DNA of 64,000 nt from Microcoleus sp. (GTDB lineage: Bacteria; Cyanobacteriota; Cyanobacteriia; Cyanobacteriales; Microcoleaceae): contig JAYFMW010000006.1 in NCBI GenBank assembly GCA_042408215.1, positions 1,018,659 to 1,082,658 of the forward strand, written 5' to 3'. How positions within the stretch are numbered: the first letter of the stretch is position 1; every line of letters begins with the position of its first letter. Positions 1 through 64,000 of the stretch are shown here, in pieces. Both the position numbers and the translations under genes were made by a program. Below the pieces are notes generated by a model. The model worked only from the letters and a program-made list of their open reading frames with translations, ran no database searches and was not told where the DNA came from.

Positions 1-1627
1 TTATATTAAACGTTCGGAAATTACAGCATTTGCTCTCAAAGAAGAAGGACAGGAAGTTGACTGGGAATTTGCTGAGCGCTCTTTAACCAGAAAAAAAATT
101 CGGCTGGGTATCCTGGCTTCACATTTCACGCCAGCAGCGGAAACCTTTGCCTCACTGCCTGTGTATGAGTATATCAGTCGAGATTTTGAAGTTATTTTGT
201 ATTCCTTAATTAGCAATGGGCATCCCCTAGAGGAATATTGTCAAAGCTGCGCTAATTCGTTTAAGCTGCTGCCTAAAAATTTAAATGAACAGGTCAAATT
301 AATTCGGGAAGACGACCTAGACATATTGTTTATTGCCACAAATGTGACAGCAGTCACTAACCAAATATATCTACTAGCACTGCACCGAATGGCAAGAATT
401 CAAGTAACCAGTGTTGCCTCAGTAGTAACCACAGGAATACGGAATATAGATTATTATATTTCTGGTAAATTGACCGAATCGTTTGAAAATGCAGAACAGC
501 ACTACCAGGAGGAATTATTAAAACTTGATGGTTCTGCACATTGCTTTAGTTATGGAAACGATCAAAATCTAGCTAGTACAAAAGTAAATCGGGAAAGCAT
601 CGGTATAGCAGAAGACGCAGTAGTTTTTATCTCAGGAGCTAACCTGTTTAAAATTATTCCAGAGTTGCGTAATACTTGGGCCAAAATAGTAGCTGCTGTC
701 CCGAACTCAGTGTTAGTTCTTTATCCGTTTGGGCCAAACTGGTCCAATTCTTATCCCAAGCAAGTCTTTATAGAGAGTCTAAATGCAGCCTTTTTACAGC
801 ACGGTGCAGATCCAGATAGTTTGCTGATATTAGACCCTACACCTGTACCAAACCGATATGATATCAAAGAATACCTGAAGCTGGCAGATATATATCTTGA
901 TTCCCATCCCTTTTCAGGAACAACATCTGTGATTGACCCCTTGGAAGTTGGTCTACCTATAGTAGCAAGACAAGGAGCTTGCTTCCGCTCTGCAATGGGT
1001 GCAGCACTTCTACAACAACTAGGCATACCAGATTTAGTTGCCGAAAGTGAAGAGTCTTACATCGAATTAGCGATCGCCCTCGGAACTCACCCTGAATTTA
1101 GCCACCAAAAGAGTGCTCAGATTAAGCAAAAAATGCAGGGAAATCCGGGATTTCTAGACAGCCGCTCTTACTCCGCTGAAATCGGCAGGCTGTTCCAAGA
1201 AATTTTCAGAAAATACCAGTCAAATGCTCTGACTACAAGACTAAATTTGAGAGATATAAATCTGATTATTTTTCCAGACTGGAGTCAGCCAGAAGAATTA
1301 CTGTTACCAGGTTTAGCCAGTGCGATCGCAGCGGTCGCAGTTCATCCAGATAAGAGCCAGATAACTCTACTTGTAGACAACAGCAATATTTCTGATGAAG
1401 ATGCTAATCTAGCTTTATCTAGTGTTGCCATGAATCTTCTTATGGAAGAAGATTTAGACGTTTCTGGTGGTCCTGAAATTGCACTCATCGGAGAGTTTAG
1501 CAAAATCCAGTGGGAAGCTCTAATGCCTCGCCTTCACGCTAGAATCGTCTTGGAAAATGAGAACAGAGAGGCGATCGCTCAAGCTAAGGCAGAAAATCTT
1601 GCCCTATGGCAAATAGACAGTTTGTAG
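1..1627 (+). CDS. GT41/SPINDLY-like O-linked glycosyltransferase, 5'-truncated by window edge
   Basis: Frame is open from position 2 (…KKIRLGILASHF…). Has GT41 catalytic-type motifs (DIYLDSHPFSGTTSVIDPLEVGLPIV) and a C-terminal extension (NLIIFPDWSQPEE). Confidence 0.85.
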   Translation, partial: YIKRSEITAFALKEEGQEVDWEFAERSLTRKKIRLGILASHFTPAAETFASLPVYEYISRDFEVILYSLISNGHPLEEYCQSCANSFKLLPKNLNEQVKLIREDDLDILFIATNVTAVTNQIYLLALHRMARIQVTSVASVVTTGIRNIDYYISGKLTESFENAEQHYQEELLKLDGSAHCFSYGNDQNLASTKVNRESIGIAEDAVVFISGANLFKIIPELRNTWAKIVAAVPNSVLVLYPFGPNWSNSYPKQVFIESLNAAFLQHGADPDSLLILDPTPVPNRYDIKEYLKLADIYLDSHPFSGTTSVIDPLEVGLPIVARQGACFRSAMGAALLQQLGIPDLVAESEESYIELAIALGTHPEFSHQKSAQIKQKMQGNPGFLDSRSYSAEIGRLFQEIFRKYQSNALTTRLNLRDINLIIFPDWSQPEELLLPGLASAIAAVAVHPDKSQITLLVDNSNISDEDANLALSSVAMNLLMEEDLDVSGGPEIALIGEFSKIQWEALMPRLHARIVLENENREAIAQAKAENLALWQIDSL

Positions 1628-1684
1628 GCAATGAAGAGCTGAGAAACTTAGAGAACGAACTCAATACCTACGTTTTTGAAAAAT

Positions 1685-4600
1685 ATGGATGATCAAAGAT
1701 TTTTCGAGCAACTCCCTAGCTTGTATGAAAACTGGGAACAAGGTTTAGCCTTTCCCAAGTCGGATCGGTTTCAGAAAATCCTGAATCAAGTGACAGGTAT
1801 GACAACAGCAAATGTTATGCAGTTGCTCAATTTTGCGGTGGAATGCCTGGAACCTAATGAGGTTTACTGTGAAGTGGGATGCTTCCAAGGTGCAAGTTTA
1901 ATTGCAGCCCTTCTGGATCATCCAGAGCGCATGGCTTATGCAGTGGATAACTTTTCGGAATTTGATACTTTTGGGGATAGTTTTGAAAAATTGACGGAAA
2001 ATTTATCAAGTTTCAATTTGTCAGATCAAGTCTTTTTTTGTAATCAAGAGTTTGAAGAGTTTTTCTCTGATCTGGGTGGACTTGAGACAGAAGATAAAAT
2101 TGGTTTTTATTTTTATGATGGCTCCCACGACTACCGATCGCATTTAATGGGATTACTTTTGGTAAGACCTTTCCTGGCTGAGCGAGCGATTATTCTTGTC
2201 AGCAATAGCAATTGGTCAGCCCCGCAACAAGCTAACTACGATTTCCTCGCTGCTCATCCTCAATGCCAGTTACTTTTAGATAAGGCGGACGGCGATGATG
2301 ATAATTATAAAATTTGGAACGGCGTGCAACTTTTTGTTTGGGATGGGACTAGAAAGCATCGAGAAGATGGGGAAACTTTCGGAGCAAGACGAAATAAAGA
2401 AGTCATTGCATCCTTAAATAAGCTGCAAGAAGCAGAGCGCAAAAAACAGATAGATACTCTCCATAACGAAGCCGTAGAATTGCATTGTTCTGGTGCAATA
2501 ACACCGATAAATAAGGGTAAGCTTGTCAATACAGAGAATGAAGAATCATTTTTATCATTGTCAAACGAAAATCTGAAAAAAGCAGAGAAAAAATACCAAG
2601 AAGTTTTGCGACTGGAACCAGGAAATGCAGATGCTTGGCTCCATTTGGGTACGCTTTATTACATGAAAGAGCAATATCAAGATGCACTATTGTTACTGAT
2701 CAAGTCTATAGAGATTGACCCGTTAAAAACTATCAGGCATTACAATTTGGGTGTGGTGCTAGAAGCTGTTGGCGATCGCTCGCAAGCTATTCGAGCTTAT
2801 CAAGAGGCGATTAAACTCGATCCTCAGAATATCCAAGCTTATAACAATTTAGGTAATATCCTTGCACAAGCGGGTGAAATCGAGCAAGCTGAATCAGTTT
2901 ATCGTCAGGCGATCGCAGCTAATCCAGAACACTTTGGTGGCTATCTGAATTTGGGCAACATTCTGATGTTGCGGCAGCAAATTGATCGGGCGATCGCAGC
3001 CTATGAAACAGCCCTTAGACTCCAGCCACGCTATCCTGACATTCTCAATAATCTAGGGCTAGCATTTGAAGCTAAAAATGATAAAGCCCAAGCTTCTTCC
3101 TACTTAGGATATGCTTTTTATCGACAGAATAAACATGAAATAGCGATTAATTACTTTCAAAAGTTTCTCGAAATTCAAACTGGAGATAGAGATTTTTATA
3201 TAGCCTTGGCTGACTGCTATCAATTAACGAATCAATATGATGAAGCTTTGAAAGTGTATGAAGATAGCATCAGTTTATACCCGCAGGACGAGAACCTTTA
3301 CTTTTCATGGATATTAACCTTGCAAAAGGCTGGGCGAACCCAGGAAGCGATCGCAGTGGCTAGCAAGGCCTCACAACTGCTCCCAAATGCTTTACAACTG
3401 AAGCGAGAAGCAGAACTCCTACTGCCTGTAATTTATGAATACCCAGAAGAAATTAAGTTTTATAGGCAACGATTTACTCAGGGATTGCAGAATTTTAGTC
3501 AGGAAATCTCCTTAGACACTGCTGACATGAAAAAGAATTCTTTCAGGGGAATCAGTTGCTATCAAAACTTTCTACTTCAATACCAAGGTAGTAACGACTT
3601 AGAGTTACAAAAACAGTACGGAGAGTTAGTTCATAGAATCATGGCTGCTAACTATCCCCACTGGGTATTGCCCCGCCCAATGCCTACCCTCAACCCAACA
3701 GAGAAAATTCGGATTGGTTATGTTTCTCATGGTATGCGCGGAAATGGGGTAGGCAAACTTTTGCTTGGCTGGCTTCGCAACTGCGATCGCCAGCAATTTG
3801 ATGTGTATTGCTATCACATTAATCCCGAACAGGACGCCCTAACTGAAAAATTTCGAGTTTATAGCGACGTTTTTCATCAGATTGGAAACGATCTAGAAGG
3901 CGTTTGTCAACAAATTGTCTCAGACAAATTGCACCTCCTGGTTTTTGTAGAAATTGGGATGCACCCGCAGATGATACAAATGGCAGCATTGCGACTTGCA
4001 CCCATCCAATGTGCGAGCTGGTTACATCCAGTTACGTCGGGTCTGCCAACGATAGATTACTTCCTATCTAGTGAGGCAATGGAACCAGAGAATGCTGCGG
4101 AACATTACTCTGAACAACTAATCCGCTTGCCTAAGTTAGGAATGTCTTGTACTAAACCAATCATTCCTACACAGACAAAAAAAAGAGCGGATTTTCAACT
4201 GCGCGATGACGCGGTAGTGTATCTATCCTGTCAAACTCTGTCTAAGTATCTCCCGCAGTATGATTATATCTACCCAGAAATTGCTCAAAAAGTACCTCAA
4301 TCTCAGTTTGTCTTCGTAGCTCACCAAAGCCCCCTGATTACTGAGAAATTACAGCAACGTCTTAAACAAGCTTTTGCTAAGTATGGCTTGAAAAATGAAG
4401 ACTACTGCATCATTTTACCCAGGCAAACTGTCATTAGTTACTGGCAACTTAATCTACTTGCAGATATTTTCCTAGACACCTTTAGTTGGTCGGGAGGCAT
4501 TACTACCCTCGAAGCGATCGCTTGTAATTTGCCCATCGTCACCTGTCCTGGGGAATTGATGCGCGGTCGTCAATCCTGTGGGATGCTAAACATACTAGGT

Positions 4601-5380
4601 CTAACAGATACGATTGCCCAAGATGAGGCAGAGTATATTGACATCGCTGTAAAATTGGGATTAGATGCGGAATGGCGACGGACTCTCTCGCAGCAAATGA
4701 GCGATCGCCATGCTAATCTCTACGAAGACGTAACCTGTGTCAAAGCGCTTGAGCAGTTCTACCGACAGGTTGTGGAAGACAAGCTAATAACTGATGCCAA
4801 AACACCGCCGCTATTGTCAACAGCTAAGAAAAAAGTTCTCCATGTTGGCTGCGGGCCTTATTCCAGATCGGGCTTGCATGAGACTTTCAAAACTGATGAA
4901 TGGCAGGAAGTGCGGCTTGATATTGACCCAAATGTAAAGCCAGATATTATAAGCTCTATTACAGATATGAGTCCTGTGCCCAGCCAGTCGGTTGATGCAA
5001 TCTGGTCATCCCATAATATTGAGCATATCTATCCACACGAAGTGCCGATCGCCTTAGCTGAATTTTACCGCGTACTGAAGCCTGGTGGATTTGTTTTAAT
5101 CACCTTGCCAGATATCCAGAAAGTAGCAGAGTATGTAGCTCAAGGGAACTTAGAGGAGCCTATCTACCTTTCTCCTGCTGGCCCAATTGCTGCAATTGAT
5201 ATTCTCTATGGTTTGGGTACAGATCTCGCCAAAGGTAAATACTACATGGCACATCGCACAGGTTTCACCCAGGAAAGCCTCGCTCAGAAAATGCAGCAAG
5301 TTGGTTTCCATCCCGTTGAAGTCCGCAGTGAAAACCTCAATCTTTGGGCAACAGCTTATAAGAATAAGCCTATTGAATGA
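1685..5380 (+). CDS. Multidomain protein: class I SAM methyltransferase + TPR repeats + GT41 glycosyltransferase + second SAM methyltransferase
   Basis: N-terminal YCEVGCFQG / FYDGSHDY; multiple TPRs (AYNNLGNIL); GT41 motifs (RIGYVS, RLAPIQC, DIFLDTFSWSGGITTLEA); C-terminal VLHVGCG … EFYRVLKPGG. Start ATG 1685 or TTG 1676. Confidence 0.85.
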   Translation: MDDQRFFEQLPSLYENWEQGLAFPKSDRFQKILNQVTGMTTANVMQLLNFAVECLEPNEVYCEVGCFQGASLIAALLDHPERMAYAVDNFSEFDTFGDSFEKLTENLSSFNLSDQVFFCNQEFEEFFSDLGGLETEDKIGFYFYDGSHDYRSHLMGLLLVRPFLAERAIILVSNSNWSAPQQANYDFLAAHPQCQLLLDKADGDDDNYKIWNGVQLFVWDGTRKHREDGETFGARRNKEVIASLNKLQEAERKKQIDTLHNEAVELHCSGAITPINKGKLVNTENEESFLSLSNENLKKAEKKYQEVLRLEPGNADAWLHLGTLYYMKEQYQDALLLLIKSIEIDPLKTIRHYNLGVVLEAVGDRSQAIRAYQEAIKLDPQNIQAYNNLGNILAQAGEIEQAESVYRQAIAANPEHFGGYLNLGNILMLRQQIDRAIAAYETALRLQPRYPDILNNLGLAFEAKNDKAQASSYLGYAFYRQNKHEIAINYFQKFLEIQTGDRDFYIALADCYQLTNQYDEALKVYEDSISLYPQDENLYFSWILTLQKAGRTQEAIAVASKASQLLPNALQLKREAELLLPVIYEYPEEIKFYRQRFTQGLQNFSQEISLDTADMKKNSFRGISCYQNFLLQYQGSNDLELQKQYGELVHRIMAANYPHWVLPRPMPTLNPTEKIRIGYVSHGMRGNGVGKLLLGWLRNCDRQQFDVYCYHINPEQDALTEKFRVYSDVFHQIGNDLEGVCQQIVSDKLHLLVFVEIGMHPQMIQMAALRLAPIQCASWLHPVTSGLPTIDYFLSSEAMEPENAAEHYSEQLIRLPKLGMSCTKPIIPTQTKKRADFQLRDDAVVYLSCQTLSKYLPQYDYIYPEIAQKVPQSQFVFVAHQSPLITEKLQQRLKQAFAKYGLKNEDYCIILPRQTVISYWQLNLLADIFLDTFSWSGGITTLEAIACNLPIVTCPGELMRGRQSCGMLNILGLTDTIAQDEAEYIDIAVKLGLDAEWRRTLSQQMSDRHANLYEDVTCVKALEQFYRQVVEDKLITDAKTPPLLSTAKKKVLHVGCGPYSRSGLHETFKTDEWQEVRLDIDPNVKPDIISSITDMSPVPSQSVDAIWSSHNIEHIYPHEVPIALAEFYRVLKPGGFVLITLPDIQKVAEYVAQGNLEEPIYLSPAGPIAAIDILYGLGTDLAKGKYYMAHRTGFTQESLAQKMQQVGFHPVEVRSENLNLWATAYKNKPIE

Positions 5381-5432
5381 CAAAATATCATTCTGTACTG
5401 TTCTTTGATTAAAAAATATAAGTGGCTTTCTG

Positions 5433-6800
5433 CTAATAATTAGCCTTAGCAGAACGCTCCCAAGTTTGTTCGTATAATTCCCGCGCGGCTGGGTGCAAAA
5501 GATCCCAATCTAAAACCCCCTTCAACACTTGCATCAACAGCTCAGAATCTACGTCAGCCGATTCCTTTGACCTCAAAATATCGATGACACCGAGAGAATA
5601 TAGCTCCTCTCCCTCATACCTTCCAAGCAACATAGACAGATCGATCAAGCGCAACAGGTTATTAATCTCTGTAGGACAAATCTCCCGCAGATGCTGCCGG
5701 ATTATCCATGTCCCTGGATAGTCGCCCAAAGCCTGTCGCCGCTTCGCTTCCACTTCTAATACCTGCATTAGTTCTGTTGTCCACAAATCAACTTGCTCCC
5801 CATTCCCTTCCGTCATCCCTAACAGCCAAGTCGTCTGAGCTTCTGCCTCTTGTCCCTGCAACAGCAATGTCAACCCCAAATGCCAGTGGAGGGACTTATT
5901 CTCCGGCTCTGCCTGAATTGCCTGCTCATATAAGTTTGCAGCTTTAGTGTAATCTCCTTGAATCAAACATTCATACCCTTGCTGGTCCAAAGTGGTAGAT
6001 TCACTCAAAGCAGTCTTTTGTAACAACTTGAGTTCTGTTAAATTTTCTATATGTGTAATTAATTCTTTTCGATAACATTTGAGGTGGATTTTCAGTTCTT
6101 CTTCTTGCTCTTGGTTGGCACAGTAGCGATTACTGGTTCTGAAGCAACCCGATTCCTTGACAAAAGCTATATCTACTTGCCATAATGCTGCGTCTAATGG
6201 GCGATAGGTAGGGTCAACAATATCGTAGATTACAAATCCATGTGATTTCATAAAATTGACTATCTCATAAATTTTTCCGAAGAGAGCTGCTTCTATAATC
6301 AAATAATCTGTAGCCTCAAGAACTTGAATAGCCCCTTCTAGCACATCTAGTTCTCTGCCATCTACATCTATTTTGATTAAGTAAGGATCTTCTAATCGGT
6401 GTTCTCTACAGATTTCATCTAGGGTAATAGCTCGTACAGTCCTTAATTCTAAATCTTCAGAATCAGCCCCCTCACAAGAGTCAGAAATTGAAGAGTGTAT
6501 TAAATTGGGATGAATTTCGAGCGTAACAACACCAGATTTCTTGCTCGCAGCAGCAATGATGTACTCTGCCCGCTCAAGAGTTTTACATAGTTGTGCGAGA
6601 TAAGGTTCGTTCTCTTGGATGGGTTCAATCAGAAAATGGCTGGATTTAGGAAAAACTTTATAAAGTTCAAATGTTCCTAATGCAGCACCCACATCAATAA
6701 CTGTTTTAGGTTCAAAGCCCAGTTGCTTTACATTAAATAATGACCAAGCCATTGAATCTCTCCGAATTATATCATCGGTCATAGCTACTTGAAGCCTCAC
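5433..6800 (-). CDS. FkbM-family methyltransferase with C-terminal TPR-like module
   Basis: VIDVGAALG and LIKIDVDGRELDVLEGA motifs. The C-terminal part resembles the N-terminus of the neighbouring GT41 protein. Confidence 0.8.
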   Translation of the reverse strand: MRLQVAMTDDIIRRDSMAWSLFNVKQLGFEPKTVIDVGAALGTFELYKVFPKSSHFLIEPIQENEPYLAQLCKTLERAEYIIAAASKKSGVVTLEIHPNLIHSSISDSCEGADSEDLELRTVRAITLDEICREHRLEDPYLIKIDVDGRELDVLEGAIQVLEATDYLIIEAALFGKIYEIVNFMKSHGFVIYDIVDPTYRPLDAALWQVDIAFVKESGCFRTSNRYCANQEQEEELKIHLKCYRKELITHIENLTELKLLQKTALSESTTLDQQGYECLIQGDYTKAANLYEQAIQAEPENKSLHWHLGLTLLLQGQEAEAQTTWLLGMTEGNGEQVDLWTTELMQVLEVEAKRRQALGDYPGTWIIRQHLREICPTEINNLLRLIDLSMLLGRYEGEELYSLGVIDILRSKESADVDSELLMQVLKGVLDWDLLHPAARELYEQTWERSAKANY

Positions 6801-6827
6801 TATTATTAGAAGTAAAGAATTGAATGG

Positions 6828-9065
6828 TTAATTACAAGAATCTAAGTATTTTTGCCACATTTGCTCATAAGCTTTCTCCATTTCACGGGTAAATTGTTTC
6901 CCATTCCACAGAGGTGCTGTTTGCCGTGACTGCCGTAATTTCCAAGCTATTTGTTGTCGCAGAGAAGAATCTTTTCCTAAACGAACTCCCCATTCCACAT
7001 ATTCTTCATCTGTCCAAGCAATTCCCTCACTCACACCTGCATTCACCATCATCGTATAGCTATTGCGACTAGAGAACTGCTGTCCTACGCGGGTTACTAT
7101 AGGAATACCCATCCACAGGGTTTCCATTGTGGTTGTAGCTCCGTTATAAGGATAAGTATCGAGTACCACATCAGCAATAGCTAGGTTGGCTCGGTGAATT
7201 TCCTCTGAAGATACCAAGGGAAGAAATCGCAAACGATCCCCAGCCACACCCTCAGATTCTGCAATCTTAATAAAAAAGTTTTGGAGGGCTTCTTGATCCG
7301 CTAAGCCTTTAACAATGAAGTAGCTATTGGGTACTGCTTGCATAATTTGCATTTGCAGCCGTACCGTATTCGGATTGTATTTATATCCTCTCTGAGCGCT
7401 CAGATATATAACAGCATCACTAGGAATATTCAAATTATCCCGACGCAGCGTTGGCACACCTACCTCAAAACCATCTACTGCTATGTAAGTTTGAGGTAAA
7501 CGCCAGATCTTTTCCGTGTAGTAATCCTGAGCGGATTCTGGTAAAACGTAAGGATCGGCAATGTAGTAATCAATTGCTGGTACTCCTGAAGCATCCCAAC
7601 CAAGCCAGGTGACTTGTACGGGTGCTGGTTTCATTGCCATAATCTCAGAAATATTATTCAGAGTCAGACTATCGAGATCGATCAAAATATCAATCTCATC
7701 TTTGTTAATCAGTTCTGCTATCCCACTACTATCTAACGCCAATTTATACGCCTTGTCAGATTGACTAATATACCATTCTTGCAAAGGGTCATCTGTCTGT
7801 TCCGAACTTAATAAATAAGTATTAATTTCAAAAACATCGCGGTTATGATACTGAAATAACCACCGGGCTAAATGCCCGACAGAATGCTTGCGGAGACAAT
7901 AGGAAATATATCCAATCTTTAAACGTTTAGTAGAACCTTTATATTTCGGATTATAAAAACGTTTTTGGCGATATCGCTCTACTTGCTCTTTCGCATATTT
8001 TTCTATATTTTTTTGACAAATTTGACCAATTTGGCTCCTAATTATTCCATTCTCTTCAGGACTATCCTGAAAGTACGGAAAGAAAAAACAAGAACTAAAT
8101 AAGCGGATTGTCGCGCTGGAGGTAAGGGATGAAGGTTGTTCTTCGTGTAAAGCAGCAAGTAGAGATTTATGACTCTCCATGACCGAACAAAACTCATCCC
8201 AATAACCACCCGCGCTCATTAAACCACGCATAATCAGATGATTCGCATAAACTTTATCCGCTAAATTATCTATGACTGAATAACATAACTTTGCAGTTTC
8301 AATTCCTTTAGAATATTCACAAATATCTTGATAAAGACAAGACAGAGTTCGTAATAATTCTGGGTCCTTTGGTTCTAAACATAATCCTAGTTCAGTAAAA
8401 CGTGTCGCTAGAACAAATTGCTTGGCTGAGTAAGCGGTAGTATAAACAAACTTTATCAAATTATCTAAAAAAGGAAGGCTTTCTTTAACATAAGGGAGAC
8501 AGGCTTCTGTGAAATTTAAAGAGGATGGGTGAAGAGGAGCCTGTTCTAAAACATTTTTCCATACTTGTAGTAATAATTCCGAATCGGTGGTGGTTCCAGC
8601 TTCAGATTTGAGCAGATCAATTACACCTAGCTCATTCAATTCATCCCCTGTATATCTGCCCAGTAAGGTGGATAAACCAATTAAATGCAACAGATTGTTA
8701 ATATCATTGGGGTTAACTTCCCTGATATGCTGCCGGATTACCCAAGCTGATGAATAATCTGCTAGCTCTAGCCGCCGTCGCTCAGCTTCAGCTTGTAGCA
8801 CCTGTATCAAATCTTCTACCGATTGTTCGATTTCTTCGCCACTCCCCTCAGGCATTGCTAACAGCCAAGTTGTTTGAGCTTCTGCTTCTTGTCCCTGCAA
8901 CAGCAAAATCAATCCTAAGTGCCAGTAGTACGACTTGACGCTAGGTTCTACAGTAATTCCTGCTTCATAGAGTTTTGCAGCTTGAAGATAATCACCAGCT
9001 CGGAAATATTGAGCAGCTTGCTCCTGCCAATCTGATGCCATAACCGACAAATTTTGGTCAACCAT
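6828..9065 (-). CDS. GT41/SPINDLY-family O-GlcNAc-transferase-like protein (ogtA-like position downstream of pilin)
   Basis: KIGYISYCLRKHSVGHL, KPAPVQVTWLG and DVVLDTYPYNGATTTMETLWMGIP motifs. Confidence 0.9.
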   Translation of the reverse strand: MVDQNLSVMASDWQEQAAQYFRAGDYLQAAKLYEAGITVEPSVKSYYWHLGLILLLQGQEAEAQTTWLLAMPEGSGEEIEQSVEDLIQVLQAEAERRRLELADYSSAWVIRQHIREVNPNDINNLLHLIGLSTLLGRYTGDELNELGVIDLLKSEAGTTTDSELLLQVWKNVLEQAPLHPSSLNFTEACLPYVKESLPFLDNLIKFVYTTAYSAKQFVLATRFTELGLCLEPKDPELLRTLSCLYQDICEYSKGIETAKLCYSVIDNLADKVYANHLIMRGLMSAGGYWDEFCSVMESHKSLLAALHEEQPSSLTSSATIRLFSSCFFFPYFQDSPEENGIIRSQIGQICQKNIEKYAKEQVERYRQKRFYNPKYKGSTKRLKIGYISYCLRKHSVGHLARWLFQYHNRDVFEINTYLLSSEQTDDPLQEWYISQSDKAYKLALDSSGIAELINKDEIDILIDLDSLTLNNISEIMAMKPAPVQVTWLGWDASGVPAIDYYIADPYVLPESAQDYYTEKIWRLPQTYIAVDGFEVGVPTLRRDNLNIPSDAVIYLSAQRGYKYNPNTVRLQMQIMQAVPNSYFIVKGLADQEALQNFFIKIAESEGVAGDRLRFLPLVSSEEIHRANLAIADVVLDTYPYNGATTTMETLWMGIPIVTRVGQQFSSRNSYTMMVNAGVSEGIAWTDEEYVEWGVRLGKDSSLRQQIAWKLRQSRQTAPLWNGKQFTREMEKAYEQMWQKYLDSCN

Positions 9066-9127
9066 AGGGTGAGCCTACATCTAAAAAATTCTCTGAGAAA
9101 TCAACCTGAGTATTACTAAATAAACCA

Positions 9128-9159
9128 AAGCGGATAGTACACAAAGGACTACCCGCTTC
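9128..9159 (-). terminator. Stem-loop between pilin and GT41 gene
   Basis: Imperfect inverted repeat AAGCGGATAGT…ACTACCCGCTT followed by a T-rich tract on the minus strand. Confidence 0.5.
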
Positions 9160-9203
9160 TTGCTTTTTCCTAACAAAGGAGTCGTAACGTTGGCACTCAG
9201 GAA

Positions 9204-9716
9204 TTACTTGGTAACTTGTGTCATGGTACCAGCACAGCCGACCGTGGCGCCATCAGCAGTACCTACTACTGCCGTACCCGTTGTGGTACTTTCGCAGAGA
9301 ATAGATTGAGTACCTTTTGCTTCTCCCGACGGAACTAAACCTACAGTTCCAGCATATCCCTTAAGAGCAGCAAGTGGTGTTGCAAGAACATGAGCTCCAT
9401 TTTCACCTGCGAGCGAGAGTGTGTATGTGAAGTTAGTGGTTGAAGTTTTCAGACCAAGACCCAAGGAAGTCATTTGATCGGTAAACTTGCTAGTTTCTGC
9501 ATAGACTGCTTGTTGAGCTTTGTTAACTGAGCTAGCGTACTGCTTACCTTCAGATTGCTTCGCTTTGTTTGCTTGGCTGAGGAAGGAAGGCAAAGCGATC
9601 GCCGACAAAATACCGATAATGATAATAACAACCAGCAGTTCAATCAGGGTGAAACCTTGATCCTGTCTTTTTTTGTTGATGTGTTGCAGGAACTTGGCTT
9701 TAAGTTCAGTCTTCAT
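9204..9716 (-). CDS. pilA: Type IV major pilin-like protein
   Basis: Prepilin cleavage/N-methylation motif QG|FTLIELLVVIIIIGILSAIALPSFL, C-terminal Cys pair, AGGAGA RBS. Confidence 0.9.
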   Translation of the reverse strand: MKTELKAKFLQHINKKRQDQGFTLIELLVVIIIIGILSAIALPSFLSQANKAKQSEGKQYASSVNKAQQAVYAETSKFTDQMTSLGLGLKTSTTNFTYTLSLAGENGAHVLATPLAALKGYAGTVGLVPSGEAKGTQSILCESTTTGTAVVGTADGATVGCAGTMTQVTK

Positions 9717-9768
9717 AAGTCTTTTCTCCTTGAGGGGTGGGATGCTCGATTTCTAACTCTTATATGTA

Positions 9769-9776
9769 ACTTACCC
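9769..9776 (-). promoter_or_regulatory. SigF-type promoter element upstream of pilA
   Basis: GGGTAAGT about 55 nt upstream of the ATG, matching the GGGTAA core described for cyanobacterial pilA promoters. Confidence 0.55.
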
Positions 9777-9830
9777 AGTTATCGGCACTTTAATATCACC
9801 CCACACTATTTTTTTTTTCAACTCCTAGCT

Positions 9831-11150
9831 CTAAGGCTCCAAAAGGACGTACAGAAAGACTTCCAGCCCGATCAACAGTTCCTTGACTTCCGAGGAGGCC
9901 GTCTCCTCGCTAACAGGCTCTAGGTTAACACCGATCTGGGAGCGGATTTGGAGCCACTGCTCCACCAGGGACACCAAAGACTGCGGCCCCTCCCACAGAG
10001 GTAGCAAGCAAGCAGCTATTATACAGTCGATCGCCACCGGCGCTAGAGTTGGGACAATAATATAACGACTAATCTCAAACGGCGTCTGGCTGTCAATGCA
10101 ATTAATCAAGTCTTCCCTCACCTGGGAAGTCATCAGTTGAGGGTGCAGGTGAACCCGTGCTTCCCGCCATTGAGCCTCCGTCCATTCCGCCACGGGCAGA
10201 AAATCCTGATCCCGATCGGGATTGCCGCACCAGAAATCAAACAAACGGTGCAGAGGATGTAACAAGTCAAATAAGTGCAGTCGCTCTTCCACAGAAGCTT
10301 CTGGCAGACTCATCGCCAAAAACGGAGGCAAATCATCTGCATCTTTGAACAAATCCATCAATTCCCACCTGCGCCAAGCCACCATACTGATAAACTCTAA
10401 ATCAGCAGCCCTCAACATGGCAAACAGTTCAGGCACGCTACAGCCTTTGTCACCCAACAATAAATAGTTTGCCATAATCCATCCCTCATCCTGCGCGAGA
10501 GTGGCATTCCACCCAGCCGTCTTGAGCCATATTTCATCTCTCAAGGCTTCCATAGTCTCCCGGACTATTTCTATCTCCAATTCTCCCGGACTTCCATCCA
10601 TTAATCCCATTGCTTTGAAAGCAGCTTGAGCGCGAAATATTCCCGCTCTACCATTTGAACTGTGTAGGTTTGTGCGGATGATGCCATCGCGAGCTAGAAC
10701 AGATTTCATCGCTTGCAATCCAGCAATAGCATCTGGCAAGAGATACAGAACTTCGTCAGCATTGATATAGTCAAACTGTAACCCTAAACTCGGTAATTCT
10801 TCTATTTTGATAGCATAAAATTCGGCATTTTCAAATCCGTGATATTGCAAGCGGTGGCGGGCTAATTTAACTGATTCTTCTGATAAATCAATTCCCACAA
10901 TTTTAGATCCCGGATTAGCTTGAGCCAAAACTAAGGATTTGTAGCCACTACCGCATCCCGCATCCAGAATCAGTTTGCCTTCTGTCTTGACAACTTTCCG
11001 ATTTCTGAAGTAGTAAGCAGTTACAAGATTATGAAGGTAGAGCAATTCATAGTCAGACTCAGGAGATTTTTCGAGAGGAATTCTCGGAAAAGGGGCATAG
11101 TCAAATTGCTGGCGAATTTTCTCGATTAAGTCAGATTCTTTATTTTCCAT
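9831..11150 (-). CDS. Class I SAM-dependent methyltransferase
   Basis: ILDAGCGSG motif I, GIDLS, FDYINADEVLYLL. Confidence 0.85.
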   Translation of the reverse strand: MENKESDLIEKIRQQFDYAPFPRIPLEKSPESDYELLYLHNLVTAYYFRNRKVVKTEGKLILDAGCGSGYKSLVLAQANPGSKIVGIDLSEESVKLARHRLQYHGFENAEFYAIKIEELPSLGLQFDYINADEVLYLLPDAIAGLQAMKSVLARDGIIRTNLHSSNGRAGIFRAQAAFKAMGLMDGSPGELEIEIVRETMEALRDEIWLKTAGWNATLAQDEGWIMANYLLLGDKGCSVPELFAMLRAADLEFISMVAWRRWELMDLFKDADDLPPFLAMSLPEASVEERLHLFDLLHPLHRLFDFWCGNPDRDQDFLPVAEWTEAQWREARVHLHPQLMTSQVREDLINCIDSQTPFEISRYIIVPTLAPVAIDCIIAACLLPLWEGPQSLVSLVEQWLQIRSQIGVNLEPVSEETASSEVKELLIGLEVFLYVLLEP

Positions 11151-11303
11151 TATGAATAAGTCCTGATGCTGGTAAATGAGGTTACGGCACTTCCTATTCT
11201 AAAATGGAAAGGAATGTTATCCCCAACTGATCGCCCGCCCACCCGCAACACATACTTGCAATAATAGTCTGAAAACCAGATTATATAACCAACCACGACT
11301 TCC

Positions 11304-11489
11304 ATGAACACCAACATCAGCCCCATCCTCAAAGTATTCACCCTCTCCGCCGCCCTTTCCCTCGCCATCAAGTACGCAGGGCCTAGCTTATCCATACCCT
11401 CTACCGACTTCAACGCCCTCATCGCCATCCTTTCCCCCAGTCTGATCGTAGCTGCTATCCTCGGCTGGCGGGCATCGCAACAGCAGTAG
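11304..11489 (+). CDS. Small two-TM membrane protein
   Basis: 61 aa, two hydrophobic segments. Confidence 0.6.
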   Translation: MNTNISPILKVFTLSAALSLAIKYAGPSLSIPSTDFNALIAILSPSLIVAAILGWRASQQQ

Positions 11490-11601
11490 AGAGGCGATCG
11501 AGAGTGCGATCGATCTAAACTTAGTCTAAAGACTATGCCAAAAACTCAATTCCTGCCTGTTTTCCCGTACAGCTATCAAAACCAAACTCAAGGCACTCAC
11601 C

Positions 11602-12219
11602 ATGATTCAAACCATAACAGAATTAGTAACATTTGATGAATTCATAGACTGGTATCCTGAGAATTCAGAACACCACTACGAATTACACAATGGAGAAATT
11701 GTTGAAATGCCAAAAGCAACAGGAAAACATTCTAAAGTGGCCGGTTTTACCGCACTGAAGGTAGGAATTGAGATTGAGCGTCTCAATTTGCCCTACTTCA
11801 TCCCCAAAGAATGCGTCATCAAACCCATGCGGGAGGAATCTGGGTATGAGCCAGATATCATTGTACTCAACGAACAAACTATCGGAAACGAGCCGCGATG
11901 GGATAAATCATCAATTATTACAATGGGTTCATCAGTACCTTTAATCGTAGAAGTAACTAGCACTAACTGGGGGGATGATTATGCCCTCAAACTAGAGGCT
12001 TATGAATCAATGGGCATCCAAGAATATTGGATTGTAGACTATCTAGGATTGGGCGGCAGACGGTTTATTGGGAATCCCAAACAACCTACTTTTTCAGTTT
12101 ATCAACTCGTTGATGGCGAGTACCAAGTCAAACTGTTCAGAAATGGCGATCGCATTGAGTCCCCAATTTTCCCCGAATTAAACCTGACGCCAGAGCAGGT
12201 GTTCGCCAAAGGCAAATGA
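11602..12219 (+). CDS. Uma2/DUF820 family endonuclease-like protein
   Basis: YELHNGEIVEMP, EPDIIVL, LIVEVTS and GIQEYWIVD motifs. Confidence 0.9.
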   Translation: MIQTITELVTFDEFIDWYPENSEHHYELHNGEIVEMPKATGKHSKVAGFTALKVGIEIERLNLPYFIPKECVIKPMREESGYEPDIIVLNEQTIGNEPRWDKSSIITMGSSVPLIVEVTSTNWGDDYALKLEAYESMGIQEYWIVDYLGLGGRRFIGNPKQPTFSVYQLVDGEYQVKLFRNGDRIESPIFPELNLTPEQVFAKGK

Positions 12220-12322
12220 GGATTCTGTTTCCTCTGCTGTCAAAGTAGGGTATTTTAGTGAACATAGGAGTCAACTTGAGCTGTGAACTTAGTGCCAGAC
12301 TGGTGTCTGACGATTAGGACTA

Positions 12323-12417
12323 GATCCCCCCTAGCCCCCCTTAAGAAGGGGGGAACCGGAAGCGCTCAAAGTCAACCCCTACTCCCCCTCTCCCTTAAGG
12401 GGGATTTAGGGGGATCG
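12323..12417. repeat. REP/MITE-like palindromic element
   Basis: GATCCCCCCTAGCCCCCCTTAAG…CTTAAGGGGGATTTAGGGGGATC terminal inverted repeat. Confidence 0.65.
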
Positions 12418-12516
12418 AAACTCGGTTATAAACGAGAGATACAAAGGGTTATAGTCTTATAATTCCCAATACTCTACTCCCCAATCTCAAATCTCAAATC
12501 TCAAATCTCCAACCAA

Positions 12517-12815
12517 GTCAATCACCCACCGCTAATCGGAGTACCGATATAGCGGGGGCAAGAAATTCGCCTAGTTGACCAGTCTAAGTAAGAGAACACT
12601 TCGACACTTCGACTACGCGAGCGTGCGACGCTTCGCTCAGTGGAGCCACTTTTACTACGTTTAGGGCAAGAGTTAAAGACCTACCAGTGGATGCGAAGCT
12701 AGTCCACTGCTCTAGAACTCAGAAGTTAAACAGGCTTAAGGGTTAAACCAGTGCTTTTGAGATAGTTACCGACCTTAAACATTGACGAAGCTAACATTAC
12801 CCCGCAAGGGAGGAC
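12517..12815 (+). ncRNA. IscB omegaRNA (HEARO-like) scaffold
   Basis: Closely similar to the reverse complement of 46144-46391 (GTTGACCAGTCTAAG, ACTACGTT, CATTGACGAAGC, TTACCCCGCAAGGGAG). Confidence 0.8.
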
Positions 12816-12820
12816 TTAAA

Positions 12821-14093
12821 ATGTCTAATTTTGTTTTCGTACTTGATACCCAGAAACGACCACTCAATCCAATAGGACCAGGAATGGCTCGTAAGTTACT
12901 AACTACTGGCAAAGCGGCTGTTTTCAAAAGGTATCCATTTACCATAATCCTCAAAGTGGAAGTAATAGCAACTCCAGAACCAATCACCTTAAAAATAGAT
13001 CCTGGTTCTCAAACTACTGGCATCGCATTAGTGCAAGGTAATCAGGTGATCTGGGGTGCTGAACTAACCCATCGTGGTCAAGCCATCAAAGCAAGCCTTG
13101 AGTCCCGTCGCTCAATACGTCGGTCACGCAGAAATCGCCATACTCGCTACCGGAGAGCAAGATTTTTGAATCGCACCCGATCGAAAGGTTGGTTAGCCCC
13201 TAGTTTGCAACATCGAGTCGAAACAACTTTGACTTGGGTGAACAAATTAATTAGGTTTGCCCCCATCGGTTCAATTGTTCAAGAACTGGTCAGGTTTGAT
13301 TTACAACAATTAGAAAATCCTGAAATTTCAGGCATTGAATATCAGCAAGGAGAATTAGCTGGCTACGAAGTTCGGGAATATCTATTGAACAAATGGGACA
13401 GGAAATGCGCTTACTGTAGTGTTGAAAATGTACCTTTGCAAGTAGAACATATTCGTCCCAAAGCCAAAGGTGGCAGCGATCGCATTTCTAACCTTTGCCT
13501 TGCTTGTGAGAAGTGCAACCTCAAGAAAGGTACTCAGGATGTCGAGCAATTCTTAGCCAAGAAACCAGACGTTCTGAAGTGCATTCTTGCACAAGCTAAA
13601 CGTCCTCTCAAGGATGCAGCAGCCGTCAACTCTACCAGATGGGCATTGTTCAATCGCCTTAAAGAAACGGGATTGCCTGTTTCGACTGGTTCGGGTGGAT
13701 TAACTAAGTTCAACCGGACTCGATTGAAACTAGCTAAAACCCATTGGATTGATGCCGCTTGTGTTGGTCAAATTGAATCGTTATCTGTGCTGACAAACAA
13801 GCCGTTGTTAATTAAGACGACGGGATACGGTACTCGTCAAATGTGTCGCACGGATAAATTTGGTTTCCCATCTCGCTATGTGCCACGACTTAAGTTTGTC
13901 AAGGGGTTTCAGACTGGCGACATCGTGAGGGGCAACTGTTACCAGTGGCAAGAAAATTGGCACGTATGTCGGGCGTGTTGCCGTTAGGTCTAGCGGTTCG
14001 TTCAATATCTCCGCAGATACCTTGGTTCAGGGTATTAGTTCCAAATATTGCAAAACCATTCACAAAAAGGACGGATATAACTATGCCTTTTGA
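12821..14093 (+). pseudogene. iscB: IscB nuclease with +1 frameshift near the C-terminus
   Basis: RuvC-I IDPGS, Arg-rich bridge helix, RuvC-II QELVRFD, HNH (CAYC…EHIRP…SNLCLACEKCN), RuvC-III HWIDAA. Extra G in the G4 run 13929-13932; the homologous tail continues in another frame to TGA 14093. Confidence 0.85.
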
Positions 14094-14235
14094 GCTGGTT
14101 GGTGAATTACTCAACTGTCCCCATCCCTGTTTTTGCTAACGCAAAAATTCACTCAGGGGACGTTTCGCAATTCACCCCCATTCCTCCCAACACCGAGCTG
14201 AGTACAGCTATGGTGTGGGTCTCCTGGGGGCTGAG

Positions 14236-15408
14236 ATGAAGCTAGGACAATGGATAGGCTTATTAGCCCTCATCGCATCTTGTTACATCCTGTGGCAAAT
14301 CAGGCAAGCCCTATTGCTGTTATTTACAGCAGTCGTCTTAGCCACAGCCTTAAACAGGCTAGCACGGTACTTACAGAAATTCCGGCTCAAAAGATCGATC
14401 GCCGTACTCTTATCAATTAGCTTCCTAGTCCTGATTTTCGTAGGCTTATTCCTGATCATTGTACCACCCTTTACCCAACAGTTTCAACAACTTACCCAAA
14501 GAGCCCCTCAAGGAATAGAAAGATTAAATGAGTGGATAGATCAAATTGAAGCTCGCTTTTCAGGACAATTTGGTCAGCGGCTGCCAAATCTTGATGTTAA
14601 CGACATCATGCAACAACTGCAACCTTTATTCAACCAACTCGTCGGCGGTGCAGGAGCCTTTGTCGGCAACACATTAGGCGTTATCCTCAGCTTTTTGCTC
14701 GTCATAGTTTTGACCTTGATGACATTAGCAGAACCTCTCTCTTACCGCAAAGCATTTATACAACTATTTCCATCTTTTTATCGGCGACGAGTCGATGGCA
14801 TCTTAGATGAATGCGAAATAGCCCTCGGTCGATGGGTTATCGGCGCTTTAATTAGCATGAGTGTGATTGCTTTTTTGAGCTTAATTGGTCTGTCGGTATT
14901 GCAAGTTCCCCTACCGCTAGCTCACGCTGTAGTAGCAGGATTTCTTAACCTAATTCCCAATATAGGCCCCACTCTGAGCGTCATCCCGCCAATGACGATC
15001 GCACTTTTAGATTCTCCCTTACAATCAGGTTTTGTCCTAATCCTTTACTTTCTAATTCAACAGTTTGAAAGCAACGTCCTCACCCCCTACGTCATGGCAC
15101 AGCAAGTATCACTGCTGCCAGCAGTAACATTAATAGCTCAAGTATTCTTCGCCACCTTCTTTGGATTTTTAGGCTTATTGCTAGCCCTTCCCCTCACTGT
15201 TGTTGCTCAAGTTTGGATTAGAGAAGTCTTAATTAAAGACATTCTCAACCAGTGGGACACCAATCCCAGAAACCTAGCAGCAATTGATTCTGCTATTCAC
15301 GAGGAGTACGAAGCTATAGGAGTAACACATAGCAAGCCAGAAAGCAAGCCAGAACAAAAATCAGAAATCCCAAATAATACAGAAATTGATGATCCTGAAA
15401 ATTCATAA
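14236..15408 (+). CDS. AI-2E family transporter
   Basis: Multi-TM protein with NLIPNIGP, IQQFESNVLTP and GFLGLLLALPL motifs; ATG at 14236. Confidence 0.9.
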   Translation: MKLGQWIGLLALIASCYILWQIRQALLLLFTAVVLATALNRLARYLQKFRLKRSIAVLLSISFLVLIFVGLFLIIVPPFTQQFQQLTQRAPQGIERLNEWIDQIEARFSGQFGQRLPNLDVNDIMQQLQPLFNQLVGGAGAFVGNTLGVILSFLLVIVLTLMTLAEPLSYRKAFIQLFPSFYRRRVDGILDECEIALGRWVIGALISMSVIAFLSLIGLSVLQVPLPLAHAVVAGFLNLIPNIGPTLSVIPPMTIALLDSPLQSGFVLILYFLIQQFESNVLTPYVMAQQVSLLPAVTLIAQVFFATFFGFLGLLLALPLTVVAQVWIREVLIKDILNQWDTNPRNLAAIDSAIHEEYEAIGVTHSKPESKPEQKSEIPNNTEIDDPENS

Positions 15409-15413
15409 ATTAT

Positions 15414-16962
15414 AAGAAATACCCTGAAAACCCTGTGACTTTAGTCCAGGGATGAAAGGGCGTGGCAGGATTTATCCTGCCTGTTCGTAAGTTTCAATAT
15501 AACATAATGTTTAACCGTCCCCGGACAAATACTTCTAGCAATTGAGACCAAGGTAAAGATTTGTTGAGGATTAATTAACTTGTTAATTCACGATATATAC
15601 TAAACATAGTATCATAACAGCCAGTAAGTTAAATGTACGCAGTACAAAAAGATGTTTGGCATTTAAAAGGACTCGACAAAACCATTGTCGAACAACTACT
15701 AAGATGGTCAAATAATCTGTTTAATGTCGGAACTTACGAAAGTCGGCAACAATACTTTAAGAACCAAAGCGTAGTTAAATATCCAGATTTGTATAAAATC
15801 ACCAAAACCAACGAAAATTACGGGTTGCTATACTCTCAAGTCGCCCAGCAATCTCTTAAATCTGTCGCGGAATCTTTTACTTCTTTCCGAGCCTTAGAGA
15901 AGTTGGCAAATCAAGGAGAAATCCATCAAAAACCGAGACTACCAAGGTACAGAACAAAAGGGGGAATGTACCCCGTTTCATATCCCGGTCAAGCCTTAAA
16001 GGTGATTGGAAATAAAGTCAGATTACCCCTGGGGAAAAAAGGAAAAGAATACTTTGGGAAAGATGCGATTTGGGTTCCACTACCTGAACGTATCAAGAAT
16101 TGCCAGATCGAAGAACTCAGGTTAATCCCTAGAAATGGTGAGGTCTGGGTCGAATATGTCCACGAATCTCTGACTGAGCAAGCTCCTAGTTGCAGCCTGG
16201 AAGTAACAGGGGTTCTGGGAATAGATCATGGCATCAATAACTGGTTAACTTGTGTCTCTAGCAATGGTAAACCTTTCATCATTGATGGACATAGACTCAA
16301 GTCTTGGAACCAATGGTTTAACAAAGAAAAAGCGAGAGTTCAATCAGAACACGCAATACATAAATTACCCAAAGGTTTTTCGTCAAAAAGATTACAACAG
16401 TTGTCGGAAATTCGCACTAGAAGGATGAGAGATGCTGTCAACAAAGCAGTTAGAACCATCGTAGATTATTGCGAAAATCACCAAATTAACGTCTTAGTCT
16501 TTGGTTGGAATAAAGGACAGAAGCAAGAAGTCAATATGGGGGTAGTGACTAACCAAAGTTTTGTCCAAATACCCACTGCTAAAGTCAAAGATAGACTCCA
16601 ACAAGAATGTGACTTAAAGGGGTGGCGATTTGTCGAACAAGATGAATCTTACACATCAAAAGCAAGTTTTTTAGACCGAGACATTTTGCCAGTAAAAGTC
16701 GGTGAAAAACCTGACAATTGGCAACCATCGGGTAAAAGAATCAAAAGAGGATTGTACCGTTCTAGCGCTGGGTTGTTAATCAATGCAGACGTTAACGGTG
16801 CTGCTAATATCATTAGAAAATCAATCATTTGCCATAGACTCAATTATTGAGAGAGTGGGTAGAGGGTTGCTGACTAATCCTTTGAGAATTAAACTTTGGG
16901 CGGATTCATCCCCCAAAGTTTGTCCTTAAGAATCCCCGTGTCTTTAGACCGGGGAGTGTCAA
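15414..16962 (+). mobile_element. IS1341/IS605-type tnpB-only element
   Basis: Left-end hairpin CCCTG…TTTAG…CAGGG (left boundary approximate, after TTAT). Right end AATCCCCGTGTCTTTAGACCGGGGAGTGTCAA. Confidence 0.75.
15633..16850 (+). CDS. tnpB: TnpB RNA-guided endonuclease (rearranged RuvC-II type)
   Basis: GIDHG, FGWNKGQKQ, QDESYTSKAS and INADVNGAANI motifs. Confidence 0.9.
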   Translation: MYAVQKDVWHLKGLDKTIVEQLLRWSNNLFNVGTYESRQQYFKNQSVVKYPDLYKITKTNENYGLLYSQVAQQSLKSVAESFTSFRALEKLANQGEIHQKPRLPRYRTKGGMYPVSYPGQALKVIGNKVRLPLGKKGKEYFGKDAIWVPLPERIKNCQIEELRLIPRNGEVWVEYVHESLTEQAPSCSLEVTGVLGIDHGINNWLTCVSSNGKPFIIDGHRLKSWNQWFNKEKARVQSEHAIHKLPKGFSSKRLQQLSEIRTRRMRDAVNKAVRTIVDYCENHQINVLVFGWNKGQKQEVNMGVVTNQSFVQIPTAKVKDRLQQECDLKGWRFVEQDESYTSKASFLDRDILPVKVGEKPDNWQPSGKRIKRGLYRSSAGLLINADVNGAANIIRKSIICHRLNY

Positions 16963-17054
16963 TTCAAACAACGAGGTCGATCGCCACTCACAGCATTCCC
17001 TCCCTCGACAATCCATCAATCCAAAATCTAAAATCCAAAACCTAAAATTGTATT

Positions 17055-18230
17055 ATGCGATCGATCGACGAAATCAACGATAAAATCAGCCAAGGCAAAG
17101 CCACAGTCTGGACAATCGAAGAACTCAAAAACCGAGTCCAAGAAACCAGCATTACCCAAGCCGCCAAAGAAGTCGATGTCATCACCACCGGCACCTTCGA
17201 GCCAATGGAATCATCAGGCGCAATTATCAACCTCGGCCACACAGATCCCCCCATAAAAATCCGCCAGTGCTGGCTAGACGGCGTTCTAGCCTACTCCGGC
17301 TTCGGAGCCGTAGACCTGTACCTGGGGGCCACCCAAGTAGCCGAAGAAGGCGAAGAATCGCGGGAACGAGGTGGCGGACACGTCATCGAAGATTTGATTG
17401 CTGGCAAACCCGTACAATTGCGCGCCCAGGGGCAAGTAACAGACTGCTACCCCCGTGCCTCCTTTGAAACCACAATTACCCGCGATACCATCAACCAGTT
17501 TTATTTATTCAATCCCCGGAACGCATATCAAAATTTTATTGTTGGTGTCAACGGGGGCGATCGACCACTATTCACCTACCTAGGGCCCCTACAACCAAAC
17601 CTCGGCAACGCCGTCTATTCCAGCCTAGGAGCCATGTCTCCCCTGCTAAATGACCCCGACCTCCAACTCATCGGCATCGGCACCCGCATCTTCCTAGGAG
17701 GCGCTCAGGGCTACATCACCTGGGAAGGAACCCAACACTTTCCGCTGCAAAAACGCCAGCCCAACCGCACCCCCATCGGCCCGGCCGCCACCCTCGCACT
17801 AATCGGCGACGCCAAACAGATGAACTCCAAATGGGTGCGCGGCTGCTACTTCAAAAACTACGGCCCATCGCTGATGCTGGGAGTCGGCATCCCCTTTCCC
17901 GTCTTAAACGAAACCGTCGTCGCCAACTGTGCAGTATCAGACAAAAAAATAGTAGCGCCGGTGGTAGATTTCTCTATCCCCCGGCGCGTTCGTCCCACCT
18001 TCGGTTCAGTTAGCTATGCCCAATTAAAAACAGGTCGCATTGTCATAGAGGGAAAACCCGTGCGGGCGGCCCCCCTAGCGAGTATGTTTCTCTCCCGACA
18101 AGTAGCTTTGGAATTGAAGCAGCAAATTGAAGCTGGTCAATTTACCCTGACGGCCCCAGTTGCTCCTCTACCAGCAGACAGAGTATTTCTGCCACAGGAT
18201 GTGTGGGGGGCACAAGTCAGACTAGATTGA
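17055..18230 (+). CDS. DUF39 homocysteine-biosynthesis / aspartate-semialdehyde sulfurtransferase family protein
   Basis: VDVITTGTFEPM, GGGHVIEDL, NPRNAYQN and IGIGTRIFLGGA motifs. Confidence 0.8.
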   Translation: MRSIDEINDKISQGKATVWTIEELKNRVQETSITQAAKEVDVITTGTFEPMESSGAIINLGHTDPPIKIRQCWLDGVLAYSGFGAVDLYLGATQVAEEGEESRERGGGHVIEDLIAGKPVQLRAQGQVTDCYPRASFETTITRDTINQFYLFNPRNAYQNFIVGVNGGDRPLFTYLGPLQPNLGNAVYSSLGAMSPLLNDPDLQLIGIGTRIFLGGAQGYITWEGTQHFPLQKRQPNRTPIGPAATLALIGDAKQMNSKWVRGCYFKNYGPSLMLGVGIPFPVLNETVVANCAVSDKKIVAPVVDFSIPRRVRPTFGSVSYAQLKTGRIVIEGKPVRAAPLASMFLSRQVALELKQQIEAGQFTLTAPVAPLPADRVFLPQDVWGAQVRLD

Positions 18231-18248
18231 CAATTTTAGATGGGCGAT

Positions 18249-19493
18249 TTACGGCTCAACAGGCTTAGGTTTCTTCACCGGCTTAGCAAGGGGTTCCTTG
18301 GGAACTGGGGGCGCTCCGGCTGAGGGCTTGATGTGAGGACGCTCTATAGGAGAACCGTCACCGCGAGGCTGTGGGGTAAATGGACGCTTCCCTCCCCCTC
18401 CTTTGAAGCCACCGGGTTTGCTACCGGGGGGGAATTTCCGCTTTTTGATCGGTAGCGCCCCAATATTGTTAGCCTGCTGAATCATCAGACTATCAGCCTG
18501 CAACTTGACGTGAAAATCCCAAAAAAACCCGATCGCCTTTGTTGCTAAATCTCCCTTGAGTTTCAACTTAAAAAACTTCATCTTGTTTTCGTCATTCTTG
18601 CGGGGAGCTTGCTTAATCTTGACGATGACATATTTTTCTTGATCGTGGGATTGATAGATGACCTCGCCTCGAATCGAAAAATAGCCATCTTCAACATCAG
18701 GTTCAGAGGGCGACAAAGGTGCGGTTGAGGCTTCGCCACTGCTCTCAATTTCTCCTGTGTCTAGATTTTCCTCGTCAGAGGAAGGTTCGGGAGGTTTTTT
18801 GAGCGTTTCGGGCTCCCAAACTCCCATAATCTGGGCGTGCAAGTTGCCGTCTTCTTGTCGGGTGCGGGGATAGACCACCCACAGGTGTTCTTGTTCCAAG
18901 TCCAGGTGATTTTTGACTAAACTCATGACTCTACCCAGCAAAACTGCGTCGATGGCAGTTCCGTCGGAAGCTATGAGCATACCCCGCGTGAATTGCTCTT
19001 CTGATTGGGTGTAGCGGCCCCGCACCAAACCAACAGCTCGGTACTGTCTGGGTTCGCTGGGGGGGGGAATCGGATGTTGGCGCATGACAGCGGGTATGCC
19101 ATCGGTGGCTTCGCTTTCGTGAGTGGTTGTGTCGGCTGTCGCGGGCGGCGCGACTGCAATAGCTGGAGTATCACTGGCCGATGCCGAAGGTGCTGCCTGT
19201 TTGGAGGGTGTAGGAGGATTGCTGGGCGGGTTTTTGGGCTTTGCTTGCTCCTTCGGGCCAGAACTGTAGCGTGGTCGTTGCAGTGCTTCCTTGGACGCTG
19301 GAGCGTCCGTTGGTGTTGGCGCTTTATATTGGTCAACAGGTGCAGCCGAGGTGGCAGACAGGGGACTTTCGTCTGGTGTCTGGGGCTCGGAGGCTGTATC
19401 TTTGGGCGGATTGACGGCCAGTTCGCTCGGCTGAGCCGATCGAGCTGAAGTAGATTTGGACGATTTGGAAGACCGGTTGGGAGAGGGGTTCAT
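18249..19493 (-). CDS. Conserved cyanobacterial hypothetical protein with Pro/Ser-rich N-terminus
   Basis: Long ORF with core HPIPPPSEPRQYRAVGLVRG…LWVVYPRT; GGAG upstream of ATG 19493. Confidence 0.75.
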   Translation of the reverse strand: MNPSPNRSSKSSKSTSARSAQPSELAVNPPKDTASEPQTPDESPLSATSAAPVDQYKAPTPTDAPASKEALQRPRYSSGPKEQAKPKNPPSNPPTPSKQAAPSASASDTPAIAVAPPATADTTTHESEATDGIPAVMRQHPIPPPSEPRQYRAVGLVRGRYTQSEEQFTRGMLIASDGTAIDAVLLGRVMSLVKNHLDLEQEHLWVVYPRTRQEDGNLHAQIMGVWEPETLKKPPEPSSDEENLDTGEIESSGEASTAPLSPSEPDVEDGYFSIRGEVIYQSHDQEKYVIVKIKQAPRKNDENKMKFFKLKLKGDLATKAIGFFWDFHVKLQADSLMIQQANNIGALPIKKRKFPPGSKPGGFKGGGGKRPFTPQPRGDGSPIERPHIKPSAGAPPVPKEPLAKPVKKPKPVEP

Positions 19494-20062
19494 AAAAACT
19501 CCTTGCAGCGGAGACACATCCCTTAAGGGAGATTAGGAATAAACTGAAGAAACTGCTTTAAAAACTACTAGCACCAGACAGGCGGGCCGGTGGGCCCGCT
19601 GGTCTGGTTTTGACCCGTCAACGCCAACTTTCAATGCGTTAGGTGTGTCGATCGGTTCGCTGGCTGCTAAAATCCTTGTGAGCAAGGACTTTGAGAGTTG
19701 CTGAACCTTCGATCGCGCCCATTGAAAGTTGGAGTTGCTGGCTAATAGCATTTAGGATATTCAGCTTGCCTATTTTACTTAATCCAATTACCGAACGGGC
19801 TGATCCGCCATATTTTTGGTAATTTTGAGCAAGACCAAACTCAATTGGACAGACTACGCACTCCTTGGGGCTGCGAGTCTTGGTGTCCAAAATTGTTTAG
19901 CTAGCATGGAGTTGTGGGTCTGTTACCATATTAGCTGCAAGTAAAAGGTTGCTTTGTCACAGTTGGGGCCCTAAAGTTAAAAACCTGATGGACTTGGCAT
20001 AGGCAGCAGGTGATGCCTTCAATCTCAGAAAATAGTAAATTTTAAGCTGAAATAGTTGAATT

Positions 20063-20971
20063 ATGGATAAAGCAAACAAGGGTCGTGGGTTGATTACTGT
20101 GGCGATGGTGCTGGCGCTCATCGCTTTTGTGGGATTTTCTGCTGTTCCGATTTTGGACAGCATTCTCAAGGGAAACCAAGCCCAAAGTAGGTCAACTCCA
20201 ACGCCTACTCAGACGGCGGCGGCTGGGGAGAAGCAATCAGAGTTGCTGCAAGCTCAGGCGAGGGGTTACGAATTGGTTTTGCAGCGGGAAGCTGACAATG
20301 TAACGGCTCTGCGGGGACTGTTGCAGGTGCGGCTGGAGTTGATCGGACAAGGTGTGGGGGACATTAAGGATGTGGTGTCTCCTTTGTCCAAGTTGGCTAA
20401 GCTGAATCCTGAGACTACTGAATACGGGATTTTGCTGGCTCAGGCTAAGGAACGCACGGGCGATCGCGAAGGTGCGGCTCAGGCTTACCGGGCAATTTTG
20501 GCGGCTAAGCCGGGAGAAATTAAGGCTTTGCAGGGATTGGTGAATTTGCTGTTGGTGCAGCAGCGGCCGGAAGCTGCGATCGGACTGCTGCAAGATACGC
20601 TGAAAGCGGCGACTGCTGCGAATCTGGCGAAACCCGAAAGTATTGATACAACTTCGGTGGAGTTGATTTTGGGACAGGTTTATGCTGTGGAGAAGCGGTT
20701 TGAGGAGGCGATCGCGATTTATGACGAATCCGCTAAGGCTAATCCCAAGGATTTTCGCCCAACTTTAGGAAAGGCGATCGTGCTGAAGGAACAGGGAAAA
20801 ACAGATGAGGCCAAAACGCTGTTTGATAAAGCTACTGAGTTAGCGCCTCCTAACTATAAAGACCAAATTAATCAGTTAGCTAGCGAGGCTCCAAAGCCTT
20901 CTCCTTCGCCTGCTGGGAGTCCAAAACCGGGGGCATCGCCGAGTCCTGAAGGTGCGCTACCGAAGCCTTAA
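20063..20971 (+). CDS. Membrane-anchored TPR protein
   Basis: N-terminal hydrophobic helix, several TPRs (LGQVYA…EEAIAIYD, DFRPTLGKA), Pro-rich tail. Confidence 0.85.
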   Translation: MDKANKGRGLITVAMVLALIAFVGFSAVPILDSILKGNQAQSRSTPTPTQTAAAGEKQSELLQAQARGYELVLQREADNVTALRGLLQVRLELIGQGVGDIKDVVSPLSKLAKLNPETTEYGILLAQAKERTGDREGAAQAYRAILAAKPGEIKALQGLVNLLLVQQRPEAAIGLLQDTLKAATAANLAKPESIDTTSVELILGQVYAVEKRFEEAIAIYDESAKANPKDFRPTLGKAIVLKEQGKTDEAKTLFDKATELAPPNYKDQINQLASEAPKPSPSPAGSPKPGASPSPEGALPKP

Positions 20972-21244
20972 AGAGTATTTTGAGTTGTAGGGGCGGTGAC
21001 CCCAGGCCCGCCCGCTTTATTTTGAGTTAAACAGTTTGAAATTCAGACACTCAATCATTACCCCCTTCCCGCTAGAAGATGATCTACTTCTTCCTGATTC
21101 TTCCTGATTCTGACTTCGTGTCCTTCGCGTCTTCGCGGTTGAATAATCATAATTATTCGGGCGCGAAAGGAGTAAAATTCGCGCACTCTATCAACCTAAA
21201 AACTCAAATCGGATTACCAATTCGACAAAATCTCGGAGGGAATT

Positions 21245-22943
21245 GTCAGTAACTCAGGTCTAAAGACGCGCTCGCTTGTAAGAGCAATCTTTCGCAAGCT
21301 GTACTGACCAGCTATCGTCTTAACTGACTACGTTTTTCGAGTCACGATGGTGCGTGCGTAGTCGAACCACACCTGTGGAATGCGAAGCTAGTTAAGAGCT
21401 CTGTCCGGAGCAATTAAACAGTTTTAAAGTCACGCTTTACAGTGTTGCAGGTCTAAAAAGCACGCCAAACAAAGGCGCGCGCTAACATCACAATAAATTG
21501 GAGAGACACAAAAATGTCTAACATTATTTTCGTACTTGATACCAACAAAAAACCACTTACACATTGTAAGCCATCAATGGCTCGTAAGTTGTTGACTGCG
21601 GGTAAAGCTGCGGTTTTTAAGCGCGATCCATTTACCATCATTTTAAAAAAGGCGGTGACAGAAACACCTGAATCCACTCTCAATCTAGACCCCGGTTCTC
21701 AAACAACTGGAATTGCTTTACTGCAAGGCGATCAAGTTGTTTTTGGTGCTGAATAAACCCATAGAGGGCAAAGCATCAAAGCAAGTCTTGAGTCCCGTCG
21801 CTGATTACGGAGGGGAAGACGAAGCCGCCATACTCGCTATCGCCAACCAAGGTTTTTAAACCGCACCCGATCGAAGGGTTGGTTAGCCCCTAGTTTACAA
21901 GATCGAGTCGAAACAACTTTGACTTTGGTGAACAAATTTATTAGGCTTGCACCGATCGGTTCAATTGTTCAAGAGCTTGTCAGGTTCGATCTACAACAAC
22001 TAGAAAACCCTGAAATTTCAGGTATTGAGTATCAGCAAGGAGAGTTCCCAGGCTACGAAGTTCGTGAATACCTACTCAATAAGTGGGAGCGAAAATGTGC
22101 TTACTGTGGCCTCGAAAATGTGCCTTTACAGATTGAACATATTCATCCCATATCCCTGGGGGGTAGTAATCGCATTTCCAATCTTTGTCTTGCTTGCAAA
22201 AAATGCAATCTCAAAAAGGGGACTCAGAATATTGAGCAATTTATTGCCCAGAAACCAGATATTCTGAAACGGGTTATGTCTCAAGCAAAACGTCCTCTCA
22301 AAGATGCAGCGGCCGTTAATTCAACTCGATGGGCTTTGTTTAACAAACTCAAAGAAACAGGGTTGCCTGTTTCAACTGGTTCCGGTGGATTAACTAAGTT
22401 TAATCGAACTCGATTAAAACTACATAAAACTCATTGGCTAGACGCTGCTTGTGTCGGGAAAATTGGAGAATTAGAAATTTTAACAAACCAGCCGTTGTTG
22501 ATTAAGGCGACGGGACACGGCACTCGTCAAATGTGTCGGACAGACAAGTTTGGCTTCCCATCTCGGTACGTTCTAAAAAACAAGTTTGTCAAAGGTTTTC
22601 AGACGGGTGACATTGTGAAAGCAGTCGTCACTAATGGAAAAAAAATAGGCAAATATGTGGGTCGGGAAGGCATTCAGGTCAACGGGTTCATTTAATATTT
22701 CAGCGTCATAATTTGTGCAAGGAATCAGTTACAAATACAGCCAAATTGTTCATCGTAAAGATGGTTATGGCTACGCATTTTAAAGATTCACTCGCTTATT
22801 GAAATCCCCCCTGGGATGCACGCTCGCCCTTCGACACTTCGACTACGCGAGCGTGCGACGCTTCGCTCAGGATCAACTCCGCCGAAGTGTCGTTTCCCTC
22901 TCTAGGGTCAAGCCGCTGAGTTTCCCACTTACCGAGTTTTTTT
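21245..22943 (+). mobile_element. Non-autonomous IscB element #2 with omegaRNA (approx 21245-21510)
   Basis: Starts GTCAGTAAC; has CTGACCAG, GACTACGTT and ATGCGAAGCTAG scaffold motifs; ends directly before ATGA at 22944. Confidence 0.75.
21514..22783 (+). pseudogene. iscB: IscB pseudogene
   Basis: Homologous to iscB #1. In-frame stops at about 21754 and 21802, and a frameshift near 22665. Confidence 0.85.
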
Positions 22944-23852
22944 ATGATTCAAAGCATTGATAGCATTGTTCTACCCCCTGCTTTTCCAGACCACACTCAA
23001 TTACCAGACTCCGACGGTACTTTTGTGAAAAATTTTCAGGAGCATCCGCAGAGTTTAATTCTAACTGATTCGATCGGACCAATTTTGCAGGAGCGGCATC
23101 CTGACGGACAATATGCGATCGGTCAAGACTGCGGCATTTACTGGCGAGAAACGGAACCGGCAGAACAAGGTGCCGAAGCTCCTGATTGGTTTTACGTTCC
23201 CAATGTACCTCCCAATTTAGACGGTCAAATTCGGCGTTACTACGTGCTGTGGCGGGAACACATAGCACCGTTAATTGCTTTGGAATTTGCGAGCGGGAAC
23301 GGGGATGAAGAGCGCGATTCCCTACCCTTCGGGAACCCCTACGGGGAACGGGATAGCTTCGCTTCACGTACTCCTTTATCTCGCACTGATGAAGGGGTAA
23401 TAACGAAACCAGGAAAGTTTTGGGTGTAGGAGCAGGTGATGCGAATTCCCTATTACGGCATCTACCAAGTTAATAATGGCAGATTAGAAGTTTATCGGTT
23501 GATTGACGGGTATTATCAACTGTTAGAACTCAATCAACGCGGTCATTTTGCGATCGCATCTTTAGGCATAGAATTGGGAATTTGGCAAGGCAATTATCAA
23601 AATCCAACCATGCTTTGGCTGCGCTGGTGGGACGAGGGAGGTAATTTGCTGTTGATTGGCGATGAAAGAGCAGAATTGGAGAGATTGCGAGGGGAACAAC
23701 AGTGGGAAAGGGGCGAGAGTGCAGAGCAGGCACGACAAGCTGAATTTCAGGCAAGAAGGGATGCAATTCCCCGATTGTTGGGAATGGGTTTGAGTGCCGA
23801 ACAAGTGGCGGAGGCGTTAGGTTTATCTGTGGAGGAAGTCAACCGATTTTAG
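22944..23852 (+). pseudogene. Uma2-family protein with one premature stop
   Basis: Two ORFs in the same frame separated by TAG 23427-23429 (KFWV*EQVMRIPYY); APDWFYVP and ALEFAS motifs. Confidence 0.8.
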
Positions 23853-23862
23853 ATTTTAGATT

Positions 23863-23937
23863 TTAGATTTTAGATTGAAAAAATTGATCTAACTTTTTGA
23901 AAGTACGAATAGATTTGGGAGTCCAACCAATTTTCAT
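23863..23937 (-). pseudogene. Truncated RelE/YafQ-like toxin remnant
   Basis: MKIGWTPKSIRTFKKL… overlaps the upstream gene stop (TGATG) and ends after 24 codons inside a TTTTAGA heptamer repeat. Confidence 0.5.
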
Positions 23938-24161
23938 CAATCATCCAACTCCGCCATAAAATCGGCTACAGAACCAAATTTAACATTTCCCTCAGCATAC
24001 TCTTGACGAACTTCTGCTACTTCCTTAAGTAATTCATTTCGTCGCTGTTGTCGCAGACGATTCTGAAGAATATCTAGAAGAATAGCTTGATCTTCTAATG
24101 ATAAAACTTCTACAGCTTCAAGAGCTTGCTGGAATTGAGATGTCTGTGTCGTTTTACTCAT
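23937..24161 (-). CDS. Putative type II antitoxin (74 aa)
   Basis: Small acidic protein ending EYAEGNVKFGSVADFMAELDD, translationally coupled to the toxin remnant. Confidence 0.6.
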   Translation of the reverse strand: MSKTTQTSQFQQALEAVEVLSLEDQAILLDILQNRLRQQRRNELLKEVAEVRQEYAEGNVKFGSVADFMAELDD

Positions 24162-24487
24162 ATTTTTTTTGCTATAGCGGTTCTCAAAAAAGTGAGGTAT
24201 GCCCACGGCACCCTAGGCCCTATGCCCCATGCCCCATGCCCTATGCCCAGTCGTACCTCATCTTTCTGAGAAAGGCTATACTTATAATCACGATATTTTG
24301 TATTTATTTTAGCAAGACTTATCCTAAGCTAGCATTTTTTAGTTGTGATGTGGAGAAATCCTGAGACGACTTTCAAAATGAACAAATTAGGTGTGAACGG
24401 CCCGCCCTACAAATTAATACCACATTTGCATCTTCTACAATCGCTTCTCACCCGTGCATCCTAAAGCAATCTACAAGGCGAGCTCAC

Positions 24488-24676
24488 TCAGTAGTCACCT
24501 AGAGCTTTACGAACCTCGATTTCTTCAGCAGCGATTTCGATGGCTTCTGGAACCCTTTGTTGATCGATAATGCCTGCATCAATGAGTGCATCAACGATCA
24601 AAGCCGCTAGCTGCTCGCTTGTTAAAGTTCGTTTGGCTTCTTCGTTCTTAAATTCTTGTTCGGGAAGTTCGCGCAT
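24488..24676 (-). CDS. Small hypothetical protein
   Basis: 62-aa acidic ORF downstream of sdhA. Confidence 0.55.
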   Translation of the reverse strand: MRELPEQEFKNEEAKRTLTSEQLAALIVDALIDAGIIDQQRVPEAIEIAAEEIEVRKALGDY

Positions 24677-24738
24677 TGTTTTCTTTATCCCCTTTTTTTG
24701 CCGTTTAATTAGTAAGGTGGGCATCGCCCACCTACAAA

Positions 24739-26466
24739 TCAATACTTCCGTTCCTGCGGCTCAAACATCGTAATCGCCACCGGCATATAAGCCAAATCAA
24801 TCCCCGTCGGCGAATAATAGGCCAGCGTATGCTTCAAGAAATTGCCATCATCCCGCTGCGGAAAATCTGACCGCGAATGAGCTCCCCGACTTTCCTGACG
24901 CTTCAAAGCAGAAGTTAAAATCATTTTCCCCACAACGATCAAACTCCGCAACTCCAAAGCTTCCACAATTTCAGTATTCCACAACTTGCCTTTATCATCC
25001 AAATAAACCTCCTGATATTGTCGCTCCAATTCCTCCAATTTCTGCAAACCTTCCTGCATCACTTCAGCGCTACGAAATACGCCACAATACTCAGTCATAG
25101 TATCTTGATACTGCTGCCGGATTTGATTAATTCGGTATTTTCCGGGACGCTCTAAAAGTGCCTGAATTTGCTCGCTTGCTTCCTTGATATACAACTGTTC
25201 GTCTACAGATGGCAACTTGCGATTTTGCACGTATTGTGCTATGGTTGCGCCAGTAACTTTGCCGTAAACGACGCATTCCAAAAGCGAATTGCTGCCCAAA
25301 CGATTAGCCCCGTGAACTGATACGCAAGCTGCTTCCCCCGCAGCAAAGAAACCGTCCACCAAACCATCAGCACTGCTGCGAACTTGCCCGCGAATATTAG
25401 TAGGAATTCCCCCCATTGAATAGTGAGCCGTAGGACGGACGGGCATGGGCTGATTTACGGCATCAATTCCTAACAAACGGTGGGCTTCTTCCCAAGCAAA
25501 AGGAATTTTGCTCATGATTTTTTCCCGTCCCATGTGCCGCAAATCGAGGTAAATAAATGGGCCGCCGGCACTACCATCCACATTAATTCCTCGGCCTGCA
25601 CGAATTTCTAAGGAGATGGCTCTGGATGTGATATCTCTAGGGGCTAATTCCATCCGCGACGGGGCATAATTCGCCATAAATCGATCGCCCTCTGAATTAA
25701 TCAAATAAGCCCCTTCGCCCCGCACAGCCTCCGAAATCAACACTCCCACCGGATACAAACCAGTCGGGTGAAACTGCACGAATTCCATATCTTCCAGCGG
25801 CAATCCCGCCTGGGCCGTCATCGCCAAACCGTCTCCAGTCGAGGCGTAATCGTTCGAGGTCGTGTTGTAAACCCTGCCGTAACCCCCCGTAGCGAACATC
25901 ACCGCCTTAGCGCGCACGACCTCAATTTGACCGTCTACAAGGCGATACATAACTACGCCCTTGGCTTGTCCTGCTTCCAAAATCAGGCGGGTGACATACC
26001 ATTCCTGATAGATGTGAACCCCGTAACGGCGCAGATTATTGACCAATTCGTGCAGGATAGCGTGACCGGTTTTGTCGGCGGCGTAACAGGTGCGGTTGTG
26101 GGAATGTCCGCCAAAAGCGCGCTGGGCTATTCTGCCGTCTGGGAGGCGAGAGAAGAGGACTCCCATGTGTTCTAAGTCTATGACTACACCGGGTGCTTCG
26201 CGGGTGAGAATTTCGACGGCATCTTGGTCAGCTAAATAGTCTGAACCTTTTACTGTGTCGAAGGCGTGGGCTTTCCAACTGTCTTCTGGATCGACATTTT
26301 GGAGGCTGGAGGCCATGCCGCCTTGGGCTGCGACGGAGTGCGATCGAATCGGGTGAGTTTTGGCAACTACAGCTACCTTTAAACTGGGGTCAGTCCGGGC
26401 AATTTCCACGGCTGCGCGGCAACCTGCTAAACCGCCGCCCACAATGATTACGTCGTGTTCTAGCAT
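24739..26466 (-). CDS. sdhA: Succinate dehydrogenase/fumarate reductase flavoprotein subunit
   Basis: [16 protein letters not shown] (FAD-His), [17 protein letters not shown] and ESRGAH motifs. Confidence 0.95.
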
Positions 26467-26564
26467 TTTTTGAGTAATGTTGAGTGTTCTGCTGTACAGG
26501 TAATTCTGATGCACAAAAAAAATCCTGACGCAAAGGTAAGGAACTTTTTAACTTTTGATTTTAT

Positions 26565-26663
26565 GGGACTTACACAAAAAACCCGGTTTCTGTAAAAAAT
26601 CGTGGATACTCCTTTGAGGTATTGACGAAGAAACCGGGTTTCTGGCCTCCGGTGGGTAAGTCG
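26565..26663. repeat. AAACCCGGTTTC/AGAAACCGGGTTTCT dispersed palindromic repeat
   Basis: GACTTAC…GTAAGTC ends; a related copy lies at about 60490-60590. Confidence 0.6.
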
Positions 26664-26696
26664 TATTTTATTGAAAATCAAAAATCTTGAATTGGA

Positions 26697-27011
26697 TTAG
26701 CCCACAGATGGGGCTGGTTTTTGACTGGGCAAATCTCCGCTAGCGGATGGTTTCGATTCGGTAGCGGGTTCTACGGCTGTGACTTCGATGTGATTTAGCA
26801 AAGTCGTGACAAACGCAAACAGCAAGAAGGGCAGAGACAGGACTAAGATCAATCCGACGGTGGCTAAAGCGTAGATTTGACGGACGCTGCTCCACAAGGC
26901 GAGGGCGGAGGCTAGACTCAGGAAGATGACTATCAGCCAAATAATGATTTGACCGTAAATGTCGCCGAAGGTCAGCGTGCATCTAAGGCGATAGTTGTGG
27001 AAGTTATTCAT
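26697..27011 (-). CDS. Conserved two-TM hypothetical protein
   Basis: CTLTFGDIYGQ followed by two hydrophobic helices. Confidence 0.75.
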   Translation of the reverse strand: MNNFHNYRLRCTLTFGDIYGQIIIWLIVIFLSLASALALWSSVRQIYALATVGLILVLSLPFLLFAFVTTLLNHIEVTAVEPATESKPSASGDLPSQKPAPSVG

Positions 27012-27250
27012 TTTCGACCTCGCGAGGTTGCTATTAGGACTTGCGTGAAAATACTTTAAATTTACCAGTTTAGTTAGCCTAACTTGGTTTAACGGCGGTT
27101 TTAAACATTTTTATAGAAGTCGCAACAACACTTATAGATTATTAGTTTGGGAAAAATCTACTTTGTGACCGATCGCCTATTTGGTAAAGAAATGTTAAGT
27201 TACATGAGGATAGAATTAACTTTCAGAGGGTCACACCTGTCTTTTTGCCT

Positions 27251-27970
27251 ATGTCGCCCGATCGCACATTAATGATTTCGCGCTCTTTCCTAGCCAGTTT
27301 GGGAACGCGGATGTTTTTGCACCGGGAGGATCGCATCCCGCAAGAGAGCCCGGTACTGGTAGTAAGTAATCACCGCAGTTTCTTAGATCCAGTTTTGCTG
27401 ACGGCGGCTTTGGGTCGATCGATCCGCTTTGCTTGTCATCATTACATGGGTGAAGTCCCCGTGGTTCGGGAATTGGTAACTACTTTTGGGGCTTTTCCCT
27501 TAAAGGAACCGGAACACCGACAGCGGCATTTTTTCGATCAGGCGACGGCCCTGCTGCAAAATAGGGAGATGGTGGGGGTGTTTCCAGAGGGTGCGGCACC
27601 GATGGTGAATTTTACTCAACCGACTACTGTGGGGAAGTTTCAGCGGGGATTTGCTCATTTGGCTTTGCGGGCTCCGGTGCGGGATTTGGCGGTTTTGCCG
27701 ATCGCGATTTGTGCTTTTGAGGAACAGTCGGTGCGATCGGGTATACCGCTGAGGTTGTTGAGTTTGTTCGATCCTTCGGAACCTTTGTTCGATCGCCCAG
27801 GATGGCATCCTGTGATAGTCTACAAGCGAGTTAATGTCTTTGTTGGTCGTCCTTACTGGATTACGGGCGATCGACAACAGCAATATCGAGGGAAACAAGC
27901 CAAAAGTGTTGTGGCTGAATTGACAGAACACTGTCAGGGAGAAATTGCAAAATTACTCGAAGCAGGTTGA
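27251..27970 (+). CDS. Lysophospholipid (PlsC-like) acyltransferase
   Basis: NHRSFLD (HX4D) and FPEG motifs. Confidence 0.9.
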   Translation: MSPDRTLMISRSFLASLGTRMFLHREDRIPQESPVLVVSNHRSFLDPVLLTAALGRSIRFACHHYMGEVPVVRELVTTFGAFPLKEPEHRQRHFFDQATALLQNREMVGVFPEGAAPMVNFTQPTTVGKFQRGFAHLALRAPVRDLAVLPIAICAFEEQSVRSGIPLRLLSLFDPSEPLFDRPGWHPVIVYKRVNVFVGRPYWITGDRQQQYRGKQAKSVVAELTEHCQGEIAKLLEAG

Positions 27971-28192
27971 CTGTTGACGGTTAACTGTTAACTGTTAACT
28001 GTTGTCATATTTCCATCTAAAATCTGAAATGTCTAATCGATTTGTTGTCATATTTCCCATCTAAAACATATAGCAACCGCCAAGACAGTTAGGACATTCT
28101 CAATGGCTAAAAATATGGTTGTGACGGCTTTTCCCTTCTTCCTTCTTCCTTCTTCCTGCTTCTATAATATCTAAAATCAGTTGAGTTTAATC

Positions 28193-28999
28193 ATGCCAAA
28201 TTTCAACAACAAAGTTCGTTTCATAACACCAAAATCGCCGCATTCAGATCGCCCTTTATTTGTATTTTTACCTGGTATGGATGGCAGTGGTATGCTGCTG
28301 CGATCGCAAATTCCTAAATTAGCCCAGGATTTCGACATTCGCTGCTTGGCTCTACCCGCTCATGATACACCCTGTTGGGAGGTACTCGTCAGGGAAACAA
28401 TAGCCTTAATTGCAGCAGAAAAGGCCGCAGGTTGTCAGAGACAGGTTTATCTATGTGGGGAGTCATTTGGGGGGTGTTTGGCGATGAAAGTAGTTTTAGA
28501 AGCTCCTCAATTGTGCGATCGATTAATTTTAGTCAATCCAGCTTCTTCATTCCGACAACAGCCTTGGGTACAGTGGGGTTCTCACCTGACTCAGTGGCTG
28601 CCGGCAAGCCTTTATCCGCTTTCGGTTGTGGGTTTATTGCCGATGTTAGCATCCTTGGGAAAGATTGGGCGAGAGGATCGTGTCGCTTTGCTAGAAGCGA
28701 TGCAAGCGGTACCCCAAAGCACCTCTGTGTGGAGATTAGCTTTAGTGCGATCGTTCGATGTTGACGAAAATCAGTTGCGGGCGATCGAACAGCCAACCCT
28801 AGTAATTGCCAGTGGTGCCGATCGGCTTCTGCCTTCCATAGCAGAAGCGAAGCTTTTAGTCAAGGTAATTCCCAATGCTGAAATGCTGATGCTGGCTAAT
28901 AGCGGTCACGCTTGTTTATTAGAAACCGACGTTGACCTTCATGGGATTATGGAAGCTCGCAATTTTTTGACAAATAGGTCATTAGTTATTAGTTATTAG
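28193..28999 (+). CDS. Alpha/beta hydrolase
   Basis: FLPGMDG, GESFGG nucleophile elbow, GHACLLE. Confidence 0.9.
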   Translation: MPNFNNKVRFITPKSPHSDRPLFVFLPGMDGSGMLLRSQIPKLAQDFDIRCLALPAHDTPCWEVLVRETIALIAAEKAAGCQRQVYLCGESFGGCLAMKVVLEAPQLCDRLILVNPASSFRQQPWVQWGSHLTQWLPASLYPLSVVGLLPMLASLGKIGREDRVALLEAMQAVPQSTSVWRLALVRSFDVDENQLRAIEQPTLVIASGADRLLPSIAEAKLLVKVIPNAEMLMLANSGHACLLETDVDLHGIMEARNFLTNRSLVISY

Positions 29000-29109
29000 T
29001 CATTAGTCATTAGTCATTAGTTATTAGTCATTAGTCATTAGTCATTAGTCATTAGTCATTAGTCATTAGTCATTAGTCATTAGTCATTAGTTATTAGTTA
29101 TTAGTTATT
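28979..29109 (+). repeat. Heptamer tandem repeat (TCATTAG/TTATTAG)n, STRR-type
   Basis: About 18 units. Other heptamer arrays at about 12482, 23848, 27966, 29127, 29325, 34602 and 62477. Confidence 0.9.
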
Positions 29110-29205
29110 GGGCCTGGGGCATCGGGAATTGGGAATTGGTAATTGGTAATTGGTAATCACTCATCTCTGAAAAACAATCTTATCGGCATCAGCAATTACC
29201 AATTA

Positions 29206-29307
29206 TATTATGTCCGGTCAATCAATTACGACTACAGTGGGAGCTTAAGGCTCGCGAGCCTTAAGCTCGCACTGCACAATAAAGATCGGGATTACCCGGA
29301 CATGATG
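29206..29307. repeat. MITE-like element
   Basis: Ends ATTATGTCCGG…CCGGACATGAT enclose the palindrome CAGTGGGAGCTTAAGGCTCGCGAGCCTTAAGCTCGCACTG. Confidence 0.6.
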
Positions 29308-29374
29308 TTATCAATTCCTAAGGCCCAATTCCCAATTCCCCATGCCCCATGCCCCATGCCCCATGCCCAATTAA

Positions 29375-29914
29375 CTAATTAAGATTCAGCCATTTTTGAG
29401 CATTAAGTCGCTGGACAACTCCAAAGACCATTAAATCTAGAGTAATCTTGCGCTCATCAATCAAAAAAGGCTCCAGCGTACTGGTTTTTGTCTGATTTTC
29501 AGCGCAAGAAAACGCTCTTTGACTTTGAATATTTTCTTGAGGAAAATACAAGTTAAATTGGCGCTGACCTGCTTGGAATTTGCCAACTACTTGCCAACAA
29601 TCCCCAGCGGAACTCATGCCAGCCACGGGGATTTTTTGCTTAGCAAAACTGACGTCTAAATCCTGAACACCCTGCTTAGTCAAAGCAGTTTGTAAGGCCG
29701 GCAAATAATCTTGTTGCATAAATTCTGCAAACGGCTTGTCTTCAACAGCAGGAGCTTTTTCCTTTTTAGCTTTAGCTGGGGGCTTGTCACCGTCAGCCTT
29801 AGCGGCCGCTTTTTTTGCAGCCGGCGCAGGATTGTCAGTGCTGGGAGTGTTTTCAGCAGAAAGACTAGGAGTTTCGGCTTCGCCTGCTGCTGGATTTGTC
29901 GGTTCTTCTGCCAT
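29375..29914 (-). CDS. DUF2996 family protein
   Basis: EDKPFAEF, LEPFLIDERKITLDL and QRLNAQKWL motifs. Confidence 0.8.
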   Translation of the reverse strand: MAEEPTNPAAGEAETPSLSAENTPSTDNPAPAAKKAAAKADGDKPPAKAKKEKAPAVEDKPFAEFMQQDYLPALQTALTKQGVQDLDVSFAKQKIPVAGMSSAGDCWQVVGKFQAGQRQFNLYFPQENIQSQRAFSCAENQTKTSTLEPFLIDERKITLDLMVFGVVQRLNAQKWLNLN

Positions 29915-30092
29915 TGGTGCTTCCTTTGAAAAAGTGATGAGTAGAGGAGTCAGGAGTCAGTAGTCAGTAGTTATTTGTTGGTTGTTATTTGTTGGTTGTT
30001 ATTTGTTGGTTGTTGTTTCTAATAACCAATAACTAATAACCAATAACTAATGACCGATGACTACTGACTAATGACTGAGGACTATGATTATT

Positions 30093-30980
30093 CTAAATCT
30101 CAGCGACAGCTCGTTCAATCAAACGGCGGGTCAAAGTTTGAACACCAGTGTGTTCGTAGTAGTTGGTGCTCATATCGAGGAACGCACCCACATAGTCCAC
30201 CTTATCAGCAGAAATCTCCACAAAGCTTTGCAAATGACTCATCACGTTTTGGGGAGTCAAACCTCGATCGCTCACAAAAGAGCTCATCCAGCCAGAAACC
30301 GAGTTAAAGCTTTCCCCAATAAAGCCTAGCTGTCCCGCTGGGTTGCCGCCAGGAATCATGCTACCGATCGACTTAAATGCCGAATTCTCTTGCAAATCGC
30401 TAGGAGAAAGCTTGTTTATCCAAGACTGAGTGGCGAGGATAAAGTCCGGGCCCAGGGGAATCAAACCATCAAAGCAAACCAAAGCAGCCATCCGCATCAG
30501 AGACTCGCCGCCGTAGTCGCCCAAAGCCGAAGCAAAATCGCCGATGCTGTCGCCGGGAATGCCGTTAATTTGGCAAAAAGCCAGCAACTCAGTGACTAAC
30601 TTCAAAGAAAGGTCGATCGTTTGAGCCTTTTCCGGCTTGGGGGTGAGATTGCCGAGGAACCCCAAAAAGGGAACATTTTGAGCAATTTTGTTAGCGATTG
30701 CGCCTGCACCCAAGGCGCTGGAGGCACTGTCGATCGTTTGGTAGAGCCAGAGAGCGCGCTGGTAGCCTTGAGATTTATCGTTGTAGAGGTAGATCGCCCG
30801 ATCGCCAATTTGCTGAATCAGGTCTTCATCTGTTTCGCCAGTAACGGTGCGAATGGTATTTTCAAAACCAACTAAATTGTTCCACTCGCCGGGAACCACA
30901 AAGTCAAGAGCTCGCAGAGCTGTGACAGTGAAGCTGTCTGTAGGTAATTGATCGACTAATTCAAAGACGGTTTTGCTCAT
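30093..30980 (-). CDS. Conserved hypothetical protein
   Basis: 295-aa ORF with AGGAG RBS. Confidence 0.8.
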   Translation of the reverse strand: MSKTVFELVDQLPTDSFTVTALRALDFVVPGEWNNLVGFENTIRTVTGETDEDLIQQIGDRAIYLYNDKSQGYQRALWLYQTIDSASSALGAGAIANKIAQNVPFLGFLGNLTPKPEKAQTIDLSLKLVTELLAFCQINGIPGDSIGDFASALGDYGGESLMRMAALVCFDGLIPLGPDFILATQSWINKLSPSDLQENSAFKSIGSMIPGGNPAGQLGFIGESFNSVSGWMSSFVSDRGLTPQNVMSHLQSFVEISADKVDYVGAFLDMSTNYYEHTGVQTLTRRLIERAVAEI

Positions 30981-31114
30981 AAAAAACTCCTTACTGTTGA
31001 ACAGGACTCAAAGGTATCACTTTTGGCAGATGGCAAAAGTCTCACAGTCTGGGTAAAGATTTGGAAACAAAGAGTCAGACTGAAGTCGGGCGCGGACTAT
31101 GACCAGAGGTATTG

Positions 31115-31669
31115 CTATTTGACGTTAGCAAGGCCGCTGAGGTTAAATTTTGTCAGCCAATCTTCGCGATCGCTAGCTGAAAAAGAGGGATCGCGGGATT
31201 GAACTTTCACCTGGTAGCGATTGGCCACGAGGACCGCAGTGATATTAGCACCTTGGGTAACAGCGGGATAGCCACCAATTTGCTTGGTACTTTGCTGAAA
31301 TTTGGCCCCAGCCGAGGGGTTGCCGGCGATGTCGTTGATGGACAGCATGGCGACATTTTTACCGCCTTTGTTCAACTTAGCTTCAGCAAAACCTGACTTT
31401 TCTTGAGCGAAGACGCGATCGAATCCGTCGTCAGACGACGGGAAATATTTATTTAATTTGTCACCTGCGACGGCCTTTTTGGGCAGGTTTTGATTTTGAG
31501 CAGTTGATTGATCGGCCGTTGTCTGCTTTGGTTTACCAGATTTTTGGGTGCTTTCCTGCTGGGCTTTGTCCCAGCGAGAGGGGGCCTGAGTTTGACCGCA
31601 AGCGGTGACGAGCAGCAGTACCGAGATCAGGAATGGAGCTAGGATTCTGCGCGCGAGGGGTAATTTCAT
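31115..31669 (-). CDS. Lipoprotein
   Basis: Signal peptide with lipobox LVTAC. Confidence 0.75.
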   Translation of the reverse strand: MKLPLARRILAPFLISVLLLVTACGQTQAPSRWDKAQQESTQKSGKPKQTTADQSTAQNQNLPKKAVAGDKLNKYFPSSDDGFDRVFAQEKSGFAEAKLNKGGKNVAMLSINDIAGNPSAGAKFQQSTKQIGGYPAVTQGANITAVLVANRYQVKVQSRDPSFSASDREDWLTKFNLSGLANVK

Positions 31670-31756
31670 CGCTGTCTCTTGATGAGGGGGTGGACGATCG
31701 TAATTATCGCTTAGGATTTGGCAATTTGTCCTCTGGGATGGGATGATTTGTCTCAA

Positions 31757-31799
31757 TTGCAAAAAAACCTCTGCCGTGCAGGCAGAGGTTTTTTTGCAA
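31757..31799. terminator. Bidirectional intrinsic terminator downstream of psaI
   Basis: TTGCAAAAAAACCTCTGCC-GTGCA-GGCAGAGGTTTTTTTGCAA. Confidence 0.7.
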
Positions 31800-31992
31800 G
31801 GTCGAGTTGAGAAGGAAGAAGACGGAAGAATTAGTTGACCGATCAATTTTGGGAAGTCGGGTCAAGAAATCAAGTTTTCTGGTTTCCCGCAATCTCAAAA
31901 TAATTTTTTCTGATTCTCGCTAGATTTATCTAGAGGCTTCAGACCAATGATTCGTCAACCATCCAACTTCTGTCTTCCTTGGTTGGTAAAGA

Positions 31993-32109
31993 TTAGGCGT
32001 CGCTTTCAATATGGACAAACAACAAACCCATTACCACAACTGGCATTACCCAGGTAACTAGCGGAATCAAGATCCAAGGCAAAAAAGCAGCAGCGTATGA
32101 ACCTGTCAT
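31993..32109 (-). CDS. psaI: Photosystem I subunit VIII (not in ORF track)
   Basis: Manual translation gives [45 protein letters not shown]. Confidence 0.9.
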
Positions 32110-32166
32110 ATCAAATTCTCCCAGCTAAAGTTAGTGTGTTGCAACAGAGATATTTCGGAGTGCGGT

Positions 32167-32673
32167 CTAATTATTGACTAAGCCCCGGAAGATGGCATCG
32201 ACGACATTAAAGTTTTCGAGTAAGAAATAGGCGGCAAAGACACCACCCATTCCACCAACGAAGAAACCAGCGGTGAGTTGGCTCCAGCCTTCACCGGTTT
32301 TCAGGGCTTCGGGAGTCATTGGATTGGCGCTGGCGTAGGTGCTGTTCTCTTGGAAAGATACCAGACCGTAAGCAGACATACCTAATGTGCCGATTAGAAC
32401 TAAGGCGATGGCTGTAATTAGTCCACCAAGATTAGCAGCTTCTGGATAGTCCCGCAGTGGTCCGAGGATGATTTCTGGGCCGACAAGGAAATAACCGTGT
32501 GCCAAGCCGATTTCTAGGCCCCGAACTAGGGGGGAGAGTCCTTTACGGTAGGCTGGCAAGTTGCCAATGAATGCTTTGGTAAAATCAGAAGCACTAATGG
32601 GAGTTGCTAGATGACCCGTGAAGGGGTCGCCGTTAAAGGGTTGAATAAGTTCTGCATTTCTGGAGTCGGCCAT
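32167..32673 (-). CDS. psaL: Photosystem I subunit XI
   Basis: GDPFTGHLATPIS, NLPAYRKGLSP, RGLEIGLAHGY and GPLRD motifs. Confidence 0.93.
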   Translation of the reverse strand: MADSRNAELIQPFNGDPFTGHLATPISASDFTKAFIGNLPAYRKGLSPLVRGLEIGLAHGYFLVGPEIILGPLRDYPEAANLGGLITAIALVLIGTLGMSAYGLVSFQENSTYASANPMTPEALKTGEGWSQLTAGFFVGGMGGVFAAYFLLENFNVVDAIFRGLVNN

Positions 32674-32787
32674 ATTTAGTTTCTCCTCGGTATCAAAGAA
32701 AGTTGAGGCGTTCAAGTCATATTTTACGCAGGGACGTGTAGCGTATTTACATAATTGACAGCCAGCTTCAGAAAAGTTTACTTTTCT

Positions 32788-33501
32788 TTAGTTTTTAGAA
32801 GAATTTTTCCTTTTTCCTCTATACCATTCCCCAAGGCGATCGGGCGACACTCCGAGAAAATAAGCAATAATTACTATTTGATTGATGACCGTGGTTTTGA
32901 GTACCCCAACCTGTTGCCAGCGGCGGGCTGATGTCAGCACTGCTTGGGGCAATATTTCGATGCGGCCTTGTTTTTTCAATCGGCGCACCAAATCAAAGTC
33001 TTCCATGACGGGCCAGTCGGGAAAGCCGCCAATGTGGTTAAAAGTAGCTGTTTTGAGGAAAATGGCTTGATCCCCGTAGGGCATTTCCAGGAAGTGCGAT
33101 CGGCAGTTGACCCCTTTTTCAATCAGTCGCAGGCTCAGTAAAGGGGCATCAATCTTGAGTTCAAAAGCACCCGCTACTATGGACGGGTTCGCTAGTGCTT
33201 GACGGGCGCGAGTGTCATAGCCGTGGGGCAAATAAGTGTCTGCGTGAAGAAACAGCAGGATATCTCCAGTTGAGGCGATCGCGCCTGCATTCATTTGGGT
33301 AGCCCTGCCTGGAATGGTGGAGATCACTCGATCGGCCTCATATTTTGCTATTTCAACAGTGCCGTCACTGCTGCCGCCATCGGCGACAATGATTTCGACA
33401 TTTTCGGCATTGCGGGCAGTGGAGATGACTTGGGCGATCGTAGGAGCTTCGTTTAATGCTGGAATGATAATGGAAATTTTGAGATTCGGAGCTTCTGGCA
33501 T
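32788..33501 (-). CDS. GT2 glycosyltransferase, TIGR04283-like
   Basis: ISIIIPALNE, DGGSSD, LFLHAD, PYGDQAIF and TSARRW motifs. Confidence 0.85.
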   Translation of the reverse strand: MPEAPNLKISIIIPALNEAPTIAQVISTARNAENVEIIVADGGSSDGTVEIAKYEADRVISTIPGRATQMNAGAIASTGDILLFLHADTYLPHGYDTRARQALANPSIVAGAFELKIDAPLLSLRLIEKGVNCRSHFLEMPYGDQAIFLKTATFNHIGGFPDWPVMEDFDLVRRLKKQGRIEILPQAVLTSARRWQQVGVLKTTVINQIVIIAYFLGVSPDRLGEWYRGKRKNSSKN

Positions 33502-33579
33502 ACAAAATCAAGAACACCGTTAGAGTCAGTTTTGTACAAAGCTTAAGCTGAAACCCTTGCCTGGAATTACCTCTTCCTT

Positions 33580-33714
33580 CTTCCTGACATCCGTTAAATG
33601 CGTTACAAAATCCCTTGCCGAACTTCCTGACATCCGTTAAATGCGTTACAAAATCCCTTGCCGAACTTCCTGACATCCATTAAATGCGTTACAAAATCCC
33701 TTGCCGAACTTCCT
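33580..33714 (+). repeat. 3 x 43-bp tandem repeat
   Basis: CTTCCTGACATCCGTTAAATGCGTTACAAAATCCCTTGCCGAA at 33580, 33623 and 33666 (one substitution), no spacers. Confidence 0.9.
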
Positions 33715-33904
33715 TCTGCTATACTTGCTTTTTCTCGCGCCTGAGAGAATTCTCTCAAGCGCTGTCTAACCACTACTGAATTTCAGTATTTGGTTAGACA
33801 AATACATTTACTATAGTATGACCTTGTGGTTTCACAATCAAGTCATTTTCCGAAAAAAATGATGATAATTACTCATTAATCATCGCCTGTTAAACAAGTT
33901 TTAA

Positions 33905-34522
33905 TTATGGCAATATATTGATATCTAAACCGAGCAGATCCTCTGGTCGATCGATATCTGCAAGAGTAGGAAGATGGGCAAGATTTAGACCTAGCTTTTG
34001 GGCGATCGCTAGCGTATCAGCAAATACTTCACTGGTTCCCCAGTTAATCCCGTCGAACAATTCCGGTATCATGCGACCCTGGCCAATTAGATAATAACCT
34101 CCATCTTTTGCCGGCCCCAAAACTAAATCTTTCTCACTGAGATCGTCAAAAGCTTTGGCAATAATCTGTTCTTTCAAATTCGGGCAATCTGTGCCGATAA
34201 TTGCTACTTTGTCAATACCCAAATTAAAAGATTTTTGAAAGGCTGCGAGCATTCTTGCGCCCAAATCTCCGTCTGACTGTTGATGATAAAGAAGATCAGT
34301 TCCCAACCAGTCTTGCATGAGTTGCTGGCTGCTGCCTGTGTAGTGAATTTCTACGGATAATTGGCGGGAGTTTTGGAGAGATAGGGCGCGGGCGATCGTC
34401 CTTTGGGCCATCAGGCGGTGAAGGTTGGCGGCTCCTTCTTTTCCGAGTACGGGAATTAGTCTAGTTTTGGCTTTTCCCGGTGCTGGATAGCGAGTGAAAA
34501 TAATTAGTTTTTCTGAAATCAT
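33905..34522 (-). CDS. DUF2064/TIGR04282-like glycosyltransferase-fold protein
   Basis: PGKAKTRL, GDLGARM, IGTDCP and LGPAKDGGYYLIG motifs. Confidence 0.85.
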   Translation of the reverse strand: MISEKLIIFTRYPAPGKAKTRLIPVLGKEGAANLHRLMAQRTIARALSLQNSRQLSVEIHYTGSSQQLMQDWLGTDLLYHQQSDGDLGARMLAAFQKSFNLGIDKVAIIGTDCPNLKEQIIAKAFDDLSEKDLVLGPAKDGGYYLIGQGRMIPELFDGINWGTSEVFADTLAIAQKLGLNLAHLPTLADIDRPEDLLGLDINILP

Positions 34523-34659
34523 TGATCGTCCCTGATGTTTAAAGGAATGACTTAATTTAATCGCTGACCCCAACCAACCCTAGCATGAATTCATTATTAA
34601 CTGTCAACAGTCAACAGTCAACCGTCAACCGTCAACCGTCAACAGTCAACCGTCAACTG

Positions 34660-35628
34660 TTAACTCATTTCTAACATTCGCTGGATTGGCTTTAAAGCTG
34701 CTATTTGCAGATCTTGAGGCATGGTAATTTCGGGGGTTTGATTTTTCATAGCTAGATACAATTTTTCCAAGGTATTCAATCTCATGTGTGGGCATTCGTT
34801 GCAAGCACAACTGTTATTGTTTCCAGGAGCGGGAATAAAGTGTTTGTGAGGTGTTTGCTTTTGCATTTGGTGAATGATTCCCGGCTCAGTCGCTACAATA
34901 AAAGCTTGGCTGGAACTAGCTTGAGAGTATTTCAGCAAAGCAGTGGTGGAGCCGATGTAATTGGCGTGGCGAAGTACGGGAGGTTCGCATTCTGGGTGGG
35001 CAATTATTTCGGCTTCGGGATTTTCGATTTTGAGTTGAACTATCTTTTTTTCTGAGAAGTTTTCGTGGACAATGCAAGCTCCTTGCCAGATTTCCATTTT
35101 TCTGCCAGTTTGTTCCATAACGTAGCGACCAAGATTGCGATCTGGACCAAAAATTATCGGCTGATCTTCAGGAATTTGGCTGACAATTTTGGCAGCGTTG
35201 GAACTGGTGCAAATAATGTCGCTCATTGCTTTAATTGTGGCGGTACAATTAATGTAGGAAATTACTAAATGTCCTGGTCGCGAGGCTTTAAAAGCTGCAA
35301 AGGCTTCGGGAGGACAACTGTCGGCGAGGGAGCAACCTGCATTCAAGTCTGGTAACAATACTAATTTGTCGGGATTCAGGATTTTGGCGGTTTCCGCCAT
35401 AAAATGAACTCCGGCAAAAACTATGACATCGGCGTCGGTGTTGGCGGCTTTGCGAGCAAGTTCTAGGGAATCACCGATGAAGTCGGCGATGTCTTGAATG
35501 TCGGAGTCTTGGTAATAGTGGGCGAGAATGACGGCGTTCAACTCTTGTTTGAGGGCGTTAATTGCTGCAAACAAGTCGTCGGGCAGTCTGGTTTGGGTCA
35601 GGTTTGGAGAAGGTGCGGTGATAAACAC
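34660..35628 (-). CDS. nadA: Quinolinate synthase
   Basis: ILAHYYQ, GDSLEL, GVHFMAE, AGCSLA, AHPEC and CPHM motifs. Confidence 0.95.
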
Positions 35629-36079
35629 AGTTAGAATATTCCGGGGGGAAGGTGGTGAAGAAAGCTAAAGTGTATTCTGAATTATAGTTGAATTCACCAA
35701 AAAAGACTGGCAGTTCCGTTGGGCAAATCTAAAATCTCAAATCTAAAATCTAAAATTGGCTGGGGGAGAGCGTAAAAGTTGGTCGCTGTTTCCTATGCTG
35801 ATCAACAGGGGCTAGGGATCGATCGCACATGGCAAAGCAATTCAACAACCCCGCCCTTTGTCGAGACGGGGATACTCCCTTACCAATTCGGGCAACGTAA
35901 GCGTTGAATACCGCATGGGACACAGCTTGGTACAAACCTCCGAATACTTCCCTAGTTCGGAATCTCTTGAAACCTGATTGGTTCAGGTGTTGGGTAAAGC
36001 CAAGACATCTTAGCTGTGTTGTGGGAAGGGACTTAAACAAATATTGGGTTTAAAGCTGTAACGTAATTCTTGGACAAAG

Positions 36080-36250
36080 TTACCCATTGATGGAATTGTT
36101 GGGTAGCTCTCTAGCAAGTCTCTCGATCGCGTCACTAAGACTGCTTGCGGTAAGCTGAACTCGTTTTTCCTCTAGCCACTTAGTAGCAGTCTCGGTCAGG
36201 CTTAGGTTGACTTTACGCTTAGGCTCGCTGTAAATCTTTTTTCTAGGCAT
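36080..36250 (-). CDS. Small ribbon-helix-helix-like protein divergent from tnpB
   Basis: 56 aa: MPRKKIYSEPKRKVNLSLTETATKWLEE…SLSDAIERLAR. Confidence 0.6.
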   Translation of the reverse strand: MPRKKIYSEPKRKVNLSLTETATKWLEEKRVQLTASSLSDAIERLARELPNNSING

Positions 36251-36296
36251 TTTGTTGTTCCGCATTAATTCCGCATACAATAACAGTAAGGCAGAA

Positions 36297-37433
36297 ATGA
36301 GGCAAAAGCAAATGTTACTTAGTTTCAAGACGGAATTAAAACCTAACAACAAACAGGTGACAATATTTCGACAGCATTGCCCAGTAGCAAGACACGCTTA
36401 CAACTGGGCAAATTCAATCATCCTTGAAACATTAAAAATCAGGGAGACGGATAAAAGTGTAAAGCTCCCTTCTGCCATTGATCTACACAAACGTTTAGTA
36501 GCGGAAGTCAAGCCTCTGTATCCCTGGTATTATGAGTCTTCCAAAGCAAGCCCACAGCAGGCTCTAATTGAATTGAGGATAGCTTGGGATAGATGCTTCA
36601 AAAAGGTATCTAAACAACCTAGGTTCAAGAAAAAAGGTGTGTCAGGTGATTCTTTTTATCTAGAGCAAGGAACCAAAGCAAAGCCAGGAATTAATAACGA
36701 CGGCAAGCGCATCAAGTTACCTAAGATTGGTTGGGTTAGGTTGCACGAACCATTGCCCATTACGGCGTTCCACAACTGCGTAATCAGTCGAAAAGCTGAC
36801 AGATGGTTCATTGCTTTTAAGTGCGAAATTGAGCAGCCCGCAACTCTACCTAGCCGTCCTACCGTCGGAGTTGATATCGGCATCAAGCAGCTAGCTGTTT
36901 GTTCTAACGGCGAAGTCTTTGCCAACCCTAAAGCCGAGCGTCGGATGAACCGTAAAATGAAACATCTGCAACGACGTGTTAGCAAACGAGTCAAAGGTTC
37001 TAATAACCGCAAAAAAGCAGTCTCAAAGCTAGCCAAGCTGCACCTAAAAGTATCAAATATCCGAAAAGATGCTATTCATAAGCTAACAACTTACCTCGCC
37101 AAAAACCACAGTGAGGTGAAGATTGAAGATTTGAATGTTAAGGCATTTTTGAAGAACCACAAGTTAGCTGGTGCAATCGCCGACTGCGGAATTTACGAAT
37201 TCAAGCGTCAACTTGAATATAAAACCAAAAAGTTTAACTCAAAATTGACGCTCATAGATCGATTCTTTCCTAGCAGTCAAATCTGTTCAAATTGCTGCAA
37301 TCATCGGCATAAAATGCCATTAAGAGTCCGAGCCTTTGAATGTCCCAGTTGTGGAAATATTCAAGACCGTGACTTGAATGCGTCGAAAAATATAGAACGT
37401 TGGTTTGAAGGAATATTTATTCCAGAGTCCTGA
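36297..37433 (+). CDS. tnpB: TnpB RNA-guided endonuclease
   Basis: GVDIG, IEDLNV, zinc finger CSNC…CPSC, DRDLNASKNI. Confidence 0.9.
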   Translation: MRQKQMLLSFKTELKPNNKQVTIFRQHCPVARHAYNWANSIILETLKIRETDKSVKLPSAIDLHKRLVAEVKPLYPWYYESSKASPQQALIELRIAWDRCFKKVSKQPRFKKKGVSGDSFYLEQGTKAKPGINNDGKRIKLPKIGWVRLHEPLPITAFHNCVISRKADRWFIAFKCEIEQPATLPSRPTVGVDIGIKQLAVCSNGEVFANPKAERRMNRKMKHLQRRVSKRVKGSNNRKKAVSKLAKLHLKVSNIRKDAIHKLTTYLAKNHSEVKIEDLNVKAFLKNHKLAGAIADCGIYEFKRQLEYKTKKFNSKLTLIDRFFPSSQICSNCCNHRHKMPLRVRAFECPSCGNIQDRDLNASKNIERWFEGIFIPES

Positions 37434-37617
37434 GCTATGCGTTGGATCAGAATTGGCGGTGAGTTCCACCGTGTCAGCACGGGCGAGAGTAGACAAACCC
37501 GACAGCAGTCATGTTGTCGCTACTGTGAAACAGGAAGTTAACACCACAAGCACTTATGTCTAGTTATGTCTACATTTGGATAATTATGGGTAAGTTTTTC
37601 AGAACGGTTATACCAAG

Positions 37618-37847
37618 ATGCGAATTCCAGTAGTAGACAAAGACCATCACCCACTCATGCCCACAACACCTGCACGGGCGCGGAAATGGGTTGAATCTGG
37701 TAAAGCAGTTAAGCACTGGTCAGATTGCGGACACTTCTATGTCCAGTTGGTTGCAGAGCCGTCTGGACGAGCCACTCAGGATATTGCGATCGGGATTGAT
37801 CCCGGCAAGAAATATTCAGGTATTGGCGTTGTGTCGGCAAAGTTTAC
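37618..37847 (+). pseudogene. isrB: IsrB/IscB N-terminal fragment (PLMP + RuvC-I)
   Basis: MRIPVVDKDHHPLMPT…GIDPGKKYSG, cut at TTAC by the next element; the remainder is absent. Confidence 0.7.
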
Positions 37848-37860
37848 CAAAAAAATGGGT

Positions 37861-38007
37861 TTAAAGCCCCGTCCTTCTAGGACGGCTTTTCTTTAATTTG
37901 CTAATTAATTCTCTCAGTAGATCATTTTAAGTACGTATTGTCTGGGTGCAATACTCCATGAGTATCTCGTACTCCTCATCTTAGGATCTAATTGTTAATT
38001 TTTTCAT
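37861..38007 (-). pseudogene. Degraded small RHH/CopG-like gene
   Basis: Manual translation MKKLTIRS*DEEYEILMEYCTQTIRT*NDLLRELISKL… has two in-frame stops. Confidence 0.55.
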
Positions 38008-38045
38008 GCCGTCATATCGCCGTTGATTTGTGATATAATACTAGC

Positions 38046-39170
38046 ATGAAAACACTGAAGTTTAAGTTGTACGAACACAAGCGGAATAAACACCTCAAGC
38101 GGATGATTAACGCCGCAGCGGTGATTTATAACCATTGTATTGCTCTACATAAACGGTACTACCGAATGTGGGGCAAGCACTTGAGTTGTGCAAAAATTCA
38201 GTCTCATATTGCCAAGTTGAGAAAACGTAATCCATTTTGGCAATCGGTCGGTTCTCAGGCAGTACAGGACATCTGTCAACGCATTGAGAAAGCCTATAAA
38301 CTGTTCTTTAAGCACCAGAATAAAAAAGTTAGACCGCCCAACTTTAAGAAAGTTAGACGATACAAATCGTTCACTTTAAAACAAGCTGGCTACAAATTAT
38401 TAGGTGGCAACCGGATCGAGATTGGAAATCGTGTCTATCAGTATTGGAACACTAGAGCCATTGAGGGAACGGTCAAGACCTTGACTATTAAGCGCACGAC
38501 CTTAGGAGAGTTGTTTATGGTCATCGTTGTAGACAGCGTTAATGAACCTAAAACCAAATTCGAGACGAGTAGAATCGCTGGATTTGATTTTGGTTTGAAA
38601 ACGTTTCTCACCTGTTCAGATGGTTCCAAGATTAAATCACCGCAATTTCTGAAACAATCGCTCAATGCCATCAAGAAGGCGAGTCGCAATCATTCCAAGA
38701 AACGGAAAGGTTCCTCCAATCGTGAACGAGCTAGAAAAAACTTAGTTCGTAAACATGAAGATATTTGTAACCGCAGACGTGATTGGTTCTGGAAATTAGC
38801 TCAACAATTGACAGACAAGTTTGATGTTTTATTTTTTGAAACCCTAAATCTTAAGGGAATGCAACGTCTTTGGGGTAGAAAAATATCAGACTTGGCTTTT
38901 GGTGAATTTCTGCAAATCCTCGAATGGGTAGCAACGAAGAAAGGGAAGCAGGTTGTTTTCATCGACAGATGGTATCCATCCTCTAAGACTTGTTCGCACT
39001 GTGGGCAAGTCTTAAAAGAATTAGCGATAGATGTGCGTGAATGGCGTTGTCCGTCCTGTCAGTCAGTGAACGGCAGAGACGAAAACGCTGCTATAAATAT
39101 TCAAATGGTTGGGGCATCAACCATTGGGTTAGGTGATGTTAGACGGGCTACGCCCGCAGTTACTGTTTGA
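38046..39170 (+). CDS. tnpB: TnpB RNA-guided endonuclease
   Basis: GFDFG, FETLNL, CSHC…CPSC, GRDENAAINI. Confidence 0.9.
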   Translation: MKTLKFKLYEHKRNKHLKRMINAAAVIYNHCIALHKRYYRMWGKHLSCAKIQSHIAKLRKRNPFWQSVGSQAVQDICQRIEKAYKLFFKHQNKKVRPPNFKKVRRYKSFTLKQAGYKLLGGNRIEIGNRVYQYWNTRAIEGTVKTLTIKRTTLGELFMVIVVDSVNEPKTKFETSRIAGFDFGLKTFLTCSDGSKIKSPQFLKQSLNAIKKASRNHSKKRKGSSNRERARKNLVRKHEDICNRRRDWFWKLAQQLTDKFDVLFFETLNLKGMQRLWGRKISDLAFGEFLQILEWVATKKGKQVVFIDRWYPSSKTCSHCGQVLKELAIDVREWRCPSCQSVNGRDENAAINIQMVGASTIGLGDVRRATPAVTV

Positions 39171-39276
39171 CCCCAGAATCCCCACTCTTCTAGGGCGGGG
39201 AGTATGTCAATTGCTAACTTTCAGTAAAGCCGTCCTCCGCTTCGCTAGAGGACGGGGTTTCAAACCCAAATTTCTG

Positions 39277-40194
39277 ATGAATGAGACTAAGGCGATCAAA
39301 ATTGCGGTGGTGGGGGATGTTCACGATCAGTGGGAAGCGGAAGACGGCGAGGCGCTGCTGCGTCTAGGCGTTGATTTGGTGCTGTTTGTGGGGGATTTTG
39401 GGAATGAGTCGGTGGAGGTGGTGCGGGCGATCGCCCAATTGGACATTCCGAAAGCAGCGGTATTTGGGAACCACGACGCTTGGTACACGGCGACGGATTG
39501 GGGCAGAAGTCAATGCCCCTACGATCGCACTCAAGAGAATCGGGTGAAACAGCAGTTAGATTTAATGGGGGAAGCTCACGTCGGTTACGGGAAGCGGGAT
39601 TTTCCAGAATTGGGAGTAACTGTGGTAGGAAGTCGCCCGTTTACTTGGGGGGGATCGGAGTGGAAGTACGCGGATTTTTACTCGGAGTGGTTTGGGGTGG
39701 AGAGTTTTGAGGAGTCGGCCAGACGCATTGCACTTTCGGCTGCGGACGCGGACTGCGAAAATGTGATTTTTTTGGGTCACACAGGCCCGACGGGCTTGGG
39801 AGAGGCTCCTGAAGACCCCTGCGGGCGAGATTGGAAGCCACTGGGAGGGGATTGGGGCGACCCAGATTTTGCGGTGGCGATCGACAAAACTCGTAATTCT
39901 GGCAAGCAGGTACCTCTGGTAACTTTTGGTCATATGCACCACAAACTGCGGCACATAAAGAAGGAGTTGCGGAAGTCGCTAAGTGTGAGTGCGGAGGGTA
40001 CGGTTTATTTGAATGCGGCCAGCGTACCGCGAATTGTGGACAGAGACTGCTCGAAACTGCGAAATTTCTCGATCGTGCTGCTGGAAGCTGGAGTAGTGTC
40101 GGAAGTGTCTCTGGTTTGGGTTGGGGGGGATTTTGCTGTGGAAAGAGAACAAATTCTGTATCGGCGTGCTGAATCTGCAACTGCTTGTGGTTAG
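39277..40194 (+). CDS. Metallophosphoesterase (TIGR04168-like)
   Basis: GDVH, GDFG, GNHD and FGHMH motifs. The original first four codons lie at 35829-35840. Confidence 0.85.
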   Translation: MNETKAIKIAVVGDVHDQWEAEDGEALLRLGVDLVLFVGDFGNESVEVVRAIAQLDIPKAAVFGNHDAWYTATDWGRSQCPYDRTQENRVKQQLDLMGEAHVGYGKRDFPELGVTVVGSRPFTWGGSEWKYADFYSEWFGVESFEESARRIALSAADADCENVIFLGHTGPTGLGEAPEDPCGRDWKPLGGDWGDPDFAVAIDKTRNSGKQVPLVTFGHMHHKLRHIKKELRKSLSVSAEGTVYLNAASVPRIVDRDCSKLRNFSIVLLEAGVVSEVSLVWVGGDFAVEREQILYRRAESATACG

Positions 40195-40228
40195 AGACAA
40201 CTACTGGTATGATAGATTTCATGCACCG

Positions 40229-40315
40229 GGAGAGGTGGCAGAGTGGTCGAATGCGCTCGGCTTGAAACCGAGTGTGGCAGTGATGTCACCGTGGGTTCAA
40301 ATCCCACCCTCTCCG
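40229..40315 (+). tRNA. tRNA-Ser(TGA)
   Basis: GGAGAGG/CCTCTCC acceptor stem, CTCGG-CTTGAAA-CCGAG anticodon arm, long variable arm, GGTTCAAATCC T-arm, G73. Confidence 0.95.
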
Positions 40316-40423
40316 TTTTTAGGAAACTGCCTGATTTTTGGGCGATCGCAACTTGGTCAGACACACCTGATTTCAATTGACAGCCGTAAAGGTCAGGAGT
40401 TGATCGCTCAAACTCCCCTCCAC

Positions 40424-41836
40424 TCAAATAACTCCAATTGCTGGAACTATCTTAGGGTTCCCAGGCTCACCCACCAACGCGGATGATTTTCCCTGTCTTC
40501 CAACAGGCTCCTCGGGCGTAGTTTTATCCTGTTTCCGAGGGACTCTCGGTACAGCATCCAAATAGATTCCCAGTCGATTCAGGCCACGCTGCAAAATAAC
40601 TTTTGCAGCATCCACATCGGCATCCTCATGATGGCCGCACTCTTCGCAGATAAATTTCTCTTGATCTCGATTTGTGGGACTGATATACCCGCACTCGCTG
40701 CATTCCTGAGAGCTAAAGTGAGGCATCGCTTCATAAACCAGAACGCCCGCCCTGTCGGACAAAATCTTGACTTTCTGTTTTAAGGAACCCCAAGCAGCAT
40801 CAGTAATGGCTTTGTTCAGTCCAGATTTAGCAGACTGACCGTTAGGCAGATACTTTCCGTTTTCATCCTGCTTTGGTTTGCAGCGTGCCATCATGCCTTG
40901 AATATTCAGATTCTCGAACACAATCAGATCGAATTGCTTCACCAAGTTATTAGCTATCTTCCATTGGTAATCCTCTCGTCGATTGGCAACTTTTTGTTCC
41001 AGTCTGGCTAAGCGCTGACAGGCTTTTCTGCGACGGCGGGAACCTAAAACCTTGCGGCTGACAGCACGGTTTAGTTGCGATCGCTTCCGCTCCATCTGTT
41101 GATAAAATCTGGGATTGGCAATGGTTTGTCCCGTACTGAGAGACATTAGCTTCTTGATACCCAGATCTACTCCTACTGCTGTTTTAACTTGATTTGCTGC
41201 TGGAATATCTGGAACAGACTCATCTTGCAACAAAACAGAAATATAAAAGCCATCTGCTTTTTTCCGAACAGTGACGGAACGAATGCTGAAAGCATTGGGA
41301 AACAGTCGGGACTGAAAAAACGACATCCAGCCAATACCGGGAAGTCGAACTTTATTCCCTTTAAAGGCGACATCTCCAGGCGGGTAGGTGAAAGAGCGAA
41401 ATTTACCCTGCCGCTTTGTTTTCGGATATTTGCCCAATCCTCGGAAAAAGCGCCCAAAAGCAGCATCAACCTGTTTCAGCATTTGTTGCAAAACATGGTG
41501 ATAGATTTCTCTATACCAAGGACGCTCCTGCTTCAGGTCAACCAGATTGGCATCTTGTTGAGCCAGCGGAGTCCTTTTCTTGCCTTTTGCTGTCCAAGGA
41601 TAGCCGTACAAAGCACCTTTGCTTAACGAGCAAGCGAAAGGGCAACACTCGGCTTGAGTTTCGATGAAGCAGTAGTTCCCCATAACAGGAAATCTTGCTT
41701 GCTCGTAGGCTTCTGTCCGCTCTCTGACTCTGAAATTGTACTGCAAGCGGAGCAAATGAATCCACCGCTCGATTGTTTGAGCTTGTTTGGGCGATGGATT
41801 CAGCTTGTAAACATAAGCAAGCAGCATGACTCTCAA
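40424..41836 (-). CDS. tnpB: TnpB-family nuclease, 9 bp downstream of the KilA-N gene
   Basis: GVDLG, FENLNI, CSEC…CEEC, DADVDAAKVI. Confidence 0.88.
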   Translation of the reverse strand: MRVMLLAYVYKLNPSPKQAQTIERWIHLLRLQYNFRVRERTEAYEQARFPVMGNYCFIETQAECCPFACSLSKGALYGYPWTAKGKKRTPLAQQDANLVDLKQERPWYREIYHHVLQQMLKQVDAAFGRFFRGLGKYPKTKRQGKFRSFTYPPGDVAFKGNKVRLPGIGWMSFFQSRLFPNAFSIRSVTVRKKADGFYISVLLQDESVPDIPAANQVKTAVGVDLGIKKLMSLSTGQTIANPRFYQQMERKRSQLNRAVSRKVLGSRRRRKACQRLARLEQKVANRREDYQWKIANNLVKQFDLIVFENLNIQGMMARCKPKQDENGKYLPNGQSAKSGLNKAITDAAWGSLKQKVKILSDRAGVLVYEAMPHFSSQECSECGYISPTNRDQEKFICEECGHHEDADVDAAKVILQRGLNRLGIYLDAVPRVPRKQDKTTPEEPVGRQGKSSALVGEPGNPKIVPAIGVI

Positions 41837-41845
41837 TTAACTAGG

Positions 41846-42727
41846 CTACTGATTCAGCAGATTAGCAACTTGCTGCGCTGTGGAATGGGAGATGCTAGCG
41901 CATGAGCTCACCCCATTAGGATTAAGCGTGTTGATCCGCTTGGCACTGAGAACTTTGGCAAAATCTGTAGCAGCCAGTTCCTCCATTGTCATGGCATCTT
42001 TGCAGTTTTGTCCTTTTTTCAATCCTCTTGCTGTTCGGAAATCTTCGGTACGGCCAATGATCGGCTGATACACCCTCGCCTTGCACTGAGCAAAGTGCAG
42101 TGGAACCTGAACCCCATGTTCATACAAAGCTGCCTCGTAGAAGTCTTCTTTGGGAATAGAGTCAAGACGGGCTCCAATATATTCACGGCTTTTGCCTTGC
42201 TTTTCCCAATTTTTAACTGCCCTTTGCCGACTACGGCGAACGCCGAGTTCTGGATCTACTTCTTCTTCAATCCTTTCTTTGACAGCATTTCGCGCCCAAT
42301 CACGAAACTCTGTAGACAAGGATTCGGCATATTCGATGGCTATCTTGTCTATGGCATAAGTTCCACCGCCTATACCTCCGCGAGTTGATATCAGACCAAC
42401 ATCTTTAGCTAATTTTCTGACTTGGTTTGCCCAAGCTCTGTATTTTTTACATGCAGAGTTAGCGACTGGTTGTTCTACAAAAGTTCTCTCGACAACGGGT
42501 TTTAACTCAAGCTTAGCTTCAAGGACTAATTCCAACAGCCGTTCACAGATACGCTTCTGTATCAACCACTTATCTAGCTCTTGGGATTTAACAGACCCGG
42601 CAGCTTTCCACATATCGGTCAGGCAGATTAGCCCACCGTTTTGCTGACAATGAATCACTAAACCTTTGTAATTCATGTTCTTACTCCGTAATTTCCCCAT
42701 CGCCAAAAAACCTCCACTAAAATCCAA
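41846..42727 (-). CDS. KilA-N domain protein (antirepressor-like)
   Basis: ICLTDMWKAAG and GGGTYAIDKIAIEYAESLS motifs; start uncertain (42727, 42700 or 42676). Confidence 0.75.
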   Translation of the reverse strand: MDFSGGFLAMGKLRSKNMNYKGLVIHCQQNGGLICLTDMWKAAGSVKSQELDKWLIQKRICERLLELVLEAKLELKPVVERTFVEQPVANSACKKYRAWANQVRKLAKDVGLISTRGGIGGGTYAIDKIAIEYAESLSTEFRDWARNAVKERIEEEVDPELGVRRSRQRAVKNWEKQGKSREYIGARLDSIPKEDFYEAALYEHGVQVPLHFAQCKARVYQPIIGRTEDFRTARGLKKGQNCKDAMTMEELAATDFAKVLSAKRINTLNPNGVSSCASISHSTAQQVANLLNQ

Positions 42728-42880
42728 AACAGTCTTGACATATTTGTGACCGTGTGGTAGTAGCTAAGGGTTGACAAATGTGCTATGATAAAAGCACAAG
42801 AAACTCTAGACCGCAAGAAATTAAATTCTTGCAGCTCAGGTGTATAGCCCAAAGCGACTACCGAGCAAGATCCTTATCTG

Positions 42881-42967
42881 TGGGGATGGTGGGACTCGAA
42901 CCCACAAAAACCCTGGCAGGTTATCCGGTTAGGAGCCGGATGCGTTTTCCAGTTCCGCCACATCCCC
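42881..42967 (-). tRNA. Atypical class II tRNA with CCT (Arg) anticodon
   Basis: GGGGATG/CATCCCC acceptor stem; D arm GCG-GAACTGGAAAA-CGC; TCCGG-CTCCTAA-CCGGA anticodon arm; 18-nt variable region; GTGGG-TTCGAGT-CCCAC T-arm; A73. Confidence 0.85.
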
Positions 42968-43085
42968 AAGTAGAATGCAGCGGCGATACTTTGAATTAGG
43001 AACTCAAAGCATCGTCGCTGTTTGTTAACGGAGAAAATATCATTTGCGGTGTCATCATCGTGTTGCTCGCATTATTTGACTCTGA

Positions 43086-43682
43086 TTATTCGTTGCACAA
43101 ATTTGAAGCATAAAGATTTCGACCAAGCTTTTTCCACCTTTTATGTGTCTCTGCGCCCCGACGCAATTCTACGCTCAAGGAGTTTTTGGCTCGCCAAAAT
43201 TCCTCTTCAGATTCCGCGTCAAATATAGCTTCGACAATCCGATCGGCTAGCATTGGCTCTTGATGAGCATTCAAAACCTTTTCTATGGATTCTGCAAAGG
43301 TCAGCCCCAGGTACTGAGGACGCTTTATCTCCACAGGGTTACGCTGATGTCTGTTTTGAGAGATTGCTTTTTCAAGACCTGCATCTTCAAAAGCAAAACT
43401 AACATTGGCTAGGCCTCCTTTTAGATGTTCCTCTGCACCAAGAGAACTTGTCGAAGCTACTTGACTCTCATTCAAAGTCAGTGTTTCTGTTTCGGAAACC
43501 ACATCTGTAGGTTTTGATGCCACTTCATCAGGAGCTACCTGCGCCAGCGTACTCTCGTAATAAAGAATACTTTCTTTTAGTTGTACAGCTTTCGCTTGTA
43601 CTTCAGCAAGTTCTGACTTCTGCTGGTCAATTTGCTCTGTGAGCCATTTGACGAGCTGTTCGCGGGCAAGATCCTGTGCCAT
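43086..43682 (-). CDS. Coiled-coil + putative winged-helix protein
   Basis: N-terminal heptad pattern; C-terminal AESIEKVL…MLADRIVEAIF…SLSVELRRG…WKKLGRNLY. Confidence 0.65.
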   Translation of the reverse strand: MAQDLAREQLVKWLTEQIDQQKSELAEVQAKAVQLKESILYYESTLAQVAPDEVASKPTDVVSETETLTLNESQVASTSSLGAEEHLKGGLANVSFAFEDAGLEKAISQNRHQRNPVEIKRPQYLGLTFAESIEKVLNAHQEPMLADRIVEAIFDAESEEEFWRAKNSLSVELRRGAETHKRWKKLGRNLYASNLCNE

Positions 43683-43869
43683 AGCTCCTAAAATTTTCTG
43701 TGCTTCTCAGAAGATCACACAACAAAACAAATTTAGGAACAAAAAAAAGAAAAGAATGTAAAAAATTCTCGGTTCTTAAATCACATTACATACCGCTGCG
43801 AGTTCCCACCAAAAAAAACACCCCGCAGAGGTGCTTTTGCCTACCAAATAATCTGTCAGGTCAACTGAC

Positions 43870-44193
43870 TTAACTAAACCCTTCCTCATCCGCTGGGTCT
43901 CCGTATGGGTCTTCACTGGCTGGGAGGACATCTCCAAACTGCCCAGCATCCGCTACGTAGTGTGCCGGGTCTCCATAGGGGTCTTCGCTGGCCGGGCGGA
44001 CGTTAGCGAACTGTCCAGAATCCGCGTAGTCGGCCGGGTCGCCCAGGGGGTCTTCGCTGGCCGGGCGGACCTTGCCGAACTGTCCAGAATCTGGGGGACG
44101 ATCGTAGTTGTCTTCATCCTCAGAAGATCTTGAATTTTCGTTTTCCGGCCCGACGATCGCATCTTTCAATTTTCGCAAAAAACTGTCTACCAT
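43870..44193 (-). CDS. Small acidic repeat protein
   Basis: Three GQF.xV.PASEDP[LY]GDPA repeats. Confidence 0.75.
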   Translation of the reverse strand: MVDSFLRKLKDAIVGPENENSRSSEDEDNYDRPPDSGQFGKVRPASEDPLGDPADYADSGQFANVRPASEDPYGDPAHYVADAGQFGDVLPASEDPYGDPADEEGFS

Positions 44194-44301
44194 GATTAAT
44201 TTCCTCTGGTTTATTAGCTAAAAAAACGGCTGTTTGAGATGGGAAATGCCAGATGTAATAGAAAATCTTAAATCATCCATCTAAAAGCTGAAATAGTTTG
44301 G

Positions 44302-44802
44302 TTACAGTGCCGGAACAGGAGTTGTAGCTTCCGGCAAGCTAGTGAGGTCTTTACCTGTAGTTTGGTTGTTGTACCCCTGGAATTCGCGGTAACGCGATGC
44401 TTCCGACTCCGGCACTTTAATGCCTTCTGGTGGCGGCGTTACCCAGTGAGCTCGTTTCTGGGCGTCGCGGTAGTAAACGCGGCCGTTTTTGGAAAGGTAA
44501 TATTGCCCCTGCGGCCCCTGTTCTTGTTTATTTTTGTGCTGATTGTAGAGGTAGTAAAGGGCGGCTGCTCCTACTAAAGTAATCGCTACTTTTTGAGTAT
44601 TGCTCAGTCCTTGTTTCGCTTGGGGCGAAGGACTGGAGGTACGATTTGCGGGCGCTCCAGCGCGAGTATCATCTACTGGGGGCGGGGGAGCAGAATTTTG
44701 CTGGCTGGAACCGCAAGCAGTGACAAAGGGAAATGTGAGCAGCGTTGTCAGCAGCAGTGCCATGAAGCGCGAGCTTCTTGGTTCCGGGTAAACTTGATTC
44801 AT
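44302..44802 (-). CDS. Putative lipoprotein
   Basis: Lipobox FVTAC, internal hydrophobic helix, YYLSKNGRVYYRD. Confidence 0.75.
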   Translation of the reverse strand: MNQVYPEPRSSRFMALLLTTLLTFPFVTACGSSQQNSAPPPPVDDTRAGAPANRTSSPSPQAKQGLSNTQKVAITLVGAAALYYLYNQHKNKQEQGPQGQYYLSKNGRVYYRDAQKRAHWVTPPPEGIKVPESEASRYREFQGYNNQTTGKDLTSLPEATTPVPAL

Positions 44803-46391
44803 CTGTCTTCCCCCTTGGAGACTCCCACTGTACCTGTACCCTGGTCAGTGGCGAGAGGAAAAGGGAGGCAAGGTTTATGCTGCATACGAATAACCATCCT
44901 TTCGGTGAACAACTGAACAATATTTGTGACTAATTCCCGATACCAATTCGGATGCGGAAATATTAAATGAACCACTCGTTCTTACGGCAACAGATCCAAC
45001 GTATTTACCAATTTTCTTGCCGGAGGTTACAATCGCTTTAACGATATCTCCCGTTTGAAAACCTTTGACAAACTTAAACCTAGGGACATAGCAAGATGGA
45101 AATCCAAACTTATCGGTACGACACATTTGACCTGTCCCATGCCCAGTCGCTTTAATTAACAATGGCTTGTTTGTTAATATTTCCAACGAATCAACGTTCC
45201 CAACACAAGCTGCATCTAACCAGTGAGTTTTAGCTAAATTCAATCGAGTGCGGTTGAACTTTGTTAGGCCACCACTGCCAGTAGAAACTGGTAAGCCAGT
45301 CATAGGGAGTCGGTTAAATAATGCCCAACGAGTCGAATTAACGGCTGTCGCGTCTTTGAGAGGACGATGAGCTTGAGATAGAATCCGCTTCAAAATCTCT
45401 GGCTTTTTAGAGAGGAATTGCTCAATACCTTGAGTTCCTTTCTTTTTATTACATCTTTCGCAAGCAAGGCAAAGATTAGAAATGCGATTAGAACCACCCT
45501 TAGCTTTAGGATGAATATGTTCGACTTGTAATGGTGTATTTGTAACACCACAATACGCGCACTTTCTATCCCACTTATTGAGCAAGTATTCCCGAACCTC
45601 GTAGCCACATAAAACACCTTGCTGATATTCGATTCCAGAAATCTCTGGATTTTCTAATTGTTGTAAGTCAAACCGTACAAGTTCTTGAATAATCGAGGCA
45701 ATAGGGGCGAGCTTCATCAATCTAGTTACCCAGGTTAGGGTTGTTTCGACACGATGTTGCAAGCTGGGAGCCAGCCACCCTTTAGGGCGAGTCCTATTTA
45801 GGAACCTCGCTTGACGATAGCGAGTATGACGATTTCTCCTACCTCTACGCAATGAACGGCGAGACTCCAAACTGGCTTTGATTGTTTGACCGGGCGTGAG
45901 TTAGTTCTGCACCAAAGATTACGTCCTCTCCTTGCACTAATGCGATTCCTGTAGTCTTAGAACCCGGATCTATTTTAAGAGTGATTGGTTTTTGGGTTGC
46001 TGTCACCTCTACTTTGAGAATTAGTGTGAATGGATACCTTTTGAAAACAGCAGCTTTGCCATTGTTTAGCAATTTACGAGCCAATCCCGGATTGGATTGA
46101 GCGGTTGTTTTCTGGTATCAAGTACAAAAACAAAATTAGACATTTCAGCCCTCCCTTGCGGGGTAATGTTTGCTTCGTCAATGTTTAAGGTCGGTAACTA
46201 TATTAAAAGCACTGGCTTAACCCTTACACCTGTTTAACTTTTAATTTCTAGAGCAGAAAACTAGCACGCATTTTCTGGTAGGTACTTTAACGCTTACCTT
46301 AAACGTAGTGGGCGAACCACTTAGACTGGTCAACTTGGCGAATTTCTTGCCTGCACCGTATCGGTAATCCGATCGGTGCCGGGTTGTTGAC
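44803..46391 (-). mobile_element. Non-autonomous IscB element #3 with omegaRNA (46144-46391)
   Basis: Minus strand starts GTCAACAACCC; scaffold is homologous to element #1; ends directly before ATGA of the lipoprotein gene. Confidence 0.8.
44875..46143 (-). pseudogene. iscB: IscB with two N-terminal frameshifts
   Basis: Frameshifts near 46090 and 45893; HNH and RuvC motifs otherwise intact. Confidence 0.85.
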
Positions 46392-46689
46392 TGCCGCTCC
46401 GAGTTCGTTGAGATTGCAGGTGTGGGTGTTTTGGCAGGGTTGAGGAACCTGAGCTGCTGCCAACAGTTGTTATAGTCAATTAATTTCTCAAACCAATTTT
46501 GACAACAAAAGTAGTTGCTGAGAACTACAACAGCGCAGGTACAATTGCGTTTCTATTTAATCATCGTCAAATTTTGTTCAGATTTCCTCCTTCTATGGAT
46601 ATAGAATTTTTTTTAAGTCAGCTCGCAGGTATATGTGCACGCTGCACCGGGGCGGGTAAAAGTAAATTCCGTATGCTGGGCAAATTTTT

Positions 46690-47103
46690 GTGGAAATTCA
46701 GGAGAGATCGATCGCAGTTATATATACTGTCGCCAAATATATACCCGCTTCTACGCAACAAAACCAAGTCAAGCAATTACTGGAAACCAAACAATGTCCC
46801 GAATGCAATTTCAGCAATACCAACCTAAAAAATGCTAACTTAAATAGAGCCAACCTAACCGGAGCTGATTTTGGCTGTGCCGGCATAAGTTTCAACCTTG
46901 ATGCTAATAATCAAGGAGCAAATATGGATTTTAAGGTAAGTGCCGTTCCCGAAAAAAATAACCCAGAAAATGCAGTAGTTGGTTTCAACATAAAAGCAAC
47001 AGATCGAGGAGCCACAATGCGTTTCAACCAGCCGGGATGCGCCGAATTCGAGAAGGCTAGATTGCAGGAAACTAAAATGCCAGATAGCAAAATTCACCCT
47101 TAA
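46690..47103 (+). CDS. Pentapeptide-repeat protein, possibly a 5'-truncated remnant
   Basis: QLLETKQCPECNFSNTNLKNANLNRANLTGADF; no clear start or RBS. Confidence 0.5.
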   Translation: MEIQERSIAVIYTVAKYIPASTQQNQVKQLLETKQCPECNFSNTNLKNANLNRANLTGADFGCAGISFNLDANNQGANMDFKVSAVPEKNNPENAVVGFNIKATDRGATMRFNQPGCAEFEKARLQETKMPDSKIHP

Positions 47104-47417
47104 TTGCAGCAAATATAGCAATCTCCTGTATCATCATTTGTCAACTTCTTTTCATTCTTTCTGCTCTCTCTTTTCTCTTTCTCTGTGTCCTCTGTGGCCT
47201 CTGTGGTTCATAAAACAAAACCGCCGTCCGAACAACAGACAGCGGTTTTTCAAGCAACTAACAGCCGCCTAAAATTAGTGAGCAGAACCGTTACCGTGAT
47301 ACTTGTCGGTATCGTAGAATCCGTTTTTTGTACCGAAAAACAGACAGCACACAGTGAAAACTGCTGTCAAGACTGCTAAAACTAACTTAACATCCATAAT
47401 TTACCTTCTCTGGTTCA

Positions 47418-48489
47418 GTGCGTGGAAATACTCAGATTGTAGAATCTTTTTGGCTGGCGAGGCCATCTACTAGGGTAGCGCCAGATTTGCTTGGCTGCTC
47501 GCTGGCGCGACAGTTTCCCGACGGGGAGACGATTCCGGCAATGGTGGAAACAGAAGCCTATGGCCCGGAAGATCCGGCTTGTCACGCAAACGAACAGCGC
47601 ACTCCTCGCAATGAGGCGATGTTCGGGCCTGGGGGTATGAGTTATGTTTACCAGTAAATTGGGTCTAAAGCCCCGTCCTTTTAGGACGGCTTTAATGATC
47701 TAAATTTCCGGTTCAAGGTTTCCGAAAATTAATTGAACAGTATGGTACAATAGAGTAATACTACAGGTAGAATAACCGCCGATACACAGTGCGCACCAAG
47801 CTCAAACGACTGGTCGGGAAATAATAATGGTTAGTGGGTGGCGAACACCACGAAAAACATAGCTAGGGTAACTAACGTAACCCAGACCAGAAAACTAAAA
47901 TCTTGAATATTAAACGTACCGTGGGGCACAGGGAAACAAGAGAGGAAACTCTCTATCGCTTGGGGAGATCAGCCCTCTGGGATTGTCTAACTTAGGCTCG
48001 AAACTTAGTTCTATTGAACGGGTTTTTGGTTTAAGTAATGCCGAAAGGATAGGCAATTTAAAGGTGTATCGGTGAACCAAGAATCCCCGCGCATTCATGC
48101 CGGGGAGTGTCAACTAATCTATGGAATGTATCATTGTTTTAATGTCGTGACGGATGCAGACGGAGTTGCTAGCGCTGTGTTAATCAGAGCCTTACAGCTA
48201 GATAGTATCCCGAAAGGGTTCTCGGATGTCCCCGAAAAGAAGCGATCGCGCCTCGCCTCGATCGCCTGGGAAACTGTGTAAAATACTTTATATCGATCGC
48301 ACTTTAAACGCTTTACCTTTGGGTGTTGGGGAACCGCTCAGGTTGGAACACCGGAGTGCCCAATTTCAGAATGCGATCGAGTCAGGTGCCATTAGTATTG
48401 TCCAAACTTCCCGCATCGGGATTTCTCAAGGAATTGATTTACCTTGGCGTTGGTATATTGGGAACTGTGCGGCCGTGTCTAAATTCTAG
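47418..48489 (+). pseudogene. mpg: DNA-3-methyladenine glycosylase interrupted by a mobile element and a frameshift
   Basis: VETEAY…DPACH, YVY|LIYGMYHCFNVV, VLIRAL, PGKLC and RIGIS…LPWRWY motifs; +1 frameshift near 48260. Confidence 0.85.
47652..48113 (+). mobile_element. Protein-free IS200/IS605 derivative retaining a TnpB-type omegaRNA
   Basis: TTAC | left end nearly identical to 37848; right end GAATCCCCG…CGGGGAGTGTCAA. Excision restores the mpg frame at this site. Confidence 0.85.
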
Positions 48490-48538
48490 TAATCTCAAAG
48501 ATGTCAGTGTAAATTTTGTCACTTATCTCTATCAAATT

Positions 48539-48838
48539 ATGGCTTACTCTTCTGAAAATCCGATCTTACAACTCAAGAAATGCCTAACGATGGCTCAGGA
48601 TGTTGGGAGTCACGCCGAAGCGAACCGGGCCTTCGAGCAATTGTGTGGGATTCTAGATGCTGAAAATCCAATGGCGGCGCAACTTTTGGAGATGTTATGG
48701 CAAGAGGCAATCACGGCTAGGCGATCGGCTATATTTTGGCAACAAATGAGCGATGTTGAGAAAGATATGGCCAATAGAATGATGGAAAATATGACGGAGA
48801 TGCGGCAAAATTATTTGCGGTTGATGCAAGAAATGTAA
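48539..48838 (+). CDS. Conserved helical hypothetical protein
   Basis: MAYSSENPILQLKKC…QNYLRLMQEM. Confidence 0.7.
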   Translation: MAYSSENPILQLKKCLTMAQDVGSHAEANRAFEQLCGILDAENPMAAQLLEMLWQEAITARRSAIFWQQMSDVEKDMANRMMENMTEMRQNYLRLMQEM

Positions 48839-48865
48839 GATTGGGTAATGGGGAATGGGTAATTG

Positions 48866-50191
48866 CTAATTGGTAATTGGTAATTGCCCGGACTCCGATC
48901 GCCAACGAGAAAAACGAGTAACAGAAGCAGATTTAACAGGGACGAAACTCATCGTCCACCAGGCAATATGTGCGTATTGAGCGCAGTCAAACCAAGTGAA
49001 CGTAAAAATCAAATAAGCAATAACAACTGCCTCAATGCCACCCAGAGACGAATTCAGCGCTAAACACACATAATATCCCCAAAGTGCCATAGCAGCAAGC
49101 AGCCCTAAAATGCCAACTGATAGGGTTGTATCCAGAATCCAATTGTGAGCTTTGTAAGTAGAAATTTCTCTAGTGCTGATTTCACCTTTTATGTTAATAT
49201 AGTCGTAAGTAAACTCGTCTAAATTTACAACGATCGGAGTTACTTGAGGATTTCTGATGTAGGGATAGGCAATGCCAAAACCGTCAAATCCCCATCCAAA
49301 TAGCGGGCGTTTTTTGAGGCCACGCACTGAGAGTGTCCACATTGGCGATCGGCTAGACATGATTTGTGCGATGGTCGGTTTGCTCCAATCTAGGGGTCTG
49401 CTGACAGTCATGATGCCAATAGCGATTATGGCGATCGGAACAATTCCTACAAGGATTTTATAATATTTGCCTCTGAGCAAATAGGCACTAGCCACAATCC
49501 AAGCTAAAATAGCACTTCGGGTAGAAGTTAGCAGCAGTGCAGGAACAGTTAAAATCCAAGTAATTGCAGTTAATTTAGTTGTCGTAAATCTCCCAATCCA
49601 GCCCACAATAGTAGTAATTACTATTAATGCTAAAACTATAGCTGCATGGCCTCTGTGGGAGTACAATCCTATTGGTTGTTGTCCTTGAAAAATACTGCTG
49701 GCTAGGACATCAGCTCTGATAATTTGCCCCATTGTCGCGGTGTAGTCGATTCGCCAGTCGATGATTTGGGGGAAGATACTAAGAGAAAGAATGATGCCAC
49801 CAATTAGCAGTCCTTGGAATTGGGAATTAATGAGTTGCGGGTGTACGATTAGGAGTAAGCTGTTGCTGAGGGTGAAGGCGGCAATTAACAACCAGTAGAG
49901 CCAGCCGTCTCCCATTTGATCTTGACCGAAGAAAGAGGTTAAGGGAAAAGGACTTTGTAGAGTCGAGATAGCTCCGATTGATAGAAATATTGTCCAAAGT
50001 ATTAGCGAGATTTTCCATTGTCTGGGAATGGTTATGGCTTTTCTTTGTTCCCACAAGAGGGCGAGATTGACTCCTACTATTAGCCAAATAACGAACACTT
50101 TTGGGGAAGTCCAGATGATGCCCCGGCTGCTTCCCCAAGGGTTGATGAGGATGATGCTGAGGGCATATAGCAGGGTGTAGAGGGTTTTCAT
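48866..50191 (-). CDS. O-antigen ligase (Wzy_C)-family membrane protein
   Basis: Multi-TM protein with TSTRSA, RPLFGWGFDGF and KAHNWILD motifs. Confidence 0.85.
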   Translation of the reverse strand: MKTLYTLLYALSIILINPWGSSRGIIWTSPKVFVIWLIVGVNLALLWEQRKAITIPRQWKISLILWTIFLSIGAISTLQSPFPLTSFFGQDQMGDGWLYWLLIAAFTLSNSLLLIVHPQLINSQFQGLLIGGIILSLSIFPQIIDWRIDYTATMGQIIRADVLASSIFQGQQPIGLYSHRGHAAIVLALIVITTIVGWIGRFTTTKLTAITWILTVPALLLTSTRSAILAWIVASAYLLRGKYYKILVGIVPIAIIAIGIMTVSRPLDWSKPTIAQIMSSRSPMWTLSVRGLKKRPLFGWGFDGFGIAYPYIRNPQVTPIVVNLDEFTYDYINIKGEISTREISTYKAHNWILDTTLSVGILGLLAAMALWGYYVCLALNSSLGGIEAVVIAYLIFTFTWFDCAQYAHIAWWTMSFVPVKSASVTRFSRWRSESGQLPITN

Positions 50192-50196
50192 TACTC

Positions 50197-52044
50197 TTAA
50201 TTTTTTCTATTTTTAAGTCTTTTAATTACAGGCAATATAGCTAGGGCTAATAAAGTTCCTAATCCGGTGGTTGGTTCGGGAACGGCTTCTGCCGAGAGTG
50301 CATCGTCGTCGGTGTTTTCACCTGAGACTTTTGGAGTTTTTGCGGTGAGAGTATCGTCAAGATACGATAGTTCTGGGTCTTCAAGTAAGTCGGCACTGAT
50401 GCCTGCTAAATCTACTTCGTTATAATTGTTATCCTCTGAAGATAGTTCTGGGTCTTCGAGTAAATCGGCACTGATGCTTCCGATATCTGCATTATTTTCG
50501 TCGTTGTCTGTTGATGATAATTCTGAGTCTTCAAGTAATTCGCTGCTGATGCCGGCTAAATTTACTTGGTTTGCGTTGCTGTCTGTTGATGATAGTTCTG
50601 GGTCTTCAAGTAAGTCGCTGCTGATGTTGGCTAAATTTACTTGGTTTTCGTTGCTGTCTGTTGATGATAGTTCTGGATTTTCTAGTAAATCACGACTGAC
50701 GTCAGCCAAGTTCGCATTGTTCAAACTATTGTCAGTTGATGATAATTCTGAGTCTTCGAGTAAGTCGCTGCTGATTGCTGTTAAGTAGTCAGTGTTAGCT
50801 TTGCTACTGCTCTCAAAAAGTGAGCTTTTTCGCAAGTTCGAGACATTAGCGTTTGGTATCCAAGAACTGGGAACCGCCTGAATCGGACGCCCGCCCCGAC
50901 TCGGTGCTGGTGCTGGGGCTGGACGGGGTGCTGGTGCTGGACGCGGGCTGGGTGCTGGCGCTGGACGTGGGGCGGGTGCTGGCGCTGGGCGTGGGCTGGG
51001 TGCTGGTGCTGGACGCGGGCTGGGTGCTGGCGCTGGGCGTGGGCTGGGTCGAGGTGTTGGCGATGGTGTTGGTGATGGTGATACTGCTACGTAGCCTATT
51101 CCACCGCCGCCGCTAGCACTACTACGGACAAAGTTAGGTTCACCTAAGTTGGGTATCTTAGGTATGGATGGGAAGGGGATGGGCAACGGGATTGGGTTTG
51201 GAGTTGGAGCTGGAACCGGAACGGGAGCGGGTACTGGTTGTTTGCGACGACGTGTTACTTTATTTTTCCAGCCCCATCTGACCCCGTTATAAATTGTTAC
51301 GTTCGTTTCCGTAATAGTTGGTAGTCCGTTTTTATCTTTTCTCCTGAATGTCTCTATGTCGGCTAAGTAAGCTTCAGCAAACCAATAATGCTCGTTTAAG
51401 GGATCATCTCTATAGCTTCTATCTGTCAATCTTTCGGTACTTCCTGGATAGAAAGGGGTGTTTTCACGGCCTACATTGTCAAGGTATTTTGACACTTTAT
51501 TATCATGTTCCTTCACATGAGCCGGGTGGTTGGTGTTTACCCACTGAATCCAACGAAGGTCTCGTGTTGTATCACCTCTACCTCGCCGGTAATTCAACTC
51601 AATCCCAGCTCCCACTCCGGTTGAAACAGGTGGATTAGGTGTTGTTACATTTGGTAAATTAGGATATTTACAGGGAATTTTAAAAGTACAAGCATAATAG
51701 TTTAATACTTCTACATTTCCTCTTAAGTCTTTATCCGCTTTAGTAAAATTCCAAATCTGTGTACGACCGGAATTATTATAAGCTGATATCCTATAAGCCT
51801 CTAGCAGATTTTGCAAAGTTATCGTCCCGCCACGTGGCATTTCTGTTATTTTATATGGCTCCAGTCTGGTGTTGATAGTTATTTCTTCATTCCCTTGCAT
51901 ATAAGTGATAGACTGAGTTGGAAGGTATAAATCTCGCGCTCCTTTTGCTGCAAAACTGAGGCTGAAACCCATAGCCTCTTGACTCGTGAATGCAACTAAC
52001 AAGGGTGTTGCTAAAAACATTACGATCGTTTGTGTGGTCGCCAT
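50197..52044 (-). CDS. PEP-CTERM surface protein with Pro-rich and acidic repeats
   Basis: Signal peptide, variable domain, PSPRPAPA repeats, 24-aa acidic repeats, VPEPTT-hydrophobic-KRLKNRKN tail. Confidence 0.9.
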   Translation of the reverse strand: MATTQTIVMFLATPLLVAFTSQEAMGFSLSFAAKGARDLYLPTQSITYMQGNEEITINTRLEPYKITEMPRGGTITLQNLLEAYRISAYNNSGRTQIWNFTKADKDLRGNVEVLNYYACTFKIPCKYPNLPNVTTPNPPVSTGVGAGIELNYRRGRGDTTRDLRWIQWVNTNHPAHVKEHDNKVSKYLDNVGRENTPFYPGSTERLTDRSYRDDPLNEHYWFAEAYLADIETFRRKDKNGLPTITETNVTIYNGVRWGWKNKVTRRRKQPVPAPVPVPAPTPNPIPLPIPFPSIPKIPNLGEPNFVRSSASGGGGIGYVAVSPSPTPSPTPRPSPRPAPAPSPRPAPAPSPRPAPAPAPRPAPAPSPRPAPAPRPAPAPAPSRGGRPIQAVPSSWIPNANVSNLRKSSLFESSSKANTDYLTAISSDLLEDSELSSTDNSLNNANLADVSRDLLENPELSSTDSNENQVNLANISSDLLEDPELSSTDSNANQVNLAGISSELLEDSELSSTDNDENNADIGSISADLLEDPELSSEDNNYNEVDLAGISADLLEDPELSYLDDTLTAKTPKVSGENTDDDALSAEAVPEPTTGLGTLLALAILPVIKRLKNRKN

Positions 52045-52129
52045 TATGTATCCTCAATCAGTTATGTTTATACGAAGTGCTAATTATTGTTAATCCTAAT
52101 TAGTTTCATTTTCACTTTGTGGTTACTGG

Positions 52130-52708
52130 TTACACTATGCAAAACTCTATGAAAGGGGTAACAATTTGCCCCAGCCATACCATTTCCCAACACAGTTTAT
52201 CTATTAACTCCTCATAGTATTTTACTGCCCCATTAGTTACTTCGTATTTGAATCTAATCGAATAAGTTCCCGTAGATGGTAGATGAAATTTCCAATATTC
52301 ACGGTTGGTAAAAGGCATAAAAAGCATTAAATCTCTATCCTGCTTTCTTTTTATTTTTGGATATTTTCGCTCCCAATAACACTGAGCGGTTTGAGAAAAA
52401 GTTACAGACTTTCCCGGCATAGTTAAGTGAAGATCGGATTCGTCAGGTACTCCTACTCCATCTGCCTGATAACCAGGATTAATATTTTGACCATCTGATG
52501 TTATAATTTCTGGAAGAAATTGGAAAAAACTAAAATAATATGGAGTTGAAGTATTGTTAGTGATGGAAAAACCTAACACTACAGATGTATGATCGTCTTG
52601 GTTAGTTCTTTTTATCGGGACAATCCACAGACGGTTTGACAGGATTGTTTCAAACCGGACGCCATCAACTTCAACGGCATTGTTGTCACTTGATTCTCCT
52701 ATGGTCAT
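52130..52708 (-). CDS. Hypothetical protein, single copy of the AVEVDG…TPF.EF domain
   Basis: Paralog of 57492-58061 and of the domains in the 447/425-aa proteins; GGAGG RBS. Confidence 0.75.
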   Translation of the reverse strand: MTIGESSDNNAVEVDGVRFETILSNRLWIVPIKRTNQDDHTSVVLGFSITNNTSTPYYFSFFQFLPEIITSDGQNINPGYQADGVGVPDESDLHLTMPGKSVTFSQTAQCYWERKYPKIKRKQDRDLMLFMPFTNREYWKFHLPSTGTYSIRFKYEVTNGAVKYYEELIDKLCWEMVWLGQIVTPFIEFCIV

Positions 52709-53071
52709 GATGCTTGTCCTCCTTATTGCTTTATCCTAAGAGTGTGGCAGTAGCACGCTGATTTAAAACAAGTTTGCTGAGATTATTTCCAAAGATTATC
52801 ACAGCACAAATGCTGACCACATCCGAAAAATTACTGAATTGAGTGAGATCCAGAGAACGCAATCAAATTTTACCCAGTAATATTAGTTATGCCTAAAGGA
52901 AGATTTCAGAGAAAATCTTGACTTCTGTAGCTAAAAAGTTTCAATGGATACTGTTTTTTGTGGGAAAGTAGTAAACTAAAAACCGAAAAAAATACCTCAT
53001 GTCCCTCTGGATTACCGAACAATCAGCGAAAAAACCAGAACCACACCGCCTTGAATCATTCCTCATTCATT

Positions 53072-54358
53072 TCAGGGCTGGACTATGCTGAATTCAACAA
53101 AGGGAGTATCCACCCACCCAGTCCAAACTTTTTCTATTGGCCGACTTTCAATCGACTCCCCAGCAAGATTTTTCTTCGGTATGGTATCACTCGTATTGTA
53201 ATACTGGAAGCGGAAGTGATATATACCTGGCTTGAGTTGGTCAAAAGAGCATGAGCCACCATATCCGCTAGAGACACCAAGCGAAAATTGGCTATGGTTA
53301 GTCCAGAAGAGGCTGATATCTGGAAAAAATGTCAGACTTTTTCCAGGTGTGACTAACAGAAAGTCAGATTCTTCAGGCCCTCTCATCCAGTCGTTAGCAT
53401 AGCCTCTTCGCTGTACCTGACCATCTGGCATTATAAGTTCAGGGTAAAAACTGCCATAAAAGCTGAAGTAAAATGGGGTTGGTGTGTTGTTGGTAATCCG
53501 CATACCAATCTGTACAGATTGGTATGAATTGTCACTCTGATTTGGCAGAGTTAACAATGGCTCTGGTATAAAAGTTTCAAAACGAATACCATCTACTTCC
53601 ACGGCGCTGTTATTCAATCCCACAGGTTGAAGTAGGCGAAAATTAGCGAAGGGAGTTACCAACTGACCTGTCCCAGTTACTTCTATTCTCTCTAGAGGTA
53701 CTTCTTTTCCCTCTAGTAGTTCTTTAATATTAAAAACAGTGAAGGGATTTGTGTATACTATTGTCCCCGTCGGAGTTTCATAAGTGAATCGAACCTGATA
53801 TTCCCCAGACCCAAGAGTATCAAAAGACCAAAATTTATCTAGATCAATAGGGCTTTCATCGTAGGTGGGGCGATGTAATATCAGTTGAAGTAAATTATTT
53901 TGCCAAGACAGTCTTCCCTCCATAGAGGTGGATATCTGCTTTCTGACCCCAACTAACGAGCCATGATATTCTCCGTTCCCAACTTGCCTATTTATCGGTT
54001 CTCTTCGGTGCAGTGCTTGACCATCTGGCCCGAATATTTCTGGAATTAAAGCATCATAATCTATAGCCAAGGGAATAGGGGCTGGTGTATTATTAGTCAG
54101 GCTGACAGTAAAGCTGAATTCAGCAGTGATACCGGGCTTGTTTTCGGGGATAGATAGTGCCACAATTTCTGGCAATTCCACTTTCAGTTGGAGGCCATCT
54201 TGTTTAACGTTATTGCTGCGCTTAGATTTTCTAGATGCCATGTTTGTTACCTTTTCAACTTTTGAATTTTCATTGCCAACAGCTTGTATACTTCCATAGG
54301 TTATTACCAGGAGCGCCGAAATTACTAAAGCAAATAAAAACAGCAAAAAATACTTCAT
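53072..54358 (-). CDS. Exported protein with two tandem copies of the same domain
   Basis: MKYFLLFLFAL signal/anchor; two …TNNT.TP…PE…DGQ…G.Y..RF.Y…TPF repeats. Confidence 0.75.
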   Translation of the reverse strand: MKYFLLFLFALVISALLVITYGSIQAVGNENSKVEKVTNMASRKSKRSNNVKQDGLQLKVELPEIVALSIPENKPGITAEFSFTVSLTNNTPAPIPLAIDYDALIPEIFGPDGQALHRREPINRQVGNGEYHGSLVGVRKQISTSMEGRLSWQNNLLQLILHRPTYDESPIDLDKFWSFDTLGSGEYQVRFTYETPTGTIVYTNPFTVFNIKELLEGKEVPLERIEVTGTGQLVTPFANFRLLQPVGLNNSAVEVDGIRFETFIPEPLLTLPNQSDNSYQSVQIGMRITNNTPTPFYFSFYGSFYPELIMPDGQVQRRGYANDWMRGPEESDFLLVTPGKSLTFFPDISLFWTNHSQFSLGVSSGYGGSCSFDQLKPGIYHFRFQYYNTSDTIPKKNLAGESIESRPIEKVWTGWVDTPFVEFSIVQP

Positions 54359-54380
54359 CACCCTCTCAATTATCAAAGAA

Positions 54381-54674
54381 TCAGCGGAAAAACCAGAACC
54401 ACACCGCGGCACCAATTATCATCAGCCAAAATAATTTCCTCCAACTCCCACTCGACTCTCCGGGATGTTCAACGAAAGTATACTTGTAATATCCCAACAC
54501 AGGTTGACAATCATTCTTTTGTGGTGGGGGAGTCGCCCAAGAATGAGAAGGTTTTGACCAATAATCGTCTGGCGTACTCCGCAGTCTACTGGGCAGATCA
54601 CCGTAAGTTAAATTCAGCTTTGAACGAGGAGGTAAGCGTTCTTGGGGAGCAAGTTCCTTCTGCGTTACCTGCAC
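54381..54674 (-). CDS. Small protein with C-terminal TM helix (start uncertain, may be degraded)
   Basis: Ends WLMIIGAAVWFWFFR; duplicated at 59704-59997. Confidence 0.45.
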   Translation of the reverse strand: MQVTQKELAPQERLPPRSKLNLTYGDLPSRLRSTPDDYWSKPSHSWATPPPQKNDCQPVLGYYKYTFVEHPGESSGSWRKLFWLMIIGAAVWFWFFR

Positions 54675-55300
54675 AAACTCCGACTTCAGTTCCCTGGTGC
54701 GATGGGGCCCAATTGTGCGACTGCAACTGATACAAAACTAATTGCTAGCCAGCTTGAGAGGGTGAGGACAGTGAGATTTGTCGCAGTAATGTTTTTCGCC
54801 GTAGTTCATAACTATGCCTTGGATTTCCCCGAGCAATGAATTGATAGCTAACACTTGAACTGATGTAATAAAATTAGCATGACTCTTTGGAGCTGGATAC
54901 AGGGTTTATACTGAGTTTTTTGGAATTCACATGGTCTCCGAAACTTAGCCTCAACTAGAGATTTCTCTGTTACAAAAAAGTTAACTTTACACAATCTTTA
55001 CAAAAGAGATAAATTTTCGAGTTCCGGCGTTTCGGATCAGTTGTTGTCAAAAGCGTCAAGAGGACTGCTGGAAATGAAATTGGCACTGTGGCACACAAGC
55101 TAACTTTACACAATCTTCACAAAAGAGAGAAATTGTGTCAAGTTAACACTTATGTAAGTGAATTAGCGCAGGCAATTCCAAATTATTTGTCAAATAAAGT
55201 TAATCATCAAGCGGACGCTATTCTTAAACTGTCTATTTTGGGTGTAATCTTAGTAATCAAGTATTGCTGAGGGCATATAGCAGGGTGTAGAGGGTTTTCA

Positions 55301-57380
55301 TTACTCTTGGTTTTTCCGGTTCTTGAGTCTTTTAATTACAGGCAATACAGAAGCGGCTAATAAAGTTCCTAATCCGGTGGTTGGTTCGGGCACAGCTTCT
55401 GCGGAGAGGGCATCGTCGTCGGTATTTTTTAGATGAGACTTTTGGAATTTCTGCGGTGAGAGTATCGTCAAAATACGATAGTTCTGGGTCTTCAAGTAAG
55501 TCGGCACTGATGCCTGCTAAATCTACTTGGTTAGAATTGTTATCCTCTGAAGATAGTTCTGGGTCTTCGAGTAAATCGGCACTGATGCTTCCGATATCTG
55601 CATTATTTTCGTCGTTGTCTGTTGATGATAATTCTGGGTCTTCAAGTAATTCGCTGCTGATGCCGGCTAAATTTACTTGGTTTTCGTTGCTGTCTGTTGA
55701 TGATAGTTCTGGGTCTTCAAGTAAGTCGCTGCTGATGCTGGCTAAATTTACTTGGTTTTCGTTGCTGTCTGTTGATGATAGTTCTGGATTTTCTAGTAAA
55801 TCACGACTGACGCCAGCTACGTTCGCATTGTTCAAACTATTGTCAGTTGATGATAATTCTGGGTCTTCGAGTAAGTCGCTGCTGATTGCTGTTAAGTAGT
55901 CAGTGTTAGCTTTGCTACGGCTCTCAAAAAGTGAGCTTTTTCGCAAGTTCGAGACATTAGCGTTTGGTATCCAAGAACTGGGAACTGCCTGAATCGGACG
56001 CCGGCCCGGACGCGGGCTGGGTGCTGGCGCTGGACGCGGGCTGGGTGCTGCCGCTGGGCGTGGGCTGGGTGCTGGCGCTGGGCGTGGGCTGGGTGCTGGT
56101 GCTGGACGCGGGCTGGGTGCTGGCGCTGGGCGTGGGCTGGGTGCTGGCGCTGGGCGTGGGCTGGGTGCTGGTGCTGGACGCGGGCTGGGTGCTGGCGCTG
56201 GACGCGGGCTGGGTGCTGGCGCTGGACGCGGGCTGGGTGCTGGCGCCGGACGCGGGCTGGGTGCTGGCGCCGGACGTGGGCTGGGTGCTGGCGCTGGACG
56301 CGGACTGGGTGCTGGCGCTGGGCGTGGGCTGGGTGCTGGCGCTGGGCGTGGGCTGGGTGCGGGCGCTGGCGATGGTGAGGGTGTTGGCGATGGTGATACT
56401 GCTACACAGCCTATGCCGCCGCCACCGCTGCTGCTGCTGGCGACAATAGCGCTACCGCTTTTAGTAAGCAAACCAGGTGGTGGTGGACAATATTCTTCTG
56501 GAACTGGAACTGGAACTGGGGTTGGCTTTGGAACAGGAGCGGGGACGGGCACTGGTTGTTTGCGACGTGTTATTATATTTTTCCAACCCCATCTGACCCC
56601 GTTATAAATTGTTACGTCTCCAACAGTTCGATTACCAATTCTTCTCGTTGCAGTCTCTTCAACAAGGTATAATTCAGCAAACCAATAATGGTTGTTCAAT
56701 AGATCGCTCCTGAAAGGTCGGTCTATAAAGAAGTTTTCGCCAGCAGCATCAGTACCAGTGTCATAGTACGGAGTTGTGCTGTTGTTACGACCAATATCAA
56801 TAACATCCTCAAGACGGCCATGATAGCGTGGAGCTGGCAGATCTTTATCATGGTTGCTAACTACCCGCTGAATCCAATGAAGTTTACTATTTCTAGGATT
56901 GGGATCTGAACTTTTCGGATGATATTTTAGGTCAAAAAAAGCTCCTACTGTATTTAATGGTGCATCAGTGAGTTTCTCTTTGCCACACTCAGTCTGAGCA
57001 CCACAGGCGTAGTAATTTATTATGCTCAAACTGCCATTTAAATCATTTTTTGCTTTTTTAAAGTTCCAGCCTAATTTTTGATACGGTCGCAGAGCATTGT
57101 ACAATCCTGGCGTCCCACCTCGTTTGAGGTTAGTAACTGCCCCCGGAGTATCCAGCCATGTGGGAGGATAGAAAGTAGTTCTTGTGTCTAGACTTGCCAA
57201 TCCTTGAAAGTCATTGGGACTTCCTACATAGTAGTTAGCTAAGGCATTATAACTATTTGTGGCATTTTTCCCTCCTCTAGTTTCTTCTGGGATAATATTG
57301 AACGCAACACTTGCTCTATCCGTTAATGAAAACAACAAAGTTGTTGCTAATAAAAGTTTAGGCCATTGTCGTGATTGCAT
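55301..57380 (-). CDS. Second PEP-CTERM protein, with the sorting signal out of frame
   Basis: ORF stops at 55332. The VPEPTT tail is in another frame (to 55301) after an A6 run at 55425-55430. Confidence 0.8.
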
Positions 57381-57491
57381 TTTTACATCGACTCCTTTCT
57401 GAATAACTTATTTAAGATGATGCAGAATTATTTCAAATGAAATAGAAGGTAATTCCTGAGAGACAGATAGCAACTTGGCTAAAGTTTAATT

Positions 57492-58061
57492 TTATGGTTT
57501 AACTAGGTGTAACTCTACAAAGGGAGTATCCACCCTCCCGAACCAAACCTGTTCTAATAATTTTTGTTCAATTTCTTGCTGGCGATAAATAATTTCACCT
57601 CTAGGATCAAAAATCTTTTGATACCTGAAACGAAATTGATATCTCCCTGGTTTTACTGTGTCAGAGCCCCAAATACTACCATCTCCATAATCTATGCTTA
57701 GCGATGCTCCATAGCCTTCGATCCAAAAAAGGACAGTAATTGGAAAGAAAGTCACACTTTCTCCTGGCAAGGCTAAAAGAAAATCCGATGCCGATGGCCC
57801 TCTAACGCAATTACTAGCTCTACCCCACTCTATTATTTGACCGTCCGGTTCCAGCAGTTCTGGAATTAATGTTGTATATCCAGTGAAATAAAGAGGGTTC
57901 GGAGTAGCATTGGTAATTTTCATCCCTAACTCTACAGAGGTATAACCATTTGAATTAGCTTTTTTTACGGGGATACTCAATACGGGGTTTGACAGGATTG
58001 TTTCAAACCGGATGCCATCTACTTCAACGGCATTGTTGTCACTTGATTCTCCTATGGTCAT
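57492..58061 (-). CDS. Hypothetical protein, paralog of 52130-52708
   Basis: Near-identical first 25 aa, divergent remainder. Confidence 0.75.
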   Translation of the reverse strand: MTIGESSDNNAVEVDGIRFETILSNPVLSIPVKKANSNGYTSVELGMKITNATPNPLYFTGYTTLIPELLEPDGQIIEWGRASNCVRGPSASDFLLALPGESVTFFPITVLFWIEGYGASLSIDYGDGSIWGSDTVKPGRYQFRFRYQKIFDPRGEIIYRQQEIEQKLLEQVWFGRVDTPFVELHLVKP

Positions 58062-58425
58062 GATGCTTGTCCTCCTTATTGCTTTATCCTAAGAGTGTGG
58101 CAGTAGCACGCTGATTTAAAACAAGTTTGCTGAGATTATTTCCGAATTTTATCACAGCACAAATGCTGACCACAATCCTAAGATTTACTGACTTTAGTAA
58201 CATCCAGAGAAGGAAATCAAATTTTACCCAGTAATATTAGTTATGCCTCAAGGAAGATTTAAGATAAAATCTTGACTCAGGTAGCTAAAAAGTTTCAATG
58301 GATACTGTTTTTCGTGGGAAAGTAGTAAACTAAAAACCGAAAAAAACACCTCATGTCCCTCTGGATTACCGAACAATCAGCGAAAAAACCAGAACCACAC
58401 CGCCTTGAATCATTCCTCATTCATT

Positions 58426-59676
58426 TCAAGGCTGGACTATGCTGAATTCAACAAAGGGAGTATCCACCCACCCAGTCCAAACTTTTTCTATTGGCCGACT
58501 TTCAATCGACTCCCCAGCAAGATTTTTCTTCGGTATGGTATCACTCGTATTGTAATACTGGAAGCGGAAGTGATATATACCTGGCTTGAGTGAGTCAAAA
58601 GGGCAATAACCACCATATCCATTAGTAACAAGAAGGGAAAAGTTGTCGCGCTTCCTCAAAGACAGGGTGATGCTTGGAAAGAATGTCATACTCTTTCCAG
58701 GTGTGACTAACAGAAAATCAGATTCTTCAGGCAATCTCATCCAGTCGCTATTATAGCCTCCCCGCTCTACCTGACCATCTGGCATTACAAGGTCTGGAGT
58801 AAAAGTGGCATAAAAGCTGAAGTAAAATGGGGTTGGCGTGTTGTTGGTAATCCGCATACCAATCTGTACAGAACTTTCTGCATTGCGCCTCTTGTTGAGC
58901 ACAGTTAACAACTGCTCCGGCATCAAGGTTTCAAAATGAATGCCATCAACTTCCACTGCATTGTTATTAAATCCAACAGGTTGAATTAGGCGAAGATTAG
59001 CGAAGGGAGTTGTCAACTTACCTGTCTCGATTACTTCTATTATCTTTTCTTGTCCAGTTTGTGGGTCTAAGCAAAAGACATTCCCAACAGGGCTGTCATA
59101 AGAGAATCGAACCTGATATTCCCCAGACCCAAGAGTATCAAAAGACCAAGAGTTATCGAAATTAGTAGGAATTTGCCAGTAGTCTGGGCTATTAGGTACT
59201 ACGAGTTGAAGTAAGTTATTCTGCCAAGAGAGTCTTGCGTCCAAAGAGATGCCTATTTGTTCTCCGACCCCAAGTAATACACAATCATATTTGCCAACCC
59301 CAACTTGCCGATTTTTCGGTTCTTTTCGGTGCAGTGCTTGACCATCAGACCCGACAATTTCTGGTATTAAAGCGCCAGAGATTCTGAAGGGAATTGAGGT
59401 TTGTGTATTATTGGTAACGACAACAGCAAGCTTTACTGGAGCCGTGGCATTGGGCTTGTTTTCTGGGATGGCTAGTGCAATAATTTGTGGCTCTCTGATT
59501 TCAAGTAGGAGGCCATCTTGTTTAACTTTATTGCTGTTATTCGATCCTTGAGATGTCATGTTTGCTATCCTTCCAACTCTTGAATGTTTATTTCCAACTG
59601 CTTCTCTACTCCCATAGGTTATTACCACGATCGCCGAAATTACTAAAGCCAATAAAAACCGCAAAAAATACTTCAT
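58426..59676 (-). CDS. Exported two-domain protein, paralog of 53072-54358
   Basis: Identical last approx 50 aa, divergent core. Confidence 0.75.
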   Translation of the reverse strand: MKYFLRFLLALVISAIVVITYGSREAVGNKHSRVGRIANMTSQGSNNSNKVKQDGLLLEIREPQIIALAIPENKPNATAPVKLAVVVTNNTQTSIPFRISGALIPEIVGSDGQALHRKEPKNRQVGVGKYDCVLLGVGEQIGISLDARLSWQNNLLQLVVPNSPDYWQIPTNFDNSWSFDTLGSGEYQVRFSYDSPVGNVFCLDPQTGQEKIIEVIETGKLTTPFANLRLIQPVGFNNNAVEVDGIHFETLMPEQLLTVLNKRRNAESSVQIGMRITNNTPTPFYFSFYATFTPDLVMPDGQVERGGYNSDWMRLPEESDFLLVTPGKSMTFFPSITLSLRKRDNFSLLVTNGYGGYCPFDSLKPGIYHFRFQYYNTSDTIPKKNLAGESIESRPIEKVWTGWVDTPFVEFSIVQP

Positions 59677-59703
59677 AATTTCGCCCCCTGAATTACCGGA
59701 CAA

Positions 59704-59997
59704 TCAACGGAAAAACCAGAACCACACCGCGGCACCAATTATCATCAGCCAAAATAATTTCCTCCAACTCCCACTCGACTCTCCGGGATGTTCAACGAAA
59801 GTATACTTGTAATATCCCAATACACGCTGAAAATCATTCTTTTGTGGTGGGGGAGTCGCCCAAGAATGAGAAGGTTTTGACCCATAATTTTCTGGCATAC
59901 TCCGCCGTCTGCTGGGGAGATAACCGTAAGTTAAATTCAGCTTTGAACGAGGAGGTAAGCGTTCTTGGGGAGCAAGTTCCTTCTGCGTTACCTGCAC
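59704..59997 (-). CDS. Small protein with C-terminal TM helix (copy 2)
   Basis: Near-identical to 54381-54674. Confidence 0.45.
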   Translation of the reverse strand: MQVTQKELAPQERLPPRSKLNLTYGYLPSRRRSMPENYGSKPSHSWATPPPQKNDFQRVLGYYKYTFVEHPGESSGSWRKLFWLMIIGAAVWFWFFR

Positions 59998-60695
59998 AAA
60001 CTCCGACTTCAGTTCCCTGGTGCGATGGGGCCCAATTGTGCGACTGCAACTGATACAAAACTAATTGCTAGCCAGCTTGAGAGGGTGAGGACAGTGAGAT
60101 TTGTCGCAGTAATGTTTTTCGCCGTAGTTCATAACTATGCCTTGGATTTCCCCGAGCAATGAATTGATAGCTAACACTTGAACTGATGTAATAAAATTAG
60201 CATGACTCTTTGGAGCTGGATACAGGGTTTATACTGAGTTTTTTGGAATTCACATGGTCTCCGAAACTTAGCCTCAACTAGAGATTTCTCTGTTACAAAA
60301 AAGTTAACTTTACACAATCTTTATAAAAAAATCTGATCTCCGGCATTTCGGACGTTTCGGATCAGTTGTTGTCAAAAGCGTCAAGAGGACTGCTGGAAAT
60401 GAAATTGGCACTCTGGCACACCAGCTAACTGTAGACAATCTTCACAAAAGAGAGAAATTGTGTAAGCTTAACACTTATGTAACAGTCATGGACGCACACA
60501 GAGCAAAGAAACCCGGTTTTTTACCGAATCTGCGGGCTACAATCAAGAATTTCCGTAAAAAAACCCGGTTTCTGAGCCCCCATGCGTCCTGGACTGTCGA
60601 TCTAAAATCCGGGTGTACTGGAATTATTTGTTTGTAAAATTTTTGTAAAATTCGCAGTTGCGGTTTTTTCGTCACACCGCAACTGCGAACTTATC

Positions 60696-62192
60696 TTAGT
60701 TCATTAAAGCAGCGCCGCGGTTGTAAATTTCCCGCGCGTAATCAGTCCAAGTTCCCTGTCCCCAATAGCGGAAACAGCTTGTTTGCAACAACAAGTTGTA
60801 AAGCAAAGCTTGTTGGTATTCAAACTGCTTGGTAACGGTGGCATCTTGCTGCACCAGCGTGTCGTATTTTTTGTGAAATGCTGCGCTGAGTAAATTCATC
60901 GGTTCCAAGACATTTTCGTAGCCTTTCACCCAACTCAAATCGTTAGTCCAAGAAGCACCATCCATGTGAAAATTATGGTCGATTTGCTTGAGTTGAGCGA
61001 TCGCACTTTCGACTTTTTCCGGTGTCGCGCTATCTGGATCGACTAGCTGCCAGATTTTGTGCTGATTAATCCCCTGACAAATCGGATAATCTTCAGGATT
61101 AACGCCCGCCGCCTCAATTATCTCCAAATATTCAGTACCGTTTAAACCGACAACACCGGATTTTCCGCCACCTTGAGAGCGGTTTTCGTGCCAAGCTTTG
61201 ACAAAGGCGCTGGGAAATTCATTCATCATCACGCCGCCATTTTCGCCATCAGCAATCTGAGTGACCAAAGAAGGAATTGTGACATTGCCAATTTGCTGTT
61301 TATTACGTCCTTTTGCTTCGTAATAGGGCTGCATTTGACCGACCAATTTCGTATCAGAACCTTGGGTTTTAATCAAAGCAGTAATACTGATAGTTTCGCC
61401 GCGAGAATTGCGGGCTACTAAACGGTTGGGAATGTATTTTTGGTCTTGCGACAATCCCGAACCTTCGATATTTTCTACAGAATGTTCTTGCACCATCAGC
61501 CAGCGGTAGCCGCATTCTTTCAAAGCTTTGATGTATTCGTAAAGCGTGTCGGGGTGATTGGGAAAGTGCATTTCTGGGGGCGAAAAACCTTTGACGCGCT
61601 TGAGGGCATCCAAGCCAAAAATGGCGGCAAAATGATGTTGCCATGCTTGAATTTGGAGTTTGATGTCGGGAATTGGAGTTGAGGGAATGACGGCGTGACT
61701 CCACATTGTCCCCAGCCATTCTACGTGAGGTTGATATTGAGCTTCGCAGGTAATCCGCTTGAGATTGTTGAGGATATCCTCCCGTCCCATTTGGCGCAAT
61801 CCCCACAACAAATTGCCGGAATAGTCGAGCATAATTCGCGGGTTGCAACCTTCAGCAATCAGTTGGGGGATAAATTCTCCCATGCGTGAGTAGCACGAAG
61901 CAAAGACTCCGGCGTTGTGATTGTCTCCTTGGTTGGGATGTTCAAACATATTCTGGAGATTGCTGATTAGTTCGCCGTTTGCACCAGCCGGAATGGTGGG
62001 TTGGTGCATATGGAGGGCGCAGGCAAATCCGGCTTGAATGTTTTCGAGGCGAAGATTTGTCCTAGGTAGAAAGACTGGTTCATTGCTGTTGGCTGCGGAA
62101 CTGATTTCTGCTTCCGATCCGCAAATATTGGGTAATCCTGAGTTGATTTCGTTTAAAATGGGTAGGTTGGGAGATTGTGCGATCGCAGGCAT
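60696..62192 (-). CDS. Glycoside hydrolase family 57-like protein
   Basis: ALHMHQP, GFSPPEM and ADGENGG motifs; divergent from glgA. Confidence 0.8.
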   Translation of the reverse strand: MPAIAQSPNLPILNEINSGLPNICGSEAEISSAANSNEPVFLPRTNLRLENIQAGFACALHMHQPTIPAGANGELISNLQNMFEHPNQGDNHNAGVFASCYSRMGEFIPQLIAEGCNPRIMLDYSGNLLWGLRQMGREDILNNLKRITCEAQYQPHVEWLGTMWSHAVIPSTPIPDIKLQIQAWQHHFAAIFGLDALKRVKGFSPPEMHFPNHPDTLYEYIKALKECGYRWLMVQEHSVENIEGSGLSQDQKYIPNRLVARNSRGETISITALIKTQGSDTKLVGQMQPYYEAKGRNKQQIGNVTIPSLVTQIADGENGGVMMNEFPSAFVKAWHENRSQGGGKSGVVGLNGTEYLEIIEAAGVNPEDYPICQGINQHKIWQLVDPDSATPEKVESAIAQLKQIDHNFHMDGASWTNDLSWVKGYENVLEPMNLLSAAFHKKYDTLVQQDATVTKQFEYQQALLYNLLLQTSCFRYWGQGTWTDYAREIYNRGAALMN

Positions 62193-63002
62193 AGAATTTT
62201 TCTCAAGAATTGTGGAGTGGCACTGTTTACTATTGGTAAGATAGCTATATACTTTTAGACTAGCAGAAAATGTCTGCCAAAGATCAATTTATCAATTACC
62301 GATACGCACTCTCCGGTGCAAGAGCCAGAGATAATTTTCTACTTAGGAGTAATCCAAGGTAATGGATTTGACCAACTAATTTTATTTTGGCAAAATCTGG
62401 AAAAACAGGCGATCGATTACAGTTGGGCGCATCACCGCGACGAAGCTATGATATCAATTCCGGTAACACCGGAATGATTGTTGACTGTTGACTGTTGACT
62501 GTTGACTGTGAATCGAAAAACTGAAAATTGCGCTGATATATCGAAGATACATATCGAAGATACATATCGAAGATACATAGGGTGGCCACTGGTAGGGGCA
62601 ATTCATGAATTGCCCCTACTTGATCGTTCCGATGCTAGCGGATTTGATATTATGCGATCGCTCTTCGGAACTAGACGAGACAACTGGCGATTTGCTGCAA
62701 AAGATTGAGTTGACAAATGCGATAAAATGAGTTAAAATTTGCAGAATTTGCGATGGAGTTACAACAATTGCGAATCGGGCAAACGATTGTTTTTCCTCTG
62801 CTAAAGAGCTTGCAGCCTCGCCTCGATGGTATCCTCCCCGTTAGGCTATTGCCAGCGATCGCCCGCAACCGCGCCAAATTCCCCTAGTTGCGGATATCGC
62901 CCCCTTATTCCCAAGGGCCGACTTGCTTATTTGCTTAAAAATCATATAATTTGTCAAGTTAAGAAAATATTTTTTTGATTCACCCAGGAGTAAGCCGGAA
63001 AA

Positions 63003-64000
63003 ATGTACATCGTACAAATTGCCTCTGAATGCGCCCCTGTCATCAAAGCAGGAGGTTTAGGCGACGTAGTTTACGGTTTGAGTCGGGAGTTAGAAAGTTG
63101 CGGCCATGCGGTCGAGATTATTCTACCCAAGTATGACTGCATGAGGTACGACCACATTTGGGGACTTCACGTTGCCTATGAGGATTTGTTTGTGCCCTGG
63201 TACGGCGGCGAAATTCGCTGTACTGTTTACTGCGGCTGGGTGCACGGGCAGTTGTGTTTCTTCATCGAGTCTCACTCTCAGGACAATTTCTTCAATCGTG
63301 GCTGTTATTACGGCTGCAATGACGACAATATGCGGTTTGCATTTTTCAGCAAAGCCGCTTTGGAATTTTTGCTCAGAAGTAACAAGCGCCCTGATGTGAT
63401 TCACTGTCACGATTGGCAAACTGGTTTAGTACCAGTCATGCTGTTTGAAATCTACAAATACAATTGGATGGAAAATCAGCGAGTCTGCTATACCATTCAC
63501 AATTTCAAACATCAAGGTATGGGCGGCAGCGAAGTTCTGCAAGCAACGGGTTTGAATCGAGAGGATTATTATTTTGAGTACGATCGCCTCCGAGATAATT
63601 TTAACCCTTTTGCGATCAACTTTATGAAAGGTGGCATGGTTTACTCGAACTTTGTCACCACGGTGTCACCACACCACGCTTGGGAAGCTCATGTGGGTCA
63701 GTTTGGCTATGGGTTGGGGCACACTTTGCATTTGTATCAAGATAAGTTTCGCGGGGTGCTCAACGGTATTGATTATGATGTGTGGAATCCAGAAAGCGAT
63801 CGCTACATTCCCCACCACTACACTCAGGAAAATCTGGCCGGAAAAGCCAAAACTAAAAAAGCTTTGCGCGATCGACTTTTACTGCGGGATGTTGACAAGC
63901 CAATTATTGCGTTTATCGGTCGTTTAGACGACCAAAAAGGTGTTCACCTCGTCCACCACGCAATTTATTATGCTCTGAGTAAAGGTGCACAATTTGTGCT
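63003..64000 (+). CDS. glgA: Glycogen synthase, 3'-truncated by window edge
   Basis: MYIVQIASECAPVIKAGGLGDV, HCHDWQTGL, YTIHNF and IGRLDDQKG motifs. Confidence 0.95.
   Translation, partial: MYIVQIASECAPVIKAGGLGDVVYGLSRELESCGHAVEIILPKYDCMRYDHIWGLHVAYEDLFVPWYGGEIRCTVYCGWVHGQLCFFIESHSQDNFFNRGCYYGCNDDNMRFAFFSKAALEFLLRSNKRPDVIHCHDWQTGLVPVMLFEIYKYNWMENQRVCYTIHNFKHQGMGGSEVLQATGLNREDYYFEYDRLRDNFNPFAINFMKGGMVYSNFVTTVSPHHAWEAHVGQFGYGLGHTLHLYQDKFRGVLNGIDYDVWNPESDRYIPHHYTQENLAGKAKTKKALRDRLLLRDVDKPIIAFIGRLDDQKGVHLVHHAIYYALSKGAQFV

Follow-up and report, generated by a model that had tools for sequence, protein, structure and literature searches.

The ISC-type transposons in the genome of this Microcoleus strain lie mainly at the start codons of host genes. 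Among the 70 matches to the HEARO RNA family in the genome, 58 had a paralog-defined end followed by ATGA, and 37 of these 58 resolved elements (64%) were located where a coding-like ORF has its first in-frame ATG. Start codons account for 4.6% of all 50,012 ATGA sites in the genome. The count that the initial annotation had proposed, start-codon ATGA versus all ATGA, was thus above background.

The window, that is, the whole stretch of 64,000 nucleotides analysed, contains four such elements: three IscB+HEARO copies with degraded iscB genes and one IsrB-type remnant that holds two nested TnpB elements. Judged by their HEARO and RRXRR+HNH matches, they are non-autonomous ISC-type transposons of the IS200/IS605 superfamily with IscB or IsrB and an omega-RNA. 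Their features are as follows.

12517 to 14235, + strand: element #1, ISC-type IscB transposon with a type-C end, a recent insertion
12517 to 12800, + strand: omega-RNA scaffold (HEARO) of #1; RF02033 match at 122.7 bits, gathering score 83
12782 to 13987, + strand: iscB of #1, RRXRR 1-174 plus HNH, with a frameshift in the C-terminal part
14236 to 15408, + strand: host AI-2E transporter ORF, starts at ATGA; PF01594 over residues 6-330, profile positions 2-325
21245 to 22943, + strand: element #2, IscB transposon with a type-B end and a degraded iscB
22944 to 23429, + strand: host Uma2-family ORF, 161 aa, starts at ATGA; PF05685, E = 3.8e-7
35841 to 39276, + strand: element #4, remnant of IsrB type; two TnpB elements are nested in it, and its left end is type D
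36252 to 37433, + strand: nested TnpB gene of #4, OrfB_IS605 + TNB + HTH
37618 to 37890, + strand: IsrB-type nuclease remnant of #4, N-terminal, 77 aa; RRXRR positions 1-71, E = 6e-19
38046 to 39170, + strand: second nested TnpB gene of #4, OrfB_IS605 + TNB
39277 to 40194, + strand: host metallophosphoesterase ORF, starts at ATGA; PF00149 over residues 7-222, profile positions 1-190
46391 to 44803, - strand: element #3, IscB transposon with a type-A end; a frameshift splits iscB
44302 to 44802, - strand: host 166-aa ORF, starts at ATGA; codon score 21.0 over 166 codons

Directly 3′ of each of the four elements is an ATGA (at 14236, 22944 and 39277 on the + strand and at 44802 on the - strand), the ATG of which is the start of a co-oriented host ORF. 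The initial annotation had made the same statement, which was upheld with the ATGA positions corrected by one base where needed. Element #1 aligned end to end (positions 1-1720) with a paralog of 90.7% identity, the end of #2 was set by 22 paralog alignments, and that of #3 was shared by nine. Of the 70 HEARO matches in the genome, 64 were above the gathering threshold, including those of #1 and #3 (46163-46391, 132 bits). The match of #2 (21245-21491) scored 67.2 bits, under the threshold of 83, and #4 had only a weak HEARO-like match at 35841-36038 (25.9 bits; E = 0.24, not significant), together with a predicted end hairpin and a tail. As is usual in ISC transposons, the HEARO of #1 is immediately 5′ of the nuclease ORF and overlaps its start. 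This match of #1 is 284 nt long versus the usual ~220 nt. A nested repeat of ~45 nt was seen inside it, and the same inner repeat occurs at many loci.

Degradation has affected all three iscB genes in the window. The conserved C-terminus of the #1 gene continues in another frame (13986-14093); the ORF of #2 (21919-22695) retains only RRXRR positions 135-174 and HNH, and that of #3 (44875-45870) RRXRR positions 90-174 and HNH. Intact-length iscB ORFs (412-459 aa) are present at ~17 loci in the genome, and any homing of the window elements must therefore depend on intact copies elsewhere. The label "IsrB-type", given to #4 by the initial annotation, agreed with intact relatives of its nuclease remnant (339 and 391 aa), which have RRXRR and no HNH match. 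The 166-aa ORF downstream of #3 gave no match in a Pfam search, but begins with residues that resemble a lipoprotein signal.

The junctions of all four insertions were fixed by empty alleles in congeners, and no target duplication was observed. The site was empty at 9/9 congener loci for #1 (one of them in a 98%-identical relative), 11/11 for #2, 11/11 for #3 and 8/11 for #4, and these alleles exactly matched the junctions that had been reconstructed beforehand from the occupied sequence. In the empty alleles of #2, GGAGGGAATT is kept immediately 5′ of the ATG; a GGAGG ribosome-binding site had been suggested for this empty site, and GGAGG was indeed found 7 nt upstream of the ATG. The three remaining #4 loci comprised one occupied as in the window, in the closest congener, one in which another short element occupies an ATGA located 4 nt upstream, and one that was uninformative. 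As two empty #4 alleles are without the upstream in-frame "Met1" ATG, the ATG at the insertion point is the conserved start. Such insertion polymorphism among congeners indicates recent mobility of the elements.

On the active strand of the transposon the target is TCAT, which is read as ATGA immediately 3′ of the element in the iscB orientation. HEARO elements were reportedly found integrated next to ATGA or GTGA in the 2009 work of Weinberg. We found that the left-end tetranucleotide tracks the target: TCAT goes with GAAA (19 copies) and, in sister TnpB families, TTAT with AAAA (26), TTAC with AAAG (16) and TCAC with GAAG (2), so that swaps at guide positions 1 and 4 accompany changes at target positions 2 and 4. 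This covariation supports a model in which a 4-nt guide beside the left-end hairpin sets the target tetranucleotide. In IS608, on which Barabas (in 2008) and Guynet (in 2009) worked, the left-end guide AAAG reportedly selects TTAC, and the TTAC-target family here has the same AAAG beside its hairpin (16 copies); the rule derived here is based on sequences that covary naturally within a single genome, over four targets, and not on an experiment. A subterminal left-end hairpin ~20 nt from the cleavage site is typical of the family. DNA folds suggest one at a distance of 19-23 nt for #1, #3 and #4 (z = -2.4, -1.4 and -2.3), while the fold of #2 is unclear (z = -0.8). About 13 intact Y1 TnpA (Y1_Tnp) genes were detected in the genome (13 matches at E <= 7e-24), none of which is next to a HEARO. 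Short derivatives without iscB made up 40 of the 57 classed elements.

The genome-wide counts were based on a home-made codon-score gene caller (5,589 genes, 78% coverage). The 12 HEARO matches without an ATGA-type end (E13, 39, 49, 51, 54, 58, 59, 63, 64, 65, 66 and 69), which belong to divergent lineages, were left out. If only non-disruptive ATGA sites are considered, the expected start-codon share is 14.2%, and conditioning on the 5- or 6-mer raises it to 17-18%. The observed 37/58 exceeded all these nulls (p ~1e-14 to 1e-35), with p = 6e-18 against the 14.2% null and p = 6e-18 to 3e-14 when the 5-/6-mer nulls are included. Per site, the excess on start codons is ~10-fold. Pfam matches were obtained for 36 of 42 downstream ORFs, many of them beginning at profile positions 1-3. 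The occupied genes include those for an EF-G-family protein, ChlB, L19, signal peptidase I, DAHP synthase and a class A PBP-type transglycosylase/transpeptidase. The pattern was replicated in a genome from another family of the order (G123), where 20/44 elements were on start codons; the codon table in this test was that of the Microcoleus genome (G000), not G123's own, and 21/65 HEARO matches without an ATGA tail were left out. Thirteen of the latter form a second HEARO lineage with a different tail (ATGGC/AAGGC), and 1/13 of its ends was followed by an ORF of at least 100 codons.

The elements were also strongly biased in orientation. The downstream gene was co-oriented in 54/57 elements, versus a background of 45.8%, and in 17/20 of the elements off start codons; the upstream gene was co-oriented in just 34/57. 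The sister TnpB families had a co-oriented gene on their left-end side in 41/62 cases, so the orientation bias is common to both groups and not unique to IscB elements. Replication strand seems an unlikely cause: by reasoning, the expected sign does not fit, and no origin is available from the 30-contig assembly. If transcription were limited to start codons and to sense sites at most 50 nt upstream, 74% of the elements would be expected on start codons (2310 versus 792 sites), which is close to the observed share. Against a role of transcription, just two of the elements off start codons were within 50 nt of the next gene and the others 93-683 nt away, and a crowding of non-start elements into the last 50 nt of leaders was not seen.

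The initial annotation had proposed that start codons are favored because the ORF stays intact there. In its pure form this means that TnpA inserts at any ATGA, gene-breaking copies are purged and start codons are what remains. The depletion it implies is real: only 1/66 ATGA-type ends is located in a gene interior, versus 67% of ATGA sites. Older copies were also more often on start codons (26/35 at best-paralog identity <90% versus 10/20 at >=90%; Fisher P = 0.08). However, purging predicts 14-18% at start codons, far from the 64% observed, and half of the youngest copies are on them already. Moreover, where most neutral insertions would be expected, with an opposite-strand gene downstream, there were 3/57 elements, versus 54% of intergenic ATGA sites. 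Thus, survival alone is not sufficient and is contradicted as the sole cause; as the full account we consider it improbable. The bias might instead arise at insertion, whatever the cargo, if TnpA or a single-stranded state of the target favored translation-start DNA. The 50% share among young copies would fit this, as would the second, independent insertion that another species has 4 nt away from the #4 site. TnpB elements with the TCAT target, which can do without transcription from outside, were enriched as well, 7/18 being start-like (39%; p = 0.009-0.03 versus the nulls of 14-18%); this share is a maximum, since an in-frame ATG further upstream may exist at these loci. Three TnpB elements without a long antisense ORF (L158, L167 and L172) were left out of this control; none is start-like, and the figure is 7/21 if they are included. 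The TnpB share is below the 64% of the HEARO set, although the difference is not significant (Fisher P = 0.10). Therefore, part of the excess is not specific to IscB, and a further contribution that does not depend on IscB, from site choice by TnpA or from tolerance by the host, is probable. Against a preference at insertion as the main cause, an extended target motif is no explanation, as the 5-/6-mer nulls stay at 17-18%, and sister families with the same hairpin and other targets do not lie near gene starts. None of their 62 ends (ATAA 30, GTAA 18, GTGA 8, ATCG 6) was on the first ATG of a gene; among the 43 ends with a co-oriented downstream gene (six families), the pooled median distance to it was 295 nt and only two were within 50 nt. 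This rules out a pull to gene starts across the IS family, and we regard a preference at insertion as rather unlikely to be the main cause.

Host benefit was also considered, the element end supplying a leader or promoter that improves or sustains expression of the host gene. The initial annotation had proposed that displacement from the native RBS and promoter rewires expression of the host genes. In sequence, the elements do displace the native SD and leader, and rewiring is possible. Genes that need to be expressed, such as those for L19, the EF-G-family protein, ChlB and signal peptidase I, have an element in place of their leader. Type-A and type-E tails carry GGGGGA or GAGG 5-9 nt upstream of the ATG, and the predicted unpaired probability of the region -20..+12 is practically unchanged (0.49 occupied versus 0.51 empty). 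However, the tails are not enriched as Shine-Dalgarno donors: SD-like motifs were found in 18/58 tails, versus 26% of gene upstreams genome-wide, and at the same 37 sites in 12/37 native flanks and 9/37 tails. The insertions are also polymorphic among close relatives, as expected of selfish, recent events. It is doubtful that host benefit explains the excess. In metatranscriptome contigs of relatives (four runs), the scaffold and tails, which are multi-copy, had a high summed depth, the joint 12803>22912, which lacks iscB, was present in 4/4 runs, and at the E38 and E05 loci contigs joined the upstream flank to the HEARO and the tail to the downstream gene; these RNA-library contigs show neither transcript, start nor strand, and DNA carry-over is possible.

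Much of the setting is already published, namely the element family, the ATGA target and the external guide. Kapitonov, Makarova and Koonin (2016, PMC4810608) described ISC transposons of Microcystis, Halomonas and Marinobacter with N|ATGA as the target, the motif that the initial annotation had named. Our elements are like ISC1-1_MA (Microcystis), ISC2-1_HM and ISC2-1_MS of that study: non-autonomous, with IscB/IsrB and a 5′-GT terminus, inserted 5′ of ATGA without target duplication, with a 3′ terminus common with IS605B (TnpB) elements in which tnpB is antisense, and with ends verified by empty sites. The words "start codon" and "initiation codon" are absent from the available text of the paper, and no start-codon rule for IscB-family insertion was found in the literature searched. 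The start-codon share with its background, the swarm of iscB-less copies and the left-end guide/target table go beyond that study. In the GstIscB element ISGst, as here, the omega-RNA scaffold is at the right end of the transposon; the guide is the upstream flank, outside the element, and depends on external transcription (Meers et al. 2023, 10.1101/2023.03.14.532601), in agreement with the guide assigned by the initial annotation. The same work reported that iscB tends to share the direction of the upstream gene. Its available text scored upstream-gene orientation only, whereas the stronger signals here were exact abutment to the downstream ATG and co-orientation with the downstream gene.

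The explanation we favor, with about an even chance of being correct, is that start-codon copies are retained when their guide is transcribed by a host promoter. Y1 TnpA, acting in trans, would insert the element next to TCAT without target duplication. Because ATGA contains ATG, start codons followed by A form a large part of the usable targets, and insertion there leaves the host ORF whole. The omega-RNA guide, being the upstream flank, would be produced only from a sense-oriented host promoter, so any copy placed where a 5′ leader ends would be transcribed together with its guide, and the transcript might then pass on to the intact host ORF with its initiation region, on the folding predictions, still open. 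By analogy with the IscB systems described so far, RNA-guided cleavage of the empty site, with the upstream flank as guide and ATGA as TAM, may also apply to the window elements; after excision, IscB-directed cutting of the empty site could re-install the start-codon copy. Start-codon copies would in this way be preferentially kept. We also see some possibility, smaller than that of simple retention, that the ISC lineage with the ATGA target has become adapted to start codons, with a GAAA left-end guide aimed at the reverse complement of ATG+A, sense landing at the leader end, a borrowed host promoter for guide, omega-RNA and nuclease, and a left-end tail serving as the new leader of an intact host gene. 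The ~10-fold excess would then reflect selection for this arrangement.

These results have practical consequences for annotation. Where an ORF call begins within such an element, the true start is most probably the ATGA, and the guide may, by analogy, be taken as the 16-20 nt preceding the element. Since the set of occupied genes varies between close relatives, occupied/empty strain pairs are ready-made expression tests; #1 and #3, occupied here and empty in the 98%-identical congener, are an example. If the excess does reflect retention of transcribed copies, it would be genomic evidence for how IscB guides are expressed in nature and would support homing as a shaper of where elements persist. 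The pattern itself also implies that many housekeeping genes are read from transposon-derived leaders, including those for L19, the EF-G-family protein, ChlB, signal peptidase I and DAHP synthase. If the lineage is indeed adapted to start codons, such leaders would serve in the translation of hundreds of host genes throughout the genus.

The three IscB/HEARO elements of the window (#1 to #3) and the IsrB-type element (#4) all ended at an ATGA whose ATG opened a co-oriented host ORF, as the initial annotation had claimed, although two of the positions it implied were one base out. The ATGA lay one base past each element's end.

12517-12800, plus strand: HEARO of #1 (Rfam, 122.7 bits)
14236, plus strand: ATGA after #1, opening an AI-2E transporter gene
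21245-21491, plus strand: HEARO of #2 (Rfam, 67.2 bits, under the gathering score of 83)
22944, plus strand: ATGA after #2, opening a Uma2-family protein gene
35841-36038, plus strand: HEARO-like match of #4 (Rfam, 25.9 bits, E 0.24, not significant)
37618: RRXRR remnant of 77 aa within #4 (35841-39276, plus strand)
39277, plus strand: ATGA after #4, opening a metallophosphoesterase gene
44802, minus strand: ATGA after #3, opening a 166-aa ORF whose N-terminus is lipoprotein-like, without a Pfam match
46163-46391, minus strand: HEARO of #3 (Rfam, 132 bits)

In #1, #2 and #3 the HEARO, the omega-RNA of IscB, was followed by an RRXRR + HNH ORF that was damaged in all three cases. The iscB of #1 had a frameshift close to its C-terminus, and of RRXRR only positions 135-174 remained in #2 and 90-174 in #3. 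Element #4 contained two nested TnpB genes beside its remnant. Intact relatives of this remnant in congeners (339 and 391 aa) had RRXRR and no HNH match, which supported the label IsrB-type. A ~45-nt repeat rich in CTTCGAC/GCGAGCG was nested in the HEARO scaffold of #1 (12595-12640; scaffold 284 nt vs the usual ~220), and it recurred, with 88-100% identity, in the tail region of #2 (22829-22870) as well as at over 10 further loci of the genome. TnpB copies in the window were found at 15633-16850, 36252-37433, 38046-39170 and 40424-41836 (minus strand). The last of these and a KilA-N-domain ORF (41846-42727, minus strand) lay between two 87-nt tRNA genes (40229-40315, plus strand; 42881-42967, minus strand), and this segment is a possible relic of an integrated element.

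Empty alleles were sought in congeners by taking the 5′ 486-600 bases of each host ORF as the query and inspecting the sequence upstream. The site was empty at 9/9 congener loci for #1, at 11/11 for #2, where GGAGGGAATT preceded the ATG, and at 11/11 for #3. The empty sites reconstructed in the initial annotation were matched by these alleles, and one 98%-identical genome had its exact junction for #1. For #4, the site was empty at 8 of 11 loci, one locus was uninformative, and the closest relative was occupied in the same way as the window. At the phosphoesterase orthologue of a congener of another species (L045), an ATGA 4 nt upstream of that used by #4 carried another short element, whose tail was of type D; this start region was here hit independently. 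The empty alleles indicate that the ATGA belongs to the host and that there was no target duplication. As occupancy varies between close relatives, the four insertions are young.

The genome (G000; 7.36 Mb, 30 contigs) had 70 HEARO matches, 64 of which exceeded the gathering score. Element ends were taken as the points where alignments between copies stop. In 58 copies the end was followed by ATGA; the remaining 12 were divergent lineages without such an end. Among 57 classed elements, 40 were only 335-600 nt long, with the HEARO scaffold and a tail and no iscB. Two copies, E00 (C28:196605) and E56 (C30:230698), had composite ends, in which a type-D-like end, in one case mutated to ATGG, preceded a type-E end by ~100 nt. 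As the intervening stretch is homologous in both, the true end is the outer one. The flanks were joined by script, and a site was called start-like when its ATG opened an ORF that reached 50 codons and a codon-usage score of 8, without an earlier in-frame ATG. By this test 37 of the 58 copies (64%) were start-like, and in two further copies the ATG was the Met5 or the Met16 codon of a long ORF. Pfam matches were found in 36 of the 42 downstream ORFs of at least 50 codons, many starting at profile positions 1-3.

The background was obtained with a simple gene caller made for this analysis (5,589 genes, 78% of the genome covered). There were 50,012 ATGA sites on both strands: 33,709 in genes, 13,993 intergenic and 2,310 at the first ATG of a gene. 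Start codons thus accounted for 4.6% of all sites, 14.2% of those that break no gene, and 17-18% when conditioned on the observed 5- or 6-mer. The genome-wide count proposed in the initial annotation bore out its expectation, the observed 64% exceeding every null (P = 5e-35, 6e-18 and 3e-14, respectively). In a wider set of 66 ATGA-type ends, occupancy per site was ~10 times higher at start codons than at intergenic ATGA (41/2,310 vs 25/13,993). Long intergenic arrays of (TAGTCAT)n, as in the E00, E34 and E60 segments, have one TCAT/ATGA per unit and inflate the intergenic count; among intergenic ATGA sites, C at +5 made up 38%. Start-codon landing is real and strongly non-random in a family that was already known.

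In a genome of another family of the same order (G123), 44 of 65 HEARO matches ended ahead of ATGA, two of them at one site, and 20 of the 44 were start-like in the same test, with the codon table taken from G000. G123 also had a second HEARO lineage, whose tail differed and ended ATGGC/AAGGC; an ORF of at least 100 codons followed in only 1 of 13 copies. Its scaffold begins GGGATCATTCTAAAA (L130, L133-L138, L141, L144-L148). In G000, left ends (the ATGA side in iscB orientation) with the same hairpin and other targets belonged to TnpB elements (ATAA 30, GTAA 18, GTGA 8, ATCG 6). None of these landed on a first ATG, and co-oriented downstream genes lay at a median distance of 295 nt. By these controls the effect is tied to the ATGA target and is no general trait of IscB elements or of the IS family. 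TnpB loci in G000 numbered 212, of which 174 had an N-terminus, and fell into at least four families, whose left ends were preceded by TTAT, TTAC or TCAT. In the non-ATGA families, too, the gene on the side of the left end tended to be co-oriented (41/62 vs a background of 45.8%), a bias whose sign disagrees with a simple lagging-strand model.

The four bases directly 5′ of the left-end hairpin on the active strand covaried with the target in G000 (GAAA/TCAT 19, AAAA/TTAT 26, AAAG/TTAC 16, GAAG/TCAC 2). The pairing AAAG/TTAC is that of IS608. In #1, #3 and #4, DNA folding predicted a hairpin at a distance of ~20 nt from the cut. About 13 intact Y1 TnpA genes were found in G000, none adjoining a HEARO. 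The ATGA target named in the initial annotation is stated as N|ATGA in the accessible part of Kapitonov 2016 (PMC4810608), together with ends common to antisense-tnpB IS605B elements and the use of empty sites; the term "start codon" is absent from that part of the text. The accessible part of Meers 2023 (10.1101/2023.03.14.532601) states an external guide, which agrees with the earlier placing of the guide in the upstream flank as far as its being external, and reports an orientation bias relative to the upstream gene. In the literature searched, no publication stated a start-codon rule for these elements.

The native leader and any SD were shifted 0.35-3.4 kb off by the element. SD-like motifs were no commoner in tails (18/58) than upstream of genes generally (26%), and the predicted openness of the initiation region was alike with and without the element (0.49 vs 0.51). 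The downstream genes included those for an EF-G-family protein, ChlB, ribosomal protein L19, signal peptidase I, arginine decarboxylase, DAHP synthase, a class A PBP-type transglycosylase/transpeptidase, CemA, Psb27 and an ammonium transporter. With housekeeping genes among the targets, expression presumably continues despite the insertion.

The initial annotation attributed the excess to survivorship, start codons being favoured since the ORF stays intact. Avoidance of gene damage explains why gene interiors are empty, but it leaves the tenfold preference over other harmless ATGA sites unaccounted for and is insufficient as the cause. According to the accessible part of Meers 2023 (10.1101/2023.03.14.532601), the guide of IscB is external to the element and needs transcription from outside. 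A co-oriented downstream gene was present for 54 of 57 elements, and for 17 of the 20 off start codons, vs 45.8% of intergenic ATGA sites. Were start codons and sense sites up to 50 nt upstream the only ones both transcribed and harmless (2,310 vs 792 sites), 74% of landings would be expected at starts. Outside transcription is not required by TnpB elements that target TCAT. In G000 and congeners, these were start-like at 7 of 18 sites, an upper bound, upstream in-frame ATGs being uncheckable there; the share exceeds the null (P = 0.009-0.03) and falls short of the IscB figure (Fisher P = 0.10). The start-codon share was 10/20 where the best paralog was at least 90% identical and 26/35 in older copies. 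The bias is there early and may grow with time. We read the excess, as an interpretation rather than a proof, as two layers. One, independent of the cargo, would reflect host tolerance or a preference at insertion; the second would be specific to IscB and fits the retention of transcribed copies.

Follow-up and report, generated by a model that had tools for sequence, protein, structure and literature searches.

Among described systems, those closest to the locus considered here are the TnpB-omegaRNA pairs of the IS200/IS605 elements, such as ISDra2 and IS608, in which, according to a review, TnpB acts as a homing nuclease that restores its transposon (PMC13565253). Other systems share particular features with it, i.e., the TldRs, which are nuclease-dead, TnpB-like repressors reported to combine a lost transposon context with a fixed, conserved guide and host-gene synteny; the type V-K CAST, where a cyanobacterial TnpB-derived protein, Cas12k, is described with a dedicated tRNA-matching guide and the element lies just downstream of a tRNA (10.1101/2021.02.06.429022); and free-standing homing endonucleases such as SegB of phage T4, for which the same review mentions cleavage of tRNA genes (PMC13565253).

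The locus lies in a 64,000-nucleotide stretch of DNA from Microcoleus sp. (GCA_042408215.1 JAYFMW010000006.1:1018659-1082658), hereafter the window, and adjoins a tRNA-Ser(UGA) gene found with ARAGORN and Rfam (positions 40229–40315, plus strand; resident allele A). Most Microcoleus genomes have an empty site in which tRNA-Ser is joined straight to the equivalent of window position 43790 or so, and comparison with these same-genus sites delimits an insert of 3.46 kb (about 40319–43790), as foreseen by the original prediction of an island remnant at tRNA-Ser. Its left boundary falls at 40318/40319, while the right one, at about 43788–43795, closes a non-coding minus-strand stretch (43683–43795), with empty-site homology resuming at 43788–43812. 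The insert holds four units, all on the minus strand and converging on tRNA-Ser, as first described: ORF198, an atypical tRNA with anticodon CCU, a gene for a KilA-N protein, and tnpB. We consider it fairly probable that this arrangement is a mosaic that arose by chance, when two independent mobile units met at tRNA-Ser(UGA), a hot spot for islands; one would be a guide-carrying TnpB element locked to tRNA-Ser (40319 to about 41840) and the other a cargo module containing tRNA(CCU) (about 41846 to 43790). A second island at tRNA-Ser has left a 20-nt tRNA fragment in three genomes (G010, G021, and G497).

The tnpB gene (40424–41827, minus strand) encodes 467 aa from ATG 41827, with an alternative TTG at 41836, and its product matches the Pfam families OrfB_IS605 (87.9 bits, cutoff 30.5), Cas12f1-like_TNB (55.6, cutoff 26.3), and HTH_OrfB_IS605, as well as the NCBIfam model guided_TnpB (245 bits, cutoff 100). 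Alignment to ISDra2 TnpB (8bf8/8exa) confirms that the RuvC triad is intact, with D in VGVDLG, E in VFENL, and D in DADVDAA, and the zinc-finger cysteines are kept as well (CSEC, CEEC), so that protein family and catalytic features are alike in the window and in the IS200/IS605 proteins. The resemblance to IS608-type elements extends to an omegaRNA-like scaffold that overlaps the 3' end of the gene (40377–40504, minus strand), shows homology to IS605-type right ends, and terminates in TCAA; in an alignment of 11 loci it has 28 predicted pairs, 8 of them with compensatory changes. The TCAA belongs to a second GTCAA (40381–40377), homologous to the right ends of related IS elements. An AATCCCC…GGGGAG…TCAA end had been reported as missing, and indeed the AATCCCC arm is absent and the terminal AATCCCC hairpin reduced, but GGGGAG...TCAA is present right behind the tnpB stop.

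The IS homologues, at 59–66% identity, are ordinary copies, either accompanied by TnpA or multicopy. TGAC precedes their left end at 5/5 insertion sites, and their right ends, such as ...GGGGAGCCGTCAA or ...TCTTCAA, are followed by unrelated flanks; by these flanks and by analogy with IS608, TGAC would be the TAM of this TnpB lineage. The window gene differs from IS200/IS605 elements in being single-copy in its genome (the closest paralogues have 46–48% identity) and in lacking both TnpA and a left end. None of the tRNA-Ser-locked tnpB copies was found to have the left end of the nearest IS relatives upstream, which agrees with the view that no such end fits between the KilA-N gene and tnpB. 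The gap behind the KilA-N stop (41848–41846) measures the predicted 9 nt only when TTG is taken as the start, whereas all tnpB homologues begin at the position matching ATG 41827 (MLL...), 18 nt away.

Directly 3' of the GTCAA end is a guide-equivalent segment, TTGAAATCAGGTGTGTCTGACC (40355–40376, minus strand), separated from tRNA-Ser by a spacer (40316–40354, minus strand) in which homology to the empty sites ends at 40318. In all locked copies with a readable junction (15/15), GTCAA, GTCGA, or ATCAA is followed by TTGAAATC and then by RRR-YG-like bases; L175/G491 yielded no motif. The first 8 nt of the segment are invariant across the clade, a variable stretch follows, and the bases past position 14 are free. 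The segment is a copy of tRNA-Ser(UGA) positions 33–45, running from U33 through the anticodon loop and the 3' stem, with 13 of 14 nt identical in G581 and G614; it starts 31–61 nt from the intact tRNA-Ser and is absent from empty sites. In some tRNA-Ser alleles the guide-matching sequence stands behind TGAC, and the resident tRNA-Ser genes retain a 6–8-nt match to the guide. In the element's own genome, no site flanked by TGAC matches the 16-nt guide with 3 mismatches or fewer, and for guides such as TTGAAATCGGGTG there is no matching tRNA-Ser allele among those seen here. Where an IS200/IS605 guide is the local flank, this one is fixed, borne by the element, and conserved across families, and the element always adjoins the gene that its guide resembles.

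The distribution of tnpB follows the same partner. Orthologues with 76–83% identity adjoin tRNA-Ser(UGA) at 8/8 loci in other cyanobacterial families (G581, G614, G069, G874, G877, G906, and two metagenome contigs), all with intact ORFs and all lying between a host gene on one side and metallophosphoesterase-tRNA-Ser(UGA) on the other. None of these loci has the other three parts of the insert, and relatives of the module, in G201, G114, G715, G552, and G310, occur without TnpB. This distribution largely refutes the reading of all four units as a single operon serving defense, addiction, or translation control, with the KilA-N protein as partner or antitoxin of TnpB, and we now regard that reading as very improbable. 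In its favor, the units are co-directional and tightly packed, RNA-library contigs span the KilA-N/tnpB junction (X16 record 14, X17 record 24), the KilA-N protein shows some likeness to DdrC, which binds DNA breaks, and matches the PADLOC candidate PDC-S13, and a review cites the proposal that TnpB and a DNA-binding protein form a toxin-antitoxin pair (PMC13565253). However, the four-part order is confined to a single locus of Microcoleus, the one described here, where it is eroding. In G005, tnpB and the KilA-N gene are frameshifted, the N-terminus of ORF198 is deleted, and tRNA(CCU) has the change G53A; G008 has a deletion equivalent to window 41981–43503; G004 has only a 278-bp tnpB remnant; and in G021 and G243 an intact TnpB has outlived the loss of the rest. 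Since the parts separate outside the genus, there is no conserved linkage among them, an outcome that the original prediction had itself set against its proposal. The idea of a domesticated TnpB survives in part, in that the gene no longer behaves as an ordinary IS, being intact, single-copy, devoid of a left end, under purifying selection, and fixed at one locus, but its conserved partner is tRNA-Ser(UGA) and not the KilA-N gene or the odd tRNA.

Purifying selection on tnpB is seen in dN/dS values of 0.06–0.12 between families and 0.14–0.22 within the genus. The protein is also better conserved than the product of the adjacent core gene (76–83% against 62–69% amino-acid identity), and within the genus its dS amounts to roughly a third of that of this neighbor (0.13–0.15 against 0.37–0.41); between G000 and G243, G482, and G472, identity is 89% for the metallophosphoesterase gene, 100% for tRNA-Ser, and 95% for tnpB. 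A dS lower than that of the flanking gene suggests horizontal movement, and yet TnpB identity correlates with neighbor-gene identity across hosts (r = 0.85), so old vertical descent with many losses fits too. The tRNA-Ser-locked gene is present in 5/401 genomes of the order sample and in about 11/79 Microcoleus genomes.

These values bear on whether the TnpB unit is an ordinary IS fossil, i.e., an IS605-type element that entered a second, inverted tRNA-Ser at a TGAC of its anticodon loop, lost its left end, and has since been inherited vertically with its guide as a functionless relic. TGAC followed by TTGAAATC is the exact product expected of a TnpA-type insertion in the anticodon loop, the distance from guide start to tRNA is roughly what a tRNA 3' half would occupy, TnpB identity follows host relatedness, as given by the correlation above, and several Microcoleus genomes have a disrupted tnpB. 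Nevertheless, we judge this reading unlikely, given that an intact 460-aa ORF with such low dN/dS across families is unexpected of a relic, that the 8 guide bases are invariant in every lineage while those past position 14 drift freely, that TnpB is better conserved than the adjacent core gene, and that its occurrence is patchy.

The fixed locus, the conserved guide, and the selected ORF would also suit a guardian domesticated by the host, in which TnpB-omegaRNA polices the tRNA-Ser(UGA) hot spot by cutting invaders that bear a tRNA-Ser-like att site or gene, or tunes tRNA-Ser transcription by partial pairing. That tRNA-Ser is an island hot spot, with the 20-nt fragments as its traces, is in keeping with this role, as is the short guide match held by the resident tRNAs, and the TnpB-derived TldR regulators provide a reported precedent for domestication with a fixed guide. 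We find it rather improbable, though, as presence in 5/401 genomes is very patchy for a host function, the attachment repeat of the neighboring island is limited to the final 20 nt of the tRNA and does not include the anticodon arm, and the low dS of tnpB relative to the flanking gene points to horizontal movement. Moreover, the TldRs have an inactivated RuvC and promoter targets, whereas here the D/E/D residues are intact and it is the body of a tRNA gene that the guide resembles.

Our tentative preference is for a nuclease of homing or addiction that is locked to its site and carries its guide, a plausible role to which we give limited confidence. Its ancestor would be an IS605-type element, like the relatives with TGAC (the putative TAM) as left flank and GTCAA as right end, that lost its left end and came to bear its own fixed guide, copied from tRNA-Ser(UGA) and equivalent to the sequence behind TGAC in many tRNA-Ser alleles. 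The TnpB-omegaRNA may then cut tRNA-Ser genes that combine TGAC with a matching anticodon arm, while the tRNA-Ser copy adjoining the element would escape owing to an altered TAM or seed. If the break were repaired from an element-bearing chromosome copy, as polyploidy in cyanobacteria would allow, the immune tRNA allele and the element would be converted together, which amounts to homing, and loss of the element would be punished, which amounts to addiction; spread of this kind would require no TnpA.

The tRNA-Ser alleles, typed in 71/79 Microcoleus genomes, show a pattern that speaks for this reading, as intact TnpB occurs only next to alleles that lack TGAC. The window allele A, with the anticodon stem CTCGG/CCGAG, has CGGC and not TGAC ahead of U33, and all five genomes that possess it carry the element. 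Allele B (CGAC) occurs in 24 genomes, two with an intact tnpB and one with a remnant, and TGAC alleles occur in 42, where the element is limited to G005 and G008, both with a 1-nt deletion in tnpB. This pattern is confounded by ancestry, for the 40 other TGAC genomes have a different variable arm and may represent a clade that the element never reached, and the frameshift shared by G005 and G008 is a single event. Two further points count against this reading: homing between families would require homology, which the downstream flanks do not offer, and within Microcoleus tnpB has broken down on at least three occasions (in the G005/G008 lineage, in G491, and in G004).

In its proposed logic, the homing nuclease would resemble SegB-type endonucleases, which likewise cut a conserved gene near their own site, with immunity by polymorphism and co-conversion, but the latter are phage enzymes of the GIY-YIG type, guided by protein, whereas this one would be RNA-guided and resides in a bacterial chromosome. 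From the type V-K CAST it differs in its 467-aa TnpB, predicted to be catalytically competent, and no Tn7 genes (TnsB/TnsC/TniQ), CRISPR repeat, or Cas12k-sized protein were found in window 38000–46000. The only Tn7-like element seen, in [Phormidium] LEGE 05292 (G715), carries the cargo module and not this TnpB.

The second unit would be such a cargo module, riding in other mobile elements, and comprises ORF198, tRNA(CCU), and the KilA-N protein, a putative DNA binder. In LEGE 05292, ORF240, tRNA(CCU), and KilA-N form the first cargo behind TnsB, TniB, and TniQ of the Tn7-like transposon; in G552, tRNA(CCU), a P63C protein, and KilA-N lie beside tRNA-Ala; and in G201 and G114 an ORF198-like gene and KilA-N occur without the tRNA. 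The ORF198 protein (43086–43682, minus strand) has no family match in Pfam, PHROGs, PADLOC, or NCBIfam. Its structure model suggests a long N-terminal helix of coiled-coil type that is joined by an acidic, disordered linker to a winged-helix domain at the C-terminus (residues 120–195, pLDDT 80–95, compared with three helices and a beta-hairpin wing). In Foldseek, DNA binders of the winged-helix kind are matched weakly (best E 0.023), and the domain may be HARE-HTH-like. The KilA-N gene (41846–42727, minus strand) has its longest frame from 42727 and its likely start at ATG 42700 (284 aa). The protein matches PF04383 over residues 19–150 (30.1 bits, cutoff 23.8) and PHROG 129 (6e-17), and its C-terminal half matches PADLOC PDC-S13 (8e-18), PDC-S22 (3.8e-10), and, weakly, DinD. 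In the model (pLDDT 89) this half is helical and DdrC/DinD-like, and Foldseek retrieves DdrC (8u0g_B, E 2.8e-7, probability 1.0), although with TM 0.39–0.49 and rmsd 13–17 Å, a poor superposition that is probably due to domain orientation. The likeness to Deinococcus DdrC would be one of fold, and that to DinD and PDC-S13 lies in the C-terminal half; sequence identity is only 12–15%, and the window protein has the KilA-N domain added at its N-terminus.

The tRNA of the module (42880–42967, minus strand; 88 nt, 61.2 bits against the Rfam tRNA model) is atypical, as first remarked, being a class II tRNA with a Leu-like body and anticodon CCU; we found no description of a class II tRNA(CCU) in the literature searched. 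It has discriminator A73, a 5-bp variable arm, and no encoded CCA, and it is 73% identical to the host tRNA-Leu(UAA), with a near-identical D arm, against 62% to tRNA-Arg; it has no body features in common with the canonical cyanobacterial tRNA-Arg(CCU) of 74–76 nt. Across genera its stems vary compensatorily around a constant loop, CTCCTAA, and the anticodon is CCU in 7/7 cyanobacterial variants, never a leucine one (NAG or YAA). Bacterial tRNA-Leu determinants are given as A73, A15-U48, G18G19, A20a, and a long variable arm, with LeuRS disregarding the anticodon, and those of tRNA-Arg as A20, C35, U/G36, and A/G73 (PMC9976931). By sequence and cloverleaf, tRNA(CCU) has the whole Leu set, and the Microcoleus, Obscuribacterales, and G552 variants carry the Arg set too (A20, C35, U36, A73), while that of LEGE 05292 has U at position 20; a Leu-like body with the Arg determinants A20, C35, and U36 makes the identity ambiguous.

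Charging with Leu, which would turn the tRNA into a toxic or regulatory mistranslator, borne by mobile elements, that reads AGG (Arg) as Leu, is therefore a possibility, albeit a doubtful one, to which the Leu-like features and the occurrence of similar class II CCU tRNAs in mobile or defense contexts of four other phyla (one within a cas operon) lend some weight. On the other side, the AGG codons of the module genes fall in conserved Arg/Lys columns, including a tandem AGG-AGG that encodes RR in the LEGE 05292 homologue, the full bacterial Arg set is present as well, and at 3.9 AGG per 1000 codons genome-wide, efficient misreading would be costly. Most likely, judging from these sequences, tRNA(CCU) is a cognate AGG decoder for hosts without tRNA-Arg(CCU). 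It is the sole CCU tRNA in the G000 genome, where a class I tRNA-Arg(CCU) was not found, and the class I pattern is present in 2/25 Microcoleus genomes against 8/16 genomes of other families. A class II, Leu-like body bearing the anticodon of another amino acid has been reported for nematode nev-tRNAs and bacterial anticodon-mismatched tRNAs (PMC3333845); the window tRNA differs from nev-tRNAs in being bacterial and borne by a mobile element, and in combining CCU with the Arg determinants.

Two points of interest emerge from the insert beside tRNA-Ser(UGA): a guide-carrying TnpB lineage locked to that tRNA gene, and a module that is mobile and includes a class II tRNA(CCU) of dual identity. 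On the minus strand lie ORF198 (43682..43086), for which Pfam, PHROG, PADLOC, and NCBIfam gave no family matches, a tRNA of 88 nt bearing the anticodon CCT (42967..42880; called by ARAGORN, 61.2 bits with the Rfam tRNA model), the KilA-N protein (42727..41846), and TnpB, which has two possible starts (41836/41827..40424); tRNA-Ser(TGA) lies on the plus strand (40229..40315). The four co-directional units converging on tRNA-Ser(TGA) of the original prediction are therefore present, with coordinates read on the minus strand. The distance of 9 nt that it gave from the KilA-N stop to tnpB is correct for a TTG codon and becomes 18 nt for the ATG at which all TnpB homologues start, while the RuvC residues are intact as claimed: D, E, and D, together with both CxxC pairs, align with ISDra2 TnpB. 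When positions 39000–45000 were compared with 40 relatives and the loci aligned, tRNA-Ser was joined directly to 43788–43812 in most same-genus genomes, so that the insert runs from 40319 to ∼43790. In 40200–43100, Rfam at E ≤ 1 returned only both tRNAs along with two chance matches below threshold, and no omegaRNA family, and a promoter/terminator scan gave nothing informative (0 promoter-like sites vs 4.6 expected from shuffles).

Regarding the surroundings, the conserved flank of the insert is ORF107 (43870–44193, minus strand), which has no Pfam family and contains internal repeats, with several overlapping self-like BLAST matches at 43956–44115 in all relatives. A second, ordinary TnpB of 374 aa with OrfB_IS605 and TNB domains lies at 38046–39170 (plus strand), its 3′ end overlapping the annotated start of the metallophosphoesterase ORF, and the genome of the window (G000) holds ∼150 TnpB matches. 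HEARO RNAs are the guide RNAs of IscB-type elements; two of them (Rfam RF02033) were found at 46163–46391 (minus strand, 132 bits), just upstream of an HNH/IscB-like ORF (45870..44875), and at 12517–12800 (plus strand, 123 bits).

The proposal that the four parts form one system was not supported, as they separate outside the genus. Homologues of the KilA-N protein are rare: the phylum sample has them in 11 of 401 genomes, the family in 11 of 144, and the order sample in 6 of 401. In G201 and G114, an ORF198-like gene sits directly upstream of the KilA-N homologue, without the tRNA and without TnpB. [Phormidium] sp. LEGE 05292 (G715) has ORF240, a class II tRNA(CCU), and a KilA-N protein at 50% identity, and there the module heads the cargo that follows TnsB, TniB, and TniQ, with MerR and a type I restriction-modification system coming next. 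In G552, tRNA(CCU), a P63C-domain protein, and a KilA-N protein (59%) adjoin tRNA-Ala(CGC), and an Obscuribacterales contig (L063) carries an ORF198-like gene (31%) and the tRNA before it ends. TnpB is absent from all five of these relatives, and the conserved unit is therefore ORF198-(tRNA)-KilA-N. An IMG/VR scan with the KilA-N protein found no relatives of the module; the related stretches (224 of 230) were all generic prophage KilA-N domains, with 25–38% identity over residues 32–157. Weak homologues of the C-terminal half of the protein (24–29% identity) occur in small-genome cyanobacteria of ∼2 Mb (family f42; L032, L034, L036–L038), and three of them adjoin tRNA-Glu(UUC).

Close orthologues of the TnpB, with 76–83% identity, were collected by an order-level search, a family-level search around G069, and a metagenome scan, and come from G581, G614, G069, G874, G877, G906, and the contigs L233 and L234. 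In all eight, which are outside Microcoleus, the ORF is intact and runs convergently to the tRNA gene of the conserved metallophosphoesterase-tRNA-Ser(UGA) pair, with an unrelated host gene on its other side; KilA-N, ORF198, and tRNA(CCU) were absent from the 3–10 kb fetched around each. Homologues with 59–66% identity are ordinary IS605-type copies, some with TnpA upstream (L208, L210) and one present as three identical copies in G665. Their right ends read, for example, ...GGGGAGCCGTCAA or ...TCTTCAA, followed by unrelated DNA, and TGAC precedes their left end in 5/5 insertion sites. IS608 has TTAC on the left and TCAA on the right, and because of this analogy we infer that TGAC is the target motif and the TAM. 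The left end of these relatives was sought upstream of every locked copy, i.e., those adjoining tRNA-Ser, and none was found; the upstream space is ∼100 nt in G614 and 36 nt in G069.

All 15 locked copies read at the junction have GTCAA, GTCGA, or ATCAA followed by an invariant TTGAAATC, after which the bases vary in the form RRR-Y/A-G; the copy of L175/G491 gave no guide motif and is outside these 15. The segment corresponds to the part of tRNA-Ser(UGA) that begins at U33 and takes in the 3′ strand of the anticodon stem, with 13 of 14 nt matching in G581 and G614; tRNA-Ser alleles whose stem is CCUGA have TGAC as the four bases preceding U33. In the aligned loci it is missing from the empty sites of the genus, and therefore travels with the element, unlike the canonical omegaRNA guide. 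Upstream of it, three scaffold hairpins are kept, and 8 of 28 pairs show compensatory changes. The resident tRNA-Ser of each genome differs from the guide, either because CGGC or CGAC replaces TGAC or through at least two mismatches at guide positions 9–12, and the G000 genome has no TGAC-flanked site within 3 mismatches of the 16-nt guide. A second guide match on contig C3 of G000 (C3:287682, 15/16) was taken as chance, with neither TnpB nor TGAC nearby, and a genome scan for tRNA-derived 12-mers, swamped by chance matches and a dispersed repeat, was not used.

TnpB dN/dS is 0.06–0.12 between families and 0.14–0.22 within Microcoleus. As for its age, the amino-acid identity of TnpB is 76–83% vs 62–69% for the adjacent core gene, and dS within the genus is 0.13–0.15 vs 0.37–0.41. 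Relative to G000, the genomes G243, G482, and G472 have 89% identity in the metallophosphoesterase, 100% in tRNA-Ser, 87–90% in the spacer, and 95% in tnpB, and the corresponding values for G005 and G008 are 97.7%, 93%, 87%, and 97.9%, with a divergent patch whose centre is the tRNA anticodon arm and the guide. Such values suggest that recombination took place at the tRNA/element boundary and that the element is younger than its host genomes. The correlation between TnpB and neighbour-gene identities (r = 0.85) counts against this view, being also compatible with vertical descent or with transfer largely between relatives.

The tRNA-Ser anticodon arm was typed in 71 of 79 Microcoleus genomes, with the variable arm typed separately. 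Allele A (CTCGG/CCGAG, CGGC before U33) was found in five genomes, all with the element (G000, G243, G021, G482, and G472, the last on a contig ending inside tnpB), and allele B (CTCGA/TCGAG, CGAC) in 24, with the element intact in G010 and G497 and a remnant in G004. The third allele (CCTGA/TCAGG, TGAC) was found in 42 genomes, with the element in G005 and G008 only, both having tnpB frameshifted by a common 1-nt deletion, a single event; these two are also alone among TGAC genomes in having the variable arm that goes with alleles A and B. Intact tnpB thus stands beside 0/42 TGAC alleles vs 6/29 others, a pattern consistent with self-targeting avoidance but confounded by kinship, and the other 40 TGAC genomes may be a clade never entered by the element. 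All three anticodon stems are fully Watson–Crick, and they differ at positions 28, 29, 31, 39, 41, and 42, which are the putative TAM and seed positions.

What is observed, then, is a single-copy TnpB that lacks a left end, has intact catalytic residues, and is under purifying selection; its scaffold is conserved, and the guide that it carries is homologous to the adjacent tRNA gene. A tentative reading, held with somewhat less than even confidence, is that the TnpB-omegaRNA ribonucleoprotein would cut TGAC-flanked tRNA-Ser genes, that the resident allele linked to the element would be immune, and that repair in polyploid cells would copy the immune allele together with the element (homing) or, alternatively, that loss of the linked tRNA-element pair would be punished (addiction). 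The element could instead be a fossil IS, or a host-domesticated guardian or regulator. The cutting of susceptible alleles would make the element a TnpA-independent, RNA-guided “allele drive”, with a hard-wired guide directed at the anticodon arm of tRNA-Ser(UGA), an essential gene, and an immune allele 60 nt away, such that co-conversion of immune tRNA and element could lead to spread or enforced retention in polyploid cyanobacteria; taken jointly with possible insertion of Leu at AGG by a dual-identity tRNA(CCU), this picture is doubtful. If true, the drive would push compensated anticodon-stem diversification of tRNA-Ser, and could account for three fully compensated anticodon-stem alleles of one tRNA in a single genus.

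TnpB is known to help restore the transposon that encodes it, to be ancestral to Cas12, and, when nuclease-dead, to act as a repressor. A catalytically intact lineage without transposase and without left end would add an evolutionary fate for OMEGA systems, and one that stays beside its source tRNA gene across cyanobacterial families with a fixed guide would represent a homing or addiction element that is natural, compact, and RNA-guided, with directly testable predictions regarding TAM, target, and allele immunity. No description of a tRNA-locked TnpB was found in the literature searched, including passages of the review PMC13565253.

Turning to the module, the ORF198 model (pLDDT 74.6) has a long helix at the N-terminus, a winged helix at the C-terminus, and between them an acidic, disordered linker (60–110), with weak Foldseek matches (best E 0.023); ORF281 of G552 was forced into the ORF198 alignment, and its placement there does not demonstrate homology. 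The KilA-N model (pLDDT 89) matches Deinococcus DdrC (E 2.8e-7), and the C-terminal half of the protein matches PADLOC PDC-S13 (8e-18) and, weakly, DinD. The dN/dS values are 0.17–0.40 for KilA-N and 0.5–0.87 for ORF198. RNA-library contigs cover the module in four runs and are a weak hint of its expression; the contig bearing tRNA(CCU) has a greater mean depth than its neighbours in X15 (14.3 vs 2–3.2), X16 (42.8 vs 2–4.9), and X17 (1050 vs 21.5), figures that cannot rank genes, allow for DNA carry-over, and carry neither strand nor transcript ends.

The class II tRNA is the only CCU tRNA in the G000 genome, and the class I tRNA-Arg(CCU) pattern occurs in 2 of 25 Microcoleus genomes vs 8 of 16 from other families. 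The body of the class II tRNA resembles tRNA-Leu (73% identity to tRNA-Leu(UAA)), and in the variants from Microcoleus, LEGE 05292, the Obscuribacterales contig, and G552 (where it was found via KilA-N, independently of the anticodon pattern) the acceptor and anticodon stems vary with compensation while the loop CTCCTAA is constant. Giege and Eriani (PMC9976931) assign bacterial identity to A73, A15-U48, G18G19, and A20a for Leu and to A20, C35, U/G36, and A/G73 for Arg, and tRNA(CCU) carries both of these sets. AGG codons of the module genes fall in conserved Arg/Lys columns, with a tandem AGG-AGG in the ORF240 of LEGE 05292, and AGG occurs genome-wide at 3.9 per 1000 codons; because of this codon usage, we lean toward decoding of AGG as Arg, for which the chances seem close to even, over misreading as Leu, which we consider rather unlikely. 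It is a natural tRNA with both determinant sets, borne by mobile elements in hosts without tRNA-Arg(CCU), and charging with Leu would make it a natural misreader of a sense codon in bacteria.

Class II CCU tRNAs also occur in Blastocatellia, Rhodospirillales, Solirubrobacterales, and Thiogranum. The one on the Blastocatellia MAG contig L044 (2955–3039, minus strand) lies within a cas operon, with a Cas6 gene on one side and, on the other, a 600-aa ORF and then Cas7, all encoded on the same strand. One Dehalococcoidia MAG gave 10 tRNA-pattern matches near contig ends (L047, L056–L058, L068, L070, L073, L083, L084, L092), in which ARAGORN called no tRNA and which are probably a dispersed repeat breaking the assembly. 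In G000, a doubtful 84-nt ARAGORN call, “tRNA-Gly(ccc)” at C3:343815, has a 3′ part of ∼25 nt that recurs on many contigs, and so looks like part of a dispersed repeat and not a tRNA.

Within Microcoleus, the block is eroded in several ways. In addition to the tnpB deletion, G005 has KilA-N frameshifted, ORF198 truncated, and G53A in the tRNA, and G008 is without 41981–43503; G491 has an independent tnpB frameshift, and G004 retains 278 bp of tnpB. Intact tnpB and 170 bp upstream are all that remains of the block in G021 and G243, and in G010 a repeat is inserted between tRNA(CCU) and KilA-N. The deletions in G021 and G008, which end at 42015 and 41980, prompted the idea that the KilA-N C-terminus is a product of an IS left end; it was rejected because this C-terminus aligns to homologues without TnpB. 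In G010, G021, and G497, a second island separates tRNA-Ser from the block, leaving behind a 20-nt copy of the tRNA 3′ end. This island is bounded by the 20-nt repeat and begins with an ORF of 496 aa that belongs to no Pfam family (4371–5861, minus strand, on L186 of G497, and the upstream parts of L018 and L019), and the “empty” sites hold a short remnant of the start of this ORF.

Follow-up and report, generated by a model that had tools for sequence, protein, structure and literature searches.

A tRNA gene in a genome of the filamentous cyanobacterium Microcoleus sp. joins the body of a leucine tRNA to CCU, an arginine anticodon. This raises the questions of whether such a gene is real and maintained, whether the organism depends on it for reading AGG, and which amino acid it would carry. 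The gene lies in a window of 64,000 nt (contig JAYFMW010000006.1 of assembly GCA_042408215.1, positions 1,018,659 to 1,082,658). The source genome, called G000 in the following, comprises 7.36 Mb in 30 contigs, for which ARAGORN predicted 50 tRNAs. Two of these predictions, an 84-nt 'Gly ccc' on contig C3 and a 95-nt 'Gln ttg' on C8, are absent among the 48 Rfam matches and look false-positive.

A leucine-type tRNA with the anticodon CCU

Within the window, ARAGORN predicted two tRNA genes, tRNA-Ser(UGA) and a tRNA-Arg(cct) at 42880-42967 on the minus strand; the strand had been left unstated in the first-pass annotation. Rfam matched 42881-42967 of the same strand to the tRNA family RF00005 with 61.2 bits, well above the gathering threshold of 29 (E 8.5e-11, model positions 1-71). 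The ARAGORN drawing shows a complete cloverleaf with every stem fully paired: the acceptor stem GGGGAUG/CAUCCCC (7/7), the D stem GCG/CGC (3/3), the anticodon stem UCCGG/CCGGA (5/5) and the T arm GUGGG-UUCGAGU-CCCAC (5/5). The D loop reads AACUGGAAAA and the anticodon loop CUCCUAA, and the variable region of 18 nt contains a 5-bp stem (AACCU/GGGUU) including one U-G pair. Both programs thus bear out the fully paired 87-nt cloverleaf with long variable arm and CCU anticodon that had been described from the letters.

The anticodon occupies positions 42931-42933, A20 lies at 42948 and the discriminator A73 at 42881. U8, A14, G18G19, U33, A37, U48, G53, UUC, C61 and the 7-nt anticodon loop are all kept; the copy in G000 therefore has neither the broken stems nor the lost universal nucleotides of a pseudogene. 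CCA is not encoded, the next bases being CAG. A strict pattern, combining a Leu D arm, a YCU loop, class II spacing and a T loop, matched once in the window and never in 100 shuffles. The single-sequence MFE fold (z = -2.57) contains no cloverleaf, as is common for tRNAs.

Table 1 Features of the tRNA locus in the window and of the canonical tRNA-Arg(CCU) gene elsewhere in the genome.
Feature	Position	Strand	Evidence or remarks
TnpB (IS605 OrfB) gene; downstream of the KilA-N gene with a gap of 9 nt	40424..41836	-	Pfam OrfB_IS605, Cas12f1-like_TNB
tRNA-Ser(UGA), ordinary	40229..40315	+	ARAGORN, Rfam; 2.6 kb away from the CCU tRNA
KilA-N domain protein, 293 aa, directly downstream of the tRNA, third cassette part	41846..42727	-	Pfam KilA-N, E 4.4e-7
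Class II tRNA, leucine-type body, anticodon CCU, 87 nt	42881..42967	-	ARAGORN, Rfam RF00005, family covariation
Ends of RNA-library contigs, two studies	42980..42984	-	13-17 nt upstream of the tRNA 5' end
orf198, first cassette gene, immediately upstream of the tRNA	43086..43682	-	Coiled-coil N-terminus; possible HARE-HTH-like winged helix
Canonical tRNA-Arg(CCU), intron-split	G000:C1:101573-101889		Pattern, Rfam intron, in silico splicing
5' exon of canonical tRNA-Arg(CCU), ...CUCCU	C1:101573-101609
Group I intron, 243 nt, ends in G	C1:101610-101852		In the anticodon loop
3' exon of canonical tRNA-Arg(CCU), AAGCGCU...CAGUCCCG	C1:101853-101889

To our knowledge, long variable arms in bacteria are confined to the tRNAs for leucine, serine, tyrosine and selenocysteine. 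All five leucine isoacceptors (UAA, UAG, GAG, CAA, CAG) are present in G000 and share the motif UGGCGGAAyUGG....CGC with the CCU tRNA. In global alignments, its nearest relatives among the tRNAs of the genome were Leu(UAA), Leu(CAA) and Leu(GAG), with the Arg tRNAs ranking lower. By these comparisons the tRNA is a descendant of a leucine tRNA whose anticodon was changed to CCU, in line with the leucine origin considered in the first-pass annotation. It has the class II architecture of bacterial tRNA-Leu, with a 3-bp D stem, an AAYUGG....CGC D loop, a long variable arm, A15/U48 and A73. Unlike tRNA-Leu, it carries CCU instead of an NAG or YAA anticodon, and CCU is kept in 12/12 relatives (see below). 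The leucine tRNAs of G000 further differ from it in having U or C at position 20 and mostly G at position 21, where the CCU tRNA has A20 and A21. The class I body of tRNA-Arg, for which the canonical G000 tRNAs for UCU, ACG and CCG and the spliced CCU tRNA described below served as yardstick, has a short variable loop, a 4-bp D stem and a GGAUAGAG-type D loop, and the Leu-bodied tRNA does not conform to it.

The bacterial arginine identity set consists of A20, C35, U/G36 and A/G73, among which A20 weighs most in E. coli (Giege and Eriani 2023, Table 1 and arginine section). For leucine, the same review gives A73, A20a, tertiary interactions and a large variable region, and names no element in the anticodon. 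Both sets are complete in the CCU tRNA (A73, A15/U48, G18G19, A20a and the large variable region for leucine; A20, C35, U36 and A73 for arginine), so that A20 indeed stands alongside the leucine features, as had been noted. Because LeuRS ignores the anticodon and the leucine determinants are all kept, leucylation is to be expected. The combination with A20 is unusual: among 401 genomes of the phylum, only 5 contained a match to a pattern for a Leu-type D arm carrying A20, and we therefore regard A20 as very rare in Leu-type D loops. These five matches comprise one true Leu(UAA), the Leu-bodied CCU tRNA described here and three doubtful-looking cases.

Six runs recorded as RNA contain part of the stretch. 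We examined four of them, from four studies, and found contigs covering the tRNA in 4/4; some segments of the stretch were uncovered in some runs. Three of these contigs span 42820-43158, 42814-42984 and 42679-42980, and the fourth, from a biocrust metatranscriptome, covers the whole of 42600-43300 in a 92%-alike variant. As assembled contigs, they document presence only, not processing, level or strand, and may stem from DNA carry-over. The contig ends from two studies (Table 1) are a weak hint to a possible transcript start; the contig of a third study runs across this site. A scan of 42600-43400 returned 0 consensus promoters and 0 terminators.

Relatives of the tRNA and its gene neighborhood

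Full-length, near-identical copies of the tRNA were found in 2 of the 36 congeners searched, in G010 (98%) and G005 (95%). An architecture pattern allowing CCU or UCU, run over 185,579 species with a single genome per species, yielded 17 loci, of which 15 are tRNAs according to ARAGORN. Six of these 15 belong to the same family by sequence; they come from four Microcoleus records, [Phormidium] sp. LEGE 05292 and a MAG labelled Obscuribacterales. A search of the order with the neighboring KilA-N protein, matching 6/301 genomes, added tRNA copies in G124 and G331, plus a badly decayed copy in G305, and metagenome contigs contributed five more family members. The resulting family alignment consists of 12 distinct sequences.

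Across this alignment, 97% of the cloverleaf cells are paired, and 10/25 base pairs show compensatory changes on both sides. In the controls, 0/500 shuffles reached the observed values, and slid alignments paired at 36-59%. The loop CUCCUAA and A73 are invariant (12/12). The first-pass annotation had argued from the intact stems against simple decay and had proposed to look for covariation among homologs; the retained anticodon and the compensated pairs of the relatives support that argument. A20 occurs in 10/12 members and looks ancestral in the alignment, with U20 in L051 and L123, both of which have all stems paired. The tRNAs of G000 and Phormidium are 82% identical, whereas the spacers downstream of them match no better than shuffled sequences (114 identical compared to a shuffled mean of 111.5).

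The gene has also been damaged or lost repeatedly. The copy in G005 carries G53A, the one in G124 has U55G and a U6-U67 mismatch, and in G305 pairing of the D stem and T arm is lost. The locus is deleted in G008, where the segment corresponding to positions 41981-43503 of the window is missing, and in G021 and G065, which lack about 42016-43795 with end points unlike those in G008. Thus, some lineages retain the tRNA while others have lost it, its distribution among related cyanobacteria being patchy, and the decayed and deleted copies show that the gene is dispensable. Taken together, the conservation pattern indicates that the Leu-bodied CCU tRNA is a real, selectively maintained accessory gene, and a function is probable.

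On the minus strand, the gene order is orf198, tRNA, KilA-N protein and TnpB. For orf198, no family in Pfam, PHROG, NCBIfam or PADLOC matched at a meaningful score; the HARE-HTH lead is weak (E 0.094; Atlas lead 0.91). Homologs of orf198 adjoin the tRNA in L051 (Phormidium, 25% identity) and in L046 (31%), and in the MAG copy of the cassette, with an orf198 31% identical, the contig stops before the KilA-N side. The KilA-N protein matches PHROG 129 (phage transcriptional regulator) and the PADLOC defence-candidate models PDC-S13 (8e-18) and PDC-S22 (3.8e-10). It has homologs beside the tRNA in L051, L150 and L152, the Phormidium protein being 51% identical. Judged from these loci, orf198, the tRNA and the KilA-N gene are a small cassette, all on one strand and conserved across genera. 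Profile searches against Pfam, PHROG, PADLOC and NCBIfam detected no nuclease, synthetase or RNA-modifying domain in it. The TnpB gene accompanies the cassette in the Microcoleus copies and is absent in Phormidium (tblastn), and is therefore a neighbor outside the conserved unit. The spacing between tRNA-Ser(UGA) and the Leu-bodied tRNA is the same in L040.

Viral contigs hold 254 relatives of the KilA-N protein. Around the best 11 of these 254 loci, we found a single tRNA (Met) and no adjoining class II tRNA, which rules out a direct phage origin of the arrangement as far as these loci are concerned. The wider region is chromosomal (PsaL, NadA) and rich in insertion sequences, containing three TnpB genes as well as an IscB-like gene accompanied by its HEARO RNA. 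Integration at the nearby tRNA-Ser was considered and rejected, as no integrase domain was present among the 28 ORFs scanned.

Beyond the family, the architecture pattern detected Leu-bodied CCU or UCU tRNAs in 15 species genomes, at 58 metagenome loci and at 4 viral loci. After parsing, there were 58 unique sequences (27 CCU, 31 UCU), of which 56 have A73 and all 58 have U48. A20 is found in 8/27 unique CCU sequences, namely six of the Microcoleus tRNA family plus L114 and L135; it is absent from the other 19 and from nearly all UCU sequences. In 4/5 other genomes tested, a match to a canonical-type D loop and anticodon with the same anticodon exists in addition to the Leu-bodied tRNA (3 of the 4 confirmed with a T-loop pattern), hence those tRNAs are extras as well. 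G657 has a class II UCU tRNA; two patterns, BLAST and Rfam gave no class I UCU tRNA in this MAG, whose list of 30 tRNAs is incomplete, lacking all those for Gly, Pro, Phe, Tyr, Trp and Cys. AGA of G657 aligns most often to arginine (12/53), not to leucine. A control pattern accepting 48 anticodons without A35 matched only the tRNA of G000 among 401 genomes of the class. In viral contigs, the same pattern matched at least 120 loci, with 86 unique well-paired sequences among the matches listed (GCU 18, GUU 18, UGG 8, UUA 7, CUA 5, GUG 5). Judged by these sequences, the Leu-type chassis serves phages for many different anticodons, and YCU does not stand out among the matches listed.

AGG and a canonical tRNA-Arg(CCU) split by a group I intron

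For the meaning of AGG, ORFs from G072, a congener that lacks the tRNA, and from G044, of the same order (200 kb each), were compared with G000 by tblastn, and the relative's residue was scored for each G000 codon. AGG aligned to arginine in 105/139 cases (76%) against G072 and in 67/137 (49%) against G044, and AGA in 191/245 (78%) and 153/277 (55%), respectively. Leucine at AGG was outside the top five residues against G072 and amounted to 5/137 against G044. AGG makes up 4.06 per 1000 codons or 8.0% of the Arg codons in 2371 long ORFs of G000, compared to 4.21 per 1000 and 7.6% in G072, which lacks the tRNA. The KilA-N gene of the cassette itself has three AGG codons, two of which encode R152 and R169, residues invariant in all five homologs. 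By these alignments, AGG is an arginine codon genome-wide as well as in the neighboring KilA-N gene, and it is not avoided.

In the ARAGORN list of G000, the canonical Arg tRNAs are only those for UCU, ACG and CCG. We searched with a pattern made of the D loop common to canonical Arg tRNAs and a CCU loop, GGATAGAG-N7-YTCCTR, and obtained one or two matches to the 5' exon of a canonical tRNA-Arg(CCU) in 61/61 genomes of the genus, G000 included. At this site on C1, ARAGORN called no tRNA with any of four settings, and Rfam identified a full-length group I intron, an intron of the self-splicing type (57.5 bits, E 9e-14). When the two exons were joined in silico, a 74-nt gene resulted that ARAGORN called tRNA-Arg(cct). 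Hence the separate canonical gene for which the first-pass annotation had advised to look does exist, hidden by a 243-nt intron; both ARAGORN and the Rfam tRNA model missed it because the intron splits the anticodon loop. Group I introns are known from bacterial tRNA-Arg(CCU) and from cyanobacterial tRNA-Arg genes, according to PMC5733544.

At the gene level, G000 thus has two potentially competing tRNAs for AGG, the Leu-bodied one on C6 and the class I tRNA-Arg(CCU) on C1. They share the loop CUCCUAA, A20, C35 and U36 and both would read AGG. The canonical tRNA differs in being class I, 74 nt long, with a short variable loop, a 4-bp D stem, G73 and the intron, whereas the Leu-bodied tRNA is class II, 87 nt long, intron-free and has A73. 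As the canonical tRNA is present, the Leu-bodied tRNA is an additional reader of AGG and no replacement, and a role as the sole AGG decoder is ruled out. There is a practical warning in this result. Since the intron hides the canonical gene from ARAGORN and the Rfam tRNA model, automatic annotation would name the Leu-bodied tRNA the organism's only tRNA-Arg(CCU).

The intron also occurs in G331, a carrier of the Leu-bodied tRNA with all stems paired, and in G305 with its decayed copy. In G124, which likewise has a decayed copy, the canonical gene is intronless, and the non-carriers G612 and G212 possess the intron. We therefore rejected a tie of the Leu-bodied tRNA to intron-bearing hosts, as these five genomes yield no usable correlation.

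A reassignment turning AGG from an arginine into a leucine codon, for which nothing speaks besides the Leu-bodied CCU tRNA itself, is refuted by the codon alignments together with the presence of the canonical tRNA. AGG aligns to arginine as often as AGA does, leucine appears at just 5/137 sites against G044, and AGG stands at invariant Arg residues. Because AGG still aligns to arginine, we consider reassignment excluded and its remaining probability negligible.

Predicted charging of the tRNA and its significance

Among tRNAs with discordant bodies and anticodons, the nematode nev-tRNAs are long-armed, have Gly or Ile anticodons and are charged with leucine; they resemble the present case in a Leu-type body with a non-Leu anticodon and differ in coming from animals and in their anticodons. 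In Ascoidea and Saccharomycopsis yeasts, two tRNAs with the anticodon CAG have two body identities (Shulgina and Eddy 2021). That case is eukaryotic, concerns CUG and Ser versus Leu, and expression and charging are described there for one species, whereas the case here is bacterial and would concern AGG and Arg versus Leu. A tRNA(CCU) with methionine identity from uncultivated Bacilli, described in the same paper, is likewise bacterial with the body identity of another amino acid; unlike ours, it lacks A20, and AGG occurs at Met positions with a changed code, while here A20 is present and AGG means arginine. Allo-tRNAs are bacterial tRNAs with long arms whose anticodons do not correspond to their bodies (Mukai et al. 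2017, reviewed in PMC7609411). They have an 8/4 or 9/3 acceptor/T geometry and serine-type identity, in contrast to the 7-bp acceptor stem, 5-bp T stem and leucine-type body of the CCU tRNA. An engineered tRNA-Pyl with CCG was captured by ArgRS in Mycoplasma capricolum and is a precedent for a foreign body becoming an ArgRS substrate through an arginine anticodon; its anticodon is CCG, not CCU, and in E. coli the variant with CCU could still serve for recoding (Krishnakumar et al. 2013, summarized in PMC4652775 and PMC6267555). Our literature search, with subscription journals and supplements outside its reach, returned no description of a bacterial leucine-bodied CCU tRNA.

As to which synthetase would win and which benefit would keep the gene, we infer that ArgRS would capture the tRNA through A20, C35 and U36, and that its main role would be that of a second tRNA-Arg for AGG, long-armed and without an intron, with some leucylation by the anticodon-blind LeuRS likely. 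Mainly arginine charging, making the tRNA an extra intron-free reader of AGG, is our tentative prediction, to which we assign a little less than an even chance. It agrees with A20 in 10/12 family members despite its great rarity in Leu-type D loops, with AGG at invariant Arg residues of the linked KilA-N gene and undepleted in the genome, and with the capture by ArgRS of a foreign tRNA given an Arg anticodon in Mycoplasma (PMC4652775 and PMC6267555). Several observations point the other way: judged by its sequence, the tRNA keeps every known bacterial Leu determinant, with A73 in 12/12; U20 occurs in two fully paired members; and most of the wider Leu-bodied CCU/UCU tRNAs have no A20. As related in the same reviews, the E. 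coli work implies that a foreign tRNA needs more than a CCU anticodon to be a good ArgRS substrate. The redundancy with the canonical gene also suggests that a mere duplicate would offer selection no obvious hold, and here charging by LeuRS would provide an answer, a non-redundant job explaining the upkeep of a gene that duplicates an existing decoder. LeuRS would then let the tRNA compete with tRNA-Arg(CCU) and tRNA-Arg(UCU), turning a fraction of AGG into leucine, be it as ambiguous decoding or as tolerated mistranslation; either might be conditional or serve the cassette. The retained Leu set (A73 12/12, U48, G18G19, A20a, long arm) and its preservation in the wider YCU set (A73 56/58, U48 58/58) fit this, as do anticodon variants of Leu-tRNA that mistranslate in yeast and mammalian cells (PMC11028032) and the coexisting tRNAs of one anticodon and different identity in the Ascoidea and Saccharomycopsis yeasts (Shulgina and Eddy 2021). 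Such decoding is harder to reconcile with AGG at invariant Arg positions of the cassette gene, its undepleted use in the genome and an apparently ancestral A20, the strongest bacterial Arg determinant. We consider charging mainly with leucine, or a real mixture, a strong rival, somewhat less likely than mainly arginine charging; whatever falls to neither amino acid is left to a role outside translation or to no function at all.

The conserved linkage of orf198, tRNA and KilA-N gene across genera would also suit a tRNA-shaped RNA working outside bulk translation, among the possibilities a decoy for an anticodon nuclease that attacks tRNA-Arg or a substitute resistant to it, or a part in another phage-host conflict. 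The similarity of the KilA-N protein to PDC-S13 (8e-18) and PDC-S22 (3.8e-10), its 254 relatives in viral contigs, the identical anticodon loops of this tRNA and the spliced canonical tRNA-Arg(CCU), and the patchy distribution with repeated loss are all consistent with such a role. We nevertheless hold it to be rather improbable: the profile searches showed no domain of a nuclease, synthetase or RNA-modifying enzyme in the cassette, the best 11 of the 254 viral KilA-N loci have no adjoining class II tRNA, and the features needed for translation (T loop, G18G19, 7-nt loop, U33, A37) are all kept. A step less probable still is a functionless relic, a duplicated Leu tRNA brought in with mobile DNA, drifted in its anticodon, silent or expressed too weakly to matter, and decaying. 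The IS-rich surroundings, the decayed copies in G005, G124 and G305, the deletions in G008, G021 and G065 and the lack of a consensus promoter or terminator in 42600-43400 would all be expected of it; the compensated base pairs (10/25), the invariant anticodon loop (12/12), the conservation of the tRNA where the spacer is not conserved, the intact stems in G000 and the contigs from RNA libraries of four studies are not. The boldest reading makes the leucylated tRNA a working part of the orf198/KilA-N (PDC-S13-like) cassette, a selected device that would read AGG as leucine through regulated mistranslation or as a weapon between phage and host, and one member of an unrecognized, scattered class of Leu-bodied AGG/AGA readers in bacteria and phages; we think this unlikely.

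With mainly arginine charging as the preferred reading, the Leu-bodied CCU tRNA is an accessory tRNA that is conserved, probably functional, equipped with two identity sets and accompanied by a canonical decoder hidden by its intron. Charged with arginine, it would be a class II tRNA-Arg of a kind undescribed so far, and ArgRS would be able to adopt a foreign scaffold via A20, C35 and U36. Should it carry leucine instead, a free-living cyanobacterium would be keeping, under selection, a competitor of its cognate arginine tRNA for AGG, which would be a bacterial counterpart of the CUG ambiguity in yeasts and a possible first step to a sense-codon change. With either outcome, the gene would be a compact natural test case for two synthetases competing over one tRNA.

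The intron-split tRNA-Arg(CCU) and other unusual tRNA genes

In the canonical, class I tRNA-Arg(CCU) gene of the window's own genome (G000), a group I intron of 243 nt, which scores 57.5 bits in Rfam, directly follows U36; neither ARAGORN nor the Rfam tRNA model detected the gene. Its 5′ exon pattern was found in 61 of 61 genomes of the genus; the intron is present in genomes G331, G305, G612 and G212 and absent in G124. Sequence similar to this intron also occurs in a Blastocatellia genome (G661), where it follows the 5′ half of an arginine-type tRNA ending in CUUC (L396:1500-1660). Rfam gave no match at gathering score for this stretch, which may represent an intron-split tRNA-Arg(UCU).

Two ARAGORN calls in G000 with poor stems, an 84-nt 'tRNA-Gly(ccc)' (C3:343815-343898) and a 95-nt 'tRNA-Gln(ttg)' (C8:176767-176861), are likely false positives because they are missing among the 48 Rfam tRNA matches of this genome.

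Positions of the tRNA genes and mobile-element features
Feature	Location	Strand	Remark
Canonical tRNA-Arg(CCU) with group I intron	G000:C1:101573-101889 (locus L086, 274-590)		outside the window
tRNA, 75 nt, arginine-type body	L039:2612-2686		Omnitrophota MAG
HEARO RNA	window 12517-12800	+	
TnpB (IS605 OrfB) gene	window 36252-37433	+	
TnpB (IS605 OrfB) gene	window 38046-39170	+	
TnpB (IS605 OrfB) gene	window 40424-41836	-	
IscB-like gene, RRXRR+HNH	window 44875-45870	-	
HEARO RNA	window 46163-46391	-	shortly upstream of the IscB-like gene

Leu-bodied and long-armed tRNAs elsewhere

The Omnitrophota tRNA, with its arginine-type body and GGAUAGAGC D loop, adjoins a Leu-bodied CCU tRNA; it has a C at position 33, and its anticodon according to ARAGORN is GCU (serine AGY).

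Leu-bodied UCU tRNAs with A73 form a recurring family in soil metagenomes (loci L095, L101, L104, L109, L119, L126, L129, L134, L140, L142, L145 and L148), in which the acceptor 5′ strand is CGGGGCG (C1-G72) and the variable-arm sequence is not constant among copies. In genome G657 the sole UCU tRNA found is likewise a Leu-bodied class II molecule; two patterns, BLAST and the Rfam list, which with 30 tRNAs is clearly incomplete, yielded no class I UCU tRNA. The commonest residue aligned to AGA codons in this genome is Arg (12 of 53), not Leu.

Many long-armed tRNAs combining a Leu-like D arm with a non-leucine anticodon were found on phage contigs (among the matches listed, L155-L274). These matches include the anticodon/discriminator combinations GUU/G73, GUG/C73 and UUG/G73 as well as tRNAs with A73, whose anticodons are UGG, GCC and UCC and also UUA and CUA, which read stop codons.

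Mobile elements in the window

A repeat of ~100 bp at window 44799-44900, with many copies in G000 and other genomes of the genus (76–98% identity), is probably a mobile-element end or a MITE. Both HEARO RNAs, the IscB-like gene and the three TnpB genes lie inside 35 kb of the window, a region rich in IS200/IS605-type elements.
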